Source: Promethearchaeota archaeon (GTDB lineage Archaea > Asgardarchaeota > Lokiarchaeia > Sigyniarchaeales > SOKP01). From it: a stretch of DNA of 64,000 nucleotides. Location of the stretch: positions 15,824-79,823 of the forward strand of contig JBHLME010000003.1 in assembly GCA_048938445.1 (NCBI GenBank), given 5' to 3'. Numbering within the stretch: position 1 is the stretch's first letter; every line of letters starts with the position of its first letter. Below the pieces are notes generated by a model that saw nothing but the letters and a program-made list of their open reading frames with translations, was not told the origin of the DNA and did no database searches. The position numbers and the translations under genes were made by a program. Of this stretch, positions 1-64,000 are shown piece after piece.

Positions 1-72
1 ACTATTGTTACTACATAAATGTAAGATACTAAAGATAAGATCAATGTATAAAAAAATAAAGGAATGATTATA

Positions 73-279
73 ATGCCCGTATATAAAAGTATTGAACTTG
101 TAGGAACATCTGATAAAAATTGGGCTGAAGCGGTAAAGGCTGCGTATGATGAAGCAAAAAAAACATTAAGAGGAATACGAAATATCGAAATTTTAATGTC
201 AGATGTTAAAGTCAAGGAAGATATTGATAAACTTGTTTATAGAGTTAGAGTTAGGTTAAATTTCGAATTAGAAAAATAA
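73..279 (+). CDS. Dodecin family flavin/nucleotide-binding protein
   Basis: VYKSIELVGTSDKNWAEAVKAA...AKKTLRGI...YRVRVRLNF matches the dodecin pattern; start at ATG 73 (or 64). Confidence 0.88.
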   Translation: MPVYKSIELVGTSDKNWAEAVKAAYDEAKKTLRGIRNIEILMSDVKVKEDIDKLVYRVRVRLNFELEK

Positions 280-432
280 ATATCAAATTCAAATTTTATT
301 TTTTATATCATAATTTTTTTTATTTATTTCTCATTTTAAGAGAAATAGGTGGAATTTTACAAAATTCAATATATTTATTTATGATTAGATGTATAATATG
401 AATAATCCTCTCAAAATAAACACCAAATTATC

Positions 433-549
433 ATGGATATTATTATAGACCTCATTGTAGAGAATTGGCTCTATATAGTTGGTGCAGTTGTAGTTATTAT
501 AATATTAATAGTGTGTTATTCGATACACAATAGACTTGCGAAAGCTTGA
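433..549 (+). CDS. Putative 38-aa single-pass membrane microprotein (not in the ORF track)
   Basis: ATG 433 to TGA 547-549 encodes MDIIIDLIVENWLYIVGAVVVIIILIVCYSIHNRLAKA: acidic N-terminus, one TM helix, basic tail. Confidence 0.55.
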   Translation: MDIIIDLIVENWLYIVGAVVVIIILIVCYSIHNRLAKA

Positions 550-645
550 AAGTGAGATTTTTAAAATATTTATTTCTAAAGAGAGACTATATAAATAAAT
601 CCAAATTCTAAAAAGAATTCATTAATAATAGGAAAAATTAAGTGT

Positions 646-1128
646 TTAATTTTCGTACCAGAAGAAATTAGACTTTTTTTGATTAAGTTTTAGAAGGAGA
701 CTTCTCATATTTGAGTCTTTATCAGGACATCTATAATAGAATTTATCCGTCTTTAAAGCCCTACCTACATATTTCTGTAATTCTTCAAGAATAAGATTTT
801 CTATTCCTTTTTTAAATGAGTCTTCCTTTCTTGTCATTACTTGATGAATTAGAGCATGTTTGTTTCCTAAATAATCAATAAAAACTGTAAACGTCCCAAA
901 ACCTACAAGTTTTCCATTTTCTTTAGCGGTAATCATTGAATTGCGATATTGAAGATCAAGGACTCTCAAGTTCAATTCCCTTTCAAATTGTTCTTTAGGA
1001 ACTGGAAAATACGAGATATTATTGTTAAAATCATCAAATAATTCTTTTAATGCTTCTTTATCCTCTCTTGGATCGTATCTACCAATTTCTATCATATCAT
1101 TACCTTGAATTAAAAATATATTATACAT
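646..1128 (-). CDS. GNAT-fold hypothetical protein
   Basis: MITAKENGKLVGFG...IHQVMTRKEDSFKKGIE resembles GNAT beta2-beta4 and motif A; the real start may be the second Met (MIEIGRY). Confidence 0.55.
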   Translation of the reverse strand: MYNIFLIQGNDMIEIGRYDPREDKEALKELFDDFNNNISYFPVPKEQFERELNLRVLDLQYRNSMITAKENGKLVGFGTFTVFIDYLGNKHALIHQVMTRKEDSFKKGIENLILEELQKYVGRALKTDKFYYRCPDKDSNMRSLLLKLNQKKSNFFWYEN

Positions 1129-1222
1129 TTTAATGATTCATTAATAAAAATTCTTTTTTAGTTTTTATTATAATACCATTTACCAATAATATTATGAATT
1201 ATAATCAGAAGGAAGTGATAAC

Positions 1223-1711
1223 ATGAAAATTCCATTTAAATCTTTAAGAGAAGGGGTTACTCCTTTAAAACAATCAAAACCTGGTGATGCTGGTTCAGAC
1301 GCTCGTATAATGGGTTTTAAAAAAATAATTAAAGAAAATGGGAAAAAAGAATTAGTGGAAATTAAATCAGATACCTATATTCTTAAACCCCTTGAACGCA
1401 TTGGCTGCCCTCTAGGGTTTGCAACTGCAATACCCGAAGGTTATTATTTTAAGGTAGTACCGAGAAGCGGTTTAGCATTATGGGATGGTATTTCCATAGT
1501 TAATGCTCCCGGAACTATTGATTCGGGTTATAGAAATGAATGGATGGCAATAGTAGTAAATTTATCTAACAAGGATGTTACCTTGAAAATCGGAGAACGT
1601 ATATGCCAGATCATCCTTGGGAAAATGCATGATTATGAATTCGTTGATGTAGATGAGTTATCTGAATCTGAACGTGGATTAGGTGGTTTTGGATCAACGG
1701 GAAAAAAGTAA
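1223..1711 (+). CDS. dut: dUTP diphosphatase
   Basis: All five trimeric dUTPase motifs: AGSD, PRSG, GTIDSGYR, RICQ, RGLGGFGSTG. Confidence 0.96.
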   Translation: MKIPFKSLREGVTPLKQSKPGDAGSDARIMGFKKIIKENGKKELVEIKSDTYILKPLERIGCPLGFATAIPEGYYFKVVPRSGLALWDGISIVNAPGTIDSGYRNEWMAIVVNLSNKDVTLKIGERICQIILGKMHDYEFVDVDELSESERGLGGFGSTGKK

Positions 1712-1721
1712 TAATCTCAAT

Positions 1722-2255
1722 TTAAGTAATATCAATCTCTTTATGCTTCAAAATTTCTCGAACTAATAATTCAAATGATTTATTCACATTTTCTCCAGTT
1801 TTTGATGATACTTTTAAATAATGAGGGCAATTAATCTCTTTCTGAACTTTAATTGCTTTTTCATCATTATAAGTCTGATTTTCCAATAAATCCAGCTTTC
1901 CTCCAAGTAGTATGCAAGGAAGAGTTGGATCATGTCTTCTAACTATATTAGTCCATTGTCCTAAATTAAATAATGTGTTGTCTCTTGTTAAATCAAACAT
2001 TAATAATGCGCCACTTGCACCATCTACAAATCTATCTAATAAAAATCGAAAATGATCTTGTCCACCTAGATCCCATATAATTAATTCACATTTAAGACTA
2101 TCCTCTATTTCGACGACCTTTTGATGGATTTCCACGCCAATGGACATTTTAGTATGTAAATCAAAAGTATTATCTATATATCTTTTTAATAGCGTGGTTT
2201 TTCCAACGCCGCCATCTCCAGCTACAATGACCTTGAATAAGGCTTTTCGTTTCAT
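1722..2255 (-). CDS. Rab-like small GTPase
   Basis: G1 GDGGVGKT, SIGVE, G3 WDLGGQ, G4 GKLD, G5 SSK; no C-terminal prenylation Cys. Confidence 0.93.
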   Translation of the reverse strand: MKRKALFKVIVAGDGGVGKTTLLKRYIDNTFDLHTKMSIGVEIHQKVVEIEDSLKCELIIWDLGGQDHFRFLLDRFVDGASGALLMFDLTRDNTLFNLGQWTNIVRRHDPTLPCILLGGKLDLLENQTYNDEKAIKVQKEINCPHYLKVSSKTGENVNKSFELLVREILKHKEIDIT

Positions 2256-2426
2256 TTTTGATAATCTTCTTAAACGTTATAATAATCTTTTTAATAATTA
2301 AAATAATAAAATTCAACAATTAAATATCTAACTTTTTTAGCTAATAAAATAAAGTTCAAATTTTTATCTTAATTTCTTTATTCATTATAATATAATTTGT
2401 ACTTAATTTAAATAAGGGTTACTATT

Positions 2427-3920
2427 ATTACTGATATAAATCGTGCTCATTTTTTAGATGAGATACTTAATCCAAAAAGCATATGCGTGTTTGGAGCTAA
2501 TAACAACCTCATTACTACTATGGGTTCAATGCAATTTCAGAATATCATCCAAGGTAAGTTTGAAGGAGAATTATATCCAATACATCCCAAATTAGAAAAC
2601 GTACAGGGTTATAAAGCATATAAATCTGTGTTAGATTTACCAAAAGTTCCTGATTTAGCATTTATTATATTACCTCCTAAAATTGTTCCCAAAGTCATGG
2701 AAGAATGTGGACAAAAAGGAATAAAATATTTAATCATAACATCAGGTGGATTTCGAGAAATAGGTACAGAAGGCATTGAACTTTCGACACAAATTGATGA
2801 GATTGCAAAAAAATTTGGAATGAGATTTATTGGTCCCAATTGTCTTGGTGTTTATAATGGATGGTATGGTGCTCCAAAAGAAAATACTCATTTAAATACA
2901 ATGTGGATAACAGAAACTCCTGAAAGAGGAAAAGTTTCAATAGCAAGTCAATCAGGAACAATCGCTTGTCATGCTGTTTGGCATGCTAAAAGAATAGGGT
3001 TAAAAATTGGAAAATCAATATCAAACGGAAATGAAAATAATATTGATCTTGTTGATATTTTGGAATATTATAAAGATGATCCTCAGACTGATGTAATAGG
3101 ATTGTATATTGAAGAAATAAAAAGAGGTAAGGATTTTATAAAAGTGGTAAAGCAAATTACACCAAAAAAACCAATTGTTGCGATTTATGCAGGTGGTTCT
3201 GATGCTGCAGCAAGGTCTATTAACAGTCATACAGGATCAATTGGTGGAAATCAGAAAATATTTGATGCCGTCTTTAAAGAAACGGGTATTATTTCAACAG
3301 ATTCAATAGTAGACTTTCTTTATTATCTTAGAACTTTTTCTTGGGCTCAAAAAACAGGGATATACCCAAAGGGAAATAAAGTTGGCGTTATTACCAATTC
3401 TGGAGGTGCTGGTGCGATGATGACAAAGGCATTAGAAACTTATGACCTTATAGTTCCCGAGTTTTCTAAAGAACTCCAAGATAGATTACATGAAACTCTT
3501 CCTTATACAGCCAGTGCATCTAATCCAATTGATGTTACTTTTGATACAGATTTTACAAATCTAATGATAAAATATCCTATTAAACTAGTGAAATCCAAAG
3601 AAGTTGATAGCATTTTAGTATATGCTATATTTGATTTTGGCGAGTTGATGGACTTTATTGACCAACTTGGATATTTAAAGGATGATAATTTAAAAAATAT
3701 AAATTCTACAATCGACTCATTTTTAATGAAACCCTTGACTAAACTAATTAAGAAGTTAGGTGTTCCCATTTTTTATTTAGGACCGCAACCTTATGAAAAG
3801 TTCATAAATCAAAAATTTTTATCTTACGATTTGCCTATTTTTGATTTCTGGGATGCCCCAACAAAATGCTTGAGTGTTTTAGTACAATATATTGAATTTC
3901 GGAATAGTATACCCGATTGA
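2427..3920 (+). CDS. ADP-forming acyl-CoA synthetase alpha subunit (CoA-binding protein)
   Basis: NPKSICVFGA, PDLAFI, IGPNCLG, SQSG, SHTGS phospho-His, NSGGAG, NPIDV. The conserved N-terminus lies upstream of the track's GTG at 2487, so an ATT start near 2424-2427 is inferred. Confidence 0.88.
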   Translation: MTDINRAHFLDEILNPKSICVFGANNNLITTMGSMQFQNIIQGKFEGELYPIHPKLENVQGYKAYKSVLDLPKVPDLAFIILPPKIVPKVMEECGQKGIKYLIITSGGFREIGTEGIELSTQIDEIAKKFGMRFIGPNCLGVYNGWYGAPKENTHLNTMWITETPERGKVSIASQSGTIACHAVWHAKRIGLKIGKSISNGNENNIDLVDILEYYKDDPQTDVIGLYIEEIKRGKDFIKVVKQITPKKPIVAIYAGGSDAAARSINSHTGSIGGNQKIFDAVFKETGIISTDSIVDFLYYLRTFSWAQKTGIYPKGNKVGVITNSGGAGAMMTKALETYDLIVPEFSKELQDRLHETLPYTASASNPIDVTFDTDFTNLMIKYPIKLVKSKEVDSILVYAIFDFGELMDFIDQLGYLKDDNLKNINSTIDSFLMKPLTKLIKKLGVPIFYLGPQPYEKFINQKFLSYDLPIFDFWDAPTKCLSVLVQYIEFRNSIPD

Positions 3921-4090
3921 ATTTTTTATTATTTGTGACATTTAATTATGTACTATTTTTTCTTATTACTAACACGAACTATCATTTTTTTTTTTTAATT
4001 CCGCTAATATGTCCCGAACAATTATTTTTAAAGGAACTTTAAATAATTCAGATTAACTTTTCTATAATAGAAAGAGTAAAATGTAATTTT

Positions 4091-4876
4091 TTGGAAAAAA
4101 TGATCCAACCTAAAAATAATTCAAAAAATCAAGATGAACTCAAAAAAGAATTTGAGAAGTTAAAGCGATTAGAAGAAATAAGGAAGGAATTCATTGACAT
4201 TGCTGCTCATGAATTAAAATCACCATTAACTTCTGTTCATGGCGCAGCACAATTATTGAAAAAAATATATAAGGATAAAATGAAAGATGATCCTAACTTT
4301 ATGGAACTAATCCAAATCATTAATAACGGTTGCGATCGATTACAGAATTTATCATTAAATCTACTAGATTTCTCTCGAATGGAATCTAATATAGAGAATT
4401 TAAATAAAGAAAACCAAGATCTTGTTGAACTCATCCAAAATTGCGTGAGTTCAATGAAATATTTACTAGAAAAGAAAAAACAAAGGCTTGAATTAACTCT
4501 TCCCAAAAATCTTTATATCATAATCGATAAAGTAAAGATTGAACGAGTGATTATGAATTTACTCTCAAATGCTATTAAATTTACTCCATTAGAAGGGGAA
4601 ATTTCAATTAAATTAGAAAGTAACAGGACTTATACAGAATTCTCAATAACGGATACAGGTATCGGAATAGAAATAAAAAATATAAATAAATTATTTAAAA
4701 AATTTAGTAGGATCATCTGTGAAAAGAGAATGAACATAGATCGTGAAGGGACAGGACTTGGATTATACCTTTCAAAGGGAATAATTGATTTACATGGTGG
4801 GAAGATATGGGTTCATTCTAATGGAAAAGATCAAGGGAGTACTTTTTATTTCACCCTACCATTAAATAGCAAGTAA
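4091..4876 (+). CDS. Histidine kinase core (HisKA + HATPase_c) with no sensor domain
   Basis: H-box AHELKSPL, N-box NLLSNAIKF, G1 DTGIGI, F-box LFKKF, G2 GTGLGL. Confidence 0.93.
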   Translation: MEKMIQPKNNSKNQDELKKEFEKLKRLEEIRKEFIDIAAHELKSPLTSVHGAAQLLKKIYKDKMKDDPNFMELIQIINNGCDRLQNLSLNLLDFSRMESNIENLNKENQDLVELIQNCVSSMKYLLEKKKQRLELTLPKNLYIIIDKVKIERVIMNLLSNAIKFTPLEGEISIKLESNRTYTEFSITDTGIGIEIKNINKLFKKFSRIICEKRMNIDREGTGLGLYLSKGIIDLHGGKIWVHSNGKDQGSTFYFTLPLNSK

Positions 4877-5014
4877 TTCTTAATTTTAAGTTTAATTTTA
4901 AATATTTATGCCTTTTTATTGCGTTTTCCTAATTCTCACTAACTATAAATATAGGTTTTATTGTGACATTATTGATATTGAAATAATTCTATTTTAAGTA
5001 GAAAGTGAGGATAT

Positions 5015-6013
5015 ATGCCAATTGAATTAAGAAATCCACCAGCAGCAATTCTTGCATCTGGTTCGAAAGAAGGAGTTGATTTAGGGGGACAGAAATGTTT
5101 TTTAAGCATTGATGGTAATCAAAATTTAATAAATGAAGCAAACTTCATAACTGAAATGAGTTGGGGTTCCTTTTATAATGAAGAAGGTCTAGAAGATCAA
5201 ATTGATTCTTTCACGACTGTTGAATATTATTCCTACAAGGATGATCCAGATGCATTAGCTAAGACTATTACAAATTGTTTGAACCACATAATTGAAAATC
5301 AACGATTATTTTATGGAATTGCTGATTTTGAAGTCGATGCTTTTATGAATGAAAATACTGTAATACCAGGATTAAAATTGGATTATAAAATAATCAATGA
5401 ATTACTTATAGCTCATAGAAAAATTAGGGAAGAAAATCTTTTTCCTCAAATAATCTCTGATGCAAAAGGAAAAAATGCTATAAGAATTGAATTCCAAGGA
5501 GCGCACCAAAATAAGGTTCATTTAATTGCGTCAAAATTGGAAAATTTAGCGGACATGTTAAGAACGATGAAAGGATTTGTAACAGGTATCGTGTGTACAT
5601 CAAAAGGGGCCGCTAATCTTTATATCATGACAGATAATATTGTTTTTAAAGATAATGAATTTCCAGAAATGTATATAGACCAAGAAAATATCGATATTAT
5701 AATGCTTGCAATACAAAGAGAGATTTTGTTTCCTATAAGCTGGTTTAGAATTGATGTTGGTTTAAAATCTTTAGAAACTCTGGAATTATGGAATCAAATA
5801 AAAAATAATCCCCTATTAAAGAATGCTTTAGAAAATTATGAACGATATATTACAGCTCTTATTTATAAAAAGTTTAAAAATATTGCATCTACTGAACATA
5901 TTGGTATAGATTTACAAGATGATTTCGAGAATTTGACTATTGAAGAGAGAAATAAAGCTCTTAGAGATATGGCTGATGCGATTAGAAAATTAACGGAGTT
6001 GTATAAGGAATAG
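5015..6013 (+). CDS. Conserved hypothetical protein, paralog of 7606..8490
   Basis: Shares long blocks with 7606..8490: GSKEGVDLGG, TEMSWGSFY, EVDAFMN.NTVIPGLKLD, LFPISWFRID. Confidence 0.8.
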   Translation: MPIELRNPPAAILASGSKEGVDLGGQKCFLSIDGNQNLINEANFITEMSWGSFYNEEGLEDQIDSFTTVEYYSYKDDPDALAKTITNCLNHIIENQRLFYGIADFEVDAFMNENTVIPGLKLDYKIINELLIAHRKIREENLFPQIISDAKGKNAIRIEFQGAHQNKVHLIASKLENLADMLRTMKGFVTGIVCTSKGAANLYIMTDNIVFKDNEFPEMYIDQENIDIIMLAIQREILFPISWFRIDVGLKSLETLELWNQIKNNPLLKNALENYERYITALIYKKFKNIASTEHIGIDLQDDFENLTIEERNKALRDMADAIRKLTELYKE

Positions 6014-6178
6014 AATTATCTTTTATTTTTTACCCGTAAAAAAGCTCCTGATATTGAGGATTTCTACTCTTTTTCTAAACTTTTAAATATAATCTTAATA
6101 AAGAAAATAATATTGATTAAAAAACTAGATAATCAATCATCGAATTATACGTATAAAAAAAAAAAGGAATCCAATATT

Positions 6179-7387
6179 ATGAAGATAGATGAATCAATGA
6201 TACACGGGTCTGTGGAACCCGGGTTTGAAAAGGTTAAAGAAGCTTTCATTGAAAATTTTAAAAAGGGAGAAGAAGTAGGTGCTGCGTGTGCTATTTATCA
6301 TGAAGGCAAAAAAGTCGTAGATCTTTGGGGAGGTTATAGAGATAAAAAATCAAAAGATCCATGGAAAGAAGATACTTTAATACTTGTTTTTTCTACAACT
6401 AAGGGAGTATCTGCAATGGCAATGGCCTTAGCACATTCTAAAGGATATTTCAATTATGATGAGAAAGTATCGAAATATTGGCCAGAATTTGCACAAAATG
6501 GAAAAGAAAATGTCACAATTCGGCAATTACTTTCACATCAAGCGGGTTTATGCGCTATAGATGAACCAATGGATTTAGAAACATTAGGAAATACTGAAAA
6601 ATTATCAAAAATACTAGCAGCTCAAGCGCCATTATGGGAACCTGGAAAAAAGCATGGTTATCATGCATTAACTCTTGGATGGTATGAAAGTGAATTAATT
6701 CGACATATTGATCCTCAAAAAAGAACTATCGGTCAGTTTTTCAGTGATGAAATTGCTAAACCTTTAGGTATAGAGTTTTACATAGGTCTACCAGATGATG
6801 TACCAGATTCTAGGATTGCTAATATGTATGCTCCAATGTATAAACTTAGAATGATTTTTAATACTGATAAAATGCCAAAGACATTTACTAAAGCATATAT
6901 GAAAAAAGGCACAGCGACTAAAAGGGCATTCTCTAATCCTAAAGTTCTTGGTATAATCAATATGTATAACACGCGTGAAATGAGAAGAATTGAATTACCT
7001 GCGGCAAATGGAATCGGACAAGTTAGAGATATAGCTAAACTTTATGGAATATTTGCAACTGGTGGTAAAGAATTAGGAATTAAGCCTGAAACTTTAGAAG
7101 CATTAATGAATCCTGCAAAAGCTCCAGAATTAGGTACCATTGATGAAGTATTACAAGTTGAATCACAATTTTCACTGGGATTTTTAAAACCTTTTCCTGA
7201 AAATGAATTTGGAACGAGCATAAAAGCATTTGGTACACCAGGTGCAGGTGGATCTTTTGGTTTTGCAGATCCAGATACTCAAACAGGATTTGCTTATGCA
7301 ATGAACAAGTCTGGCTTCTATTTGCTAATAGATGCTCGTCAAAAAGCCCTAGCTGATGCATATTATGATTGTTTGAATAATCTATAA
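6179..7387 (+). CDS. Serine hydrolase, beta-lactamase class C / esterase family VIII
   Basis: SxxK (FSTTKG), LLSHQAGL, HGYH, FGTPGAGGS; start at ATG 6179 rather than TTG 6113. Confidence 0.92.
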   Translation: MKIDESMIHGSVEPGFEKVKEAFIENFKKGEEVGAACAIYHEGKKVVDLWGGYRDKKSKDPWKEDTLILVFSTTKGVSAMAMALAHSKGYFNYDEKVSKYWPEFAQNGKENVTIRQLLSHQAGLCAIDEPMDLETLGNTEKLSKILAAQAPLWEPGKKHGYHALTLGWYESELIRHIDPQKRTIGQFFSDEIAKPLGIEFYIGLPDDVPDSRIANMYAPMYKLRMIFNTDKMPKTFTKAYMKKGTATKRAFSNPKVLGIINMYNTREMRRIELPAANGIGQVRDIAKLYGIFATGGKELGIKPETLEALMNPAKAPELGTIDEVLQVESQFSLGFLKPFPENEFGTSIKAFGTPGAGGSFGFADPDTQTGFAYAMNKSGFYLLIDARQKALADAYYDCLNNL

Positions 7388-7605
7388 GGATTAAATCAAT
7401 TTAACATAAAAATTCTATTATTCTTATTTTATTTTAACAAATTCTAATACAAAAGTATCTGAAAGATGTGTAGTAAAAGACAAATTCTTTTTTATTAATT
7501 TTATATTGGTTGTTCTATTAAATTTAAATGATTATCACTAATTTTTTATATAGTATTAAATTTGTTTTCATTGGATTGTCAAAATTAAAATTTACATAAC
7601 ATATT

Positions 7606-8490
7606 ATGGGATCTTTTCTATATTCGGAGTTATTTAACCCTCCAGTCGCAATACTTGCCACGGGATCAAAAGAAGGTGTGGATTTAGGAGGTAGTAAGTG
7701 CCTTCTTTCAATAAATAAAAATCATGATCTATTCAATGAAGGGAATATTGTTACCGAGATGAGCTGGGGATCATTTTATGATATTGAGGGTTTAGAAGAT
7801 CAAATTGATACGTTTACAACCAAAGAATTTAATTCATTAAGGGATGATCCAAAAGCATTAGTAAAAACCATTATAGAATGCTTAGAAAAAATAATGAGTG
7901 AGAAAAAGATCTTTTATGGAATTGCTGACCTCGAGGTTGATGCATTCATGAATCAAAATACTGTCATCCCGGGACTCAAATTAGATCCCGAGCTCATTAA
8001 CAAGTTAATGGATACTCATAAAAAACAAAGGGATGAGAATCTATTTCCTACTCTTATAAAAGGAAAAGAAGGTCAAACCAGCATAAAGATTACTTTTCAA
8101 GGAGAAAATAAGAAAAATTTACATTATTATGGTCTCGAATTCAATGAACTTGCTAAAAAATTATTAGTTGGTAAAGGATTTGCCACAGGAATTGTTGCAA
8201 CGTCAGATAAGGCTGCCAATTTCTTTATGATGAATGATAGCATTACTTTCGATCAGAGAGAACCTCGGGAGTTTTATATTGATCAAGATTGTATAACTGT
8301 AATTGAAGCAGGCATTCAAAGAAAGGTGTTATTTCCTATTAGTTGGTTCAGAATTGATATAGGAATCCTATCTTTAAGAACTTTGGAATTATGGGATGAA
8401 ATCCAGAAAAAAAAAGCGCTTCAAAAAATATTAAATAAGTATACTAAATATTCTTTAAGTATTATCAAAGAAAATCAGAAGAAAAAATAA
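7606..8490 (+). CDS. Conserved hypothetical protein, paralog of 5015..6013
   Basis: Same conserved blocks as 5015..6013; lacks the C-terminal ~40 aa. Confidence 0.8.
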   Translation: MGSFLYSELFNPPVAILATGSKEGVDLGGSKCLLSINKNHDLFNEGNIVTEMSWGSFYDIEGLEDQIDTFTTKEFNSLRDDPKALVKTIIECLEKIMSEKKIFYGIADLEVDAFMNQNTVIPGLKLDPELINKLMDTHKKQRDENLFPTLIKGKEGQTSIKITFQGENKKNLHYYGLEFNELAKKLLVGKGFATGIVATSDKAANFFMMNDSITFDQREPREFYIDQDCITVIEAGIQRKVLFPISWFRIDIGILSLRTLELWDEIQKKKALQKILNKYTKYSLSIIKENQKKK

Positions 8491-8508
8491 TTTTTTGAGG
8501 AAATAGCA

Positions 8509-8811
8509 TTATTCTTTAAGTATTTTAGGTGCTTTAAAATACCCGTCCTTTTTATAACTACTATTTTTCAACGCATCATTGTTTGAAAGGGATTCCCAAG
8601 GAATATCTTTTCTAACTACATTTTTTATTTCTAAAGCGTGAGTAGTAGGCTCAACTTCAGAAGTATCTAAATCATCTAATTTTTTAAAATATTTTAAAAT
8701 ATCACTTAATTGAGTTGTTAGTTTTTCTTTTTCATCCTCGGACAGGTCTAATAATGCTAATTTCAAGACATTATCTATAGTTTCCTCAGAAAATTCCTTA
8801 TCATTACTCAT
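8509..8811 (-). CDS. gatC: Asp/Glu-tRNA amidotransferase subunit C
   Basis: KLALLDLSEDE...LSDILKYFKKLDDLDTSEVEPT...NVVRKD...DGYFKAPKI. Confidence 0.93.
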   Translation of the reverse strand: MSNDKEFSEETIDNVLKLALLDLSEDEKEKLTTQLSDILKYFKKLDDLDTSEVEPTTHALEIKNVVRKDIPWESLSNNDALKNSSYKKDGYFKAPKILKE

Positions 8812-8951
8812 TCTTAATCAGGATTATAAAATATATTTCTCAAATTAATATTTTCTATAAATTATAATGCGATTAAATAATTATTTATTTGTATATAGAT
8901 CTCATGATAATTCTATAAAAAAATTACATTAACGTAAAGTGAGTAGAAAAA

Positions 8952-9320
8952 ATGACTGATGATGAAGATTTATGGCTAGAAATACCCAGTTTTGCAATGA
9001 TTTCCTTAGCAAGACGAGGTCAAGAAAAGATTTCCCTTGATCAATGTTTTCTTCCGGGATGTGATAATGAAGATCAAAAGCTTTTAGAACCTATCAAAAA
9101 AGAAGAATTTGAAGATGAAAAGAAACACGTGAAAAATATTTATGTTAAATGTAAGAAATGTGGTGGAACTTTTCAATTCAAGTTTGAAACAATTAAGTAT
9201 GTCGCAAAACCTAAAAACAAGAACTCAGAGAAATTAGATGATGAAGAAATTCTCTCGATGGGCATTGTTTATGCTTTAGATGAAAATGGAAAAAATCTTG
9301 GACATATTGGTTATTTTTAA
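8952..9320 (+). CDS. Hypothetical protein with a probable Zn site
   Basis: CFLPGC and CKKC cysteine pairs; complete ORF. Confidence 0.65.
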   Translation: MTDDEDLWLEIPSFAMISLARRGQEKISLDQCFLPGCDNEDQKLLEPIKKEEFEDEKKHVKNIYVKCKKCGGTFQFKFETIKYVAKPKNKNSEKLDDEEILSMGIVYALDENGKNLGHIGYF

Positions 9321-9381
9321 TAATAAATTATAATTTTTTCTTGGTTCAAAAAGGATGAATTCTATAAACAAATAGAATATT

Positions 9382-9633
9382 CTATAATACCTTGATATCA
9401 CCTGATTGAACAATGTCTGTCTTAATCCCTTCAATTAATTTAGGAATAATATCTTTCTTATTCAATCGCTCTTCTGTTTTTTTTTCCTTTACATAACATA
9501 CAATACATAATTCTTCAGTTTTTTTTCCATCGATATACTTATAACCTACACTAACACCCATTACACCAGATTTCTTTAAAAGCTCTTTCTCATGTTTTTT
9601 TTTAATTTTAGTGATTTTTTCTATTGGAATCAT
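9382..9633 (-). CDS. Stand-alone copy of the N-terminal (pro)domain of the adjacent protease
   Basis: Gapless alignment to residues 6-79 of 9643..10653, 40/74 identities counted by hand; starts 9 nt after that gene's stop. Confidence 0.85.
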   Translation of the reverse strand: MIPIEKITKIKKKHEKELLKKSGVMGVSVGYKYIDGKKTEELCIVCYVKEKKTEERLNKKDIIPKLIEGIKTDIVQSGDIKVL

Positions 9634-9642
9634 TAAATTGCC

Positions 9643-10653
9643 TCAGTCAGTAATCAAATCTGCTTCTAAAAGGTTTAGATAGTCATGAATTTGGTTAGCA
9701 ATTGTCGTTCCTTCACCACCTGCGAAAAGTTTTCCTATCGCATTACCCTCTATATCAAGGACTAGACTACCCGAATCACCGGGTGCACTGAAACCTTCCT
9801 TACTTATGACAATTTGATTTGTAAAGTATGCAAATCTCCAATTTCCATAGCTAATAGGACCTATTGTAGCATCAATCCCCGTAATTAAACCTCCAGTAAC
9901 ATGGCAAGATGTTCTTCCAGATTTCTGCACCAGCATGTCAAGCTCAGCTTGCTTGACTCCTTTTGGAATACCTATTCCTTCAATCCTAGAGATAACATCT
10001 TCATTATTCACTTCGATTAAGGCAGCATCTACAAGATTATATTCTGGATACTCTATAATTGCTCTTAATCTGGTTTTCCTGCCAAATAAACGAGCAAACA
10101 CGTTATAGATCCCACCCCAAAATCTAGCTGCTATGCATCGACTAGTGTCTCCTAAAAACTTAATAGGTATAAATCTTAGAAGCGTTCCTATCATGTCATT
10201 TGGGTATACACCACCATCATGGGATCCTGGCTGAAGATAAGGGTCACCAATTAGAGCATTATTTGAGTTGGCTCCAACATGATTATTAGTTCCAATGCAT
10301 AATTTTCCCTCTTTCTTGTCTCTAAGTAATTCCCCGTTCGTGCCTGCACTTATCAAGTAATGTCCTCCAGAAGTACCCATCGGACAAGGTCTATGTCGAG
10401 CGGTTTTATCTAATTGGTAAGCTCTTATAGTACCTACTTGAATTACATCAGTTCTAAAACCTTCTATAATAGATGGAATTATGTATTTCTTCTTTAATTC
10501 CTCCCTTCGAATTTTTTCTTCTACCAAGCAAATAATAGACAACTCATCGAGTTTTTCATTGTCCTGGATTTTATATCCCGTCATCACTCCAACAACATTA
10601 GGTTTCTTAAATAATTCTTTTTCATGAACTTTTTTTATTTCCTGTATACTCAT
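9643..10653 (-). CDS. Trypsin-like (S1/Nal1-type) serine protease with N-terminal prodomain
   Basis: Catalytic triad TNNHV, VDAA, GDSGS; N-domain PNVVGVMTGYK...EGFRTDVIQVG; no signal peptide. Confidence 0.88.
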   Translation of the reverse strand: MSIQEIKKVHEKELFKKPNVVGVMTGYKIQDNEKLDELSIICLVEEKIRREELKKKYIIPSIIEGFRTDVIQVGTIRAYQLDKTARHRPCPMGTSGGHYLISAGTNGELLRDKKEGKLCIGTNNHVGANSNNALIGDPYLQPGSHDGGVYPNDMIGTLLRFIPIKFLGDTSRCIAARFWGGIYNVFARLFGRKTRLRAIIEYPEYNLVDAALIEVNNEDVISRIEGIGIPKGVKQAELDMLVQKSGRTSCHVTGGLITGIDATIGPISYGNWRFAYFTNQIVISKEGFSAPGDSGSLVLDIEGNAIGKLFAGGEGTTIANQIHDYLNLLEADLITD

Positions 10654-10745
10654 ATTTTTTCTACCCTCCTTTTAATATATTATAATTTATCATTATAAAT
10701 TCAAAATATTTGAATATAATAAATACGATTTAAAAAAAAGTTGAT

Positions 10746-11837
10746 TTAAATTTGTGGTGCTATAAGTTCAGGCATGTTTTTCACATCAATTTTTCCTTTA
10801 TGGAAGATTCCCGCATAAGAAGGTTTAACATGCTGCCATGCGCCAACATTTATTATTTCTACTAGTCGGTCATTTATAATGGCATCTCTTATATCCATGT
10901 CATGCGAATGACCATATACTATATAGTTTACCATTGAAAAATCGTGATCTTCATCCTCTAGGAAGTCTTTTATACCGTCTAAATAATACTCAGGAGTTCT
11001 GGAGGATTGCCATAGATTTAAGATTCTCATTTGTAATTTCAATAATTCAAAATCAATAAATTTTAATTTTGAAAATTGAGAATTAATAACATCGGTAGAA
11101 ATCATTTTCCTGTTAATTAAATAATCTTTCATTATCCTTATCGTAATAGGACCAATTTCTTTTTTGCTTTTAATTATCTCATTCCAAAAATAATCGTAAA
11201 TTTGTTTGAGAATTATATTGTCTGAGTTGATTAATGATTTCCAATATGGACCTATAAAAAATCGGACTAAATTATTCTCAAATTGATAACCATGCATCAT
11301 CAGACATATATAACTACTATCTAAATCTAGACCATTGATTTTAATTTTTGAAATGGGTTCATTAAAAATCTGATCTCGGGAATCATATAACAGGAGCATA
11401 TCCTTATTTTTCCACTTTTTTAAAACTATATATTGACAAAATGATGTTTCATCAAATAACTTGTTAAATTTACCATCTTTAAACTTATTTAGAAATTTGT
11501 CTTTTCTACCTTTAAACTTCTGGTCATAGGTACCTGTTATAATATTACCGGTAATAGGAACCTCATGATTTCCCAGTGCAATTATTACCGCTAATTTTCT
11601 TTTGATTTCAATTAACAGTCTAAAAATTCTCTGGATTGTGCCATCTTCCAGAAGAGTTTCTGGAATATCTGTAATCAAATCGAAAAAATCTCCTAAAATT
11701 AACAGAGCTTTTAATTGATTTCCAAATTCTCCATTATTGATATCTTCAAGAAAATTTACAAATGAAACTAAATCACTTTTTATAGCACCTAAATGAACAT
11801 CTGAAACAACCAAGACTAAAGGATCGTTTTCGTACAA
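10746..11837 (-). CDS. Calcineurin-like metallophosphoesterase
   Basis: SDVHLG, GDFFD, GNHE, MHG, GHSH. Confidence 0.9.
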   Translation of the reverse strand: MYENDPLVLVVSDVHLGAIKSDLVSFVNFLEDINNGEFGNQLKALLILGDFFDLITDIPETLLEDGTIQRIFRLLIEIKRKLAVIIALGNHEVPITGNIITGTYDQKFKGRKDKFLNKFKDGKFNKLFDETSFCQYIVLKKWKNKDMLLLYDSRDQIFNEPISKIKINGLDLDSSYICLMMHGYQFENNLVRFFIGPYWKSLINSDNIILKQIYDYFWNEIIKSKKEIGPITIRIMKDYLINRKMISTDVINSQFSKLKFIDFELLKLQMRILNLWQSSRTPEYYLDGIKDFLEDEDHDFSMVNYIVYGHSHDMDIRDAIINDRLVEIINVGAWQHVKPSYAGIFHKGKIDVKNMPELIAPQI

Positions 11838-12245
11838 TTTAATACCCTCGTTAAAGTAAATATTTTACATGTGAATATAGTATTGTTAATATTTAAATTT
11901 TACACTTTTGTCAAAATATTGAATAAGGATTCAACAATACAATTTCAAGGATTTAATATAAACCATTTAACACTTCAACCTATTTCATATTTATACCATG
12001 GAATTAATTTGGTGAAGCATTTGTTAAGAAATTTGCATTTTTTTAATAAAACTTTAAAAAAAATCATTTGCGTTAGTAAATTCTATTATTAAATCTTATC
12101 AATCAATTTTTTATTTATAATAACTTCTATAATCACTTAAAAATTCTAATTACACATTTCTCATTTCTTGCATAATTTTAATTAAAACATATATTATTCT
12201 AATCATTGAAAATTTTATTAACACATCAAGAAGGTAATTGACCAT

Positions 12246-12935
12246 TTGTACGACTATTTTTTATTTGACTTAGATAATTGTTTATTACACATACCTAATC
12301 CTAGCGATTACTTTGATAATATTTTATTAAAAACTTTAAAGAAATTATCAATTAAAAGTACACTACCTAATAGAAAGGAACGAAATTCATTTTGGCTTTC
12401 TGGAGAGAACTACTTGAATTTATTAAAGAAATGGGGAATAACTGATAGTCAATATTTTTGGAAATATTTTGATGAAATTGATTTTCAATATAGAAAGCAA
12501 CTCTTTGATAATGGGGAGATATACATCTATAATGATGTTATGAAAACACTTAAAGAATTAAGAAATATGAATAAAAAAATAGGTTTAGTATCAAATACAG
12601 CAGATTATATAGTTGATTATTTCTTAGAAAAGCTAAATATCTCTCTTTTTTTTGATGAAACTTTAGGTTTAGGATTCGATAAAGACCAATCAATTGCTAA
12701 ACCATCCCCAAAAGGAATTATATTTGTATTAAATAGTTTAAATTTCAATCCTAAAAATTCGAAAGCAATCATGATAGGTGATTCACGCGTGGATATTTTC
12801 GCAGCAAAACGAGCAAATATTACTGCTTGCTTGCTTAAAAGAGATGAATATAAATACCCAAATAGAAATGACTGGGAATCATTTCCTGATTATGAAATAG
12901 ACTCCTTAAATGAGCTTTTTCGGATTCTGGATTGA
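12246..12935 (+). CDS. HAD-superfamily hydrolase (phosphoglycolate phosphatase-like)
   Basis: FDLDNCL, VSN, AKPSP, IGDSRVD. Confidence 0.92.
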   Translation: MYDYFLFDLDNCLLHIPNPSDYFDNILLKTLKKLSIKSTLPNRKERNSFWLSGENYLNLLKKWGITDSQYFWKYFDEIDFQYRKQLFDNGEIYIYNDVMKTLKELRNMNKKIGLVSNTADYIVDYFLEKLNISLFFDETLGLGFDKDQSIAKPSPKGIIFVLNSLNFNPKNSKAIMIGDSRVDIFAAKRANITACLLKRDEYKYPNRNDWESFPDYEIDSLNELFRILD

Positions 12936-13054
12936 AAGGTTTTTATTTAAAGTTCTAATTTTTGTTGATATAACTGGTATTTGACTTTAATTAAACAAAA
13001 ACTTTATTAATCTTAGACATTTTTGTAAAGAATAATGATAATAATCAACAAAAA

Positions 13055-13663
13055 ATGAAAAAACGATCTAAGATGTTAGATAAATTACATGATAAAATGG
13101 AATGCTTTTTTGGATTTTTTGGAGTCATTATCGCGGGTATATTTGTCATAACCGCTGCATTTCTCACTCCTGGGTATAATCCAATATTTAATAATGTGAG
13201 TGATTTATTAGGAGGGACTGCAAAATCATTATTCAGCATTGGATTTGTTATTGGCGGTTCTTTAGGAATCCCTTTTTATATATATCTTGAAAGAAAATTA
13301 ACTGGAATAAATGAAATTATAAGGAGAATTGCTACTGGTGTCTCAATTTTTACGTGTGTATGCATTGCTTTGGTTGCAATAGGTCCAGAGGGCGCTTATC
13401 CGGATCTTTATATGGTTTTTCATGGATTCGTAGCATTTATTTCCTTTGTAGGATCGGTTACTTATATTGGATTTTTCAGTATTTTAATGATAAGGGATGA
13501 AAATACTTATTTTCCAAAATACTATGCTTATTTTGGATTTATAATCGTTATTGTCTTAGGAATTTATTACTTAACTTTATCATTACCCTTGATTCAATGG
13601 ACATTAACCATTTTAATACTTGCATGGATTTTGTTGATAAGCACGCATTTAATTTTGCATTAA
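13055..13663 (+). CDS. DUF998-like polytopic membrane protein
   Basis: TPGYNPIFNNVSDL motif, about 5-6 TM helices, conserved His (VFHGFVA). Confidence 0.75.
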   Translation: MKKRSKMLDKLHDKMECFFGFFGVIIAGIFVITAAFLTPGYNPIFNNVSDLLGGTAKSLFSIGFVIGGSLGIPFYIYLERKLTGINEIIRRIATGVSIFTCVCIALVAIGPEGAYPDLYMVFHGFVAFISFVGSVTYIGFFSILMIRDENTYFPKYYAYFGFIIVIVLGIYYLTLSLPLIQWTLTILILAWILLISTHLILH

Positions 13664-13905
13664 CATTTTAAGAAAAATAATCAAATGATCTTGAATCTAA
13701 TGATATCCTGAATGTATGATATTATAATCCAGTATGTTGCCAATAAATTATGCAATAATCTAATATTACACGTGCCTTTTTTATAATTTTCTTTAATTTC
13801 GTCGATTATTCGCATTTTTTCATTAAATTCTTTTATTTAAATAAAATTAAATAATCTCACTGATTTTTATCCAATACCAGATATAATAATTGAAAAAAAT
13901 ATATA

Positions 13906-15624
13906 ATGAAAAACGAAGAAGAGTCTTTAAGGTTAAAAGTATGGCGGATAGTGAATTTAGTCCAATCAAATCAATTATATGTCCATTCCAAATTCTTGGA
14001 GATTAATTTTTTAAATGAAAAAGGAAAACTAACAAAAAAAATTCTCCCTGAAATATTGACTTTATGCGTTTTAAATGCAATTGTTCCAAACTCCGCAATG
14101 ATTTTAATTGGAGGTCATGGCGGTGGTAAAAGCACCATTTGTAAGTTTCTAGGGCGAATGTTTACAGGGAGCTCAATGAATGAGGTTGAGCAAGCAATAA
14201 TCCGGGGACATCCACAACTAACAGAAGAAAAATTAGTTGGGACTCTAAAACTCGGGAAGTTAATGAAAGAGGGAAAGGAAGAGGTTGTATGGAGAAAATT
14301 TATCACCTCTTTTTGGAAAATTATTGATGAGGTTAATAGGTTAACTCCTCATGCACAAGATATCCTTCTTTCTCTTCTTGCAGAGGGTACAGTTAAGTAT
14401 TATGATGAAGTTACCGCAATTAATAAATACTGTCTATTTGCTACTATTAATCCTCAAGATGTAGGAACCTTCGAATTGAGTTTTCCTTTTTTGGATAGAT
14501 TCAGTATTTCTGTCCAGATCTCAATGCCTAAAAGCCATGACCTACAATTAATACTTTCAGGTAAAGATACCAAATATTCAGGAATCGATGAACTCATTCA
14601 AGTTCCAAAGATTCTAAGTATTGAAGAATTAATGGAAATATGGTATTATGTAAATAGAATCGATTTTGCTAATGAAGTTAATAATTATATTCATGCCATC
14701 ATTAGGGAGTTCAATCTTTGTATTAGAATTGATAAGGGAAATAGTGAAAATCTTAAACCAAGCACGGGATTATGTTCTGGATGTCATTTTAACACCGATC
14801 AGAATATTTGTAATAAAATAGACTCCATTTTAAGCGTGAGAGTCGCAAAAGATCTATTAAGATATTCCAAGGCATTAGCTTGGTTACTGGGTCTCAATCA
14901 AATAGATGTTAATATTGTGAATACGATAGCACCTTATATTTTCTCTCATAGGATTGCGTATGTTCCAAGAGAATTAGAAAAGGCTCCTTATTGGGGTAAT
15001 AAATACGAATTCTCTGAAAAGATGTTAGAATTGATACAAAAAAGGTTTAAAAATAGAGAGCCTTGTTATCAAATTGTTGAAAGGTATAGAAATGGAAGTC
15101 CAAAAGAAATAGACTTAGCAGAGTTAAAAAAGTATGAAAAAAATGATTTAATCGTCAAAAACGACCTCATACCATTTGTAAAAAGGGTAAATAATAAAGA
15201 ATATTTCGAACTTGCTCAAAAAATTAAAAATGCTGGAAAAACAGGAAAAATTGAAGAATTAGCGAAAATGAGGAATAATTTAATGGAAGATTTTAAAATT
15301 CCTAACCGTTCAGATCTGATTAATTGGTGTAATCAAGAACTTTATAAACAAACGGTTACAGATTATGGAATTGAATTTCAGCACTGGAAAGAATTATGGG
15401 CGGATGTAATCACGGAATTTCCAGACTTAAATGAACCTTTCAAGGAGTTATTCAGCCAAAGACAGACTAAGCAGATACGAACTGAAGATTTATTGATTGA
15501 AGTAAATGTTACTGGAACAAATGCTAATTCATTAGTTAACATCCAAATTTCAGGTGGATCTAATGCTTTAAAATTAAGGGAAATCCTTGATAGATCAGAA
15601 TATATTCAAAAAGAATCAAAATGA
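13906..15624 (+). CDS. MoxR-like AAA+ ATPase
   Basis: Walker A GGHGGGKS, Walker B IIDEVNR, ATINP, PFLDRF, LSVR sensor; Cys cluster CSGC...C. Confidence 0.88.
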   Translation: MKNEEESLRLKVWRIVNLVQSNQLYVHSKFLEINFLNEKGKLTKKILPEILTLCVLNAIVPNSAMILIGGHGGGKSTICKFLGRMFTGSSMNEVEQAIIRGHPQLTEEKLVGTLKLGKLMKEGKEEVVWRKFITSFWKIIDEVNRLTPHAQDILLSLLAEGTVKYYDEVTAINKYCLFATINPQDVGTFELSFPFLDRFSISVQISMPKSHDLQLILSGKDTKYSGIDELIQVPKILSIEELMEIWYYVNRIDFANEVNNYIHAIIREFNLCIRIDKGNSENLKPSTGLCSGCHFNTDQNICNKIDSILSVRVAKDLLRYSKALAWLLGLNQIDVNIVNTIAPYIFSHRIAYVPRELEKAPYWGNKYEFSEKMLELIQKRFKNREPCYQIVERYRNGSPKEIDLAELKKYEKNDLIVKNDLIPFVKRVNNKEYFELAQKIKNAGKTGKIEELAKMRNNLMEDFKIPNRSDLINWCNQELYKQTVTDYGIEFQHWKELWADVITEFPDLNEPFKELFSQRQTKQIRTEDLLIEVNVTGTNANSLVNIQISGGSNALKLREILDRSEYIQKESK

Positions 15625-16172
15625 GCTTCATTTAATTTATCAATTATCATATCAAGTGCTTTATTAACATTCAATCCTGTTTTACTCGAAATTAAAAGAT
15701 AACCAAAAACTTCTTCATAAGTATCTACGATTGTTCCAAGAATTTCCGTAAATAAAGCCTTTGTTTCATCATCAACCTCATCTTCCTTGGTCCCTAGAAT
15801 TAGAAGGGGGATGTCTCCACTTTCAGATAAAATATCCATCCATTCTTCTACTTTATCCAAAGTATTAAAACGTGTCATGTCAAATAAGAAAACGGCAACG
15901 CTGGAACCATCTACAAAATCTAGTAATAATTTTCTGAACCGATCTTGTCCTCCAAAATCCCAAAATATGAGCTCATAATCCTTACCGTGATGACTCATTG
16001 TTATTTTCTTGTTAAAAAATTCTACACCCCTGGTTAATTGAGATTCATCATCAAAAGTATTATTTATTACCTTGTTTAGAAAAGAGGTTTTACCGACTCC
16101 TCCCTCTCCACAGATTACTATCTTGATATACGAACCATTGATATTGTTCATTTTCAGATCTATATGTGTCAT
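15606..16172 (-). CDS. Rab-like small GTPase
   Basis: GEGGVGKT, TRGVEF, WDFGGQDRF, TKED, SSKTG. Confidence 0.93.
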   Translation of the reverse strand: MTHIDLKMNNINGSYIKIVICGEGGVGKTSFLNKVINNTFDDESQLTRGVEFFNKKITMSHHGKDYELIFWDFGGQDRFRKLLLDFVDGSSVAVFLFDMTRFNTLDKVEEWMDILSESGDIPLLILGTKEDEVDDETKALFTEILGTIVDTYEEVFGYLLISSKTGLNVNKALDMIIDKLNEAHFDSF

Positions 16173-16347
16173 ATATGTTTTTTTAAATATATTCGTGAGA
16201 TTTATATTTAAGAATATTATACTTAGAATAAAAATGTATAAAATTAATATTTAACGGTTCTATGACCCATAGAATATCGATTCAATAAACTTTATAAGAT
16301 ATTATGATCATGAATCATCTTAGAAAGATAAATGAATAGATGTTATA

Positions 16348-18051
16348 ATGATTGAAATCGACAAAAAAAGTGAGGATAAGGTTCAAAAAAGGATAAAGGA
16401 ACTTGCTAAGCGTGCTTGGGCTAAAACTTGTAAAAATTTTTACTATCCTCCTTTAAATGAGCCTCTTTATATTTTTGATTATACTCGAAAGGAAGGTTTC
16501 TATATTGATCCTAAACATTGGCAGATAACCATGAATCTAGCCAATACGCCCCCATTTACAGAAAATAAAGAATATTTCAATTATTTTCATGCAATTACAT
16601 TACACGAGGTTTCTCATTATCAAATAATCCCCTATGATGGATTATTGAACGCTAAACTATTACGAATGGCCATAAAACATGTAAACCAAATATTTGCTCC
16701 CATAGTCGTTAATATTTTTTCAGATTTAATAATAGATACGAAATTATTTCAAGATTACCCCGATCTCATGAAATGGGAAATTGAAACCACCTATAATTAT
16801 GTTATTCAAGGAAATAAAAATCAATTGAGTAAATTTAGCATGTTCTTGTTTAAAGCTTATGAAAAAATATTTAATATTAATTTCATTGGGAGCGAACTTT
16901 ATCCCGAATTAGATCTTCTAGTCGATAAAATTATTAAAATTATTTCTAAAGATTTTGAGGATGAGACAAAATGGGAGCAAAAAGTCTCAAAAGTAGCCTA
17001 TCATTTAAGAGGATTAATTAATGAGACTTTTACTTTAATCAGTCCAGGAGTTTCGACTAGTAAGGGGAAAAGAAGAAAAAAAACTGATGAAAGTATTATT
17101 ATCGAACTTCCAGAAGACATTTTAGAATTAATGGATAATCCTTTTGAAAATAAGAATTCAGATAAATTAAACCGTGATAATATAGATGGATTAAACGTTA
17201 AAGCAGAAGAATTTGCAAAAAATGTTCCTTATTCAGAATTTGGAGCTCCTGCAAGTCAAGCAGGTATTTTAATAGATGGAAATTCTCTTGCTACTTGGTA
17301 TAGAGGTATAGCAAAAGACTTGATAAATATAAAGATATTTGAAAAAAGACCAAGTGGAAAGGTTCCAATTTATCCCGAAACATGGAGAATTGGAGATCCA
17401 ATGGAACAATTAGATGTACCCCTTTCTTTAAGTAATTATCCTGTAATGATACCAAATATTACCACTAAAAAATGGGTACTAGAAGAGGGTTCTGGGATGA
17501 TGGTTGAAAAGCAACTTCCTGACATTTTAATCGTTCTAGACTCTTCGGGCTCAATGAGATGGAATATTAAAGGAAAGACGGATAATGCCCGAGGACAATA
17601 TCACACGGCAATAATAGCTTCATTTGCTGCCTTACATCAAGCAGCAAGTAAAGGTGTAAAGTTTAGCATTATTAATTTCTCTAATCATCCTGATATTTGT
17701 CAGTGGACTAGGAATATCTATGAAGCAGAAAATACAATTTTAAGATACCAGGGAGGTGGAACTGTCCTACCAATTAAAGGAATGGTGGATCAATGCAATA
17801 AAGCTGAGAAGAAAGTTCTTGTATTATTAATTACAGATTTTGGATTATATAACTGGGAAAAATCTAAGAAGAAATTTTTAGAACTAGCCAATAAAGGCCA
17901 TTTTATCATAGGGTTTTTTATTGGCGCTCAAAAAATTCCTAAAAGTAAGTTTAAAACCTTGCTTGATAAAGTAAAATTCTATCCAATAAAAAATATTAAA
18001 AAATTAATCGATCTCGTTATAGAAAACGTTAATGAGCATTTTTCCATTTGA
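16348..18051 (+). CDS. HEXXH-motif + VWA domain protein (likely MoxR partner)
   Basis: LHEVSH with NIFSD downstream; MIDAS DSSGS, GGT, ITD. Confidence 0.85.
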   Translation: MIEIDKKSEDKVQKRIKELAKRAWAKTCKNFYYPPLNEPLYIFDYTRKEGFYIDPKHWQITMNLANTPPFTENKEYFNYFHAITLHEVSHYQIIPYDGLLNAKLLRMAIKHVNQIFAPIVVNIFSDLIIDTKLFQDYPDLMKWEIETTYNYVIQGNKNQLSKFSMFLFKAYEKIFNINFIGSELYPELDLLVDKIIKIISKDFEDETKWEQKVSKVAYHLRGLINETFTLISPGVSTSKGKRRKKTDESIIIELPEDILELMDNPFENKNSDKLNRDNIDGLNVKAEEFAKNVPYSEFGAPASQAGILIDGNSLATWYRGIAKDLINIKIFEKRPSGKVPIYPETWRIGDPMEQLDVPLSLSNYPVMIPNITTKKWVLEEGSGMMVEKQLPDILIVLDSSGSMRWNIKGKTDNARGQYHTAIIASFAALHQAASKGVKFSIINFSNHPDICQWTRNIYEAENTILRYQGGGTVLPIKGMVDQCNKAEKKVLVLLITDFGLYNWEKSKKKFLELANKGHFIIGFFIGAQKIPKSKFKTLLDKVKFYPIKNIKKLIDLVIENVNEHFSI

Positions 18052-18172
18052 TTAAGTTCTTAGATTTTTAACTATAATTTAAATTTTTTAAATTATTATT
18101 TTTAATAGGTAAAAATATTTAAAAAAAATACAGTACTCAATTTTTTATTAAAAAAAACTGAAGGATCCTTCA

Positions 18173-18535
18173 ATGCCTTTTAGTATCGACATCAATAAAG
18201 AAAAAAACAGGGTGTTATTATCTTTATCTGGGATTATTCAAAAATCTGAAGAAGAAGATATGATTAAACAAATCCAGAATGTCGATATTGAATTAAAGAG
18301 AAAATATTCTATCTTACTTGATTTAAGAGATTTTAAGATGATGGAAGATCTTCCTTATATGATTAATAAGATTAGCAAAACTTTTAAACATTTAAGATAT
18401 TCTGCCTTAATTGTTCCACATTCTTATATTGGAAATAACCAAATACAAACCTTATTAGTTAAGACTAATCATAAAGTAGAAAACCATTTTTGTGTTGATC
18501 TCAATGAAGCTAATTTATGGCTTGATTCTCTTTAA
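18173..18535 (+). CDS. SpoIIAA/STAS-like small protein
   Basis: VLLSLSGII, ILLDLRDFK and C-terminal F.DLNEANLWL pattern. Confidence 0.65.
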   Translation: MPFSIDINKEKNRVLLSLSGIIQKSEEEDMIKQIQNVDIELKRKYSILLDLRDFKMMEDLPYMINKISKTFKHLRYSALIVPHSYIGNNQIQTLLVKTNHKVENHFCVDLNEANLWLDSL

Positions 18536-18609
18536 ATATTTATATTGAATATTGTTTTGAATCCCTGATAATATACTACTAAAAAAAAAAGAATTTTTAA
18601 AAAAATATT

Positions 18610-19338
18610 TTAGGGTAAGGAGATTTCATTTGTATTCTCATCTAGGTTGATAAGACCTTTTAAAGCGAGCTGCTTGATAGTTCTAACCAGCATAATAGGA
18701 GGGATATCCAAGCTTTTTTTTAAATTGTCTAAATGAATATTTCCTTTTTCCATAATAGTTGCAATTATATCAACTTCTGAAATCTCTTCGGGAGCATGAT
18801 CATAGACAAACATTGGAAAGAAATTTTCCTGTTTTAAACGTGCTATTTGTTTCTCTAATTCTGCCATCCTCGCTTTTTGATCTCCTGATAATTGATTTTC
18901 TTTATTCTCATTATCAATTTTCTTTTGGTCAAGTTCCGCTTTTTCTGCTTCTTTTGCTGAAATCTTTTCGTTCAAACCATCGACTTTAGAAACAAGATTT
19001 TCAAGCTCAAATTGGGGTTTTTTGGAATCTGAAATGATTTTTTCGAGGTCTGCATTTAACTCTTGCATTTTTAATGTAGACTCTTCCTTCTTTGATCTTA
19101 ATCCCTCAATTTTATTATCCATTTCTTCTGATTTTGTTTTCAAGCTCGTTAATTGGCTGTTCAATACAGATATTTCATTATTTAATTCTTCATTTTCTTT
19201 TTCAAGAACTTTCATTAATTTATAAGTCTCGCTTAAACCTTTAATCAATTCATCATATTGTTTTTTCCATGCTTGATTATACGTATCAAGAACTCCTTCA
19301 AATTGTTCAATAGCTCCTAACATGTCTTTAATGACCAT
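18610..19338 (-). CDS. Long coiled-coil protein with C-terminal winged helix
   Basis: About 165 aa of heptads, then EVDIIATIMEKGNIHLDNLKKSLDIPPIMLVRTIKQLALKGLINLD. Confidence 0.75.
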   Translation of the reverse strand: MVIKDMLGAIEQFEGVLDTYNQAWKKQYDELIKGLSETYKLMKVLEKENEELNNEISVLNSQLTSLKTKSEEMDNKIEGLRSKKEESTLKMQELNADLEKIISDSKKPQFELENLVSKVDGLNEKISAKEAEKAELDQKKIDNENKENQLSGDQKARMAELEKQIARLKQENFFPMFVYDHAPEEISEVDIIATIMEKGNIHLDNLKKSLDIPPIMLVRTIKQLALKGLINLDENTNEISLP

Positions 19339-20088
19339 TTAAAATCCCACCTCCTCTTTTAATAAAACAGTTCCCGCCGCTTCATTAAATTCAATCGGTC
19401 CTCCTTCACTGACTATGTCTCGAAGGATCTGTTTTGCTTTAGCTTCAGGAAGGTCAATACCAATACAGAGTGGTTTTATTTCTGTTTGAGTCCCAGGAAT
19501 TAATGCTTTAATTAACGTTAGGTGTTGAGTTTTGATATAGTTCATTTTTATAAGAGCTTTTATTGAAGCAACCCTATGACCAAAAGAACTGAGATAATTT
19601 TCTTTTTTCTCGAGTTCTTCTCTGAGAATTGATTCAAGATTTTGTAATCTTTCAGCAAATTTTTTATCTTCCTTAATTGCTTCGTGAACTGCATCGTCTA
19701 ATTCATTTAATCTAGCTGTTCTTGTTTCCAATTCTTCTTTTTTAGTCTTAATTTTTTCATTCATGTCGGTTAATTCATTTTGAGCTGTTTGTATTTTATC
19801 AAGTAATCCTTGGCGTTCTTTGGTTAGTTCATTATTTTCTTCCTCTAATTTAGCAATATCTCTTTCATCTTGAGCAATTTTATTTTTCAGTGAATTAATC
19901 TCGTCTTTATTTGCTTCTTTTTTGTTTAAATTTGCTGTTTTTTGTTCCTCATAACTTGCAACGAGGTTTAATAGATTATTCGGTGATTCTAATATTTTTG
20001 GAATGGAATCAGTATTGATTGCTTGAAGCTCTTCAAGAACAGAAATGATCTTTTTAAGATTTGATTTTGTATCTGTTAGTTCTGACAA
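19339..20088 (-). CDS. Long coiled-coil protein with C-terminal winged-helix-like domain
   Basis: Heptad-rich region, then IKPLCIGIDLPEAKAKQILRDIVSEGGPIEFNE; GAGGT SD; stop abuts the next start (TAAATG). Confidence 0.72.
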   Translation of the reverse strand: MSELTDTKSNLKKIISVLEELQAINTDSIPKILESPNNLLNLVASYEEQKTANLNKKEANKDEINSLKNKIAQDERDIAKLEEENNELTKERQGLLDKIQTAQNELTDMNEKIKTKKEELETRTARLNELDDAVHEAIKEDKKFAERLQNLESILREELEKKENYLSSFGHRVASIKALIKMNYIKTQHLTLIKALIPGTQTEIKPLCIGIDLPEAKAKQILRDIVSEGGPIEFNEAAGTVLLKEEVGF

Positions 20089-20239
20089 TATAAATACCTC
20101 TTATATCGAAATTTTTATAAAATTAAGTATGAAATTTAAAAAAATAGTAAAATAAGTTGTATATATATCTTCTTAAAACAAATTATTTTAAAATAAGGAT
20201 ATGATTCGTTCGATTGGTAAATGATTATAAAATTAGAGA

Positions 20240-20512
20240 TTATTCCCTTTTATTTCTACGAGCAATATCTTTTAAATATAATTTCATGAAATATCTTTCT
20301 GAATTACAGTAATCTAACCGTTGCGATGTTGTCAAATCTTGATATTTTTGTAGAGTCTTATGCAACTTTCTTAAAATTAAAAGATTATCATTTAAAGGAT
20401 TTTTCCAATTTTCTTTTAAATAACTTGATAACTCCTCATCTATTTCATTTAATCTTGATAAGCTAGATTCCTTTATATTCAGTTCTTTCCTATCAGGTAT
20501 TCTTATACTCAT
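20240..20512 (-). CDS. Small hypothetical protein, paralog of 63698..63991
   Basis: C-terminal LTTSQRLDYCNSERYFMKLYLK motif shared with 63698..63991. Confidence 0.7.
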   Translation of the reverse strand: MSIRIPDRKELNIKESSLSRLNEIDEELSSYLKENWKNPLNDNLLILRKLHKTLQKYQDLTTSQRLDYCNSERYFMKLYLKDIARRNKRE

Positions 20513-20869
20513 TTATTCTCAAGAATTAGAACAATTATTTTTTGGCATCATAATTCTGGGATAAAACTATATGAAAGATATAAAATGTTTAATTTGAAAG
20601 AAAGTAATATTTATGTAATATATGGGCAATCGATAGTAATGAAATTTAAACATAAAAACTGAAATTTATTTAGTCTTTAAAAAATATTTCATAAAAAAAA
20701 GCTATATATAATGGAAGAATTAAGGATAATTAGTTTGGAGAAAAAATCTTATTTTTTATGATTCTCAATATAATTATTTATCCATTGGAGGGAAGAATTT
20801 AACATAATTAATTACATTACTTCTGTAAATTTCATTGAAATTAAGTTAAAAAAAAGTAAAAATTAGAAA

Positions 20870-21619
20870 TTAAACATTCCATCCTTTTTTCTTCAATATA
20901 TAGTTTTTTATACGTTCAGGCAAAGCAAAGGTAATATATAAACCGAACATTGCAACAACATAGAGAGCTCTACTAATGAATAAAAAAATCGCTATTTTAA
21001 ATGAAAATTCAAATACTGAAGCTATATTTGAAACAATCAAATAGAATAAAAAAGTTATACCCTTTAGTTTTACTACTGGATTTTCCGTTTTTAGAGAGTT
21101 TACGATAAAAATCACTCCTGTAATGATAAAGATAAATGTAAATATAATTACAGGGATATAATAAATTGGTGCAAAATCCAATTCAAAATCAGGTGTGTAA
21201 CCCGTGCCAAAAAGATGTCTCTGTCCTAATATTATTACGATTAAAGTAAAACAAAGATAAATCGCAATATATGCAATATAAATCCCCACAATAATTTTTT
21301 GTTTTTCCTTATAGAGGAGGTTAGTAAAAAGTAGTAACCATGCTGTAATTCCAACTGCACTAAAGATAAATAGTATCAAAAAATCAAGTTCAGGTAAAAT
21401 ATCGATACCACTTAACATGTAAAAAAAATAATTTATCGCAGAAATGTAGGAAAAAATAGCAAAAAAACTTATATATATCGCTACTAAAGCAATATTTTTA
21501 TCCTTGATTTTGTAGGATTTATATAATAAATAGGTACTTGCAATGGTAAATAATATCACCTGTAGTATCGTTAACATTAAATTAATTTGTTGTATGTCAA
21601 GTATTCCAATACCGTCCAT
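20870..21619 (-). CDS. Multi-pass (~7 TM) membrane protein
   Basis: About seven hydrophobic segments; C-terminal FALPERIKNY. Confidence 0.75.
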   Translation of the reverse strand: MDGIGILDIQQINLMLTILQVILFTIASTYLLYKSYKIKDKNIALVAIYISFFAIFSYISAINYFFYMLSGIDILPELDFLILFIFSAVGITAWLLLFTNLLYKEKQKIIVGIYIAYIAIYLCFTLIVIILGQRHLFGTGYTPDFELDFAPIYYIPVIIFTFIFIITGVIFIVNSLKTENPVVKLKGITFLFYLIVSNIASVFEFSFKIAIFLFISRALYVVAMFGLYITFALPERIKNYILKKKGWNV

Positions 21620-21854
21620 TTTTTTTTCATTCCAAATTTTTTATTTTTTTATATTTTAACTATTCCTTCAAAAAATAATTCAATTGTTTTATTAATAAAT
21701 TGATAATATTATTTAAAATGATTAATATAAAAAAATATTCCCAAAATCTATGATTTTTTCAACGAATCTTCGTGAAAAATGAATAAACCTAAATTTTAAA
21801 TATGTTATAGATCATTACTAGAATAATTCAAACATCTAAATTTGGTTTTTTTTC

Positions 21855-22718
21855 TTGATTTCTTCTGATGATTTATCAGTTAAAATAGTAGTTCGCTGTC
21901 CAATCTGTAATACTAAAGGTCAAATGAATATTGAAAAAAACATTATTGATCAAAATACAAAGGGAATTACGGCAATTAATGTTGCAGAAAATCTCATATG
22001 TGAACATTCATTTGTAACCTATGTTGATAAAAATCTCGTCATAAGGGATTCATTCGTTTGTGATTTTAAGGTTGAAATACCCGAGATTGAGGATCCCGAA
22101 TTAGAAAGATTTGAAGCACCAAACCTTTTTGATATAAGCATTATAAAATTAAATTTAATGCCTTCAGTACTCGCTAAGTTAATTAAAGCGATACTTTTAG
22201 GAGAAAAAATTGTTTATATCTCAGATCAAGAACATTTAAATGAGCATTATCTTAAGTTTTTACAATATATCTTTGGAGACACTTTTAATATAGAAATAAT
22301 TTTTCTCCCACTTAGAGAATATAAGAGAAGTTCTAAAGATTATCGAGAATATTTCGTTTTAAATGGAAATAACATTCTAAGAGATAATAATAAAATAATT
22401 GAACAAGCAAAATTGAAGATTGAAAACTCTATTGTACAAAAATTTTTTAGGGATTATGATGATATTTCGAGTTTAATCCTCTTTAAAAATGAAATCAATA
22501 AAATTGAACGAATAATACATCAAATACTCAAGTATCATAAATCGCAAAAAGAAGGACAAGAATTTAGGACACCAGAAGCTATTTCTTATTTGAATAACAT
22601 TTATAAAATTAATATACCACTTTCTTACTTTAACTTCTTATTAGACATCATTGAATCTTACTTTGTTTTGGACTTAAATAGGCCCTCAAAAATGACTGAC
22701 TTTTTAGGGTTACTCTAA
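21855..22718 (+). CDS. Zn-ribbon + possible cDENN-like domain protein
   Basis: CPIC...CEH Zn ribbon; LIKAILLGEKIVYISD resembles the cDENN core. The fold call is tentative. Confidence 0.6.
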   Translation: MISSDDLSVKIVVRCPICNTKGQMNIEKNIIDQNTKGITAINVAENLICEHSFVTYVDKNLVIRDSFVCDFKVEIPEIEDPELERFEAPNLFDISIIKLNLMPSVLAKLIKAILLGEKIVYISDQEHLNEHYLKFLQYIFGDTFNIEIIFLPLREYKRSSKDYREYFVLNGNNILRDNNKIIEQAKLKIENSIVQKFFRDYDDISSLILFKNEINKIERIIHQILKYHKSQKEGQEFRTPEAISYLNNIYKINIPLSYFNFLLDIIESYFVLDLNRPSKMTDFLGLL

Positions 22719-22982
22719 AATATTTTACGATGATGCTTTTTTAATCTACTACAAGTTTTGTTCAACCTTAAAGACATTCTTTGGTTTTTTATTGAAATAT
22801 AAATATTTTTAGTGTAGGGTATATCATATATGCCACTAAAATTAGGTTATAAAGTGTTTTTAAAAATAGTTAAAAGTCTTACATATGAAATTTTACATTT
22901 TTTATCTAAAAATAAAATTAAAAGAAAGTTATAATATATATAGACTGTCAAAAAAAATAAAGTATTTAGTCGTCAAGTTTCT

Positions 22983-24158
22983 ATGATCATTGAAGTCTTA
23001 ATCTGTGCTGATATGGCATACAAAAGAAAAGCGTTGAGCACGTTCATTTCCTCAAATCCATACATGGTTATCGTGAATATTGCACGAAATGGGATTGATG
23101 CCATGAAGATGGTAGAAAAATACTCACCAGACATCATGGTGCTTGATATTAAAAGTGATAACCTAAAATTCTTATATGGATTTAAAGAATTAAATAAAAA
23201 TCATATCCTTCCAACGATCTTTATCTTAGAGTATGATGATGATATCAATTCAATTGGAAATATTTTATTAAATTTAGATTTTAAAGAATTCTATTATGTA
23301 AGAAAACCTGAAGGAACTTACCAAGAGCAATACAAAGGGATAATCGATCCTTTGACCAATAAAATTCTTAAGATCACGAGAACGAAGTATAAAAAAATAG
23401 AAGAAAAAAAAAAGTATTTAAGAGAAACATTAAATCAACGAGATGACTTCTATTATAACAAATTCCAGAAAAAAGATACAGTAATAGATACAAGTCCCAC
23501 GAAGATTGAAAAAGATGAGTCTAATGAGCTAGATCTCACTGATGTGTCTTTAACTCCTGATCTAGATATCCATTTAGAAACAAATATAATTGTAATGGGT
23601 GCAAGTGTTGGTGGTCCAAAAACGTTTAGAAAAATTCTGAAAGAAATACCTCCTTCATTTCCTAGTCCTATTTTATTAGTTCAGCATTTAGATCATTTTT
23701 TCATGCGTCAATTTGCCGTAAACCTTAAACGTGATTGTAATCTATCCGTTAAAATACCTCGAAATGGTGAACAAATAGAACCACAGACAATTTATGTTTC
23801 TCCAGGGGGATATCACATGGAGATAATAGTTCTAAGTAATAAACCATGTATAAGAATATTTGAAGGAGAACCAGTGAATTTTTGTAGACCTTCCGTGGAT
23901 GTACTTTTCAATTCAGCAGCTCGAGTATATAGAAATCACACATTAGGTATCCTTTTAACTGGTATGGGTAAAGATGGTGTTAATGGGCTCTTAGCAATAA
24001 AAAAAATGGGTGGAAAAACCATAGCAGAATCAGAGGAAACTAGTATTTTATATGGAATGCCTAAAATGGCAAAAGAAAGCAAAGCTGCAGATAACATTCT
24101 TCCCAATTACAAGATTAAAAATTATATGATTAATTTTGCTAAGAGATTACATGAATAA
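22983..24158 (+). CDS. cheB: Chemotaxis methylesterase CheB with N-terminal receiver domain
   Basis: Receiver ARNGIDA...PDIMVLD; catalytic GASVGG, VQH, RPSVDVLF, LTGMGKDG, YGMP. Confidence 0.93.
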   Translation: MIIEVLICADMAYKRKALSTFISSNPYMVIVNIARNGIDAMKMVEKYSPDIMVLDIKSDNLKFLYGFKELNKNHILPTIFILEYDDDINSIGNILLNLDFKEFYYVRKPEGTYQEQYKGIIDPLTNKILKITRTKYKKIEEKKKYLRETLNQRDDFYYNKFQKKDTVIDTSPTKIEKDESNELDLTDVSLTPDLDIHLETNIIVMGASVGGPKTFRKILKEIPPSFPSPILLVQHLDHFFMRQFAVNLKRDCNLSVKIPRNGEQIEPQTIYVSPGGYHMEIIVLSNKPCIRIFEGEPVNFCRPSVDVLFNSAARVYRNHTLGILLTGMGKDGVNGLLAIKKMGGKTIAESEETSILYGMPKMAKESKAADNILPNYKIKNYMINFAKRLHE

Positions 24159-24187
24159 ACAGATTTAAAAATAATAAATAGCTTAGT

Positions 24188-24892
24188 ATGTATATGAAGT
24201 TGTATAAGATTAGTGAAGAGGGAACTCTAAACGAGGTTAATAAATTAGACTTCATAGAAGATGATGTTTACATCGTAGATGATGATAAAACTATTTATAT
24301 TTGGGTTGGGCTTAAGGTCCCTCAATCATTAAAAGATACAACAGCAAGCACTGCGCGTCAACTTGATAAAGAAAGGGGCGGAGCATCAAAAATATTAATC
24401 ATGAAACAAAACCGGGAATATGGATCATTTTTAGCTATTATGTCTCAATTAAAAAAAGGCTTGAAAGCAGGGATTGACGTTGAACGGCGACCAGAATTAG
24501 AATTAGAACCTCCAGATGTAATTAAATGGTTAAATCAACTTAAAAAATATCGTAAAATTGCACCAGAACTTAAATATGCTGTCTTTAGGGAAGGATACCC
24601 GGTAATTGAAGAGGAAGAAGTTCAAGAAGAACTTAATTTTGAAGAGCAAGTGAGAGTTGCCGCATATTATCTATCTAAAGAGGATTATACTTATGATGAG
24701 TTATGCTGGATGCTTGCAGAACGAATTATGAAACAAATGACTCGATTAGCCTCAATTGAGGATATAAGACTCAAAGCAGAAGAAGTCTTTAGATCTTCCA
24801 GTACATATGATGAACTATGTTGGTTAATTGGAGAACTTGATATTCTAAATAAATTCAATTTTTTTGAAGATGAAATTACTCCTACCCTTTAA
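24188..24892 (+). CDS. Asgard gelsolin-like protein (one gelsolin domain + domain X)
   Basis: Gelsolin motif DDVYIVDDDKTIYIWVG...Q.RE; C-terminal repeated YDELCW.(LA/IG)E helices. Confidence 0.85.
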   Translation: MYMKLYKISEEGTLNEVNKLDFIEDDVYIVDDDKTIYIWVGLKVPQSLKDTTASTARQLDKERGGASKILIMKQNREYGSFLAIMSQLKKGLKAGIDVERRPELELEPPDVIKWLNQLKKYRKIAPELKYAVFREGYPVIEEEEVQEELNFEEQVRVAAYYLSKEDYTYDELCWMLAERIMKQMTRLASIEDIRLKAEEVFRSSSTYDELCWLIGELDILNKFNFFEDEITPTL

Positions 24893-25312
24893 CGTTTTTA
24901 ATATTCAAATGTTATACCAATTTATTTTTTCTATTTTCATTAAAAATTTTTAAAATTTCATCATATTCGAGATTTAATATAACTTTCAAAAAGATTATTT
25001 CTAAATAATTTGGTAGTATTAAAAGAATAAAAAAAAATGATTACAATTACTTTACAATTTTGTATATAGAAATTCAAGATAATTCATTACTTACTGTTTT
25101 TTTAAAAATGCTTCTTCCTAAATGTTTGAGATAAATAGTCTTCCTAAAGAAAATTATTAAAAAATGGTACTGAGAGAACTAATCAAACAAAAGATGAATC
25201 CAACTCCCATTATTTGCTCTATACTTCATTTAGTCATTTTTCTTTTTTTTCAAGAAAAATTTGCGAAAAACTTTTAATGACATTTAAATAGGAACTAGTG
25301 ATAATTATATAA

Positions 25313-27607
25313 TTGAGAGAAAAAATGCCATGTTCAAGGAAAAATAAAAGTATTGCAATATTTATCTTTTTTTTATTGATTCTATGCTTAATTTTGTTTA
25401 GTAATGTCAGAATTTCATATGCGTTAGATAGTAGCGATTCTTTAATAGTCGATTTAAATTTCCTAACTCATGAATTCTCTGATAAAAAAGAAACAATGAA
25501 TAATGTAAGCGCGATTAATATTGAATTGCCCTCATCAACTTGGAATATTACCCAATTAGAAATTAATTTTACAAATATTGAATATTATAGCCGAGAGCTG
25601 AAAACTATTGAAGATTATCCAAATAGTGATGAATTTTTTGTAGACAAGCAAAACACAGAAGGAATTGGAGTTCAAATTAGTATAAATGAGATTACAACGA
25701 TTTATGGTGCTTATCTTAATTTAAAGATATTAGATATCCATATGCATGATGAGCTATATGTTCGAATAAGAGGTTATGATTCATCAATCAATGCACCAAA
25801 TAATACAATCTATGGAGAAGTAACTTTAAATAATACCATAATTGATGGTTGGAATTATCAGAACTTTTCATCATCCATAAGACTCCCTAAAGGTAATTAT
25901 TTTTTAGTACTGGAAGGATTTATTCAGGCGGAAGGTAAATATCATTGGTATTGTAATGATTTAAATCCTAATAATCCCAATTTATATATATCAAAAAAAA
26001 GCGGATCTGGTTGGAGCAATGGAATTCAAAATTCACCATTTTTATATAAATTAGATCAAGAGATAAAGAAGAATAATGCTACCCCAGAAGAATTCAATAT
26101 GACTGCTGAAATAAATGAAGCATCTTATAATATCCTCAATGGTCCATATAATGGTTCTGGAACACTTAATTTAAAAGCTATCAATTTTTCTCCTCAGGAG
26201 GAAATTTTTCATATTAATGTGAAACCAAACAAATTCTTCTTTAATTTGAGTTATTATATTAAATTGAAAAATCAATTCTATTCTAATGGTTTCGTTAATA
26301 TAACGGAAAATCAAGATAATTTATGGAAAATTATTCCTGATATTAATAGGTGTAATTATAATTATAGCGTCAAGATTAAATTACCAAATAATTATTATGA
26401 TTTAATGGTATTGAAAGACAGTGTAGATATTACTCTATCTGAGAGTATTTTGAATGATGGATATTTTTTATATATATTGAATGATACCATTGATAATGAT
26501 GTTAACTGGGAAATCATGGTAAAATCACCACAAATCGATTTAACTTTAGATCTCAGTAGAGGTACTGAATTTGAATTAGGTAAAGAATTAATTTTTTCTG
26601 CCATAGCTCCAATTAGAGAAGGAAATTTTACCTTTATTGTTTATAATGAACTTGGAGCGGAATTGGAACGAACTATAATACCTGTAGTTTTAGATGAAAC
26701 TATTTATTCTTTCAATATAGAACCAACCGCTTCTCTTGGAGTTTGGTCCGTCTATATATATTGGAACAATTATTATGAGGCTAGCGTTAAATCTCAAGAA
26801 TTCACTATTATTCCCCCTTCCTCTGGCAGTTCCTCTCCGCTTGATCTAAATCCTATTCTAATAATTATAATAGCTTTAATTTTAATTAGTGGTACAATAA
26901 GTGTTACTGGTTACCAAACTATAAAAAGAAAAAAGAGAGGAAGAGACTTAAAAATTAAGAAAATTTCAAATAAATTTAAGGATATACTCAGTCTAAATTA
27001 TTTAATGATTTCTGATATTAGATCTGGAGTAAATTTATTCGAACAATTCTATATGGGAAAATCAATGGAACCAAGTCTAATTTCAGGATTTTTAGATGCT
27101 ATAAAAAATTTTGGGATTGAATTAACCGGTTCTTATAGAAAAACTGAAACATTAACTCTGGATTATGAAGATTCAATAATTTTAATGAATGAATGTTCAA
27201 ATTTCAGGTTAATTATAATAACTTCAGATAAACCTTCAGAGGAATTGACAAATTCAATCACTAATTTAGCAAATGAAATTGAAGAAAAATATGGGGATCA
27301 GATTCAAAAATTCAGTGGAGGACTAATAACTCAATTTAGAGGTATAAAAGAGTTAATAGAAAAGCATCTGAACGTTTCGTTTGCCTCTCCATTAAAAATA
27401 ATTCAATCTACGAAAATAAAACTTGATGCTAGGGAAAAAGTAATCATAGAAAGAGCTAAAGAAATTATGAAACAAACTAATTTAAATTATTTTTATACAA
27501 CATTTCTGATGCCTGATCAACAATTCGATCTTGGAACTACTAAAACCATATTTAATTTGATTGAAAAAAATATATTTAAACCAATTAATTTAAATTTTAA
27601 AGAATGA
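25313..27607 (+). CDS. Single-pass membrane protein with a large extracellular region and a cytoplasmic longin-like domain
   Basis: N-terminal hydrophobic signal; beta-rich ectodomain with many NxS/T sequons; TM at ~515-535 followed by KRKKR; YLMISDIRSGVNLF...LISGFLDAIKNFG. Confidence 0.78.
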   Translation: MREKMPCSRKNKSIAIFIFFLLILCLILFSNVRISYALDSSDSLIVDLNFLTHEFSDKKETMNNVSAINIELPSSTWNITQLEINFTNIEYYSRELKTIEDYPNSDEFFVDKQNTEGIGVQISINEITTIYGAYLNLKILDIHMHDELYVRIRGYDSSINAPNNTIYGEVTLNNTIIDGWNYQNFSSSIRLPKGNYFLVLEGFIQAEGKYHWYCNDLNPNNPNLYISKKSGSGWSNGIQNSPFLYKLDQEIKKNNATPEEFNMTAEINEASYNILNGPYNGSGTLNLKAINFSPQEEIFHINVKPNKFFFNLSYYIKLKNQFYSNGFVNITENQDNLWKIIPDINRCNYNYSVKIKLPNNYYDLMVLKDSVDITLSESILNDGYFLYILNDTIDNDVNWEIMVKSPQIDLTLDLSRGTEFELGKELIFSAIAPIREGNFTFIVYNELGAELERTIIPVVLDETIYSFNIEPTASLGVWSVYIYWNNYYEASVKSQEFTIIPPSSGSSSPLDLNPILIIIIALILISGTISVTGYQTIKRKKRGRDLKIKKISNKFKDILSLNYLMISDIRSGVNLFEQFYMGKSMEPSLISGFLDAIKNFGIELTGSYRKTETLTLDYEDSIILMNECSNFRLIIITSDKPSEELTNSITNLANEIEEKYGDQIQKFSGGLITQFRGIKELIEKHLNVSFASPLKIIQSTKIKLDAREKVIIERAKEIMKQTNLNYFYTTFLMPDQQFDLGTTKTIFNLIEKNIFKPINLNFKE

Positions 27608-27707
27608 ATATTAGAATTAGAGTAAATGTAATCAACAAATATTTTAATTGAAAAATCCTAGAATAATTAATTTTACATCAAAAAATAATATAAAATAGTA
27701 TTATATA

Positions 27708-28151
27708 ATGGACGAAATAATTTGGATTTATATCATTGATAAATCTGGAGCAACAATTTTTAGTTATGAAAATTATATCAAGGGAACTTCTCAAGTTAAC
27801 CATGCTTTGTTATCTCATTTTATTCATGCGTTACAATCAGTTGCAAATAATATTAAAGAGGATGAAATTAAAGAAGTTCTTATAGATAAAAATAAATTCT
27901 TCCTAATTAAAGAAAAATTAACAAATTTTCTCTTTATTTTAAAAACTAAACTAAATACTGAATCTGAAATTATTAATCCAATATTGAAAAAAATTAAAGA
28001 TATGTTTATTGAAAGATTTGCAGGACATTTCACTTTGCCTATTCAAGAAAAGGTAAAGATTTTAAAATCTTTCAAGGAAGATGTTAAAAGAATAATTGAG
28101 GGTAAAAACAACGTGTCATCCTTGATTGATTCACTCTCAAGAATGAATTGA
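27708..28151 (+). CDS. Stand-alone longin-like domain protein
   Basis: IYIIDKSGATIFSY...LLSHFIHALQSVA...LKKIKDMFIERF longin pattern. Confidence 0.78.
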   Translation: MDEIIWIYIIDKSGATIFSYENYIKGTSQVNHALLSHFIHALQSVANNIKEDEIKEVLIDKNKFFLIKEKLTNFLFILKTKLNTESEIINPILKKIKDMFIERFAGHFTLPIQEKVKILKSFKEDVKRIIEGKNNVSSLIDSLSRMN

Positions 28152-28339
28152 GACCCTTAAACTGAATCACGTTAATTCATTTTATATTTACATTCAGTTG
28201 TTTTAAATTCTTAGAAGAATTCGTCGAAGATGAGTTGTTGATCATCCAAATAATGATCATTTGTTAAATGAATCACATTCAAGGATTAGAAATAATATTT
28301 AGATCACCTAGAAGAAGGAATAACTCCTACAGATTAATA

Positions 28340-29269
28340 TTATATTTGTTTGAATGCTTTCTCTAATACCTCTTGAAATTTCTCAAATTCTTTCTTTATT
28401 TGAAAATGTTCAGCTTTATTTGTCGTGAGACCTAAATAAAAAACATTATCACCGTTTTCAGATTTGACTTCAAATTTTTTGACATATTCCTTTTGATCAT
28501 TAAAAAATGAGGTTCTTTCAGAAAAGTGAACTTTTTCATTCACGAGACTCTGAAAAAACTCTAAATCTTCACTAATTTTCGTACTTATTTTTTGTTCAAA
28601 ATCCCTAGTGTCAGTTATCTCAGAATAATAGTCTGCTATGATTAATCCTGATTCATCATATAAGATAATATAGTTTGATTCTAAGCTTTTTCCAAGGTCT
28701 TCAATATATGAATTGACACCATTCAAGTTTATTAATTGACTCAATGAGTATGATACTGCTTTTGATAAGGAGGAGATATCATAATAGGTGGTATCAAAAA
28801 ACTTGAATCTCATGTGACTATTTTGTTCTAATATTAATTTTTTTAATCTATCCCGACGAGTTATTATTTCTACATCTTGCTTTAAATTTGGATCAAATTT
28901 GCTAAAACACACCATTACTTCATGGGAGTATTCCATATCATTATAAATAATTAAAAGTTTCTTCAAATAAGCAAGTGAATCTTCAAACTTACTTTCATCT
29001 TGAATGTCAATGATATAGTATAGAAAATCCGTTTCTTCAAAATAAACAAGGTTTTTTACGTATAATTGCCTGTATTTAACTTGCCCTCCCATATCCCATA
29101 TATTTATTGCGAAAAGATTCAAAAAATTAAATGAATTAAATTCTATTAATTTCGTGGGTAATAATTCCTTCACTAATTCATAAAAATTATATTTCCTTCT
29201 CAGGGCAATTAAAAAACTGGTTTTTCCAGCATTGTCCAAACCCGTAAAAGCAATTTTTATCTCTTTCAA
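28340..29269 (-). CDS. Arf/Rag-like small GTPase with C-terminal roadblock-like domain
   Basis: GLDNAGKTS, WDMGGQ, SKFD; C-terminal YIILYDESGLIIADY. Confidence 0.85.
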   Translation of the reverse strand: MKEIKIAFTGLDNAGKTSFLIALRRKYNFYELVKELLPTKLIEFNSFNFLNLFAINIWDMGGQVKYRQLYVKNLVYFEETDFLYYIIDIQDESKFEDSLAYLKKLLIIYNDMEYSHEVMVCFSKFDPNLKQDVEIITRRDRLKKLILEQNSHMRFKFFDTTYYDISSLSKAVSYSLSQLINLNGVNSYIEDLGKSLESNYIILYDESGLIIADYYSEITDTRDFEQKISTKISEDLEFFQSLVNEKVHFSERTSFFNDQKEYVKKFEVKSENGDNVFYLGLTTNKAEHFQIKKEFEKFQEVLEKAFKQI

Positions 29270-29356
29270 GATATGCGAATTCCAACTTAATAAATAATAT
29301 TAAAAATATTATGAAAAAAGAAGTATTTATGTTTTTTGTAATCGTAAATGAATAAT

Positions 29357-30001
29357 TTAAAAAATTCTACTTACAAATTCTTCAAATTTCATGCTTCTCA
29401 ATTGTTCTGCCCAAAGTGTCTTTAAATTTGGTTTATCTGGCAGAATATTTTCAGTTTTTAAAAGTTCATAAAGTTTTTCAACGGTTCTTTCAATTAACAA
29501 TGCTTGAAAAGTAATTTTATCTTTCACATCCTTAGTGCTTTCATCTATTTCATTTTTCATTTCTTTAATTATCCTCATCCAGTTCTCTGCAAACTTCATG
29601 ATCAATTGATCAGTTTTCATTAATTCTTCCATTTTATAAATGGGAAAAGTAATTTCATATTTTTCTCCATCAAATTTTATCAAATCATTCCATTCAAGGA
29701 TTAATAAGTGATTTTCGAGGGTTTTGTTTTTCCACTGGTAATTAACATTACATTTATATTCATCGTTTTGAATTAAAAGAGGTCTTGGTGAAAAATTAAT
29801 AGTATCATGAAGTTGTTGAAAGGTTTTTGGGCCATCAGCAAGTTTAATGAGTATCTCTCTTCGAACCTTACTTTCGACTACCCAAGGTATTTCAGAATCA
29901 TCCCAGGGTTTATTCGATGCAAAATCGAACCATGGTTGTATTTCATCTACATTTATTTTTCCTACAAATCGATAATCATTATATTTTGTATTTTCTTTCA
30001 T
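29357..30001 (-). CDS. Hypothetical winged-helix (ArsR-like) protein, co-oriented downstream of sufCB
   Basis: VRREILIKLADGPKTFQQL...LENHLLILEWNDLIKF; GGAGG SD. Confidence 0.6.
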   Translation of the reverse strand: MKENTKYNDYRFVGKINVDEIQPWFDFASNKPWDDSEIPWVVESKVRREILIKLADGPKTFQQLHDTINFSPRPLLIQNDEYKCNVNYQWKNKTLENHLLILEWNDLIKFDGEKYEITFPIYKMEELMKTDQLIMKFAENWMRIIKEMKNEIDESTKDVKDKITFQALLIERTVEKLYELLKTENILPDKPNLKTLWAEQLRSMKFEEFVSRIF

Positions 30002-30024
30002 GTTTATCCTCCCTTAACAAGAAT

Positions 30025-30987
30025 TCATTCCTCTCCCAACATTGCCTCAATTAATACTTCCGTGGCTTCTTCTTCAGTCAAACCTTTGGCCATTATTTCA
30101 TCTAACCACTTTTGTGGAAAGCGACCTAAAGAAGCCTCATGAGAAACGCTAGAAGTTGGATCAGTAGCCCGGATAAATGGTCTTGCCCTGCAAATAGATC
30201 CTTTTCCAAGAACAATTTCACTACACTCAACATGACCATTACAATGTGGAGCATTACCTTCCGTTATGCCATACATCAACACTTCTCCCCCATCACGTGC
30301 GGCAGCTTTCATTTTCAGAATACTTCTTGCGTTTTCTCCTTCTAAGTAGATTGCATCTCGAATTCTCACGGAATCATTTTTATTCTTGCCAAATGCTTTT
30401 ATATTAGATCTGATGACACTATTTTCCATAGCATAAATATCTAGCATAATTTTTACCTTACCTGGAGTTCCTTTAGTTAAATTAAAATTATTTTCAAACA
30501 CGCTATTTTCTCCAATATACATATACCCAACTGGTGCAACTAACGCTCCACTATTCTCTCCATGATAATGAGTTTCACTGTAAGTAAAATTACAATTTTT
30601 TCCTATATAGAAATGTCCAAACATTTTATGAATCAGTCCATTTGCATTAGGAAAACTACAATGTGCTTGAACAATTACATCAGTATTGTCCTCCGCAATT
30701 ATTCGCGGAAAAATCTCTTGAATTCCCGTTTGCTTGTTAACACCAAAGCATAAATGAACGGGTTCTTCAATTTTAGTTCCTTCCTTGATGACTATATCTG
30801 CTACAATTCCATTAGGAATTTCTCTTCCCTTGAGGATTATTCCCTCATATTGCTCGACACCCTTAATTTTGTTAAAATCTAAAAGTAATTTGGCACCTTT
30901 TCCATGACCTGGTATGAAATCATTAATATCAATATTATAATCTTCTAAACTTTCCAATATTTCTTCGGGATAATCACTATTGGTCAT
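30025..30987 (-). CDS. sufB: SufB/SufD-family Fe-S scaffold (SMS-type SmsB)
   Basis: PVHLCFG, AHCSFP, GHVECSEI, VSHEASLG, KGLTEEEA. Confidence 0.88.
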   Translation of the reverse strand: MTNSDYPEEILESLEDYNIDINDFIPGHGKGAKLLLDFNKIKGVEQYEGIILKGREIPNGIVADIVIKEGTKIEEPVHLCFGVNKQTGIQEIFPRIIAEDNTDVIVQAHCSFPNANGLIHKMFGHFYIGKNCNFTYSETHYHGENSGALVAPVGYMYIGENSVFENNFNLTKGTPGKVKIMLDIYAMENSVIRSNIKAFGKNKNDSVRIRDAIYLEGENARSILKMKAAARDGGEVLMYGITEGNAPHCNGHVECSEIVLGKGSICRARPFIRATDPTSSVSHEASLGRFPQKWLDEIMAKGLTEEEATEVLIEAMLGEE

Positions 30988-31781
30988 ATATTCTCCTCTC
31001 CTGCAAAAATTCGATCAATATAATCTTCTGGAAAGCATGCTTTTCCATTTCTATAAAGGGTTCTCTTACAAAATTCCTTCAAACCCGCTTTTTTACAATA
31101 TCTTAACATTACCCGAGGAAACTCATCCGTGATTAGTGTATCACCATGCCATATGAGTGTACCATAATCCGCAACCATTCCAATTTCTTCTCTATGGGTT
31201 ATAAGCAAGATTGTCATGTTTAAGGTTTTAATTTTATTAAAAATGTTGAAGAAATCTTCGGTAATAATCACATCTAATCCACTATCGGGTTCATCTAAAA
31301 TTATTAATCGGGGTCTCATGGCAACAACAGCTGCCAGTTCAATCCTCTTCCTTTCTCCTCCACTGAGAGTTTCATCAACATATCTATTAATATACTTATC
31401 TGGAGGTAAATTGACAATATCTAAAGCTTCACGAACCTTTTCTCTTAAATTTATTTTATCTTTAATACCTAGTGAAATGTATTTTTTTACGGATAAACCA
31501 TCAATTCGTGCTGGTTCCTGCCAAGCTAATGTAATACCTAATTTAGCTCGTTCAGTTATACTCATTTCGCTAATATCTATACTATCAAAAAATATTTTTC
31601 CATCGGATGGTTTATAATTTTGAAGGCCCATAATTGTATAGGCTAATGTGGATTTACCTGAACCATTTGGCCCTATGATTGCGTGGATGGATCCTTCTTT
31701 TACTCCAAATGAGGTTTTATTTATAATGATTTGTTTATTATCTAGCGTTGGAATTGTTAATTCTTGTAATTCTAAAAGCAT
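30984..31781 (-). CDS. sufC: SufC-type ABC ATPase (SmsC)
   Basis: GPNGSGKS, AWQEP, LSGGERKR, LDEPDSG, ITH; C-terminal Cys residues; ATGA overlap with sufB. Confidence 0.9.
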   Translation of the reverse strand: MLLELQELTIPTLDNKQIIINKTSFGVKEGSIHAIIGPNGSGKSTLAYTIMGLQNYKPSDGKIFFDSIDISEMSITERAKLGITLAWQEPARIDGLSVKKYISLGIKDKINLREKVREALDIVNLPPDKYINRYVDETLSGGERKRIELAAVVAMRPRLIILDEPDSGLDVIITEDFFNIFNKIKTLNMTILLITHREEIGMVADYGTLIWHGDTLITDEFPRVMLRYCKKAGLKEFCKRTLYRNGKACFPEDYIDRIFAGEENI

Positions 31782-31975
31782 GAAGAGATCACGTTCTTTT
31801 TTTAAATATAAAAAATATCATGATTATAAATCATTAAATTTTTCCATATATTTATTATGCTATACAATTTTGATTTGAAATATCTAAAATAATTTATACA
31901 AATAGATTTAATATATCTTCTATTCTAATAATTTATTAGAATAACAAGAAAAAATAACATGATGTGAACAATTAA

Positions 31976-32764
31976 ATGGTTCGTAAAGAATATATATGCA
32001 AGAAGGGAAAAAGAAGTAGCGTTATAATAGAAGATGTAAGTATTGACATTCAAGAAAATTCTACTTTAATTATTGGTTTCGCAGGTATTGGATTATTAGG
32101 GCCAATAATATGTAATGCGTTAATTGAACAAATTCCTGATGTCAAAGAAATTGGATTTATTACTTCTGAATATTTACCACCAATTTCAGTATTCTATGAA
32201 GGTGTATTAAAGCATCCATTTAGACTTTTATATTCACCTCAACATAACATTCTTATTGCTATCTGTGAGGTTCCATTTCAAGTATCTTCGGCATATTCAG
32301 ATTTAGCTAAAACAATTTGCAATTGGGCTTTATCTGAAGATGTTAGAGCTAAAGAGATCGTAGTTTTTCAAGGTATCCCTCATAGAGGTGTACTTGATGA
32401 TTATCCAGTATATTTCGCTGCTGAAGAAAAATTAATGGAAACATTACAGAAATATGGAATTGAGAAAGTAAATAAAGGAGTTATATTAGGTCCTGAAGCG
32501 ACGATCCTAAATGAAGCTCTTACAAATCGATTAAATGCTTATGCACTCTTTACTCCTGTTTTAGAAATCCCTACTCCCGAAGGTGGTGCAGCAATATTAG
32601 AAGTCTTAAATGAGATTTATAAATTAAATATTGATACAAAACCTTTAATTGAACAAGGAAAAGAAATAAAAGCTAAAATGTTAGAATTAGCCCAGAAAAC
32701 ACAAGAATATCAGCAACAACAATTACCTGAAGCTGGAAAGGGCTATACTCAATACTTTCAATAA
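31976..32764 (+). CDS. PAC2-family proteasome assembly chaperone
   Basis: IIGFAGIGLLG, LPPISVF, HPFRL, PTPEGGA, IDTKPLIEQG; aromatic C-terminus (QYFQ). Confidence 0.88.
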   Translation: MVRKEYICKKGKRSSVIIEDVSIDIQENSTLIIGFAGIGLLGPIICNALIEQIPDVKEIGFITSEYLPPISVFYEGVLKHPFRLLYSPQHNILIAICEVPFQVSSAYSDLAKTICNWALSEDVRAKEIVVFQGIPHRGVLDDYPVYFAAEEKLMETLQKYGIEKVNKGVILGPEATILNEALTNRLNAYALFTPVLEIPTPEGGAAILEVLNEIYKLNIDTKPLIEQGKEIKAKMLELAQKTQEYQQQQLPEAGKGYTQYFQ

Positions 32765-32874
32765 ATTAATATTCTTCTTTTCTTTACTCTTATTTAATTT
32801 TACTTTAATTACCTCATTAAAAATTTAATATTTTATAAGAAAAACTTTTATCTTCACTTATTTATTTTAGATTA

Positions 32875-33324
32875 ATGAAAATGCCTAAGGAAAGATTTGT
32901 CCCGATTCAGATTGACCAAGAATTATGCTTGAAATGTGAACGCTGTTTGAAAGCATGTAAAACTAACAAAGCAATTTATTTTAAAAATAGCATCCGACTT
33001 GTTGATTATAAGAAATGTAAGGGATGTTTGAATTGTGTACAGGTTTGTCCCAGGAACGCAATACAAGTCACGTCCGTGATGCCTAATCAAGTTTTAAGTA
33101 TGAAGATTGATCATGATAAATGTAACATGTGTGAACTTTGCTTGGATGATGAGGGTAATTTCTGCCCTAAAAATCTTTATTATAAAGATAAAATAAAGAA
33201 GGATGGAAAAGAAATTGATGGAATTAGATTTAATTTTAAAGAAATCGCAAAATGCCAAGCATGTTTAGTTTGCGAATCTTCATGCCCTGAAGGAGCAATA
33301 GAATCAGTTGTTTTTGATAATTAA
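32875..33324 (+). CDS. Polyferredoxin (multiple 4Fe-4S sites)
   Basis: Four CxxCxxC...C(P)-type motifs. Confidence 0.92.
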   Translation: MKMPKERFVPIQIDQELCLKCERCLKACKTNKAIYFKNSIRLVDYKKCKGCLNCVQVCPRNAIQVTSVMPNQVLSMKIDHDKCNMCELCLDDEGNFCPKNLYYKDKIKKDGKEIDGIRFNFKEIAKCQACLVCESSCPEGAIESVVFDN

Positions 33325-34529
33325 TTGTTTTTATTTGACTTCTTTTTTGATCCTAAAACATAACCTACCAACCACTCAAGAGATCCTATACCACCTTTCC
33401 CATACCTGTACCATATAAAAGTTAAAATGCCTAAAAATCCAATAAAAGGGAAGACAGTTGTCAAGAAATCTAAAACGCTAAACCTCCATAAAAATAATGG
33501 GATAAAGATGTATTCAATCAAGAAAAGTGTGAGAGACGCTTTTCCATAAAATTTTAACATTCTAACGAAGATATTATCCTTTTGCATGATATCAATTATG
33601 TAAAAAATAATTGCTATCGTGATCAAGTCTAAACCTAAAGTATAAAGCACGTTAGAATAAGTTCCAGTTATCAAGAATTTAACAAGTCCTGTAACTGGTG
33701 CAATGTTTTGCTGATTCCACTTATAAAGCAAATCCATGTAAGGATATGCACTTCCAAATTGATATAAGTCATCAGTAAAATATTTCTGCTCCAAGCCGAT
33801 AAATATTCCCATGAGAGCAAGAATGATTCCCCACATTAAAAATACCTTTACAAGGTGTTTATACTTCTCATCAGTACCTTCAATCATCGTATCATAAATA
33901 TATTCACCAACAACAGGTGCTATAAAGCAAACAGAAAGCCAAGGTAGGAGGGTAACCTCTGGTTGTGGTGATGAGATAATAAAATTAACAATCCAAAAAA
34001 AAGGATTAATATTTTGTAAGGTCCAAAAAAAATCTCTAATATCTTCAGAGCTAAAAAGTATTATCAAACCAATTATAATACGTGGAAATTTTCTCAGTTT
34101 TAAAGCATAATATGTAAAGATTTGAGCAAATCCAATGAACATCAAGATGTTCCAACCCCAAATATTAAGGGAAAATAAGTTATACAAGAAACCGATGATT
34201 ATAATAAATAAACCTCTCATATAAATAGAATTTCGAATTACACTTTCGGGAACTTTTCCTTGTTTGCTTTTCGTGGTGAAAACTACACTTATGGTTGAGA
34301 GAACTATAAACATTCCTGGTCCTAAAAATTCTAAAAATATTTGGCCTGCCGCGGCGATAAAAACAACGTTCTTATCTAACCACGCAAGGCAGAAGTGGAG
34401 TAGAATGATAAACATCATGGCTACTCCTCTCGTAACGTCTAAAGAGTCTATTCTTCTAGGTTTTGTTTCAATTGGATCAGCTTTAGTTAATAATTCCTCA
34501 AGCTCATTGTTCACATTATTATTTGGCAT
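33321..34529 (-). CDS. HGSNAT/DUF1624-type membrane acyltransferase
   Basis: RRIDSLDVTRGVAMMFIILLH, LLPW, GKASLTLF; about 10 TM helices. Confidence 0.8.
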   Translation of the reverse strand: MPNNNVNNELEELLTKADPIETKPRRIDSLDVTRGVAMMFIILLHFCLAWLDKNVVFIAAAGQIFLEFLGPGMFIVLSTISVVFTTKSKQGKVPESVIRNSIYMRGLFIIIIGFLYNLFSLNIWGWNILMFIGFAQIFTYYALKLRKFPRIIIGLIILFSSEDIRDFFWTLQNINPFFWIVNFIISSPQPEVTLLPWLSVCFIAPVVGEYIYDTMIEGTDEKYKHLVKVFLMWGIILALMGIFIGLEQKYFTDDLYQFGSAYPYMDLLYKWNQQNIAPVTGLVKFLITGTYSNVLYTLGLDLITIAIIFYIIDIMQKDNIFVRMLKFYGKASLTLFLIEYIFIPLFLWRFSVLDFLTTVFPFIGFLGILTFIWYRYGKGGIGSLEWLVGYVLGSKKKSNKNN

Positions 34530-34560
34530 GATATCTTAAAAAATTTGTTTTAAAATATGA

Positions 34561-35115
34561 TTAATTCGATATTTCGTTCAGTTTCTTCAATATGAGATCT
34601 TTAATTTGTGAGAAATCCTTAATGACGTGAATTCCTTGCATTTTTTTTAATTTCTCCACGTTTTGAATTTCGATATCTCTTATTTGGAGTATTAATTCAC
34701 TACCGTTAGGTCTGTGTGTCTTAATAGGCAAATCTTCTTGATCTGACGGCAATAAATATACTTTCATTCCTCCTTTGATTGCTTGTGCAACACAATTAGT
34801 AATTAAAGTATCTGCTATTCCATAAGTAATCTTTGCTACAGAATTCGCAGAGACGGGACATACTATGAAAAAATCATATTTACCAATTTGTAAGGGTCCC
34901 GCAAGCCAAGGATTATTCGGTGATATTTCTTCTTTAATGTTATTTATTGTCTCTTTAAGATATAACCAATGTCTATACCATTTTATAACTTTTACTCCTT
35001 CTTTGGATAAAGCAACATGAATTTTTATATCATGATTCTCTTGTAGCTCTTTCATGAGATCAATGGATTCTTTAATGAGATAACCCGAGCCTGTAAACCC
35101 CCAAAGTACTTTCAT
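34561..35115 (-). CDS. afpA: Archaeal flavoprotein AfpA (HFCD family)
   Basis: WGFTGSG, LQIGKYD, PVSANSVAKITYGIADTLITN, LPSD. Confidence 0.85.
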   Translation of the reverse strand: MKVLWGFTGSGYLIKESIDLMKELQENHDIKIHVALSKEGVKVIKWYRHWLYLKETINNIKEEISPNNPWLAGPLQIGKYDFFIVCPVSANSVAKITYGIADTLITNCVAQAIKGGMKVYLLPSDQEDLPIKTHRPNGSELILQIRDIEIQNVEKLKKMQGIHVIKDFSQIKDLILKKLNEISN

Positions 35116-35470
35116 GCTAAATGATTTTTTATTTTAGTTTCTTTTTGTTAATTCAAGCTAATTTAAAAATTTAAGGAAATTAATATCAATTTAAAATAGA
35201 TAGAAAAACTATTTTTCTTGATGTTTAATTTTTTTCCAGAAGACTGGCATCTAACATAAAAAATTGAAGAACTCAATAATCCATTAAAACCTTCACATTC
35301 ATTCCATAGGAATTTATATAGTTTCTAATAGAAATGTAGGGTGACGAAATCAAATTTTTATTACATTTGATTTGTTATAAAAGATTAAATTATACAAGAT
35401 TGTTTACGGGGTTTTCAATCTTGTTATAATTAATCGAAAATATATAAGTGAATTATCTAAGAATTAGAAC

Positions 35471-36715
35471 TTAGTAAAAAGTATTAAGTCTTAAACAACA
35501 TAATAATTCTTGCTCTTCGTCCATCAATTGGATATTTTCATCAATCTTTCCATGATATTGATTGAAAACAATATAGTCTTCGAATGAATCTTCATTTTTA
35601 TTATATCTCCAACTTGGAATATAACCTCTTGGGGATAAACCTAACTCAAAGAATATTTTTTGGTGTTCAGGTTTATGGGCACTCACGAATACTTCTATAT
35701 ATCTGACTTTTAAACTCCGGGATTGTTTAATGAGTTGATTTGCAAGCACGTATAACTCGTTGATATCCGATATTTGATATTTCGTTTTTTCTATGTTTTG
35801 TACTCGTGGTGTGTGTAAAAAGGAGATGAATGAATCTGTTCCTTTAATAAAAATTTTATATTTTTCATATCCAAAATTATCTCTCGAAACTTCAATATTG
35901 AGCCGATGCATTAATTCATTTACAGTTGTAGAATCAAATTGAGGGATAGAATGATAAATCTCATACTCACCTAAATTATATCGCTCATCAGAATACTTAA
36001 ACACACCCACGACTTCTGAAATGATGCAAGGAACTTTAACAGACCTCATTTCTGTGAGCGCTATCATGTCGTAACATATTGCAAGAACATCCGACTCAGG
36101 TTTTTCAAAAAAATTATCTTTATTTGGATAGATCGCAACAGGATGAAAGCCACCATGACGCGTGACATATTGTACCTTAGCGTGGGCAGTGCGATTTTCT
36201 GAATACCATCTGAAGATTTTCCCGTCATATTTTATATAATTAGAAACATAACATCCAATACAAGCTTTTAAAATGTCAAATTCTCCTATGAATTTTTTCT
36301 TCACAATGAGACCGCGAGCATATCCCCGTTTTTCTTCAAAATCTAAAACAAACGTGAAACTCCCGCACATTTCTTTTGTCTTGGGATGTATGAATACGAA
36401 CCATTCAATATCATCCCTTTCCAACATGTCTCTTATAAATTCATGATCTTCCATTTCCTTGTAAGGATATGATCCTTCATAAACATCTCTATAGGTAAAA
36501 ATGATCTCATCAATATCATCAACATTTGCTTTTCGTATGATGGGATTAATTTTTCTTAAGGATGTTCTCTCATGAATGTTAAAATTAAATAACGTTCCAG
36601 AATCAAAATCGAAACCTTCCATTAGACTGAAAGTTTTGAGATAATCTTGGGTATATTTAGACATTATTTCAGAACGATAAAAATCCAAGTCATCATTAAA
36701 ACATAGTAAAGCCAT
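35471..36715 (-). CDS. GNAT-family N-acetyltransferase-like protein
   Basis: IRKANVDDIDEI, YEGSYPY, RGLIVKKKFIG, ENRTAH; a second GNAT-like half ends GLSPRGYIP. Confidence 0.7.
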   Translation of the reverse strand: MALLCFNDDLDFYRSEIMSKYTQDYLKTFSLMEGFDFDSGTLFNFNIHERTSLRKINPIIRKANVDDIDEIIFTYRDVYEGSYPYKEMEDHEFIRDMLERDDIEWFVFIHPKTKEMCGSFTFVLDFEEKRGYARGLIVKKKFIGEFDILKACIGCYVSNYIKYDGKIFRWYSENRTAHAKVQYVTRHGGFHPVAIYPNKDNFFEKPESDVLAICYDMIALTEMRSVKVPCIISEVVGVFKYSDERYNLGEYEIYHSIPQFDSTTVNELMHRLNIEVSRDNFGYEKYKIFIKGTDSFISFLHTPRVQNIEKTKYQISDINELYVLANQLIKQSRSLKVRYIEVFVSAHKPEHQKIFFELGLSPRGYIPSWRYNKNEDSFEDYIVFNQYHGKIDENIQLMDEEQELLCCLRLNTFY

Positions 36716-36759
36716 AAAAAATACCTTATAATATGATTACCACATATTCTTTTTAGAAC

Positions 36760-36776
36760 TATTTAAATGAAAAAAA
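36760..36776 (-). promoter_or_regulatory. T-rich-BRE TATA promoter
   Basis: Minus strand TTTTTTT-CA-TTTAAATA-GTTCT, about 45 nt before the 36715 start. Confidence 0.55.
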
Positions 36777-36862
36777 GGGTAGGTATAAAACTCAGTGAAA
36801 ATATTTGAGATATTGAAGGATTTTATTTCATATCATTTTCGTCAAATATGAGAATTTAAATA

Positions 36863-37429
36863 TTAATTTTTGATTTTATTTAAAAGCCAAACGAGATTTT
36901 TTCCTAGAATCTTTACATCTTTTTTTCCTTCAGAATCATTTTGGATTTCCCCAGAATATGCACCAATTCCTATAGCATAACCTAAAATAATCATTTCGTT
37001 TACATAAAAAAAGAAATTCACTGTGTTTAAAGACTGTATTCCACCTTGTCTCCTTTTTGCTATGATGATAGCACCAATTTTTCTTTTAAATTCAGTTTTA
37101 TTATTCAAAGAAATAAAACCCGTCCTCTCAATAAGGCATCTCATTTTTCCTGGAACATCGCCTAAATAAACTGGTGCTCCAAATATAATTGCATCTGCTT
37201 CGACCATTTTAGTATATATTTCATTAAGATCATCTTTTTGAATACATCTACCTTTATTCTTTGCACACTTATAACAAGATAAACATGTATTTATTGTTTT
37301 TCCCGCTAATTGTATTATTTCAGTTTCAATTACATTACTTTCTTCTTTTATTGAGTCAAAAACCATTTCAATTAACTGAAAAGTATTGCCCTTTGGACGG
37401 GGGCTACCATTGATTGCCAAAACTTTCAT
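36863..37429 (-). CDS. Iron-sulfur flavoprotein (Isf, flavodoxin-like)
   Basis: NGSPRPKGNT, CLSCYKC...C, ADAIIFGAPVY, RRQGG. Confidence 0.92.
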   Translation of the reverse strand: MKVLAINGSPRPKGNTFQLIEMVFDSIKEESNVIETEIIQLAGKTINTCLSCYKCAKNKGRCIQKDDLNEIYTKMVEADAIIFGAPVYLGDVPGKMRCLIERTGFISLNNKTEFKRKIGAIIIAKRRQGGIQSLNTVNFFFYVNEMIILGYAIGIGAYSGEIQNDSEGKKDVKILGKNLVWLLNKIKN

Positions 37430-37792
37430 ATTTAAGTTATCACCATCATATTTTGGTTATTTTTTTCTCCATTTTTATTCATAAATACTATTAATTTTAG
37501 AGTGGATCTATTAAGGGAAAAATATAGAAAATATAAACACTACGGGGGGAACTTTTAGTTGGAAAATCCTGGATGTTAACGTAGCATCAAATTGAGGTAA
37601 TCCTTTATTTAATTTTCTATTTCTCTTTAGTTTCTTTTTTAATTCTATTTTTATTCAAATAAATGATTTCTAAATTTCCCTCCAATTATTGACTCTAATG
37701 GTACCCTAATATCAAACATTCTATTTAAAAAAATGGGATGGAAATTATGGTCAAATTTATCTCCCACCACTGAATTTTGCACCAACCCAAAA

Positions 37793-37807
37793 TTTTTTCT
37801 TTAAATA
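37793..37807 (+). promoter_or_regulatory. T-rich-BRE TATA promoter
   Basis: TTTTTT-C-TTTAAATA about 46 nt before 37853; lies in a divergent intergenic region, so not a terminator. Confidence 0.6.
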
Positions 37808-37852
37808 TATATGATTGAAAAAATCACAAAATATGAAGAAAAGTGATTATGA

Positions 37853-39022
37853 TTGTTAGTTTTAGAAACAATAAAAGTAAATGAAGCTACAAGTATCAAG
37901 GAAATTAAAGAAGTATTAGAAGATCTACTCTATGTACCAGATGAACGAGTAAAAGTTAAAGTAATTGAGGAATATTGTATATATCTAGATTCAAAGTCTA
38001 AAAATAGTAATTATGAAATAAAATCATTCATTGCCCGAGTTAATGAGATTCCAGTTGGAATTGCAACGTGTTACATTCATCCAAGTTATACAAGTTATGG
38101 ACGAAAGTGTGGAGTAATAGGGTGGCTTTACGTAAGCAATATTGATATATGTAAAGAATTAATTGCTCGATGTGAATCATTTTTCATTAAACAGGGAATT
38201 AATAAAGTTCGAAGTGGAATAAATTTTCCGAAAAGTTTAGGGGGTATTGGGTTTCAAGTTAAAGGATTTAATGAACAAATGTTATATGGAGTGGCGTTTT
38301 CCTCACCCGAACAAAACGAGCTTAAATTTTTAATTGAATTGGGATATCAAGTCGAATGTAACTATACATGTTTACGAGTATCATCCAAAACATGGGATAA
38401 AGGAAAAAAGATAAATGGTAATATTAAGTTTAAATACGTGCCATTGAAAGAGATAATTGCAATACATGAACAGGTGCAAGAGCTTTCAAATAACTCTTTC
38501 CAAGGAATATTACCCGACACTTCAGGTGGAAGGTTTGAAGAGTTCATTTATGCTTTTAAACAAATGCCCGAAAATAAATCCACTTTAAACCATGATATCA
38601 AGCTAAAAGAGCTTTCCAATAATCCCGCTTTTTTAAACGCATGGGAATCTTGTGATCTCGAATATATCACTCCCTTAATGCCGATGGCTTTTGAAAAAAA
38701 AACAAATGAATTAATTGGGGTGTTATTAGGCCTACCAGACTTATATGAGCATTGGAATGGCAAGAAAATAACAAGAGTCAATGTTGACACGGCAATCGTG
38801 AGAAAAGACTATAAAGGAAAGGGAATATTCTCGGCTCTAAATAACATAGGACAATTAACATGTAGTTTATATGGAATGACATATTTCGAAGGCACGACCG
38901 TGTGGACGGGAAACTCTCGGGGCGTGAACAACACGGATGCAATAAATTCAATAATGCCACATTGCATTCCAATAAGAAAACATGTAGTTCTCCAAAAAAG
39001 ATTGAGGAGAAAACTTGGATAG
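37853..39022 (+). CDS. Tandem GNAT-fold protein
   Basis: FIARVNEIPVG...GVIGWL; IGVLLGLPD...VDTAIVRKDYKGKGI...EGT.VW..N. Confidence 0.72.
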   Translation: MLVLETIKVNEATSIKEIKEVLEDLLYVPDERVKVKVIEEYCIYLDSKSKNSNYEIKSFIARVNEIPVGIATCYIHPSYTSYGRKCGVIGWLYVSNIDICKELIARCESFFIKQGINKVRSGINFPKSLGGIGFQVKGFNEQMLYGVAFSSPEQNELKFLIELGYQVECNYTCLRVSSKTWDKGKKINGNIKFKYVPLKEIIAIHEQVQELSNNSFQGILPDTSGGRFEEFIYAFKQMPENKSTLNHDIKLKELSNNPAFLNAWESCDLEYITPLMPMAFEKKTNELIGVLLGLPDLYEHWNGKKITRVNVDTAIVRKDYKGKGIFSALNNIGQLTCSLYGMTYFEGTTVWTGNSRGVNNTDAINSIMPHCIPIRKHVVLQKRLRRKLG

Positions 39023-39052
39023 AATTTTATTAAAAAAACGATATTTTATTTC

Positions 39053-39068
39053 TTTTTTTATTTAAATA
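39053..39068 (+). promoter_or_regulatory. T-rich-BRE TATA promoter
   Basis: TTTTTTT-A-TTTAAATA about 60 nt before ATG 39128; could overlap a terminator. Confidence 0.45.
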
Positions 39069-39127
39069 ATCTGGATTAAATGGAGTATTCAATATTAAAT
39101 CAGTTAATATCATTATTAGTGAAAATA

Positions 39128-39814
39128 ATGACAAATAATCATGATTATTCTTTTTTTGGACAAATTACTGGTTTGATTCTATCAAGCAGTTCTAGATCAC
39201 AACCTTATCTTTTCTTCAAATGCGTGAAGAAGAAAAATGATGATACCTGGGAAAAATTAAAACAGGGAGAAGGCAAGACAGTCAAGATATCGCTTGAAGA
39301 AATCGTGATGATCAAGAAAGTGCTTGAAAAAAGATCAACAGACTGGTCTACATTCCACAAACATGAAGGAATAAACACTAAAATTTCCTTTAAATGGAGT
39401 GATAACAGGGTTAACGTGAGCATAGGTGACTATTTTAAGCCATTAACTGAAGCTCAAACTGAAATTATGAAAAATCTTATAGATCATATCTATTATGAAA
39501 AAATTGAATATGCGACTATTCTTTCAGGATCAAATTATACTACGAGAAAACTTCAAGGGGTAGTTAAAACAAATGAACCATTAAACTTGAGAGTAGAAGA
39601 GGTGAAAGTAGAAAAAGAAACTCGGAATGTTAACATTAATGGTGTCGTGAACGGAGAGACTACCAAGGCACTTATGATCCACTTTAGAAGTGGAAATGAG
39701 TCGTGGATTCCAAAATCCACCATACATTCGAAATATGATACAAGTAACTTGGATGAGCAAGAGTTCTTGATTGAAGAATGGATTTTAAAAAAAAATGATA
39801 TAATTACTATATGA
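39128..39814 (+). CDS. Hypothetical two-domain protein, possibly nucleic-acid binding
   Basis: Beta-rich N-terminal domain; C-terminal ETTKALMI...SWIPKS...EEW small barrel motif; start at ATG 39128 inferred from promoter spacing. Confidence 0.65.
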   Translation: MTNNHDYSFFGQITGLILSSSSRSQPYLFFKCVKKKNDDTWEKLKQGEGKTVKISLEEIVMIKKVLEKRSTDWSTFHKHEGINTKISFKWSDNRVNVSIGDYFKPLTEAQTEIMKNLIDHIYYEKIEYATILSGSNYTTRKLQGVVKTNEPLNLRVEEVKVEKETRNVNINGVVNGETTKALMIHFRSGNESWIPKSTIHSKYDTSNLDEQEFLIEEWILKKNDIITI

Positions 39815-41081
39815 TACTTTTTTTGTAAATATCGCTAATAATGTCTAATAACTTTTTCTTGAATAAAGGAAAATTTGAAATTTTCAAATCAAACTTCTTT
39901 TCCTGGTGACTTATTTTGTTACCAAACAATACTCTTTCAATCCCTGTCATAACGTTTGATAATGATATTGATAATTCTGAAAAATTAAAGTTTATTTCTT
40001 TATTAGTTATATTACCAGAACTATTGACTTCAGTATCTTGGATGGATCTTTTCTTAATGTGTGATTTAAAAGGCAAGAGCTCATTAATTTCATTTAAAGG
40101 AATATTTAAATTCTCGAAAAGCTTTTGAAATTCATCTTTAAGTTCATCAGTCAATTTAATATCCGTGAATCTCATTGAAATCCACTCCTCTAAAAAATCC
40201 TTTGATATTCCATTCTTCCAATGATTATTCCGCAAGTAATCATAAAGCTTTTGGGGATTAAAAAGCTGTTCGAGCTCCAAATTAGCAGGATTTACTTTTC
40301 GGGATTGATAATCATGTAATGTAAGAGTGAATTCTTTTGCAACATCCCGGTTCTGGGTGATGATGAGTTCATACTCATGGGAAAAGGAGGGAAATCCACT
40401 TGAAAATGAAGAGCTACTATTTAATGTAATTAATCTACTAATATTCACTTTTGGAAGGATGATGTCAAAATATGTCTCGACAAATGCTAGAATTTTTGAC
40501 CAATATTTTTTAGGGTAATCTCTTAAAATTACTGGTAATGAGTCTAATTTTCCCACTTCGATGTAATCCTTGAATATTCGTGTCGCTGAGGCTTTAATTT
40601 TTTGAATGGTATCGAGTAGAATGTCTGGATTTTTAGACATCATGATGAGATGACGTTCAAATTCAATATCCCTATCATTAAACTCGTGGTTAAGAAAGGT
40701 CTTGGTCTTTTTATTATAAAACACGAAACGTTCAGCATTAGCCAAGGATCCCGCATTTTCCTTGACATTTAAGATGCATCGTATGCCTTCAATCTCCAAG
40801 ATTTCTTTCAGTTTTTCATTGTCGAGATTATAAACAAGAAATAAATTAGGATTTTGAGAATAAGAATTCACCGTCTCGCCTTCAATGATTTCTTTTAGGT
40901 TATAAAGAGCTGTAGATTCGATATCAACTATATTATGACCAACAGTAAAGGTCTCTAAGGCGTGCAAGTGTTTTAAATCAACATATGGAAATATGACTAG
41001 ATTCTTCTGTTGAAAGAAGAGAATGTTAAGAAATTCAGGTTTGATGAAATCTAGACCTGCATCCATCTTTAGTGCCTCCAA
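39807..41081 (-). CDS. Hypothetical protein, third gene of the mglBA-like operon
   Basis: 424-aa ORF starting 23 nt after the GTPase stop; no recognisable motif. Confidence 0.7.
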   Translation of the reverse strand: MEALKMDAGLDFIKPEFLNILFFQQKNLVIFPYVDLKHLHALETFTVGHNIVDIESTALYNLKEIIEGETVNSYSQNPNLFLVYNLDNEKLKEILEIEGIRCILNVKENAGSLANAERFVFYNKKTKTFLNHEFNDRDIEFERHLIMMSKNPDILLDTIQKIKASATRIFKDYIEVGKLDSLPVILRDYPKKYWSKILAFVETYFDIILPKVNISRLITLNSSSSFSSGFPSFSHEYELIITQNRDVAKEFTLTLHDYQSRKVNPANLELEQLFNPQKLYDYLRNNHWKNGISKDFLEEWISMRFTDIKLTDELKDEFQKLFENLNIPLNEINELLPFKSHIKKRSIQDTEVNSSGNITNKEINFNFSELSISLSNVMTGIERVLFGNKISHQEKKFDLKISNFPLFKKKLLDIISDIYKKSII

Positions 41082-41104
41082 AAAACATTTTTATAAATAA
41101 TTTA

Positions 41105-41764
41105 TTATATTTGTTCTCTGAAATACCCATAAATGACCTCGATCATCAAGTTTTCAAAACATGGAACTATATTATCACCCTTCAAGGCATTTGTTGGATA
41201 AACCACGAGCGATCCATCTGGATACTGAATATCTGAGGGAAGACCTAATTGCTTCTTGAATGTATCCATTTTAATTGCATTTTCTATGTCTCTCTTATTT
41301 AATTGAATGACAAAAGGTATTTGCTTTTTGTTAGTAAAGCTAATGAGTTCTCTAAAACTTCGCTTGTTTTGTTCTAATTTCTCTATATCAGAATCACCTA
41401 CAAAAACGATACCATCAGCACCATCTAATACGTATTCTCGTGTTGAAAGAAATCGTTCTTGTCCTGTACACGTTACGACTTGGACAATTATTTTATAATT
41501 TTGTTCTGCAAATGTGAAATCAAATGATAAAAACAGGGAATCTTGCCATAACGTCCTGCCATCCGTCGTTTCTATAGAGAATCCATTATTAATCCTTGTA
41601 AGACCAAATTTTTCTCTCAAGCGATAAAAATTCGTCGTTTTCCCCGATTCTCCAGGACCCCAATACACAATCTTGAACTGGATTAGTTGATCATTCCTTT
41701 TCTCCTTATAATCCTTGCTTGAAGCACTTTCTTCTTTTTTGATTCCATCTGATTTAAGGCTCAT
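41105..41764 (-). CDS. MglA-family small GTPase
   Basis: KIVYWGPGESGKTTN, RTLWQD (Arg finger), TCTGQ, GADGIVFVGDS, NKRD. Confidence 0.88.
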   Translation of the reverse strand: MSLKSDGIKKEESASSKDYKEKRNDQLIQFKIVYWGPGESGKTTNFYRLREKFGLTRINNGFSIETTDGRTLWQDSLFLSFDFTFAEQNYKIIVQVVTCTGQERFLSTREYVLDGADGIVFVGDSDIEKLEQNKRSFRELISFTNKKQIPFVIQLNKRDIENAIKMDTFKKQLGLPSDIQYPDGSLVVYPTNALKGDNIVPCFENLMIEVIYGYFREQI

Positions 41765-41785
41765 AATTACATCTCCCTCATGTTC

Positions 41786-42334
41786 TTAAGATATGGATCC
41801 TATCTTATCACTAAATATCTCTTTTTTCATCTTTTTAATATGTTCCTTGAGTTCTCGCTCGGTCATTTTCAGTGTATTTTTGATAGAACCATTTTTTTCG
41901 ATTAAATTCTTAATTTTTTGAGCAAATCGTCCCATTTGTAAATTAATAACACCAATATTTACTTCTTTATCAGACAAGAGAACAATTAGTATCTCTCTCT
42001 TGCCCTTTCTACTGAGTGAAACCGTTCCTATTGATTTCACATATAGCATCATGTTATTATAAATGATTGTGGCTCGCTCTAATGCTTCTGCCTCAAAAAA
42101 GTCTTGACCTTGCCGTGCCACGCCATAAAGTGCAGCACCTATGGAGCTCAAATCCCAGTAATTCAACTTTTTGTCAAACCGAGAATCAACGGCTATTAGT
42201 TTTGCGTCTTGATCGATGGCAATGAGACCGTAAATGTAACCTCTCCTGGTAAGTTTTCCATATTGCATTTTGATGTCATCTAACACACCTGTAATCTCAT
42301 TTTTATACAATATTTTTGGTATACTATTTATCAT
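41786..42334 (-). CDS. MglB-like roadblock/LC7 protein
   Basis: LIAIDQDAKLIA...LSSIGAALYG...ILIVLLSDKEVNIGVI; directly upstream of the MglA-like gene. Confidence 0.75.
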   Translation of the reverse strand: MINSIPKILYKNEITGVLDDIKMQYGKLTRRGYIYGLIAIDQDAKLIAVDSRFDKKLNYWDLSSIGAALYGVARQGQDFFEAEALERATIIYNNMMLYVKSIGTVSLSRKGKREILIVLLSDKEVNIGVINLQMGRFAQKIKNLIEKNGSIKNTLKMTERELKEHIKKMKKEIFSDKIGSIS

Positions 42335-42385
42335 TAACTGATAAACCTCATTTTTAATATTATTGAAATAAAGATATAATAGAAC

Positions 42386-42401
42386 TATTTAAAGAAAAAA
42401 A
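42386..42401 (-). promoter_or_regulatory. T-rich-BRE TATA promoter
   Basis: Minus strand TTTTTTT-C-TTTAAATA-GTTCT; the 13-mer AGAACTATTTAAA is identical to 36755-36767. Confidence 0.6.
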
Positions 42402-42463
42402 CAATATGGTTTTTTAAAATAGATTTAAGTTACATAAAAAAATGAAATTAAAACTATCTTCAA

Positions 42464-43441
42464 TTATAGTTTTTTTAATATAGATTTTTTAGTAAGATGA
42501 ACCTGTTTAGTTCTCGTGTATGAATTTTCTTTGATAATTACATTAGATAACATTATTTCATCACCATCAATCATCTGCTTTAAACAATTAACAGCATCCA
42601 TACCCCACGCAATTACTTGAATGCTATCACTGTCATCACTCAAGTAAAACCTCAATAAAAAAGTTTTTTCACCATTTTTCGAAATTTTTTCTAAAAATTC
42701 TTCAATATGAACGATACCAGAGATATTTGTTATAAAACCATCCTTTTCAAGCGCCACAGAAATTTTAATAGGATTTAAATCTAAAATTGAAGATTTCATA
42801 TATTCTCTAAATAATTTAGGAATTTTTTTATTCACATCTTCTTCAAGAGGTGCTAAAATGATTTTTCCTTTCTTGCCTAAATGGACTTCCAATTGATCCT
42901 TAATCCCCATCTTAGAATATCCCCCAATGATTCTCACAATCTCATTAAACATAAAATAATCATTCTTCATCACGTCAACTTGAGAGTCCCAAAGCACGAT
43001 CTTGATGCTTCCAGAACCATCATTAATGGTAAAAGACCCTACAATTCCTTTGGTACCATCTTTCCTTGTAAATTCTCTAATTGGATAAATTCTTTCAATC
43101 CTCCCAATGATTACGATACTGCTCATTCCATCTTCAACTAGGGAGATATCGATTGTAAAATCATCATAGTCAAAATCCTCTTCCATAAAATCAATGTCTT
43201 CTAGATTATTATTAGTACCCCTAATGTTCACACCCATTTCCTTAGCTATGACAAAAAGAATGGCTTCATTCGACATGAAGCCACCTAAAATTTGGGCTTT
43301 TTTATTAATCTGATGCTCAATTTCTGACTCGGTCATTCCAGCATTAATAAGTGCTTGATATAAATCATCAACATCCGGAATCATTGAAAAACAACTAATT
43401 TTGATTAATTCCGAGAATATTTCTCGTTCTATGAAAAGCAT
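42464..43441 (-). CDS. Replication protein A / SSB (two OB folds)
   Basis: GGFMSNEAILFVIAKEMGV N-domain; REFTRKDGTKG.V, DGSGSIKIVLWD, SDDSDSIQVIAW; the real start may be MIPDVD. Confidence 0.9.
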   Translation of the reverse strand: MLFIEREIFSELIKISCFSMIPDVDDLYQALINAGMTESEIEHQINKKAQILGGFMSNEAILFVIAKEMGVNIRGTNNNLEDIDFMEEDFDYDDFTIDISLVEDGMSSIVIIGRIERIYPIREFTRKDGTKGIVGSFTINDGSGSIKIVLWDSQVDVMKNDYFMFNEIVRIIGGYSKMGIKDQLEVHLGKKGKIILAPLEEDVNKKIPKLFREYMKSSILDLNPIKISVALEKDGFITNISGIVHIEEFLEKISKNGEKTFLLRFYLSDDSDSIQVIAWGMDAVNCLKQMIDGDEIMLSNVIIKENSYTRTKQVHLTKKSILKKL

Positions 43442-43985
43442 ATGCTGAGCAATTGCATAATGCTCTCAAGTTTTTCTGGATTAATCTTTCATTTTTATCA
43501 ATGTTTTTATCGTTCATGTCAGTAACAAAAATCACGACACATATCTGAGTGCTCATTTTAGGCCAAAATACTTTTTTTCTTAATTTTTTTAATAAAATTC
43601 GTAGGTTCGTGCGTGCTCTCTCATAATCAAACACGGGAGCAAGCCGATGGATTTTATGCAGATAACATCGCACTTTTCTCTCGAGCTTTTTAGGTTCAGG
43701 CTCCCAGATCATCGTGTAACTCCTATAAAACTCATTTATTAGATTCAAATCAAAAAGAAACCTCTCAATTATAGATTTAACGGTCTCAATGTTAACACCG
43801 GTATATAGGGACAGTTCAAGATAACACTGATCAGATACCTCTTTTAGTAACATAGTATCCTGGCTAATAGGGAAGTTTCGCAAGAGCAAGCTTAATACCA
43901 AGGTTTTAATTTTCCTTGATGCATATCTGGAGTAATTATTTAGAACCAATGGTGTTATTTCTTTAATTTCTATAATCGCTTTCAT
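43395..43985 (-). CDS. Hypothetical protein with a possible cyclin/TFIIB-like C-terminal repeat
   Basis: ICVVIFV...LIQKNLRALCNCSAYAFHRTRNILG resembles the TFB second-repeat HTH. Confidence 0.55.
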   Translation of the reverse strand: MKAIIEIKEITPLVLNNYSRYASRKIKTLVLSLLLRNFPISQDTMLLKEVSDQCYLELSLYTGVNIETVKSIIERFLFDLNLINEFYRSYTMIWEPEPKKLERKVRCYLHKIHRLAPVFDYERARTNLRILLKKLRKKVFWPKMSTQICVVIFVTDMNDKNIDKNERLIQKNLRALCNCSAYAFHRTRNILGINQN

Positions 43986-44062
43986 CTTATTTTTCCTTTT
44001 TATAACGGTTTTGCTTGATTAATCGATAAAAACTATAATTCTAATTTTCTTTATCTTGGTTA

Positions 44063-44077
44063 TTTATAAATAAAAAA
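44063..44077 (-). promoter_or_regulatory. T-rich-BRE TATA promoter
   Basis: Minus strand TTTTTT-A-TTTATAAA about 77 nt before 43985. Confidence 0.45.
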
Positions 44078-44136
44078 TATTTTAGGTTTGTTCTGACATA
44101 ATTTGAGAATGTAAATATAACTAAGAAATAGTGGAT

Positions 44137-44715
44137 TTAAGTAGTAATTTCTATATTTTGAATAATTTTAAAAATTTCCTTCCAATTATAAACTCTAATC
44201 ACGTTATGTTCGCATGTTGAATCTTGATTCCACGGTTGGTTAAATAATAATAAAAACCTATCCTTTAGTTTTTTTATTGGTTCTACCAAGTTAGGATTAT
44301 CATCAACATAAACATGATATTCATATGTTAATTTCACATCATAAGGAGTTTCTGGTACGACAATCATCTCCTTATAATGAATATCTTTCTTTAAATCATG
44401 CAATTCTAGCTGTTTTTCTAAAGAATTCCTACATTTTGAATCTAATGCTGATAGAATATGCACTTCATGCATTTTATTTAGTTTTTCCATGTAAATAAGA
44501 GCATCATCATCAATAAAAGGAATTTCCTCTGGATGTTCCATAGTTTTATAAAAAAATGTGATAAATTCTTCAGCAGTTAAATTTAATTCTTCATAAAAGT
44601 CCCATCGTTTAATATCTTCTTTAACATGCTGAGTTTTAAATGTTTCATTGTAAATTTTAATAAATATTTCTATATTATCTAACAATACGCCAACTACATC
44701 AATAGCTATTTTCAT
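44137..44715 (-). CDS. 5'(3')-deoxyribonucleotidase (NT5C-like HAD)
   Basis: IAIDVVGVL, YVDDNP, FNQPWN, RVYNWKEI. Confidence 0.85.
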   Translation of the reverse strand: MKIAIDVVGVLLDNIEIFIKIYNETFKTQHVKEDIKRWDFYEELNLTAEEFITFFYKTMEHPEEIPFIDDDALIYMEKLNKMHEVHILSALDSKCRNSLEKQLELHDLKKDIHYKEMIVVPETPYDVKLTYEYHVYVDDNPNLVEPIKKLKDRFLLLFNQPWNQDSTCEHNVIRVYNWKEIFKIIQNIEITT

Positions 44716-44842
44716 AGTAATTTAGATTCACATGTGATTTTTTTAAAGATTCAAAAGATCCTATAACATTAAAATATGTTGATTATAGAATAATTTTTAT
44801 TTTTTTTATAATAACATCCCCAAATTTCAATTCTCTCCTTAA

Positions 44843-44858
44843 TTTTTTCCTTTAAATA
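44843..44858 (+). promoter_or_regulatory. T-rich-BRE TATA promoter
   Basis: TTTTTT-CC-TTTAAATA about 49 nt before 44907; divergent intergenic region. Confidence 0.6.
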
Positions 44859-44906
44859 TTCTCACGGTATATATTGTTTTAAAAATGATTTATTCCGTGA
44901 TAAATA

Positions 44907-45224
44907 GTGAAAAAATTAGTAGAAATTGGGACATGTCCAAAATGTCAATGCTCAATCTATATTTATAAAACTAATCAACACAAGCGATTTGCTAAGTGTG
45001 AAGGTTGTGAAACATCATATCCCCTTCCTAAAAGGGGCTCATTGAGCATTTCTGCATTAATTTGCCCTCTAAGATCCTTTCCTATACTAATCGTGGACAA
45101 GCAAGGTAATACGTCCTATTTTTGGGCAGATCAACCGTGCTTTAGTTGCATAAACTATGATAATTGTAAACCTGTAAATGAGTTAATTGAAGAATTCATC
45201 GAGTTAGAGGTGCATAGATATTAA
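44907..45224 (+). CDS. Zn-ribbon protein (topoisomerase C4-finger-like)
   Basis: GTCPKC...KRFAKCEGCETSYPLP, then CP...CFSC...C. Confidence 0.72.
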   Translation: MKKLVEIGTCPKCQCSIYIYKTNQHKRFAKCEGCETSYPLPKRGSLSISALICPLRSFPILIVDKQGNTSYFWADQPCFSCINYDNCKPVNELIEEFIELEVHRY

Positions 45225-46230
45225 GAAAAATATCCAAAGATTAGCAATTATTTTTATGTTATTTAGTTTGATTGTCTTTATTTCCTGTTTTAACAAACAA
45301 GATATAACTCCAGAGGGTAAAACCACTGAAATACCACAGATTCAAGAACCCAAGACGAGTGATGTAATTCTCATTGATAAGGTCTATAACTTCACCACGT
45401 GGCGTCCCTGGAAGATGCTTGAAGACATTTCCTTCACGGCAGAATACAACCATTATGTGTATTTTCAAATAGTAACACCCTATGTATGCGCCATCACAGT
45501 GACCATCTTCGATCCCGAGGGCAGTGTCTATGATGTGTATTATCGTGGTGAATTCAGCCAAGAATCGGGAATGCTTTCTTTTCCTTTCGGAGCCGCGATT
45601 ACGGGACCACACGACATCTTGTTCGAATTAGAACTTGAATACAACTTGAACATATATATCAAGATAGAGCAAGCAGCTAAATGCTTATATGACGTGCTTT
45701 CGCAAAGGGAAATTCAAAATCTCAAGCAATATGGCGTTGCCAAGTTTGAAAATTATCCCCCTCTCCTGAAAAACGTGATAATCGAGTCTGACGTGGCTTA
45801 CACGCTTTATTTTACACGAGTCACCCCGATTACCGTGAAACTACCAAACAACGTGCGATATAATTATTCATTGAAAGATACCGACCAAGACATCCTCTTT
45901 GAAATAAATTGGCAAGATGATCCCCTTGCACCCATAGGAAGCGTGACAGAATATTCGTTCGGAACAGCACACGGAGGACCTTATGTTACCAACTTGACCA
46001 TTGATTATGTATTCAATCCCGTGAACATCGCATTCGCAATCGTGTATGACCACAAGATTAGCGGAGAGATTGATGGGAATGCCACGGACCCGGGAGGAAC
46101 TGAAGGATCCAACCTAAACTTTTCAATACCCGTGGAACTTGCAACGGGAACGATAATTGGAATTGGAGCATTAACTTTCATTGCTTTAGGTGTAGTCATT
46201 AGTAAACGCAGGGAGTTAAATTCTCCTTAA
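45220..46230 (+). CDS. Secreted, C-terminally anchored surface protein
   Basis: Signal peptide (KKNIQR-LAIIFMLFSLIVF, ATT start 7 nt after GAGGTG; first ATG at 45256); two internal repeats (FPFGAAITG / YSFGTAHGG); C-terminal TM followed by KRR. Confidence 0.78.
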   Translation: MKKNIQRLAIIFMLFSLIVFISCFNKQDITPEGKTTEIPQIQEPKTSDVILIDKVYNFTTWRPWKMLEDISFTAEYNHYVYFQIVTPYVCAITVTIFDPEGSVYDVYYRGEFSQESGMLSFPFGAAITGPHDILFELELEYNLNIYIKIEQAAKCLYDVLSQREIQNLKQYGVAKFENYPPLLKNVIIESDVAYTLYFTRVTPITVKLPNNVRYNYSLKDTDQDILFEINWQDDPLAPIGSVTEYSFGTAHGGPYVTNLTIDYVFNPVNIAFAIVYDHKISGEIDGNATDPGGTEGSNLNFSIPVELATGTIIGIGALTFIALGVVISKRRELNSP

Positions 46231-46345
46231 TTTTTTTTTTAAAAAACAGTATTTATTTTAAAAACTCTATAATAAATTGAAAAATATTATTCAAATCACT
46301 ATCTTGATTATAGATTCTAATATTTACTTGTTAGTATTAATATTT

Positions 46346-46567
46346 TTAATAATATAATAAATATGAAAATTTCAAGAGGTCAAACTTCTCAATCATGCAC
46401 TCATTATATGAAAACATCTTTCCTAAAGAAGCAATGGGTGTCTTTAAAACATATTTACAATCTGGAAAATAGATATTTGTATAAAAAATCTTATTTTTCT
46501 TGTCATAATCTACATGCATCATTATTTCGCTTTTCTCTGAATCTTCTTCAATAATATCAGTAAACAT
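46346..46567 (-). CDS. Short hypothetical ORF or gene remnant
   Basis: 73-aa ORF with a GGGGA upstream; no motif. Confidence 0.3.
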   Translation of the reverse strand: MFTDIIEEDSEKSEIMMHVDYDKKNKIFYTNIYFPDCKYVLKTPIASLGKMFSYNECMIEKFDLLKFSYLLYY

Positions 46568-47011
46568 CGTTAATAATCCCCTTTTTTCTCCAATTATTTT
46601 TTTATGTCTATTTCTAATATTGTTAGACTAAAACGTATTTTTAAACGTGGTTAATTACTTTTATTGCTAAAATTGATTTTAATTTAACAGGAAAGTTCTC
46701 AATTATATAAAAAAAGAGAATATTTAATTTAAATCTCAGATTGGATTATACACTTTTTTATTATACTTTATAGATATTATAGTTTGGGAAAAATTATCTT
46801 TCTCAATAATTAAATGAATAATAAAAAGTATACTTTTTTGTATAAAAGGTGAGTGATTATTAAAAAAAATTCTTTCTTTTTCCTTTTTTATTATCATTCT
46901 TCAGAAAAAATATCAAAGGTAGATTGTAAAATTTCATTCCTAATAGTTTTAAATATGACCTTGCATACTCGTTTTTAAATACAATAATTTTGAAATAAGA
47001 GGTGTGAAATC

Positions 47012-48391
47012 ATAAAAAATAATTTAAAAAAGCGAGTTTTGATCATTTTTGGAGTGGTATTCGTCCTGTTTAGTTTCCCTTTCCTCAGCAGCAATTTTAA
47101 TTATAAGATTGTTAGCATCGATTTTAATAAAGAAGTGAATACATCTTCAACTCCTTCAGTTGATTGGTATTATACATGGGGGGGAAGTGGAGATGATGAG
47201 GGGGAAGGAATAACCGTGGACTCGTCTGATAATATTTATATTGTAGGATCCACGGAGAGTTTTGGAGCTAGTAATAAAGATATTTGCTTCATGAAATTCA
47301 ATCCAATAGGAAGCGTGGTGTGGAATTACACGTGGGGAGAACTTCATTCTGATAGAGGGTTTGATATAGCTGTAGATGATTCTGGCGATTTATATATTGC
47401 TGGAAAAACCTATAATTTTGGAGCAGGATATGGAGATATGTGCCTCGTAAAATTCAACTCTACTGGTGGCTTTGAGTGGTATCATACTTGGGGGGGAGGT
47501 GATGGTGATGGAGGATATGGAATAGCCTTGGATGCGGCGGGTAACGCCTATGTGTGTGGATCAACCCATAGTTTTGGAGCATATAATGGAGATATTTGCC
47601 TCGTGAAATTCAATTCTACAGGCGTCGAATGGAATTACACGTGGGGTGGAGCGGGAATGGATATAGGGTATGGAGTTGCCTTGGATGCTGCTGGAAACGC
47701 ATATGTAGTCGGAGAAACGGATAGTTTTGGTGCTGGTTATACAGACGTGTGCCTGATCAAGTTCAACTCCACGGGAGTGGTATGGAATTACACGTGGGGT
47801 GGTGGATATTATGATTGGGGATATGGAGTGGATGTGGATGTGGCAGGAAATGCTTATGTTACTGGAAGGACTTATACAGATAGCGTTGGTGGCACTGACG
47901 TGTGCTTGATCAAGTTTAATGATGCAGGGGTGGTTGATTATTACACATGGGGGGGAAGCGAATGGGAAGGAGGATATGATATAGTTCTGGATGCGGAAGA
48001 CAACGCATATATTGTGGGAGATACTAATAGTTTCGGAGCTAAATTTTATGATATCATCTTGGTGAAGTTCAACCCAATGGGAACGGTTGAATGGTATTAT
48101 ATGTGGGGTGGAGACGGATGGGATACGGGGTATGGTGTAGCTTTGGATTCGATGGGAAACCCCTATGTTGTGGGATACACGGAAAGGTTTAGAGGAGGTG
48201 ATTATGAAATATGCTTACTGAAATTCGTAGAGATTACGCCTGATGGCTCTCAAGGTCCAGATCCCCTATTATTCTTAATATTAGGAGGGATCATAGGAGG
48301 TGTCGCAGGTGGGTCGGGAATTGTTGCGATTTGGGTATTAGGAATAGTCCGACCCAGAAGGAAGAGAGCTCGTGCCGTTCATGCAAATTGA
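47012..48391 (+). CDS. SBBP-type beta-propeller surface protein
   Basis: Seven ~50-aa repeats W.YTWGG...D.G.GIA.D..GNAYVVG.T.SFGA...D..LVKF; signal peptide; Gly-rich TM + RPRRKR; ATA start inferred from the paralog. Confidence 0.9.
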   Translation: MKNNLKKRVLIIFGVVFVLFSFPFLSSNFNYKIVSIDFNKEVNTSSTPSVDWYYTWGGSGDDEGEGITVDSSDNIYIVGSTESFGASNKDICFMKFNPIGSVVWNYTWGELHSDRGFDIAVDDSGDLYIAGKTYNFGAGYGDMCLVKFNSTGGFEWYHTWGGGDGDGGYGIALDAAGNAYVCGSTHSFGAYNGDICLVKFNSTGVEWNYTWGGAGMDIGYGVALDAAGNAYVVGETDSFGAGYTDVCLIKFNSTGVVWNYTWGGGYYDWGYGVDVDVAGNAYVTGRTYTDSVGGTDVCLIKFNDAGVVDYYTWGGSEWEGGYDIVLDAEDNAYIVGDTNSFGAKFYDIILVKFNPMGTVEWYYMWGGDGWDTGYGVALDSMGNPYVVGYTERFRGGDYEICLLKFVEITPDGSQGPDPLLFLILGGIIGGVAGGSGIVAIWVLGIVRPRRKRARAVHAN

Positions 48392-48666
48392 TTCAGTAGA
48401 TATCACACTGAAGTCTTGAAGGACGGTGTTTTGATCATCAAAGCTAAATGCATTTAATAAAGTCCTATAAAGAATCAAATTAGCACCATAATTATTTATT
48501 TTTTCCTTTACCTTAATAAAAAAGGTAGTAAGACTTGTTGAGCGAATAATATCTCCAAAAGGAGTATCAATGGTAAAATGTAAAATTTCATTCCTAATAG
48601 TTTTATATATGACCTTGTATGCTCGTTTTTTAAGTTCATTAATTTATAAAAAAGAGATGAGAAATC

Positions 48667-50058
48667 ATGAAAAGACAAACAAAAAAGCAGGTTTGGACCA
48701 TTTTTGGATTGATATTTGTCATATTTAGCTGTCCTTTTCTCATTAATAATAATCGCAATATTAAGGTGAATGATATTAATCTTAATAAAGCCATCAGTAC
48801 ATCTTCAACTCCTACAGTTCAATGGTTTCATATATGGGGTGGAGATGGAGATGAAATTGGGGAGAATGTGGCCGTGGACTTGTTTGGCAATGTATATGTT
48901 GCAGGACACACGGATAGTTTTGGAGCGGGTAATACTGACATGTTTCTAGTGAAATTCAATCCATTAGGATATTTAGAATGGAATCGCACGTGGGGGGGAA
49001 GTGGAAATGATTTTGGGATTGATATAGCAATTGGTGCGTCAAGCAGCGTCTATGTTGCTGGAAGTACGGAGAGTTTTGGAGCAGGTAATACTGATATGTT
49101 TCTAGTGAAATTCAATCCATTGGGTGATATAGAATGGAATCACACGTGGGGGGGAAGTGGAGATGATGGAGGGTATGGAATGACTATTGACGCATCGGAA
49201 AATTTATATGTTACCGGTCTCAAGGAGAGTTTTGGAGCCAATGGATATGACATGTGCTTGGTGAAATTCAATCCAGCAGGAGGCGTGGTGTGGAATCACA
49301 CGTGGGGGGGAAGAGGAATAGATATGGGAATTGATGTAGCCGTGGATACGTCAGGTAATGCCTATGTTGTGGGAACGACGACTAGTTTTGGAGCGGGTTA
49401 TGATGACATTTGTTTGGTGAAATTTAATCCAATGGGAGGTGTTGTGTGGAATTACACGTGGGGTGGAGGGGGATATGATTATGGGTATGGAATTGCCTTG
49501 GATTCATCTGGCAAAGCCTATGTTGCGGGACACACGACGAGTTTTGGAGCTGGTAGTACTGACATATGTCTGGTGAAATTCAATCCATTAGGAGATATAG
49601 AATGGAATCGAACGTGGGGTGGAGATAGAAACGATGATGGATATGATATAGTACTGGACACGTCGGGCGACGTTTGTATTACTGGATCCACGAATAGTTT
49701 TGGACTGACACATCCCGATATGTGCTTGGTGAAATTTAATTCAATAGGAGTGGAATGGAATCACACGTGGGGGGGAAATGAAAGTGAGAGGGGACATGGA
49801 GTAGCCTTGGACTTGTTTGGCAACGCTTATGTTTGTGGATACACGACAAGTTTTGGAGCGAGTAATGATGATATGTTCTTGGTAAAATTCATAGGGATTA
49901 CATCTGAGGATAGTAATCAGGTTCCAGATCCCTTGTTATTCATAATAATAGGGAGCATTATAGGAGGTATCGCGGGTGGTTCGGGAATTATAGCAATAGT
50001 GATAGTAGGAATAGTCAGACCCAGAAGGAAGAGAGCTCGTGCTAGTCTTGCGACTTGA
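48667..50058 (+). CDS. SBBP-type beta-propeller surface protein (paralog)
   Basis: Same seven repeats and same C-terminal anchor as 47012..48391. Confidence 0.9.
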   Translation: MKRQTKKQVWTIFGLIFVIFSCPFLINNNRNIKVNDINLNKAISTSSTPTVQWFHIWGGDGDEIGENVAVDLFGNVYVAGHTDSFGAGNTDMFLVKFNPLGYLEWNRTWGGSGNDFGIDIAIGASSSVYVAGSTESFGAGNTDMFLVKFNPLGDIEWNHTWGGSGDDGGYGMTIDASENLYVTGLKESFGANGYDMCLVKFNPAGGVVWNHTWGGRGIDMGIDVAVDTSGNAYVVGTTTSFGAGYDDICLVKFNPMGGVVWNYTWGGGGYDYGYGIALDSSGKAYVAGHTTSFGAGSTDICLVKFNPLGDIEWNRTWGGDRNDDGYDIVLDTSGDVCITGSTNSFGLTHPDMCLVKFNSIGVEWNHTWGGNESERGHGVALDLFGNAYVCGYTTSFGASNDDMFLVKFIGITSEDSNQVPDPLLFIIIGSIIGGIAGGSGIIAIVIVGIVRPRRKRARASLAT

Positions 50059-50202
50059 TTCAAGATGTATCACGCTGAAGGTTTGAAGGACGGTAATTGA
50101 ACCGTCGAAGCTAAATGCGTTTCATGATGGCTTTTAAAAATTCAAATTCCTTCCAAATCTAATACTTTTTTTCTCTAACTTGAAATAAAAAGGAATAAAA
50201 AA

Positions 50203-51432
50203 TTAAGAATTAATTAATGCTCTTGCATTCTCTTGCATATCAAGCACTTTTTTTGAGGAAAAACCAGATATTTTAGAAGCAAGATCATCAGGATCCGCTG
50301 CCAAGAGGTCTTCAATTGAAGAAATACCCTGACTTGCCAAATTTTCTGCCGTGCCTTTTCCGATACCTTTAACGCTTGTCAATATAATTCTGCTTGAACC
50401 TTTAGAATCCATATCACTTACAGATTCTTCATAGAGAGCTTCGATATCAAAAGTTACGATATCTTTATCATCCTCATACAATTCCACGTTATCAGTATCA
50501 GCAATCCCCGCTGACGTGATGTAAAACTCGCACTCTTCGGGAGGCAGGTCGGGAGCATCAACGATGATTCCCCTCCGTTTTAAAGAGCAATTTGAAGAGA
50601 ATCCCTTAGTCTTGAACATCATCCTGAAGTGGCAGCCATGAGCAACAATATTTCCTCCTATGGCATCATCTGCAGCGAACATTCCAACCATTTTCGTTGC
50701 AACTTGATTCGTGAGTAAGATAGCACAATTATAAGTCTCTGCTATACGCGACAAACCGTGAATCATGTTATTAAGCACGGATTGCCTCCTTGCTAACATT
50801 CCAATGCCAATATATTCATTCCGCATTAATGCCATGAGACTATCAACAATGATCAATCTAACATTTCTGGTCTTACATAAAGTTTCTGATTTATGGATCA
50901 TCTGTGTTTGGTGATCTGAGCTATAAATCCTTGAATGATATAAACGTGATAGGATTTTCTTAGGATCCATTCCAAATCTTCTTGCTATTCGCTTTATTTT
51001 TTCTTTTGAGAAGGTATTTTCCGTGTCGATGTAAGCAACCGAAGCATCCAATCCTCCCTTACTCTTAGGAAGTTGGACTGTCACCGCAATCGTGTGAGCA
51101 AGGTTGGTCTTACCTGACTTGAATGGTCCAAATACTTCAGTTAATTTTCCGGTTTGAATCCCTCCACCTAAAATTTGGTTTAATCCGCTTGAACCAGTAG
51201 TGATTGTCTCGACATTCTCATTAATTTCAGCAGCTGCAGTAAAATCAGTCATACCCAATGCATCTCTAGCATTCCAAATGAGTTTTTTTGCTGTCTTATC
51301 TCCTAAACCGTCGATTTCAGCAACAAAAGAAGCAGGGGACATTGCTAAAGCTTCAGCAGTGCTCACCCCATTTTCTCGAAGGAGCTTGATCTGTCGGGCA
51401 TTAATTCCCTTGACCTGGTCTAATTCAGACAT
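50203..51432 (-). CDS. radA: RadA/Rad51-family recombinase with an extra C-terminal HhH domain
   Basis: N-terminal HhH, polymerisation Phe (DFTAA), Walker A GPFKSGKT, IDTENTF, LIIVDS, TNQV, GGNIVAH; C-terminal VKGIGKGTAENLASQGISSIEDL. Confidence 0.92.
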   Translation of the reverse strand: MSELDQVKGINARQIKLLRENGVSTAEALAMSPASFVAEIDGLGDKTAKKLIWNARDALGMTDFTAAAEINENVETITTGSSGLNQILGGGIQTGKLTEVFGPFKSGKTNLAHTIAVTVQLPKSKGGLDASVAYIDTENTFSKEKIKRIARRFGMDPKKILSRLYHSRIYSSDHQTQMIHKSETLCKTRNVRLIIVDSLMALMRNEYIGIGMLARRQSVLNNMIHGLSRIAETYNCAILLTNQVATKMVGMFAADDAIGGNIVAHGCHFRMMFKTKGFSSNCSLKRRGIIVDAPDLPPEECEFYITSAGIADTDNVELYEDDKDIVTFDIEALYEESVSDMDSKGSSRIILTSVKGIGKGTAENLASQGISSIEDLLAADPDDLASKISGFSSKKVLDMQENARALINS

Positions 51433-51514
51433 GTATCATTCACCTTTATTGATGTAAATATTTAAAATCATTTTTGGATAAATTAAATTATATGATTATC
51501 CATAAATTGGAAGT

Positions 51515-51529
51515 TTATAAAAGAAAAAA
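51515..51529 (-). promoter_or_regulatory. T-rich-BRE TATA promoter of radA
   Basis: Minus strand TTTTTT-C-TTTTATAA about 82 nt before the radA start. Confidence 0.55.
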
Positions 51530-51682
51530 GGTACTAATGAATCTTCTTCTATATTTAATTTTCGAATTAAGATTAATATCTTGGATATAGTTAATCATGA
51601 AAGATTTTAAACATAAAATATTTGAGAAATTAAAAAAAAAAAGAATGTTTTTATGGGTATTAATATAGCGATATTTATTTTT

Positions 51683-53209
51683 CTAAATCGTGTCAAATTG
51701 ATCCTTTTTTCTCTTGATTTGAATTGAAAGAACGACAGTAACCATGACGAAAATACCACTAATTAAGACTATTAATGGGTATCCTGGGATTGTAGTACCT
51801 TCTGGTTCTGAGTAAGTTCTTTGTTGATACGAAATTGTCAATATATCACTCCATTCTCCTATATTAGATTCCTCATAATCCATACTATCATTTGCTCTAA
51901 TTCTATAATAATAATTACCTAAAGGTTTGTTAGAGAGCTCTATCTCTGTAGAAGAAATCCAATAAACTGTATAACTACTGAAATCTGAAGAAGTTGACTC
52001 CCATAATTCATAATATTGAATCCCATTAAGATCATAGGATGGAGCCCATCGTATTTCCCAATTATCCACATAAACTGTCTTATCACTTGTAGACCAGTCA
52101 ATTTTTTCAGGTGGATTTGTATCACTTCCATTTATAATGTATAAATTATAATTACTTCCCCAATATGCTCCATAATTTTCTTCCATATATTGAATGGGTT
52201 CAAACCTTATTTTATCTGAATGCAGGTTACCATGAGCTCTAGAAACTCTAGAGATATAATGAGTGTCTGGTGGAGTGTAATAATAACTATAGCGGTAAAT
52301 CATTGTATGACTACTCCAATACCCTCTCTCTATCCAATAAATATAGTTTGACGTGCAACATACATCTATGGGGTAATTACAGTCATTCTTGATAATTATT
52401 GTTGAAGAACTACTCAGATCATATTTTCTTATTTGACCATCTGGAGTTTCATCATAATCATCATCTTGAGAATACACAATAGAATCTCTAGGTTCATCAA
52501 AAAAAGCACTAAGTATTCCCACTGAATTTATTGTTAGTTCAATAGATTTACTCCCAGTATTATATAAGTTAATTAGGTTTGAATTATAATATATTGCTCT
52601 TTTATTTACCATTTGGATACCAATAGGATTAATATCTTGAGCAACAATATTTAAACTTCCTTCCGAATCACTCCAATGATAAATATCATCTGGTGTAATC
52701 CCATTACTAGTAGTAATCCATATAATATCTATATCTCCAAAGAAATGATCCGAAGAGATTTTTAGTGGAGTATATGGAGAAGAAACTAATTTCCTATAAG
52801 ACAAGGTACCTAGATCTAATCGCATGATTCCGTTATTATATTCTGAAGTAGCTAAATAAATTGCATTAGACTCGACATCGATATCAATCACATTACCTAA
52901 ATTTTCTTGTACCAAAAAAGGTATAAAATCAAGATAGTCCAGATCTATTACATAAATAGAGCCATTATTTGATACATCGCTGTAATAATATAAATAATGA
53001 TCATAGATATCAAAAATTCCATCTGGTATTTCATCTACATAATAACCTGGACTTTCATCATTGTAACTACTATTACGCAACGATAATTCTACTTCTCGTT
53101 TTCCTTCATCAATATTTACATTAAATTCACTATTTAATAGAAGACATGCTGAAAAAACTAAGGAAATAGTAAATAATGTAATTTTATATATATTTTTCAT
53201 TTTTCTCAT
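51683..53209 (-). CDS. Secreted propeller-like + FN3 surface protein with IPGY-TM anchor
   Basis: Signal peptide; YWI/IWI blade-like repeats; FN3 (W.PS.D..GI.YY...YYYRIRA.D); TIPGYPLIVL-TM-KRKK. Confidence 0.8.
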   Translation of the reverse strand: MRKMKNIYKITLFTISLVFSACLLLNSEFNVNIDEGKREVELSLRNSSYNDESPGYYVDEIPDGIFDIYDHYLYYYSDVSNNGSIYVIDLDYLDFIPFLVQENLGNVIDIDVESNAIYLATSEYNNGIMRLDLGTLSYRKLVSSPYTPLKISSDHFFGDIDIIWITTSNGITPDDIYHWSDSEGSLNIVAQDINPIGIQMVNKRAIYYNSNLINLYNTGSKSIELTINSVGILSAFFDEPRDSIVYSQDDDYDETPDGQIRKYDLSSSSTIIIKNDCNYPIDVCCTSNYIYWIERGYWSSHTMIYRYSYYYTPPDTHYISRVSRAHGNLHSDKIRFEPIQYMEENYGAYWGSNYNLYIINGSDTNPPEKIDWSTSDKTVYVDNWEIRWAPSYDLNGIQYYELWESTSSDFSSYTVYWISSTEIELSNKPLGNYYYRIRANDSMDYEESNIGEWSDILTISYQQRTYSEPEGTTIPGYPLIVLISGIFVMVTVVLSIQIKRKKDQFDTI

Positions 53210-53540
53210 CCATTTTTTTTTGTCTTTTGATCTTGTTTTTGTAAATGCAAATAGAGTATATAATGATTTTATAAGGTCCTATTTAAATTAATATACTAGA
53301 AAATTGAACTATTATTTTATCCCTCAAGCAAGTTCTAAACGAATTTTTAACTTTTAGTGTTCAAATCATCATTTTTTACTTTTTTTTTTATTTTCAGTTA
53401 AATATGCATAAATAAAACAATTTTGAATCTTTAAAATTACTAGATTTTTCTTAAAAACTATTTAATCATAGCATTTATATTACCCCTTAGGAGGAAAAAC
53501 CTATTAAAAAGTAAATAATTAATTAATTCTAATGATTTTC

Positions 53541-54275
53541 CTAACAGAAAACCAAACCAGAATTGCATAATTCATATTCAAAATTTTCATTTATACCTTC
53601 AAGATTTATGCTTATATTCATTGACTTCCTTTTTGAGATTATATCATTAGATAAATTCACATTAACGGAGCAAATTCGCTCATATAACTTGTTGAGAAAG
53701 GGTTTTTCTTGTCTTAATTCTGGGACATAAGAAATCTCATGAATTAGAATCAAATAAATCTTCTCCCTTTGACATTTCATTATCAAGGGTGATAAGAGAG
53801 AATCAAAAAATCCATTGATTAAGGTGCTCTTATCTCTAATTGTGCTAGCCCTTGAGAGTTCAAATCTCAAGTGGTGGGATATGTTATCGATGACAATGAA
53901 TTTTAAACTTGGAGGGAGGATGCTTTTATGGTTGATGATTTTATGCAAGACAAGTTCTTGTTCTACAAAATTTGAACAAGGAACGTTACTTGGGATCACA
54001 TACACGTTTTGTTTCAAGTAATGTATTTTTGATCTAGAATCCTTGAAAATCGTCTCAAGGCGCTTATTGGAAAAATATTCAGATGCTTGCACCCATATAC
54101 AGCTTTCTTCAAGAGAGACATCTGTCGTGAGTAAGTGTCCCATTATGAATTGAGCAAGAGTTGTTTTTCCCGATCCAGAGGGTCCTGAAATTGAGAGGAT
54201 TCCGTTCTTGACAAGTAATTTTTCAATTAAGTTCAAATATGATTCTTGAGTATGCATTTTAGAACATTTATTCAA
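53541..54275 (-). CDS. RadB/Rad51-paralog-like ATPase
   Basis: Walker A GPSGSGKT, WVQASEYFSNKRL, Walker B FIVIDNIS; no N-terminal HhH. Confidence 0.82.
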   Translation of the reverse strand: MNKCSKMHTQESYLNLIEKLLVKNGILSISGPSGSGKTTLAQFIMGHLLTTDVSLEESCIWVQASEYFSNKRLETIFKDSRSKIHYLKQNVYVIPSNVPCSNFVEQELVLHKIINHKSILPPSLKFIVIDNISHHLRFELSRASTIRDKSTLINGFFDSLLSPLIMKCQREKIYLILIHEISYVPELRQEKPFLNKLYERICSVNVNLSNDIISKRKSMNISINLEGINENFEYELCNSGLVFC

Positions 54276-54603
54276 GTATTTTTAGTATTTCTTGACGTGC
54301 CTTATCATGCTCATCTAATTCCTCCTCATTATGATTCATATCTTTAATTTCTGAATTAAGACTTGAATTATTTTTTGAAAGCTGTTGCAAGAGCATGAAA
54401 GTAAGGAGTTTTTGAGCCTCATCTTGCATTCCAATGCTTGCACTACTCCTGAATATTCCCTTTCCGCCTTTTTTTCTAGATTTGAGATATATATATCCTC
54501 CACCTATAACTGCAATCAGGATAATTCCTAGGATATAATTCTGTTTGAAAATAACGATCATTGCAACTAAGAGTGCCATGTAAATGAATGCTTTCATTAC
54601 CAA
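54268..54603 (-). CDS. Small membrane protein
   Basis: Two N-terminal TM helices, basic patch, charged tail; overlaps both neighbours. Confidence 0.72.
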   Translation of the reverse strand: MVMKAFIYMALLVAMIVIFKQNYILGIILIAVIGGGYIYLKSRKKGGKGIFRSSASIGMQDEAQKLLTFMLLQQLSKNNSSLNSEIKDMNHNEEELDEHDKARQEILKILE

Positions 54604-55358
54604 TGCGCCTCCTCGATACCAATTTTATAAGGTTCTAATGGCCTGTGAGTCCTACGTGTATATGTATTCATGTTGGTTTTATTTGTCACTCTCAAGTAAG
54701 GATTCCTAAACAATTTTGAAAGGCCTAATAATCCATATTTAAACGTATAATAACCGATACCAATCAAAAAAAGATACAAGAACTCGAAAAGTACTATATT
54801 GAATATTGATAAGAAAAGAAATATTGAAAAAACTGATAATGATAATAAAAACAATTGATATAAAGAATATTGAACATCCTTATTGAAATAATAGACAATA
54901 TTACCTAGATCAGTAGAGGAAGGTGAGGCACCCAACACTAAAGAGAGACACATGAATCCGTAAAATACACTTAATAGATCGGGCACATTAACATTAAAGA
55001 AAAGGTTAAAGCATAGGATGAACAACCACGTGGAGGCTATTAATGGAGCAAATCCTACAACGGCAGATTTTAAAAAAGTCCACTTTCTAGGGCTTAATCG
55101 TACATGACCATGAGGTGCAACTTTAGTGCTCCTTTCTGATCGCCATCCAAAATGAATTTCCTTTATCGGAACTCTTATCAATAAACACGCAATTACATGA
55201 CCCAATTCATGGACGATGACTCCGATGAAATCAAGCACATGTAAAATTTTTTTAAAAGGACCTGATTCAATCCGATATAATGTCTTCCTGATGACTATCG
55301 ATAAGATCATTATCATACAAAAGAATGCTATAGTATTCAGCATGACAAAATTATTCAT
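54597..55358 (-). CDS. M50B-like membrane Zn-metalloprotease
   Basis: GVIVHELGH, GHV, FAP, PSSTD; about 6 TM helices; possible leaderless start at 55343. Confidence 0.82.
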   Translation of the reverse strand: MNNFVMLNTIAFFCMIMILSIVIRKTLYRIESGPFKKILHVLDFIGVIVHELGHVIACLLIRVPIKEIHFGWRSERSTKVAPHGHVRLSPRKWTFLKSAVVGFAPLIASTWLFILCFNLFFNVNVPDLLSVFYGFMCLSLVLGASPSSTDLGNIVYYFNKDVQYSLYQLFLLSLSVFSIFLFLSIFNIVLFEFLYLFLIGIGYYTFKYGLLGLSKLFRNPYLRVTNKTNMNTYTRRTHRPLEPYKIGIEEAHW

Positions 55359-55367
55359 AATTAAAAA

Positions 55368-55384
55368 TATATAAAGAAAAAAAA
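55368..55384 (-). promoter_or_regulatory. T-rich-BRE TATA promoter
   Basis: Minus strand TTTTTTTT-C-TTTATATA about 25 nt before ATG 55343 (leaderless spacing); divergent region. Confidence 0.55.
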
Positions 55385-55616
55385 TAGTTTTGATTAGTCA
55401 TTTTATTGTGACAAAAAAGTAAACACGAAAAATTTACTTTTAATATTTTTAACCAGATTTTTAAATTCTTAAATATTATTAAAAATCGCTTCTAAAACTT
55501 GGCCTTATATTTAATTTTTAGGATTAATTTCTTTTTTCCTTGGACTTCAATTTTCGTGACCGATCCATACTTTCAACTTTTTCCCTTTTTTGCAAAAATC
55601 CTCAAAATGAAATCGA

Positions 55617-55668
55617 GTGATAGGATGCGCCTACTATCATTTTTTGATCCAAAGAATAAGATTTAAAA
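55617..55668 (+). promoter_or_regulatory. Imperfect inverted repeat + canonical BRE/TATA upstream of the tfb-like gene
   Basis: TGATAGG-ATGCG-CCTACTATCA followed by AAAGAATAAG-ATTTAAAA. Confidence 0.5.
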
Positions 55669-55725
55669 AGAGGAGATACCCCCATATATTTCTTAACAAT
55701 AATGAAAAAAATAAGTTGAAAAAAA

Positions 55726-56973
55726 ATGGCAATATTTGGATCTGAAATTGCTAGAGTTTCTTACCCTGAAAATATGACTTGTGATGCATGTCATTCAAAA
55801 AACATAAAGGATCACGAACTCGGACAGGTGTGTGGAGATTGTGGAATTGTCCTTGAAAGAGTCAAATTGGAATATCATAGACCTTATAATGAAGAGGTGC
55901 TCCAACACGCAGTCTTGGGAGGTACGACCATGGGTACAATGAAAGAACGACTTCATTCGTCACGATCTCTCTACCTTAACAAATTAAATAAGTTACATTC
56001 GATTCAGGATTCTGAAGATGCCGTTAATACCAAGGCAAGGAAAGAAATCAAGCGAATTTTCGAACATCTTCAATTACCTAAATCTAAAATAGAATTAGCG
56101 TTTTTAAAGTTCAAAGATTTTCGTTCAAGCCTCCTTCCAGGAACCAAATACAGGAGTCCTGAGAAATTAGTTCCAATCACGATATATTTCTGTATGAAAC
56201 TTAATAACATTTCAATTAGCGAGTCTGAATTGTTAGAAGTTTCGCAGATTAGGAAGAAAGAATTTAATGCTTTCAAACTTCAAATAACGAGGTTCATGCC
56301 AGAGTATGCCGAAAGAAATAGAAAAGATTATATCCTTCAAAAAATCATGGAAATTAGAGAGCACTTTTCCTTAGATATGGTATTTTATTATAGAGCAAAA
56401 GCAATTTTATATAAGTTATGGAATACCATTAATTGCACCAAAGATGAAGTTATTGCGGGATTAGCATGTTCCATAACGACTTTGTGTTGCTATCAAGAGA
56501 GGGAAGATATCTCTGTCAATAGTATATGCTCTAAGCTTGGTATCATGATGAGCACCATACAATCACAAGTGAAGAGGAAAATTATTGATAGATATAAGAT
56601 TCCAAATTTTATCAGCCTCGTGAAATCATCTGATATTCTCAAAAAGATCCTCATTGCATTGAAAATAATTGAAGAAGATTTACCTGTGAATGAAAATGAG
56701 AATGTTGACACATGCAAAATAATTGAAAATGATTTCATAGAAATCAAGTTAATGAGAAAAGGTTTGGGCGCATTTTCTCATGATGAAAATGACAAATATT
56801 ATCATTTTGCATTGAAAGATGTAAATGATAATCCAATTTTCATCGAGATTAAGACAAAAGCAAGACGTAAATTAGATGCTTTAAGTGAAAAAAAGTATTC
56901 TCGGAATTCAAATGGCTCTATATTTGAATTTGGAAGGTATAGATATTTCCGAGTTAAAGGACCACCTGTATAG
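55726..56973 (+). CDS. Divergent TFB/TFIIB-family protein
   Basis: Zn ribbon CDAC...VCGDCGIVLE; two cyclin repeats (ARKEIKRIFEHLQLP...ITIYFCMK; VIAGLACSI...ISVNSICSKLGIMMSTI); ~110-aa C-terminal extension. Confidence 0.85.
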   Translation: MAIFGSEIARVSYPENMTCDACHSKNIKDHELGQVCGDCGIVLERVKLEYHRPYNEEVLQHAVLGGTTMGTMKERLHSSRSLYLNKLNKLHSIQDSEDAVNTKARKEIKRIFEHLQLPKSKIELAFLKFKDFRSSLLPGTKYRSPEKLVPITIYFCMKLNNISISESELLEVSQIRKKEFNAFKLQITRFMPEYAERNRKDYILQKIMEIREHFSLDMVFYYRAKAILYKLWNTINCTKDEVIAGLACSITTLCCYQEREDISVNSICSKLGIMMSTIQSQVKRKIIDRYKIPNFISLVKSSDILKKILIALKIIEEDLPVNENENVDTCKIIENDFIEIKLMRKGLGAFSHDENDKYYHFALKDVNDNPIFIEIKTKARRKLDALSEKKYSRNSNGSIFEFGRYRYFRVKGPPV

Positions 56974-57386
56974 AGCTATTATAATTCCTTTTTATATTTA
57001 AACTTAAATTAATGTATTATTTTTTATTTTTATCTTAATTAATTTGATTGGTTAGTCCTAAGCTATAATTTTATTGCATTTGTTATTGGCTCTTTTTATC
57101 GATTTTTAGCTTTTTTACTCATGTTCTTGACTTTCTGTCCCTTCCTTCCTTTCATTTTTTTTTCATCTCGAGCTAAAAGACCAAATACACCTGCAACTAT
57201 GATTTTATTCTTTTTTTCTCTTTTCATAAATTCAACTTTTCTGGATTTTTTGATATTGAGTTGAAGTTAATATGAGGATCTATATAAATCAATCTGGTTA
57301 ATAATTGAAATTTATGCATTTTTAACTCAAATTTATATTTTTTTTTTATATACTTCCATAAAAGACAATGTATAGAGCACATCTAG

Positions 57387-60320
57387 GTGCAAAAAATGAA
57401 ATTAAAAAAAATAAGTTGTATATTTGGATTAATTAGTTTATTTTGTTTAACGATGTTGTCTGGGATTTTTAATATAGAAAATCTTTCAGAATATTCATAT
57501 GTAAGTGAATATCAAAATGAAATCTTGACTCCTTCCATATCAGTTGGGACTAATGAAGATATTATTGACGAGATTTTGGATGCTAAAATAGGTTTCTTTC
57601 AAGCGGAGCAATTCTTTCCCGGATTGTATGAAACATCCATACATGCAACCTATTATGCGATCTATACAATCTTTACTCTTGGAAAGAGTAATATGTTAAA
57701 CGAAAATACCATCATCGACTTCATTATGGCGCATTACAATAATTCCACTGCACTTTTTGAAGATAGTTATTCGGATCGATATCTAGATACAGACTTTAAC
57801 CAGTGGTATTTTCCTCTCACCACGTTGCTCGAGGTAAATTGCTATGCGTTCCTCACGCTTGACTTGTTAGATGCCATGGACCGGATAGACACGCAAGATG
57901 CCATCGATTTCATCTGGAGCTGCTATAATCCCGTCACCTCGGGATTCATTGGTCAACCTTATGATGCAAGCTTGGAAGAAAAATTCAAAGTATCGACATT
58001 GGATAATACATATCACGCTATATATACCTTGGATTTGCTCATGGATGATTGGACGGTTTACAGTCAGGAAGAGGATGAACTTGTAGCATTTATAAACAGC
58101 TTACAAAATCTGGATGGAAGCATTGATAATGATTTGGATAATCTATTTGATTCCTTACAAATCTGGGAACCAAATCCAATATCCGCGTGGTATGCCGTGA
58201 AAGTACTCGAGTTGTTCAATCAAGTGGACACGATCAACCTTGCAAACCTTAGAACCTATCTCGAAGAACTTTATGATATAGGAAGGGGCTGCTTTAAATT
58301 GTCCACGATATCTGGATATGAACAGCATTCTGACGTGATATCAAGTGCTTTGTGCATGGAAATTTCGGACATCGTGCTCTTTGCCAATTATGACAGGGCA
58401 GCAACGATTCAATTCATCCAGAATAATCGAAATTCTCTGGGAAATTGGAATGAAGGGACGTTGTATGATTATCATGAACTCCTTTATACTTACTTTATCA
58501 TTCGAGCCTTTGATAATACTGGTTCTTTACCAAATCTTAGTCCTGTTGAGGTTGATGAAATTGCAAGCTCCACGAGTTATTATTATGATGGAATTGGTGG
58601 ATATGCAATTCTTTCTAAGGACTACACGCCCATAAAGTCGTTGTATTCGGTGATAAATTCTCTCATGATTGAAGATAAATATGATGACTTGAACTTGTCG
58701 GAAAAGGAGGCGCTTTTTACCTCAATAATCAGCGGATACCAAGAATCTCCTTTTGGCAAATCCGCATTTTTCTACAACATTAAAGCGTACAATCAATTCA
58801 TAGGATTCATGACCTCTCCCTTGGATTGTTTCAGTGCGGGTTCGAAAGAACGGCTTAAAGTAATCGAATACGGAACCACCCATAAAAACACGTATCTTAC
58901 CCTGGAGATGCTTGATCGAATGTTCAAGCTCGATGATTTAGATACTATGCACGATTTAACGAGATTCATTGATAATGTCATTGCTTCCCATTTTATGGAA
59001 ATTGGTTACGATGAGACCGGGGGCTTTTACATCAACGATGGCATTCAAGCCCAACCTGCTAGTCTCCGAGTAAATTTCATCTATTTTGAACATTCATATT
59101 ATGCAATAAAAATCCTTGAATTACTGACTGAATTCTTGGGTATTGGAGATGTACATGATGTTGGAATCGACCACGATGCATTTATCGCTTACATATACCG
59201 AAATATCCAACAATTCGGCGACATTTTATGGTTTCAACCAAAATACACGGATGACGTCGACATCATCTTGAAAAATATTTATTTTGCCATTGATGCACTA
59301 CAAATCTTAGATGCTTTTAATTTAGACGTCCAGAAAATCTATAATTTCATCTACCAAAACATCGATTATACCAACATTAGAAATGTCTATTATTGCCACA
59401 AGATTATTAACGCCTTGAGCTTGGATAACTTTATTAATTATGATATGGTAAAAACATTAATATCTTTGCTTTACGATGAATCGACACACGAATTGTACCT
59501 CACGACTAAAAGGAACAATATCTGTCAAGAGGCACTCTGGTGGGTGTGTGAAATGGCGAATTCAGGTATCATAAAAGCTGAACTTTCAGTAACTGATCCT
59601 GTTCCACTTGGTACGTCAGTAAATGTCTCAGTGACCTTAAAAAACTTGATATACAACGTTTCAACGCAATATTATCTTGTAAATTTTGAAAGTAATCAAT
59701 TGGGAACATTTCAATTACAAGATCATAGCTCATGTTATTGGGATGAGATTTTCATTCCCATTTATCCAAGTAATTATCCATGGATAATAGGAAACATTAG
59801 CATCTATAAAAGCGGTCTCAAACAGCTTGAAGTGCCCTTGGTAATAAATACAACCTACGAGACGTACGAAGAGTTCGATATTAAGAAGCTTGCTGATGGA
59901 AGCATTGTGTTTGATGGATTATCTCAACTCATCATCAATGATGATACCTTTCCTGCGGGATTATATGGATTTCGAGTAAGAGTTGATGTTTACTTTAACG
60001 ATGGATTTACCGAATCACTCTATATGGAGTCTTCTGACACCCAATTTAGCGACCGTACAGAGTATTACTTGAAATACACTCCTCAATCCTATGGTAAATA
60101 TTACTTTGAGATGTATTACGAAAATCCCATTGAACAAAATGCAATAATGATCAATTCTGAATCACTTTCTTACTCGGGAAGTTCAGGAGTTTTCCAAGGA
60201 CCGGACAACGCCCTGACTGGAGCGATCATCATTGGAGTAGCACTTGCCCTCTCCTCAACGGGTGTCATGGTGTTCTCCACTAAGAAACGAGGTGTACTCC
60301 ATAGAAAATTTAATAGATAA
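57387..60320 (+). CDS. Secreted prenyltransferase/squalene-oxidase-repeat (alpha/alpha toroid) protein with C-terminal TM anchor
   Basis: Signal peptide; repeated TYYAI..L..L...ID..I...N..GGF units; beta-rich stalk; TM + KKR. Confidence 0.8.
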   Translation: MQKMKLKKISCIFGLISLFCLTMLSGIFNIENLSEYSYVSEYQNEILTPSISVGTNEDIIDEILDAKIGFFQAEQFFPGLYETSIHATYYAIYTIFTLGKSNMLNENTIIDFIMAHYNNSTALFEDSYSDRYLDTDFNQWYFPLTTLLEVNCYAFLTLDLLDAMDRIDTQDAIDFIWSCYNPVTSGFIGQPYDASLEEKFKVSTLDNTYHAIYTLDLLMDDWTVYSQEEDELVAFINSLQNLDGSIDNDLDNLFDSLQIWEPNPISAWYAVKVLELFNQVDTINLANLRTYLEELYDIGRGCFKLSTISGYEQHSDVISSALCMEISDIVLFANYDRAATIQFIQNNRNSLGNWNEGTLYDYHELLYTYFIIRAFDNTGSLPNLSPVEVDEIASSTSYYYDGIGGYAILSKDYTPIKSLYSVINSLMIEDKYDDLNLSEKEALFTSIISGYQESPFGKSAFFYNIKAYNQFIGFMTSPLDCFSAGSKERLKVIEYGTTHKNTYLTLEMLDRMFKLDDLDTMHDLTRFIDNVIASHFMEIGYDETGGFYINDGIQAQPASLRVNFIYFEHSYYAIKILELLTEFLGIGDVHDVGIDHDAFIAYIYRNIQQFGDILWFQPKYTDDVDIILKNIYFAIDALQILDAFNLDVQKIYNFIYQNIDYTNIRNVYYCHKIINALSLDNFINYDMVKTLISLLYDESTHELYLTTKRNNICQEALWWVCEMANSGIIKAELSVTDPVPLGTSVNVSVTLKNLIYNVSTQYYLVNFESNQLGTFQLQDHSSCYWDEIFIPIYPSNYPWIIGNISIYKSGLKQLEVPLVINTTYETYEEFDIKKLADGSIVFDGLSQLIINDDTFPAGLYGFRVRVDVYFNDGFTESLYMESSDTQFSDRTEYYLKYTPQSYGKYYFEMYYENPIEQNAIMINSESLSYSGSSGVFQGPDNALTGAIIIGVALALSSTGVMVFSTKKRGVLHRKFNR

Positions 60321-60336
60321 TTTAGTTTTTTCTCAA

Positions 60337-60352
60337 TTTTTTCCTTTTATAA
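60337..60352 (+). promoter_or_regulatory. T-rich-BRE TATA promoter of the hef operon
   Basis: TTTTTT-CC-TTTTATAA 25 nt before ATG 60377 (leaderless spacing); could overlap a terminator. Confidence 0.5.
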
Positions 60353-60376
60353 TTTCATCATTTGGATATAATTAGT

Positions 60377-60955
60377 ATGTCAGATTCAGATCTTGATAAA
60401 AGATCATATGAAATTTTGGGTCATATTTTAATTGCACTGAAATCCTTTGAAGGGAAATATGATAAAAAATTAAATTTTAGCAAGCTTGCACGATATTTTC
60501 GATTAAATGAACGAGATGCAGATTATCTGGCAGAATTCATAGTCAAATTCCAAGAAGAATTTAAAGATTTTAGCAAAATATTTTGTAAGTATAAATTAAA
60601 TAAAAAATACGAGAATGGTAAAATCTACGTTACTGCTGAAATTAAAGATGATGTTGTTCCCAAAACAATTCATTTGGAACAAGAGCATGCAAATTGGTTG
60701 AGTGATTTAATTTATTCATTTCAACATGTCAAAAAGGGTAAGGGATTTGATCTATCAAATAAAAACGTTGACATTGTGAGAAAAATCCGACTTTTGATGA
60801 AGTCTCATCCGTATCTTTTTTATAAGAATGGAGGCGATCTCGTGTATCCTTCACGATTAGGATCTGAATTGGGAAATGCAATCCTTTCCTGTAAGAAATT
60901 GAACAAGCAATTTGTAAATAGGAAAATTAATGAATGTGAGATTCGAATTGATTAA
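60377..60955 (+). CDS. Hypothetical protein (possible HTH), first gene of the hef operon
   Basis: LNFSKLARYFRLN helix pattern; 2 nt from the hef start; the track start is TTG 60362. Confidence 0.65.
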   Translation: MSDSDLDKRSYEILGHILIALKSFEGKYDKKLNFSKLARYFRLNERDADYLAEFIVKFQEEFKDFSKIFCKYKLNKKYENGKIYVTAEIKDDVVPKTIHLEQEHANWLSDLIYSFQHVKKGKGFDLSNKNVDIVRKIRLLMKSHPYLFYKNGGDLVYPSRLGSELGNAILSCKKLNKQFVNRKINECEIRID

Positions 60956-60957
60956 TT

Positions 60958-63169
60958 ATGGTTGAGATAAGAGGAACTAAGCCAGAGGAAAAAAACTCAT
61001 ATTTAGAAAAAAAAGAGGTTGAATATCGACATTATCAAGAAATAATTGCCCAAAAATGCGTCGGAAAAAATTCATTAGTAGTAATTCCGACCGGGCTTGG
61101 AAAAACTATCATTGGAGTCCTTGTCGCGGCAAAATTATTAGAAATGGTTCCTTCAGACAGCAAGATTATTATCTTGGCTCCAACCCGACCGCTTATCGAA
61201 CAACATTTCCAATCATTCCTTCAGAAATTATCGATTCCAAAAGAGAAGTTCGCAATCCTCACAGGAAAGATTGCACCGAGCAAAAGAACAGAGATATTTG
61301 AAACAAATCAAGTGTTATTTTTTACGCCTCATACCCTTAGAAATGACCTCGTGAACAAGAAATATGATTTAAGCCACACTTGCTTGGTGATCTTTGATGA
61401 AGCCCATCATGCGTCAGGTGATTATCCTTATCCCTTGATTGCTGATAAATACAAACAACAAAACTCTGATGGAACTATCTTAGCACTCACGGCATCTCCT
61501 GGTGCTTCAAAAAAAAATCATTGATCTGTGCAATACACTTTATATCCCACCTCAAAACATTCACATACGTTCCCGAAAGGATGAAGACGTGAAGATATAC
61601 TTGAAACCAATGGACATTTACAAGATTGGTGTTGACATGTCGGATTTAATGGAGGAAGCATATTTATCAATAACTCAAGTATTAGAAGATAAGTTGCTCT
61701 ATTTAGCTCACTTGAGTTTTTTATCTCAAGATATAAAACCATTATATAAGCACGTGATAAGGAAAGACCTGGTAAAACTTAACTTGGAATTACTGGAAAT
61801 AATCAAGGGGGATGGTGATAAGACTGGAGTGTATAGCGGAATTTCCGTCAATGCCCAAGCTCTTAAATTACATCATATGCTCGAATTAATCGAACAGCAA
61901 GGACTTGAGATGTTAATGGAATACATGAAAAAAATGCGAAAAGATTCCCGGAAGAAAAGTAGTTCAAAAGCAATAAAAATTTTAGCTAATAATCCACAAT
62001 TACGAAGAGTTTATATAGAGCTAAAAAAAAATGAAGAATTTTCACCTAAGGAACTCATCCATCCCAAGCTTCCCGTGTTAAAAAAATGCTTAATAGAAGA
62101 ATTAAATAAAAATAAGCAAGCTAAAATACTCGTATTCGTCAAGTTGAGAAATTCAGTGAAAAATATCGTGAATAAATTGGATAAGATTGATTTAATAAGA
62201 CCAGTAAGGTTTGTAGGACAAACAACGAAATCAAAAGAAGATAAAGGACTTTCTCAAAAGCGACAAGTAGAGATATTAGAATTATTTAAGGAAGGTAAGT
62301 ATAACGTGTTAGTAGCAACCAACGTGGCAGAAGAAGGTCTGGATATTGCAGAGTGTGATCTAGTCATTTTTTATGATGTAGTTGCATCAGAGATCAGGTT
62401 AATACAAAGAAAAGGAAGGACTGCACGGCATAGGAAGGGGAAAGTATTGATACTTTATACCAAAAACACCCGGGATGATATATATATGAAAATTGCTTTA
62501 AAAAAATTAAAAAAAATGAACGTAAACCTCAAGAACAAACAGCAACTTCACGGTTATTATGCTAGAGAGCAGATAAAGAAGGATGTGCTATTAAATCAAG
62601 AATCCCTAAATAACCATACACAAGCGAGAAATAATGACGGATTACCTCAAAATAATGAAGTTAAATTTGAGATTGTCCGTCCGAAAATGATTATTCCTAA
62701 AAATAAAAAATTTAACTTGGATTATTTTGCTGAAAAGGCTCTCGAAGAGAAAGAAAAACAATTTAAGGAAAAAAGTCCGGGAATTATAATAAGCAAGGAC
62801 TTACCATTGAAATACGGACTTCGTCATGAATTAAAGACACGTTCAATTCCTTTTATTGCGATATCCTCTGAAGTACACGTGGTTATTAATGACAAGATAC
62901 TCGTGCAAGTTTATAAAACTACACCTCAAAATTTTCTAATGAAGAAATATCTTTCTCTTTATGAGAGATATAGAAGGAAATATGAACTCGTGATCTTTGT
63001 ATTCGAACTGCTGGACTTCCAGGAATCATTTGGTGGTGAAAAACGACTATTCAAGAGAAAAGTCCAAGAACTTACTATGGGAAATGATCTTCAAGTAGTT
63101 CCTATTGATGATCATTCTGAACTTTTTTTTCTCGTGAGATCTCTATATGAACAGAAAAACTCTCGGTGA
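60958..63169 (+). CDS. hef: Hef/FANCM-family SF2 helicase split by a frameshift in an A9 run (61509-61517)
   Basis: ORF1: YRHYQ, PTGLGKT, APTRPL, FDEAHH, LTASPG. ORF2: HPKL, RFVGQ, VAEEGLDI, QRKGRTAR. The two frames join at the homopolymer. Confidence 0.9.
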
Positions 63170-63179
63170 ATGACTTAAA

Positions 63180-63701
63180 ATGGAAGAAAAAAGTTTTAAA
63201 AAGGTTGAAAAATCCTATTACATCTTTGCCTGTTCCACGTGTAATAATTATTCATATGTAAAGACTACGCAAAAAGGAAAGAAATGCTTACGTTGTGGAA
63301 GACACCATCAAGTAGAAAAGCTTAAAGCCATATCAGAAGTTGTTTCAGGTATTAGTACTGCGAAAGATAGGATTATAGAATTAGAAAATCTTATGGCGCG
63401 AAAAGAGCTTGGTTCTGAACCTGAATTACGATCTGAAAATGATTTCTATATTTATTATCAAGATTTACAGAAGAGTTCAAGTTCAAATAAAATTGAACAT
63501 AATGGAAGCGACTTCCTCAAATTTAAACTACTACTTAATACCTTAAGAGATAAATACAAGAAATTTCCGCTATACTTGATTGAAATTTCAGCAATAGATC
63601 ACCAAATTCCCCAAGAAAAATTGAAATTTTTAATAGAAAAATCTATTAAAAATGGAATCATAAAAAGGACCGCAGAAGGATTGTATTTTATGGTTTCTTA
63701 A
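63180..63701 (+). CDS. DUF1922-like Zn-ribbon protein
   Basis: IFACSTC...QKGKKCLRCGR; C-terminal wHTH-like helices. Confidence 0.72.
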   Translation: MEEKSFKKVEKSYYIFACSTCNNYSYVKTTQKGKKCLRCGRHHQVEKLKAISEVVSGISTAKDRIIELENLMARKELGSEPELRSENDFYIYYQDLQKSSSSNKIEHNGSDFLKFKLLLNTLRDKYKKFPLYLIEISAIDHQIPQEKLKFLIEKSIKNGIIKRTAEGLYFMVS

Positions 63702-63991
63702 TGAGAATCTTTTTCCATTACTTTTTTCATGTATAATTTTATGAAATACCTCTGACTCTTACAATAATCTAATATTTGCTGCTTTGTAAGGGTAGCATTG
63801 CTCGAAAGCATGTTATCTATTAATTGAATAAGTGTAAAAAGCTCATTTAATTCTTTATCGGCACTCTTATCTGAATTAAAGCTAACCTTGAGAGAGGATT
63901 TGATGCCTCCTTTCAAGATATCGTCTTGTTTGCTCTCATTATTAAAAGTGCCAGTCTTTAAATGATTACTCTTGATATTCATCACTAGCAC
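63698..63991 (-). CDS. Small hypothetical protein, paralog of 20240..20512
   Basis: LTKQQILDYCKSQRYFIKLYMK motif; the start is uncertain because it lies at the window edge. Confidence 0.65.
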   Translation of the reverse strand: MLVMNIKSNHLKTGTFNNESKQDDILKGGIKSSLKVSFNSDKSADKELNELFTLIQLIDNMLSSNATLTKQQILDYCKSQRYFIKLYMKKVMEKDSH

Positions 63992-64000
63992 TCTTTAATC

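Follow-up and report, generated by a model that had tools for sequence, protein, structure and literature searches.

The question raised by this locus is whether an archaeal gene cluster could be placed under a transcription initiation factor of its own, encoded among the genes that it would serve. We lean modestly to the answer that an island-encoded alternative TFB reads the T5-8-C-TATA promoters of its regulon. In Promethearchaeota archaeon (GCA_048938445.1, contig JBHLME010000003.1) the gene block lies at 35.4-63.7 kb of the window (the whole 64-kb stretch of DNA that was analysed) and was divided by eye into 17 transcription units. A preliminary description had presented it as a block of about 28 kb with a divergent TFB and recombination, GTPase, Zn-ribbon, membrane and GNAT genes, and the gene calls bear this out:

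35471-36715, - strand: tandem-GNAT-fold protein, 414 aa (Atlas TM 0.77)
36863-37429: unrelated FMN-reductase gene between the two GNAT-like genes, without the motif described below
37853-39022, + strand: GNAT-like protein, 389 aa (GNAT 18 bits only, below cut-off)
39807-42334, - strand: operon of a Roadblock/MglB-fold protein (41786-42334, -; 1j3w_C, E 1.4e-4, TMt 0.63), an Arf-family small GTPase (41105-41764, -) and a 424-aa protein (39807-41081, -)
42464-43985, - strand: unit encoding a protein of 196 aa and, at 42464-43441 (-), an RPA-like OB-fold protein of 325 aa (replication-factor-A-like, every score below cut-off)
44907-45224, + strand: Zn-ribbon protein, 105 aa, resembling the topoisomerase I Zn ribbon
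45256-46230, + strand: membrane (TM) protein, 324 aa
50203-51432, - strand: RadA paralog (NCBIfam PRK04301, 332 bits, cut-off 259) that carries an additional HhH domain at its C-terminus
53541-55358, - strand: operon encoding a 253-aa multi-TM HELGH protein (54597-55358, -; M50B 16.9 bits only), a TM protein, 111 aa (54268-54603, -), and a P-loop ATPase, 244 aa (53541-54275, -; weakly RadB-like, 32.9 bits, cut-off 172)
55726-56973, + strand: divergent TFB paralog of full length, 415 aa (Pfam TFIIB repeat scoring 25.7 bits, cut-off 23.6)
57387-60320, + strand: membrane-anchored protein, 977 aa, prenyltransferase-type alpha-alpha toroid
60362-63701, + strand: operon of a 197-aa protein, a Hef-type helicase paralog (60958-63169, +; aligned to positions 7-526 of the 781 in the Hef model) and a DUF5817 Zn-ribbon protein

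The RadA and divergent TFB assignments of the preliminary description held, while its RPA, RadB-like, second GNAT and membrane-protease assignments are weak or below cut-off. The Hef match ends at model position 526 of 781, so the nuclease part is unmatched, and the Hef-type reading frame is broken into two ORFs by an A9 run (61509-61517). The island also carries a Hel308-type helicase, HhH and Zn-ribbon proteins, the GTPase/Roadblock pair and large membrane proteins. Because the cargo includes RadA, Hef-type and Hel308-type helicases, RPA- and RadB-like proteins and membrane proteins, it points to a putative programme of DNA recombination or DNA exchange that also involves the cell surface. 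Housekeeping copies of radA, rpa and tfb, a point raised at the outset, are present elsewhere in the genome, as are those of hef (Hef-like genes on C136 and C116); the island RadA shares 41% identity with the genome's two other RadA genes (C26, C113).

Judged by sequence comparison, the block is a conserved accessory gene island belonging to one Lokiarchaeia family (Promethearchaeota). Most genomes of that family have it in the same gene order, and outside the island the flanking genes are not common to the relatives. The Zn-ribbon protein/TM protein pair (44907-46230) is syntenic in relatives, where the 977-aa gene adjoins the TFB-like gene by synteny and Zn-ribbon proteins are kept in the islands; the GNAT-like pair remains adjacent and motif-bearing in G018, G007 and G028. 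The expected co-occurrence with this TFB clade was also found: of 36 family genomes, 24 have both the TFB-like gene and the 53541 ATPase, 8 have neither and 4 are discordant (32/36 concordant), counts that overstate the support because the relatives are not independent by kinship.

An island that is patchy within one genus (1/4 genomes of g6) and whose surroundings differ among relatives could be a mobile element or provirus, or a derivative of one, that has its own TFB, with the motif as its promoter type, and wyrdviruses and related contigs are described as encoding a TFB (preprint 10.1101/2021.07.29.453957). We consider this origin very improbable. The IMG/VR scan for relatives gave 89 pattern matches and 0 confirmed, none of the 17 island proteins matched a PHROG family assigned to structure or replication, and the defence-system search returned nothing beyond generic helicase and ATPase matches. 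The window has no tRNA gene and no integrase among the ORFs scanned, and the island with its constant gene order is found in most family genomes. The question here is one of origin, and a mobile ancestry is compatible with the alternative-TFB mechanism.

Most units share a non-canonical promoter, as was initially noticed. The core-promoter consensus is a TATA box (TTTAWATA or TTTTATAA) with T5-8-C directly 5' of it; the form T5-8-C(C/A)-TATA is carried by 7/17 units and a T-tract and TATA variant without the C by a further 3/17:

36760-36776, - strand: T7-CA-TTTAAATA, promoter of the tandem-GNAT gene (orthologs 4/7 loose)
37793-37807, + strand: T6-C-TTTAAATA, promoter of the GNAT-like gene 37853-39022 (orthologs 3/4)
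42386-42401, - strand: T7-C-TTTAAATA, promoter of the Roadblock/GTPase operon (orthologs 4/4 strict, 49-52 nt before the start)
44843-44858, + strand: T6-CC-TTTAAATA, promoter of the Zn-ribbon/TM protein pair (orthologs 8/9, TATA end 46-51 nt before the start)
51514-51529, - strand: T6-C-TTTTATAAA, promoter of the RadA paralog (orthologs 8/8 strict)
55368-55384, - strand: T8-C-TTTATATA, promoter of the HELGH/ATPase operon (orthologs 11/11 loose, 8/11 strict; TATA end 22 nt before the start in 7/11)
60337-60352, + strand: T6-CC-TTTTATAA, promoter of the Hef-type helicase operon (orthologs 9/10 loose; TATA end 22-26 nt before the start in 7/9)
57338-57352, + strand: T10-ATATA variant without C, upstream of the 977-aa gene (orthologs 5/7 loose, 4/7 strict, with the C-containing form)
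44063-44077: T6-A-TTTATAAA variant, upstream of 42464-43985 (orthologs 1/3 by regex; two orthologs have T6-A or T5-C forms)
39053-39068: T-tract and TATA variant without C

The remaining 7/17 units have neither form. One of them is the tfb-like gene; the genes of the other six lack counterparts in the islands of relatives, except for one match for 46346-46567.

In 30 loci from relatives the motif was detected in sense, within 130 nt, before 53/63 unit-leading orthologs (strict 41/63), against 6/63 in antisense before the same genes and 5/76 before a control set made up of the TFB-like gene and of genes internal to operons. The motif persists at non-homologous genes in no fewer than eight genera, and we regard it as very probably a genuine cis-element common to the units of a conserved regulon. 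The strict form, TTTTTTC[N]?TTTAAATA, is found at 12 places in the 4.6-Mb genome with its approximately 2,700 upstream regions, 4 of them in one 8.1-kb part of the block; when the 11 intergenic matches were placed at random 20,000 times, at least 4 fell inside 8.2 kb in 0 cases. The looser pattern is mostly background (43 sense versus 58 antisense promoter-like positions genome-wide); the strict form alone is informative. Exact 15-mers lie at most 25 kb from the TFB-like gene in 29/71 cases in five genomes of five genera (G000 3/11, G028 8/16, G007 6/14, G018 and G015 6/15 each), these distances being a comparison of coordinates from two separate searches. In relatives, motif clusters away from the locus lie in front of island-gene orthologs, which belong to the GNAT pair, GTPase operon and C196 operon.

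The motif might alternatively be a strong or ancestral ordinary promoter for canonical TFBs, clustered by common descent of adjacent promoters or by demand for high expression. The genome is AT-rich, the loose motif is common and unoriented, and the general promoter of the organism yielded no definable consensus. Exact-15-mer sums, added by hand with the reversed pattern as control, reach 271 versus 132 in the 27 TFB-like-positive family genomes and 41 versus 59 in the 24 non-family genomes, the latter at background; several TFB-like-positive genomes do not exceed the control (G008 9 versus 13, G016 5 versus 6, G027 7 versus 8). The genome-wide counts are noisy. An ordinary promoter is nevertheless an improbable explanation, given the rarity of the strict form among the upstream regions, its conservation between genera at non-homologous genes, its absence before the tfb-like gene and before those units of the block that do not belong to the island, and tRNA upstream regions that have no such T-tract.

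Three genomes of 97-99% completeness without the island (G009, G010, G021) have no island RadA or Hef paralogs, only distant RadA copies, and their motif counts (2, 6 and 4 versus controls of 2, 2 and 3) are background. Two sister-family genomes, each closed in a single contig, gave no convincing TFB-like match, and their motif counts are again at background. The motif is enriched in G033 (15 versus 3) and G036 (10 versus 4), where no TFB-like gene was found; the island is present there and broken at contig ends, so this absence is probably an assembly gap. The C185-type second divergent TFB, present in 57/61 genomes class-wide, occurs also in the motif-unenriched ones and thus does not track the motif.

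The geometry is that of a core promoter, since the T-tract abuts the TATA box with 0-1 nt of play in the PWM and the TATA-to-start distances are fixed: 22-26 nt from the TATA end in two operon families, a spacing that would fit leaderless mRNAs, and 46-52 nt in two others. In archaea the site directly 5' of TATA is normally a purine-rich BRE that TFB reads. By the PWM, the T-tract sits exactly at this position, where the second cyclin/HTH domain of TFB reads the major groove and sets the direction of transcription, as described in PMC4581349.

The TFB-like protein has a Zn ribbon (C19, C22, C36 and C39 invariant in the alignment), a conserved linker, both cyclin repeats and, at the C-terminus, an additional beta-rich domain of approximately 75 aa. 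Its AF2 model (pLDDT 71.7) matches the P. woesei TFB core 1d3u_B (TMt 0.79, rmsd 3.4, 208 columns) and 1ais_B (Z 16.1, rmsd 3.3, 187 residues), and hhalign against the 15 canonical TFBs of the genome gave prob 97.6 and E 2.7e-12. The recognition helix, whose residues we take from TFB/TFIIB-DNA crystal structures to be the contacts to BRE bases, reads T-[LIVM]-R-x-R in 14/15 of these canonical TFBs and T-[IV]-[QH]-x-Q in 36/36 aligned TFB-like family members. This supports a predicted alteration of the BRE-reading helix, with Gln or His for the canonical Arg. The tfb-like gene is on a different promoter, as the preliminary description had stated:

55660-55683, + strand: TATA with purine flanks (AAGATTTAAAAAG), then a C-rich, ACTCC-like box

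This form is kept upstream of 14/21 orthologs by script and about 17/21 by eye. The T-tract motif was found upstream of 0/20 TFB-like genes, so autoregulation is not indicated.

A separate DNA-binding regulator, island-encoded or from elsewhere, might instead use T-tract-C as its operator, with the divergent TFB acting, e.g., as co-activator or generic initiation factor. The precedent is the ANTTTC element of Sulfolobales DNA-damage promoters, which PMC6061795 describes as bound by Orc1-2 with TFB3 downstream. Candidates exist in the 197-aa protein heading the Hef-type operon, which has weak winged-helix leads (all under the bar of the tool), and in the conserved Zn-ribbon proteins as possible DNA binders. 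We judge a separate regulator rather unlikely. With the tract abutting TATA at the BRE position, a second protein bound there must share the surface with TFB; the TFB-like recognition helix was specifically changed and then kept in all members aligned; no Orc1/Cdc6 gene was seen in the window; and the T6C PWM shows T where ANTTTC needs A.

Our data support the island as a dedicated and co-inherited set, with one core-promoter type in common and the tfb-like gene under another. Because one T-rich promoter precedes nearly all of the recombination, GTPase and membrane genes, they suggest a sigma-factor-like switch for a DNA-recombination programme. We infer that this TFB is the reader of the T-tract and that the island behaves as a switch: the paralog would bind TBP and RNA polymerase as any TFB, the T-tract would be read by the altered recognition helix (TIQxQ for TLRxR), and production of the paralog would lead to transcription of the entire island, like a bacterial alternative sigma factor. 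Upstream control would likely act at the C-rich box just 3' of the TATA in the tfb-like promoter. The dedicated inducible programme under a TFB with changed BRE specificity, as first proposed, is thus partly supported, by the gene set, the promoter and the altered helix, with inducibility and a role in damage response or DNA exchange as its putative parts.

In the literature we found no report in print of such a TFB-linked regulon. The Asgard wyrdviruses (10.1101/2021.07.29.453957) resemble it in having a non-housekeeping TFB homolog in Asgard-associated DNA; the island differs by its conserved chromosomal synteny and has no viral hallmark genes, and IMG/VR yielded no relative of this family. 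The likeness to ECF-type sigma factors lies in an initiation-factor paralog with changed promoter-reading residues, located beside its own regulon with a different promoter, and TFB CLR/HTH2 and sigma region 4 have been proposed as homologs reading an upstream anchor element (PMC4581349). Unlike them, the island belongs to the archaeal TBP/TFB system, has no identified anti-factor and gives no indication of autoregulation.

The Sulfolobales DNA-damage regulon likewise ties a TFB paralog to DNA-repair, exchange and surface genes with a T-rich, C-ended element near TATA, a shared promoter element that PMC6061795 describes as read by the separate activator Orc1-2 and not by a TFB. That system includes Ups pili and Ced DNA import, whereas no ups or ced orthologs were found among the island genes. 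TFB3 is a truncated co-activator, in contrast to the full-length island TFB; the island element is fused to TATA, and the island genes are clustered around their own factor. In haloarchaea with multiple TFBs, full-length paralogs direct sub-regulons. TFB2 of S. acidocaldarius is similarly described as a full-length paralog that directs a sub-regulon, a cell-cycle wave, whose TATA boxes and BREs resemble the TFB1 ones and are spaced differently (preprint 10.64898/2026.09.06.749720). Compared with TFB2, the island has a pyrimidine tract at the BRE position, a recognition helix that has lost both Arg and a regulon physically clustered with its factor.

The island, the gene block at 35.4-63.7 kb of the window, comprises 17 transcription units around a divergent TFB paralog (TFB-like gene and protein below), gene starts and transcription units being inferred by a simple ORF caller. 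The assembly of the genome under study (G000) amounts to 4.6 Mb in 256 contigs (96.5% complete, 8.2% contamination), the window is ~30% G+C, and relatives of the window proteins in the protein collection carry the source labels Promethearchaeota or Lokiarchaeota. Searches with Pfam and NCBIfam, together with an Atlas look-up and two predicted structures, mostly confirmed the genes listed in the preliminary description, as follows (window positions):

35471-36715, GNAT-like protein (tandem-GNAT fold, TM 0.77)
37853-39022, GNAT-like protein (weak)
41105-41764, Arf-family small GTPase (Arf family, 47.4 bits)
41786-42334, Roadblock/MglB-fold protein (1j3w_C, E 1.4e-4, TMt 0.63; model pLDDT 68.8)
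42464-43441, RPA-like OB protein (scores below cut-offs)
44907-45224, Zn-ribbon protein
50203-51432, RadA paralog with an extra C-terminal HhH (NCBIfam PRK04301, Pfam Rad51)
53541-54275, P-loop ATPase, weakly RadB-like (TIGR02237)
54597-55358, multi-TM HELGH protein (previously described as a membrane HEXXH protease)
55726-56973, plus strand, divergent TFB, 415 aa (Pfam TFIIB repeat and fold)
60958-63169, Hef-type helicase in two ORFs (Hef model, helicase part)
63180-63701, Zn-ribbon protein (DUF5817)

The RadA paralog exceeds the family cut-off (NCBIfam PRK04301, 332 versus 259 bits; Pfam Rad51, 235.6 bits) and has an HHH_5 domain added at residues 351-403. The protein described as RadB-like is a RecA-like P-loop ATPase that misses the RadB cut-off (TIGR02237, 32.9 versus 172.4 bits). 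The Hef/FANCM assignment is confined to the helicase part, which matches the Hef model over positions 7-526 of 781 only, with scores of 215 and 310 bits, below the 610 cut-off; the last ~170 residues had no family match. An A9 homopolymer (61509-61517) shifts the frame between the helicase halves (60958-61524 and 61502-63169), both parts of which share one frame in the relatives, and the split may reflect a mistake in the assembly or a genuine frameshift. The suggested MglAB pair was recovered as a predicted Ras-superfamily GTPase adjoining a protein of modelled Roadblock/LC7 fold, with a putative GAP role. The check for housekeeping radA, hef, rpa and tfb copies was positive, all being present elsewhere in the genome.

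A non-canonical promoter had been proposed for most units of the block. In the 150 nt upstream of each ORF, we detected it in full for seven of the 17 units, as a T5-8-C(C/A) tract abutting TTTAAATA, TTTATATA or TTTTATAA, and for three further units as a T-tract and TATA variant without the C. The other seven units lack this island motif, namely the TFB-like gene and six units without counterpart in the islands of relatives (FMN reductase, NT5C nucleotidase, a 73-aa ORF, two SBBP propeller paralogs and a 508-aa protein), whose genes, searched in the relatives' loci, gave none except one match for the 73-aa ORF. The SBBP pair were the sole paralogs in the all-against-all BLASTP of the block's proteins; since the proteins of the motif-bearing units are not mutual paralogs, gene duplication cannot account for the common promoter sequence and was rejected as its source. 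The two SBBP beta-propeller genes (47039-48391 and 48667-50058) have at least seven further family copies in the genome, lie in a region of high G+C and strong GC skew and share a near-identical ~38-nt upstream box (at 46940-47038 and 48570-48666; TATA, then GACCTTG) that is unlike the island motif.

The pattern TTTTTTC[N]?TTTAAATA has 12 matches on both strands of the genome, four of which lie at 36.7-44.9 kb of the window, all in sense orientation and 42-53 nt upstream of a start codon. Random placement (11 intergenic matches over 734,623 intergenic bases) gave at least four matches within 8.2 kb in 0 of 20,000 trials. Looser patterns, with 43 sense and 58 antisense promoter-like positions genome-wide, are uninformative because the DNA is AT-rich and background dominates, and strict forms were used instead. 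The general promoter of the genome gave no BRE signal when anchored on TATA-like octamers or start codons, the sole signal being a G-rich patch (-14 to -8) that resembles a Shine-Dalgarno sequence; tRNA upstream regions, few and heterogeneous, yielded no general promoter either, so that "canonical" is not definable from the data of this genome. A dense two-strand array of ~25 tRNA genes (ARAGORN) is located at ~6.4-15 kb of contig C215, with few tRNAs elsewhere in the genome.

Some island genes have a diverged second copy (44-77% identity) on one of two short contigs, C39 (3.6 kb) and C49 (3.4 kb); these are the genes for the RadA paralog, a Zn ribbon, the 324-aa protein, the Roadblock protein, the GTPase and the RPA-like protein, and the island motif is present on C49. 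The contigs may belong to a relative binned together with this genome (8.2% contamination) or to a true second island.

Relatives of the TFB-like protein were detected in 26 of the 36 genomes examined from the Lokiarchaeia family to which G000 belongs; in the sister family, 2 of 14 genomes gave weak ones, and the closed genomes, with no convincing TFB-like match and background motif counts, lack the island. The protein collection holds 190 relatives at E <= 1e-5, mostly unnamed. Comparison of 20 regions spanning TFB-like genes (at most 20 kb each) and 10 further loci supported the expected synteny, with island gene order kept across several genera: Zn ribbon and 324-aa protein, RadA paralog and ATPase/TM protein/HELGH protein, followed by the divergently transcribed TFB-like gene, a 977-aa protein and 197-aa protein/helicase/DUF5817 protein. 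The GNAT pair, the GTPase operon and the RPA-like pair are found beside this conserved core or within tens of kb of it, and in relatives with a rearranged order, such as G028, the island genes still share one region. Window genes left of 35471 had no counterpart in the relatives' loci compared. Positions 1-35000 hold eukaryote-like genes of the kind usual in Asgard archaea and with no relation to the island, including three Ras/Arf-family GTPases, a RagA/Gtr1-like GTPase, a gelsolin-repeat protein and a PAC2 proteasome-assembly homolog.

The island may be of mobile or viral origin, TFB being encoded by Asgard wyrdviruses, but no IMG/VR relative of the TFB-like family was found, the libraries searched revealed no capsid, terminase, integrase or other hallmark, no att site was found and the window has no tRNA. 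We regard a viral or defence origin as unlikely, IMG/VR, PHROGs and PADLOC having given nothing specific.

The island motif is conserved in the relatives at the same genes. Counting tblastn matches that start within the first 39 query residues and have 130 nt upstream in the locus (others were dropped), the motif precedes unit-leading orthologs in sense orientation in 53 of 63 cases in loose form and 41/63 in strict form, versus 6/63 and 4/63 antisense and 5/76 and 2/76 for the control set of internal operon genes and the TFB-like gene. The start codon follows the TATA end by 22 nt in 7 of the 11 HELGH operons and by 22-26 nt in 7 of the 9 helicase operons, consistent with leaderless mRNAs for both as predicted from sequence, and by 46-51 nt in Zn-ribbon and 49-52 nt in Roadblock genes. 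In the window, the annotated ATG of 54597-55358 lies 9 nt past the TATA end; translation probably begins at the second Met (residue 6), on a putatively leaderless mRNA, because the relatives keep the 22-nt spacing. The claim that the TFB-like gene itself uses a different promoter held, with the island motif upstream of 0/20 TFB-like genes; their own conserved upstream sequence is a purine-flanked TTTAAAA(A)G with an ACTCC-like C-rich box a few bases on. The box is located at 55660-55700, just 3' of the TATA of the TFB-like gene, and is found in G000 and most relatives.

We counted the exact 15-mer TTTTTTCTTTAWATA genome-wide, with the same pattern read backwards as the control.

Exact 15-mer and control matches in the genome under study (G000) and four relatives
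Genome, TTTTTTCTTTAWATA, control
G000, 11, 6
G028, 16, 5
G007, 14, 3
G018, 15, 5
G015, 15, 5

In these five genomes, 29 of the 71 exact 15-mers lie within 25 kb of a TFB-like gene, and the off-locus motif clusters of the relatives sit upstream of orthologs of other motif-bearing G000 genes, with the GNAT pair, the GTPase operon and an operon on contig C196 (686-aa HhH protein and 1,289-aa protein, adjoining a Hel308-like helicase) as targets. Three near-complete family genomes (G009, G010 and G021) yielded no TFB-like gene and no orthologs of the ATPase, the GNAT-like 35471 protein, the island RadA or the helicase, keeping only distant housekeeping RadA and helicase copies (38-43% identity); their motif and control counts were 2 versus 2, 6 versus 2 and 4 versus 3. 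Among the 61 genomes, with sums made by hand, the 27 TFB-like-positive family genomes have 271 motif and 132 control matches, and the 24 other-family genomes 41 and 59. Alternatively, the motif may simply represent a strong promoter of general use, a reading that we disfavour since the motif is rare and drops to background counts in genomes without the island.

The signal is noisy per genome, the motif count not exceeding the control in G008, G016 and G027. Two genomes are motif-enriched with no TFB-like gene found (G033, 15 versus 3; G036, 10 versus 4). The island is present in both, cut at contig ends: in G033 the RadA ortholog lies at C26:1-819 and pieces of the helicase on C224, and G036 has RadA, ATPase and helicase orthologs. 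We read the missing genes as probable assembly gaps. The anticipated co-occurrence was observed: of the 36 family genomes, 24 have the TFB-like gene together with the island ATPase, 8 have neither and 4 have only one of the two, counts that describe a pattern and do not test it, as kin are not independent. A second divergent TFB type does not track the island motif, being present in 57 of 61 genomes of the class. Its gene in G000 (333 aa) lies in the locus C185:1-12400 among genes for two small GTPases, a MarR-like HTH protein, a 45256-46230 paralog and a T2SSE-type ATPase, with several T-tract motif copies nearby. TBP is encoded by three full genes in G000, none of them linked to a motif site among the sites examined.

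The TFB-like protein has the TFB/TFIIB architecture of a Zn ribbon and two cyclin-like repeats. The N-terminal CxxC...CxxC ribbon (C19, C22, C36 and C39, invariant in 36/36 sequences) is modelled with two short strands and scores 16.8 bits with Pfam Zn_Ribbon_TF (cut-off 29); the 50-residue linker from ribbon to core is strongly conserved in the 36-sequence alignment and of low confidence in the model. The Pfam TFIIB repeat recognized the first repeat only (25.7 versus 23.6 bits), as did the family profile searched against PDB sequences (E 3e-4), and fold searches were needed in addition. The AF2 model (pLDDT 71.7) fits the TFB core of P. woesei (1d3u_B, TMt 0.79, rmsd 3.4, 208 columns; 1ais_B, Z 16.1, rmsd 3.3, 187 residues), and profile-profile alignment to the 15 canonical two-repeat TFBs of G000 gave prob 97.6, E 2.7e-12 and 262 columns. 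The C-terminal extension (~340-415), which lay outside all fold-search matches, is predicted to form a small beta-rich domain and ends in KGPP. TFB3-type co-activators are truncated, without the B-reader/linker and the second cyclin repeat, and this candidate was excluded, the protein being full length with both repeats.

From TFB/TFIIB-DNA crystal structures, Arg residues of the recognition helix are expected to contact BRE bases. The repeat-2 recognition helix reads T-[LIVM]-R-x-R in 14 of the 15 canonical TFBs of G000 and T-[IV]-[QH]-x-Q in 36/36 members of the TFB-like family, none of which fits the canonical pattern; the BRE-reading helix is altered throughout the family, in line with the changed BRE specificity suggested earlier. 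PMC4581349 describes how the second cyclin/HTH domain inserts into the major groove directly 5' of the TATA, sets transcription direction and reads the BRE with the start of its third helix.

The simplest and most likely mechanism is that the island TFB would act as an alternative initiation factor, because the motif stands at the BRE position with fixed spacing and is strand-asymmetric beside near-palindromic TATA boxes, and because it travels with a TFB whose reading helix changed and was then frozen. TBP would bind the TATA box, the island TFB would bind the T-tract and recruit polymerase, and the island would be expressed when the TFB-like protein is made; the C-rich box just 3' of the TATA of its gene is a plausible candidate operator for an upstream signal. 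By analogy, a separate regulator may read the T-tract element, as Orc1-2 does on ANTTTC in Sulfolobales (PMC6061795). The Orc1-2 damage regulon itself was rejected, as the PWM position five bases ahead of the C is T (0.99), where ANTTTC would require A, and the window ORFs scanned included no Orc1/Cdc6 family member.

The cargo suggests that the programme may serve recombination or the exchange of DNA and include a part at the cell surface. Its members are a duplicated RadA, helicases of Hef and Hel308 type, proteins resembling RPA and RadB, proteins with HhH or Zn-ribbon domains, the GTPase/Roadblock pair, GNAT-like proteins and large membrane proteins. We consider it rather unlikely, though worth stating, that the Arg-to-Gln BRE head reads the pyrimidine tract and drives a facultative, mating-like DNA-exchange programme with recombination paralogs apart from the housekeeping ones; its private set would consist of the RadA, Hef-type, Hel308-type and RPA paralogs, the GTPase/Roadblock module and surface proteins.

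If true, the system would provide a clean, testable model for how TFIIB-family factors gain promoter selectivity, and in the Asgard setting the diversification of a TFIIB-like factor bears on eukaryotic origins. About 30 genes, many of unknown function, would be marked as one programme around duplicated recombination proteins, and DNA exchange in Asgard archaea would become approachable by experiment. To our knowledge, no case of TFB promoter specificity readable from sequence has been described, and we found no description of this island/TFB system in the literature searched.

TFB paralogs partition transcription in some archaea, and systems of this type have precedents in TFB2, TFB3 and the TFBs of haloarchaea, all paralogs with sub-regulons. 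The BREs of TFB2 are similar to those of TFB1 according to its authors (preprint 10.64898/2026.09.06.749720). Compared with these paralogs, the island has a sharply distinct element where the BRE would lie and a reading helix changed to match it, its factor is full length, the regulon is clustered around the factor, and the hosts are Asgard archaea.

Follow-up and report, generated by a model that had tools for sequence, protein, structure and literature searches.

In archaea, the diversity of transcription is considered to stem mainly from TFB and TBP paralogs whose target promoters resemble one another; to our knowledge, few clear cases exist in which such a paralog is matched by a promoter class of its own. 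Canonical TFB is docked on RNA polymerase by its Zn ribbon. In haloarchaea, TFB families comprise alternative paralogs endowed with regulons of their own. Other proteins built on a TFB- or TFIIB-like fold depart from the canonical layout, such as TFB3, a truncated activator devoid of most of the core, and ORC6, which contains two TFIIB-like domains and is devoid of a Zn ribbon. In Sulfolobus, the promoters of TFB1 and TFB2 were found to have similar BREs and to differ in BRE-TATA spacing, according to the accessible part of a preprint (bioRxiv 10.64898/2026.09.06.749720). In parallel, the non-canonical paralog TFB3 of Sulfolobales was tied to DNA-repair and exchange genes in the accessible parts of two papers (PMC6101594, PMC6101591).

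The gene described here lies in a stretch of 64,000 nucleotides from an Asgard archaeon, referred to below as the window, and encodes a divergent TFB-like protein. Our preferred reading, held tentatively and at slightly less than an even chance, is that this protein acts in transcription initiation as an alternative factor private to its gene island and reads T-run promoters. It can be likened to Sulfolobus TFB2, a paralog with a dedicated gene set that is itself transcriptionally controlled. Unlike for TFB2, the composition of the BRE position is here inverted (a T-run instead of A/purine), the recognition helix is rewritten and the proposed regulon is a compact optional island. The protein also differs from TFB3 in that it possesses a full core, two repeats, an HTH and an extra domain. 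What makes the locus of interest is that a helix rewritten and then frozen coincides with a promoter class of inverted BRE composition and with a compact optional island. No paper was found that treats the TFB-like family, promoters of a T-tract class or an island of this kind in Asgard archaea; in the accessible parts of PMC12993045 and PMC7289017, TFB is mentioned generically only.

Architecture of the TFB-like protein

The open reading frame is a real gene and encodes a full-length TFB homolog, whose parts follow one another in the order Zn ribbon, reader/linker-like segment, two cyclin repeats, C-terminal HTH and then an extension:

55726..56973, + strand: TFB-like gene, 415 aa, ATG start; family found in one Loki-type Asgard GTDB family
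55774..55857, + strand: Zn ribbon, residues 17-44; C19, C22, C36 and C39 invariant
55858..56010, + strand: B-reader/B-linker-like segment, residues 45-95, with 'HRPYN' and 'LGGTTMG..ER'; pLDDT mostly <55
56014..56310, + strand: cyclin-like repeat 1, residues ~97-195, from Pfam, model and fold
56320..56586, + strand: cyclin-like repeat 2, residues ~199-287, with the HTH at its end, from profile alignment, model and fold
56548..56586, + strand: rewritten recognition helix, residues 275-287, 'MSTIQSQVKRKII'; canonical counterpart 'TEATIRNRYKE'
56587..56970, + strand: C-terminal extension, residues 288-415; no known fold

An earlier note on this DNA, made from the letters alone, had found the Zn ribbon and both cyclin repeats recognisable, and this was confirmed by the alignment, Pfam, hhalign and fold comparisons. 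The four ribbon cysteines were constant in 35 out of 35 family members. The Pfam model Zn_Ribbon_TF was matched by 32 of the 35 at E<=0.1 and by the window protein with an E of 0.005, a match that stays under the Pfam cut-off, and in profile alignment the ribbon of the window protein paired with those of canonical TFBs. Cyclin repeat 1 cleared Pfam PF00382 (25.7 bits for a cut-off of 23.6), and repeat 2 was detected by profile-profile alignment and fold only. When hhalign was run against 14 canonical TFBs encoded by the same genome, the protein gave a probability of 98.4% and an E of 6.9e-15 over 263 columns, covering query residues 14-284. By fold, Foldseek ranked TFIIB chains from pre-initiation complexes first (E 2.7e-7); the TFB core of P. 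woesei (1d3u_B) was superposed with a TM of 0.78 (target-normalised) and an rmsd of 2.8 A over 198 columns, and cyclins scored far lower (E above 9e-3).

The TFB-like protein has the same part order and core fold as canonical TFB (P. woesei core, PDB 1D3U/1AIS), but its sequence similarity is faint: only repeat 1 passes Pfam, and the NCBIfam TFB model PRK00423 gave 27.9 bits, below its cut-off of 384. It further differs from canonical TFB by the loss of both helix arginines and by about 120 additional C-terminal residues. When the TFB-like core (residues 95-320) was co-predicted with the TBP core (C127), each with its alignment, the complex scored 0.22 and 0.06 for a mark of 0.32, which speaks neither for nor against binding. 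As for the putative B-reader 'EYHRPYN', previously called non-canonical, it corresponds to residues 49-55 and is less exotic than claimed: 'HRPYNEE' pairs with the 'RRAYTxE' type that is present in 10 of the 14 aligned canonical paralogs of the genome. In addition, the B-linker-like 'LGGTTMG' pairs with 'KGLSTMIG' of canonical paralogs, in a segment that is poorly modelled.

The same note had proposed that the BRE-binding HTH is rewritten, and here its description proved accurate. The sequence 'ISVNSICSKLGIMMSTIQSQVK' corresponds to residues 262-283, a stretch that covers the two closing helices of repeat 2 as modelled (H264-271 and H275-287), and is paired by hhalign with 'GVTEATIRNRYKE' of one canonical paralog, which brings 'MSTIQSQV' opposite the canonical 'TEATIRNR'. 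In the TFB-like family, Gln or His stands at the two arginine positions of the canonical T-x-R-x-R helix; this standard helix is retained in 15 out of 15 canonical TFBs of the genome. M275, S276 and Q281 are invariant across the 35 family members, and T277, I278 and V282 are kept at 90% or above.

The extra C-terminal stretch, also pointed out from the letters, is real. Spanning residues ~288-415 (about 120 residues), it is composed of a helix, a disordered linker, a small three-stranded sheet with a helix and a terminal KGPP, a pattern that is conserved in the family and ends with an invariant PP inside a '[KT][GD]PP' motif. This C-terminal domain is poorly modelled, with a mean pLDDT of 65. 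A wide structure search (VIA) for a fold match gave a best Z of 4.0 and none at 5 or above, and the ESM Atlas yielded no usable match by features and a structure TM of at most 0.47.

The optional island and the range of the family

The TFB-like gene sits in an optional island of about 46 kb, which comprises a RadA paralog, an OB-fold protein, a Hef-like helicase, a RadB-like ATPase, a small GTPase and membrane and surface proteins. The island also encodes other possible DNA binders, namely zn105, u173 and u197. Neighbouring features are:

50203-51432: RadA paralog, with a T-run block at its head
53541..54275, - strand: RadB/KaiC-like P-loop ATPase, far under the RadB model cut-off
54268..54603, - strand: small protein with two hydrophobic helices, a basic stretch and two conserved helices (topology by eye)
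54597..55358, - strand: M50-like putative membrane metalloprotease, HExxH and D150 invariant
57387..63701, + strand: toroid operon, encoding a 977-aa prenyltransferase-type toroid surface protein, u197, a split Hef-like helicase and the Zn-ribbon protein u173

In the M50-like protein, H50, E51, H54 and D150 are constant in 21 sequences, among which M50 was matched in 10 and M50B in 9 (E<=0.1, scores not compared with cut-offs); the window copy reached 16.9 bits for a cut-off of 26. The TFB-like gene is divergent from the operon formed by the M50-like gene, the small membrane protein and the RadB-like gene in most of 80 related loci, so that the divergent transcription described from the window is a recurrent arrangement.

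The family was found in 53 of the 68 genomes of a single Loki-type Asgard GTDB family and in 0 of 232 genomes elsewhere. Within that GTDB family, the absence of the gene holds in five out of five near-complete genomes, four of which are also without the M50-like gene. The genome of the window carries 18 TFB-family genes in total, the TFB-like gene included, and the presence of 15 canonical TFBs among them indicates that the TFB-like gene is a specialised paralog rather than the general factor. In the tree, the family branches outside 14 canonical paralogs, on a very long stem of 2.3 substitutions per site; this stem meets the long stem of the C155/C185 pair, in a tree built without eukaryotic TFIIB, Brf and Rrn7. 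A second divergent TFB-like type is phylum-wide and was detected in 110 of 121 genomes. As for expression, 10 runs were listed as containing the stretch, none of them an RNA run.

Promoters of the gene and of the island

Upstream of the TFB-like gene, two elements were recorded:

55642..55701, + strand: own promoter-like element of a BRE-like/TATA type, with a purine-rich stretch, TTTAAAAA at 55662-55669, a C-rich spacer and an A/T-rich part; conserved
55617..55639, no strand: inverted repeat upstream of the own promoter, palindrome-like, a possible operator; arms conserved

A 60-nt matrix of the own promoter had a single match in the 4.6-Mb genome (score 43.7), nothing else scoring above 18. 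Its 33-nt core gave 6 matches for 2 in shuffles, the other five being unconvincing, and its 16-nt C-rich spacer gave 931 for 759 in shuffles. The element was discarded as the mark of a regulon. Palindromes precede the own promoter in many relatives, and the window copy fits neither palindrome pattern strictly. An RNA hairpin was also considered for the inverted repeat and was set aside, as the conservation of the arms at the sequence level spoke for a palindromic operator instead. A search of Rfam on 55250-55800 returned a chance-level snoCD11 alone (16.2 bits for a gathering score of 60).

Most other island units are headed by a T-run that precedes TATA, as in the following cases:

37793..37806, + strand: T-run + C + TATA, heads ORF 37853-39022; of the strict island promoters in the window, the one farthest to the left
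42387..42400, - strand: T-run + C + TATA, heads an operon for a roadblock-like protein (by eye), an Arf-like GTPase and a 424-aa protein
44844..44857, + strand: T-run + C + TATA, heads zn105/s324
51516..51529, - strand: T-run + TATA, heads the RadA paralog
55369..55382, - strand: T-run + C + TATA, heads the M50-like operon, in relatives with a spacing of leaderless type
57338..57351, + strand: T-run + TATA with one mismatch (no C), heads the toroid operon

In the genome of the window (G000), the T-run motif was counted 131 times and its reversed control 88 times. An ORF start was located 5-130 nt downstream of 24 of the 131 matches and of 1 of the 88 controls, which shows the T-run + C + TATA class to be real and directional. 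In relatives, the T-run is kept ahead of the M50-like operon in 39 of 54 loci, of the toroid operon in 28 of 51, of the RadA paralog in 24 of 37 and of zn105 in 8 of 10. The block was found ahead of internal operon genes in 0 of 50 and 0 of 34 loci of relatives, and ahead of the TFB-like gene itself in 0 of 78 related loci. Its density is 0.264 per kb in 80 TFB-like loci versus 0.030 in 29 TBP control loci. Likewise, positioned matches in G000 amount to 0.148 per kb in the island versus 0.0035 when strict and to 0.296 versus 0.0246 when loose, and the relative G192 has 31 matches in its 46 kb island versus 3 in 33.8 kb of flanks. The concentration of T-run promoters in the island is 8- to 42-fold. 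The suggestion that a T-rich sequence is the BRE of the genome as a whole had to be abandoned, as the BRE position around 394 TTTAWATA boxes is weakly A-rich, with C at -7.

Possible roles of the factor

According to the preferred reading, the TFB-like protein would still assemble with TBP and RNA polymerase, as its kept architecture suggests, and its helix would read a different BRE sequence, most likely the T-run + C that abuts the TATA of most island units. An ordinary TFB together with a repressor or activator would set the timing of the expression of the gene. Once made, the factor would turn on the island in the manner of a bacterial alternative sigma factor, and its conserved C-terminal domain, KGPP tail included, may serve as a regulatory or partner-binding module. 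The idea of a reader of the T-rich BRE is circumstantially supported at the sequence level. The helix is rewritten, and the T-run class is real and concentrated in the island; against it stand the 18 TFB-family genes and the T-run promoters located off the island and in a genome without the TFB-like gene. The protein being one of 18, the expression 'natural candidate' used in the earlier note is retained for the island only.

It is also possible, although we find it doubtful, that the protein is a working alternative TFB that serves other promoters and that the T-run is not its target. T-run + C would then act on promoter strength or DNA bending, or its reader would be a different factor, for instance any of the 15 canonical TFBs, the second divergent TFB-like protein or a Zn-ribbon protein of the island. 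In line with this, 9 of the 16 strict positioned T-run promoters of G000 lie off the island contigs, ahead of mixed genes, and in G159, a genome without the TFB-like gene, an M50-like paralog is found behind T11-TATATAT with leaderless spacing. Moreover, the whole-genome motif excess barely differs with or without the gene, and the motif/control ratios overlap: 1.39 (1.00-1.86) in 9 genomes with it and 1.19 (0.97-1.59) in 5 genomes without it, the ratio being 1.42 in G026, which belongs to a different family. The wide occurrence of the second divergent type points in the same direction, three strict T-run matches adjoining its C185 copy. On the contrary, the T-run stands in a fixed register with TATA, right where the TFB helix binds, and its concentration in the island would have to be a coincidence. 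In addition, no alternative conserved target motif was found, the own promoter being unique in the genome. A comparison of helix variants with promoter variants among relatives gave no informative covariation; in one clade, the helix 'GIQMSTIQ[HR]QVE' occurs with T6A promoters in 6 of 8 elements, which amounts to a single event.

With both helix arginines gone, the protein could just as well have lost DNA reading. In the manner of Sulfolobus TFB3, which activates DNA-damage genes, it might be a modulator, or else a decoy, that joins or blocks pre-initiation complexes through its ribbon and core, with no sequence-specific DNA contacts and a Gln-rich helix used for protein contacts, which we regard as unlikely. 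Its recombination/repair-type neighbours recall the Sulfolobus TFB3 regulon as outlined in the accessible parts of PMC6101594 and PMC6101591, and the extra C-terminal domain is suggestive of partner binding. Nevertheless, unlike the truncated TFB3, the protein keeps its two cyclin repeats along with an HTH helix that hardly varies, and this points to a conserved surface for a ligand such as DNA. A role outside transcription, as an ORC6-like cyclin-fold scaffold for the recombination/replication proteins of the island, is suggested by the surrounding recombination genes and by weak matches to Pfam ORC6_2nd in 7 of 35 members (best E 8.3e-4, under the cut-off). Such an analogy appears very improbable: unlike ORC6, the protein has an invariant Zn ribbon, its reader/linker blocks are conserved, and its top fold matches are TFIIB/TFB in initiation complexes, well ahead of cyclins.

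Returning to the factor as a reader of T-run promoters, its control might involve the membrane. The two-helix protein could tether the factor at the membrane through the KGPP domain. A signal would prompt the adjacent M50-type intramembrane protease, perhaps aided by the RadB/KaiC-like ATPase, to set it free, and the factor, now able to read T-run promoters, would activate a spare programme of recombination and surface proteins. We consider this elaboration distinctly unlikely as a whole. The analogy that it evokes is the bacterial ECF sigma/anti-sigma/site-2 protease module, with which the locus would share an initiation factor placed by an M50-type protease and a small membrane protein, together with a private promoter class. 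The protein families are nevertheless unrelated to those of ECF sigma modules, and the own promoter of the TFB-like gene lies outside the class proposed as its target.

The locus offers a directly testable sigma-factor-like system in Asgard archaea, with a defined factor, promoters and regulon. If the preferred reading is true, it would bear on how factors of the TFIIB family come to recognise other DNA sequences and to carry regulatory domains at the C-terminus, as happened with Brf and Rrn7 in eukaryotes. Indeed, Brf1/Brf2 and Rrn7/TAF1B also combine a TFIIB-like core with a C-terminal extension. In the fold search, Brf1 and Brf2 ranked under TFIIB/TFB (E 1e-3 and worse), and no Brf1 or Rrn7 family figures in the Pfam listing of the 35 members. 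In Brf1, the C-terminal Brf1 homology domain binds TBP; a counterpart in the extension, which had no fold match, may have escaped these searches. The automatic name given by JGI to the protein is 'TFIIIB Brf1 subunit/TFIIB'.

Identity and reading head of the TFB-like protein

Taken as a single sequence, the product of the TFB-like gene displays only a faint TFB identity.

55726-56973, + strand, ORF of the TFB-like gene, 415 aa

A single TFIIB repeat was detected by Pfam (residues 102-181, 25.7 bits for a cut-off of 23.6), the Zn ribbon remained below threshold (E 0.005), the NCBIfam TFB model scored 27.9 bits for a cut-off of 384, and nothing better than human TFIIB at E 1.4 was found in the PDB. 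It is the relatives that make this identity clear. Among 5.8 billion proteins searched, 190 reach E<=1e-3; for the 119 matches listed, identity is 41-68%, length is mostly 400-445 aa and every named source is a Promethearchaeota or Loki-type MAG. In a library clustered at 50%, 348 representatives pass the same threshold. In a 35-sequence alignment, all four Zn-ribbon cysteines, some blocks of the reader/linker region, 'PGTKYRSPEKLVP' of repeat 1 and 'MSTIQSQVK', the last helix of repeat 2, are invariant. Profile-profile alignment of the family with 14 canonical TFBs of the window's own genome (98.4% probability, E 6.9e-15) spans residues 14-284, from the ribbon through the recognition helix. 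The AlphaFold model has a mean pLDDT of 71.8, rising to 85-94 in the core (residues 100-310). TFIIB chains of pre-initiation complexes match it at E 2.7e-7, with Brf1, Brf2 and cyclins ranking lower, and it fits the P. woesei TFB core (1D3U) with a target-normalised TM of 0.78 and an rmsd of 2.8 Å over 198 columns. The earlier note, which had recognised the ribbon and both cyclin repeats, was therefore correct in its description, since family profile and fold match the TFB architecture.

The protein is a complete TFB with an altered reading head. In solved TFIIB/TFB-TBP-DNA complexes, base-specific BRE contacts are made by residues of the recognition helix, an arginine among them. In the profile-profile alignment, 'GIMMSTIQSQVKR' faces the canonical 'GVTEATIRNRYKE', whose two arginines are replaced by Gln, or His in some members; M275, S276 and Q281 are invariant in the 35 sequences, and T-x-R-x-R is kept in 15/15 canonical TFB genes of the genome. 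The BRE-binding HTH is thus rewritten, as had been proposed. The B-reader is less foreign than the earlier note suggested: 'HRPYNEE' aligns with 'RRAYTxE', a type shared by 10 of the 14 canonical paralogs in the alignment, and the B-linker-like 'LGGTTMG' with 'KGLSTMIG' of canonical paralogs. The C-terminal extension, put at ~110 aa in the earlier note, covers about 120 residues past the recognition helix and is absent from canonical TFBs. It consists of a helix, then a disordered linker, then a small sheet, and ends with an invariant PP within '[KT][GD]PP'; the model of this domain (pLDDT 65) matched no solved fold (best Z 4.0).

With only five candidates scored per genome, the family was found (profile, E<=1e-20) in 53/68 genomes of the window's GTDB family and in 0/232 genomes from 29 further families of the phylum. 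A new search that scored every candidate confirmed that the gene is missing from five near-complete genomes within the window's GTDB family, and the M50-like neighbour is likewise absent from four of them. Some genomes carry 2-5 copies; the window's genome carries one. In a maximum-likelihood tree, the family forms one clan (support 100/99) that falls outside the 14 canonical paralogs included, its stem measuring 2.3 substitutions per site. From its sequence, the factor appears to belong with alternative TFB paralogs, already known as a class. The nearest published precedents are the alternative TFBs of Sulfolobus, namely TFB3 (PMC6101594, PMC6101591) and TFB2, described with similar BREs but a different BRE-TATA spacing (bioRxiv 10.64898/2026.09.06.749720). 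No description of the TFB-like family, the T-run promoter class or the island was found in the published literature.

The genome (G000) also contains a second divergent TFB-like pair.

C185:1796-2794, - strand, second divergent TFB-like protein, 333 aa, weak PF00382 match
C155 (L164:1260-2294), + strand, second divergent TFB-like protein, 344 aa, weak PF00382 match

This type is near-universal in Asgard archaea (110/121 genomes of the phylum), mostly single-copy, 25-69% identical and on its own long branch. Three strict T-run promoter matches adjoin the C185 copy. Three full TBP genes are present in G000. In addition, a single TBP repeat (54.6 bits; contig C28, about 20934-21158) lies within a 505-aa ORF, fused to small GTPase-like and winged-helix-like regions recognised by eye.

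T-run promoters and the island

The genome-wide TATA box is TTTAWATA (TTTAAATA, z = 9.5). At 394 sense-oriented boxes, positions -5 to -1 lean towards A (0.39-0.51) over T (0.30-0.41), with C at -7 at 0.18; the general BRE is an ordinary if weak archaeal one. The T-rich BRE of the earlier note does not hold genome-wide, but a class made of a T-run, C and TATA is real and concentrated in the island. The block occurs 131 times in the genome against 88 for the reversed control, and an ORF starts 5-130 nt downstream in 24/131 against 1/88 cases, so that it constitutes a directional promoter class.

The M50-like and TFB-like genes are separated by a spacer that is conserved between loci although the proteins of these loci are only 40-50% identical. 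TTTTTYC-TTTAWAT stands at its M50 end in 36/48 loci strictly and in 6 more loosely; in most of them it starts 22 nt from the start of the longest frame, a spacing of the leaderless type. In related loci, the block was also found upstream of the toroid gene (28/51), the RadA paralog (24/37) and zn105 (8/10), and neither before the internal operon genes RadB-like (0/50) and Hef (0/34) nor before the TFB-like gene itself (0/78). The 80 TFB-like loci carry 0.264 blocks per kb, compared with 0.030 per kb for the 29 TBP control loci. In G000, positioned matches reach 0.148 per kb in the island against 0.0035 (strict), or 0.296 against 0.0246 (loose). In the related genome G192, where the island is uninterrupted and the TFB-like gene lies mid-island, 31 matches fall within the 46 kb of the island and 3 within the 33.8 kb that flank it. 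Within the window the block heads eight transcription units, located between 37.8 kb and the contig end.

The gene's own promoter and a possible cascade

The promoter of the TFB-like gene differs in type from the T-run class.

55617-55639, inverted repeat upstream of the own promoter
55662-55669, TTTAAAAA of the own promoter, which consists of a purine-rich stretch, this element, a C-rich spacer and an A/T-rich stretch

This architecture is kept in 26/48 loci, CTTAG being additionally present in relatives, and the 60-nt element has a single match in the 4.6-Mb genome. A loose pattern detected palindromes of the form GAGTAGAG..CTCTACTC in 19/48 loci (shuffled mean 4.5), placed 30-45 nt ahead of the TATA-like box. 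A perfect TGACA-N4-TGTCA is present in 8/48 spacers (shuffled mean 0.9), about 175 nt before the TFB-like ATG, in L037, L038, L045, L046, L095 and other loci. Both types are likely operator sites controlling the gene.

In the simplest model, a full TFB whose reading head has changed would be matched to island promoters with a changed BRE position, while its own gene would be driven by an ordinary-looking promoter with operator-like sites; joined, these parts would form a sigma-factor-like cascade. We infer every binding step, and regard the full model as quite possible, if just short of probable. The conserved rewritten helix and the island concentration speak for the altered specificity that the earlier note had proposed. 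However, strict positioned matches in G000 amount to 16 T-run promoters, 9 of which lie off the island contigs, before mixed genes. G159, a genome without the factor, has T11-TATATAT 20 nt before the ATG of an M50-like paralog in another context. Motif-to-control ratios of whole genomes overlap (1.39 with the factor, 1.19 without), and one genome of another family reaches 1.42. No informative covariation was found between helix and promoter variants. Alternatively, the T-run promoters may be read by the phylum-wide second divergent TFB-like gene, and other island proteins are possible DNA binders. Because of these off-island T-runs, G159, the overlapping ratios, the lack of covariation and the other candidate readers, the full cascade is held tentatively. 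The observation itself is confirmed and its interpretation is partly supported, by comparative sequence evidence; the factor and its promoter class are of real interest for archaeal transcription.

In one clade (L043, L049, L051, L057), the helix 'GIQMSTIQ[HR]QVE' is paired with island promoters ending in T6A, not T6C (6/8 elements), a suggestive but anecdotal single co-change.

Neighbouring genes and island contents

As the earlier note had read, the TFB-like gene is divergent from a protease-RadB-like operon, and this order dominates across 80 related loci. One arm carries, on a single strand, the RadA paralog, a ~125-aa gene, the RadB-like ATPase, a small membrane protein and the M50-like protease; the other carries the TFB-like gene, the toroid surface protein, u197, the Hef-like helicase and u173.

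50203-51432, - strand, RadA paralog (Rad51 E 6.6e-70; HHH_5)
60958-61524 and 61502-63169, Hef-like helicase (DEAD + Helicase_C), overlapping ORFs of 188 and 555 aa

The M50-like protease has an invariant HExxH and Asp, with weak matches to M50 in 10/21 members and to M50B in 9/21. It is always followed by the small protein, with two hydrophobic helices (topology by eye) and a conserved helical tail, and then by the RadB/KaiC-like ATPase. By gene order alone, a protease and a small membrane protein beside the factor recall ECF sigma/anti-sigma/site-2 protease modules; in this bolder and less probable reading, the C-terminal domain of the factor might serve as the handle.

The RadA paralog, with an extra C-terminal HhH domain, is specific to the GTDB family (61-75% identity, full length, 8/8 family genomes searched); outside it, identity is only about 43% over residues 3-315. 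G000 has four RadA-like genes, the one on contig C39 being 74% identical to it. The Hef-like helicase is one ORF of about 705-740 aa in most relatives, and its split in the window is a frameshift or assembly error. An OB-fold protein, an Arf-like GTPase and an NT5C-like nucleotidase are further island genes in the window, and the island continues on contig C196.

Second copies of island pieces were observed on contigs C49 (roadblock-like and GTPase-like genes) and C39 (zn105, s324, RadA paralog). Since these are closer to G192 (71-86% identity, against 62-72% for the window copies) and the estimated contamination is 8.2%, the bin may hold two strains. Finally, a tandem pair of beta-propeller surface proteins (SBBP repeat) is encoded inside the island without T-run promoters, in a stretch with a G+C of 0.34-0.41 against about 0.30 that may be a later insertion.

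47039-50058, + strand, tandem beta-propeller surface proteins
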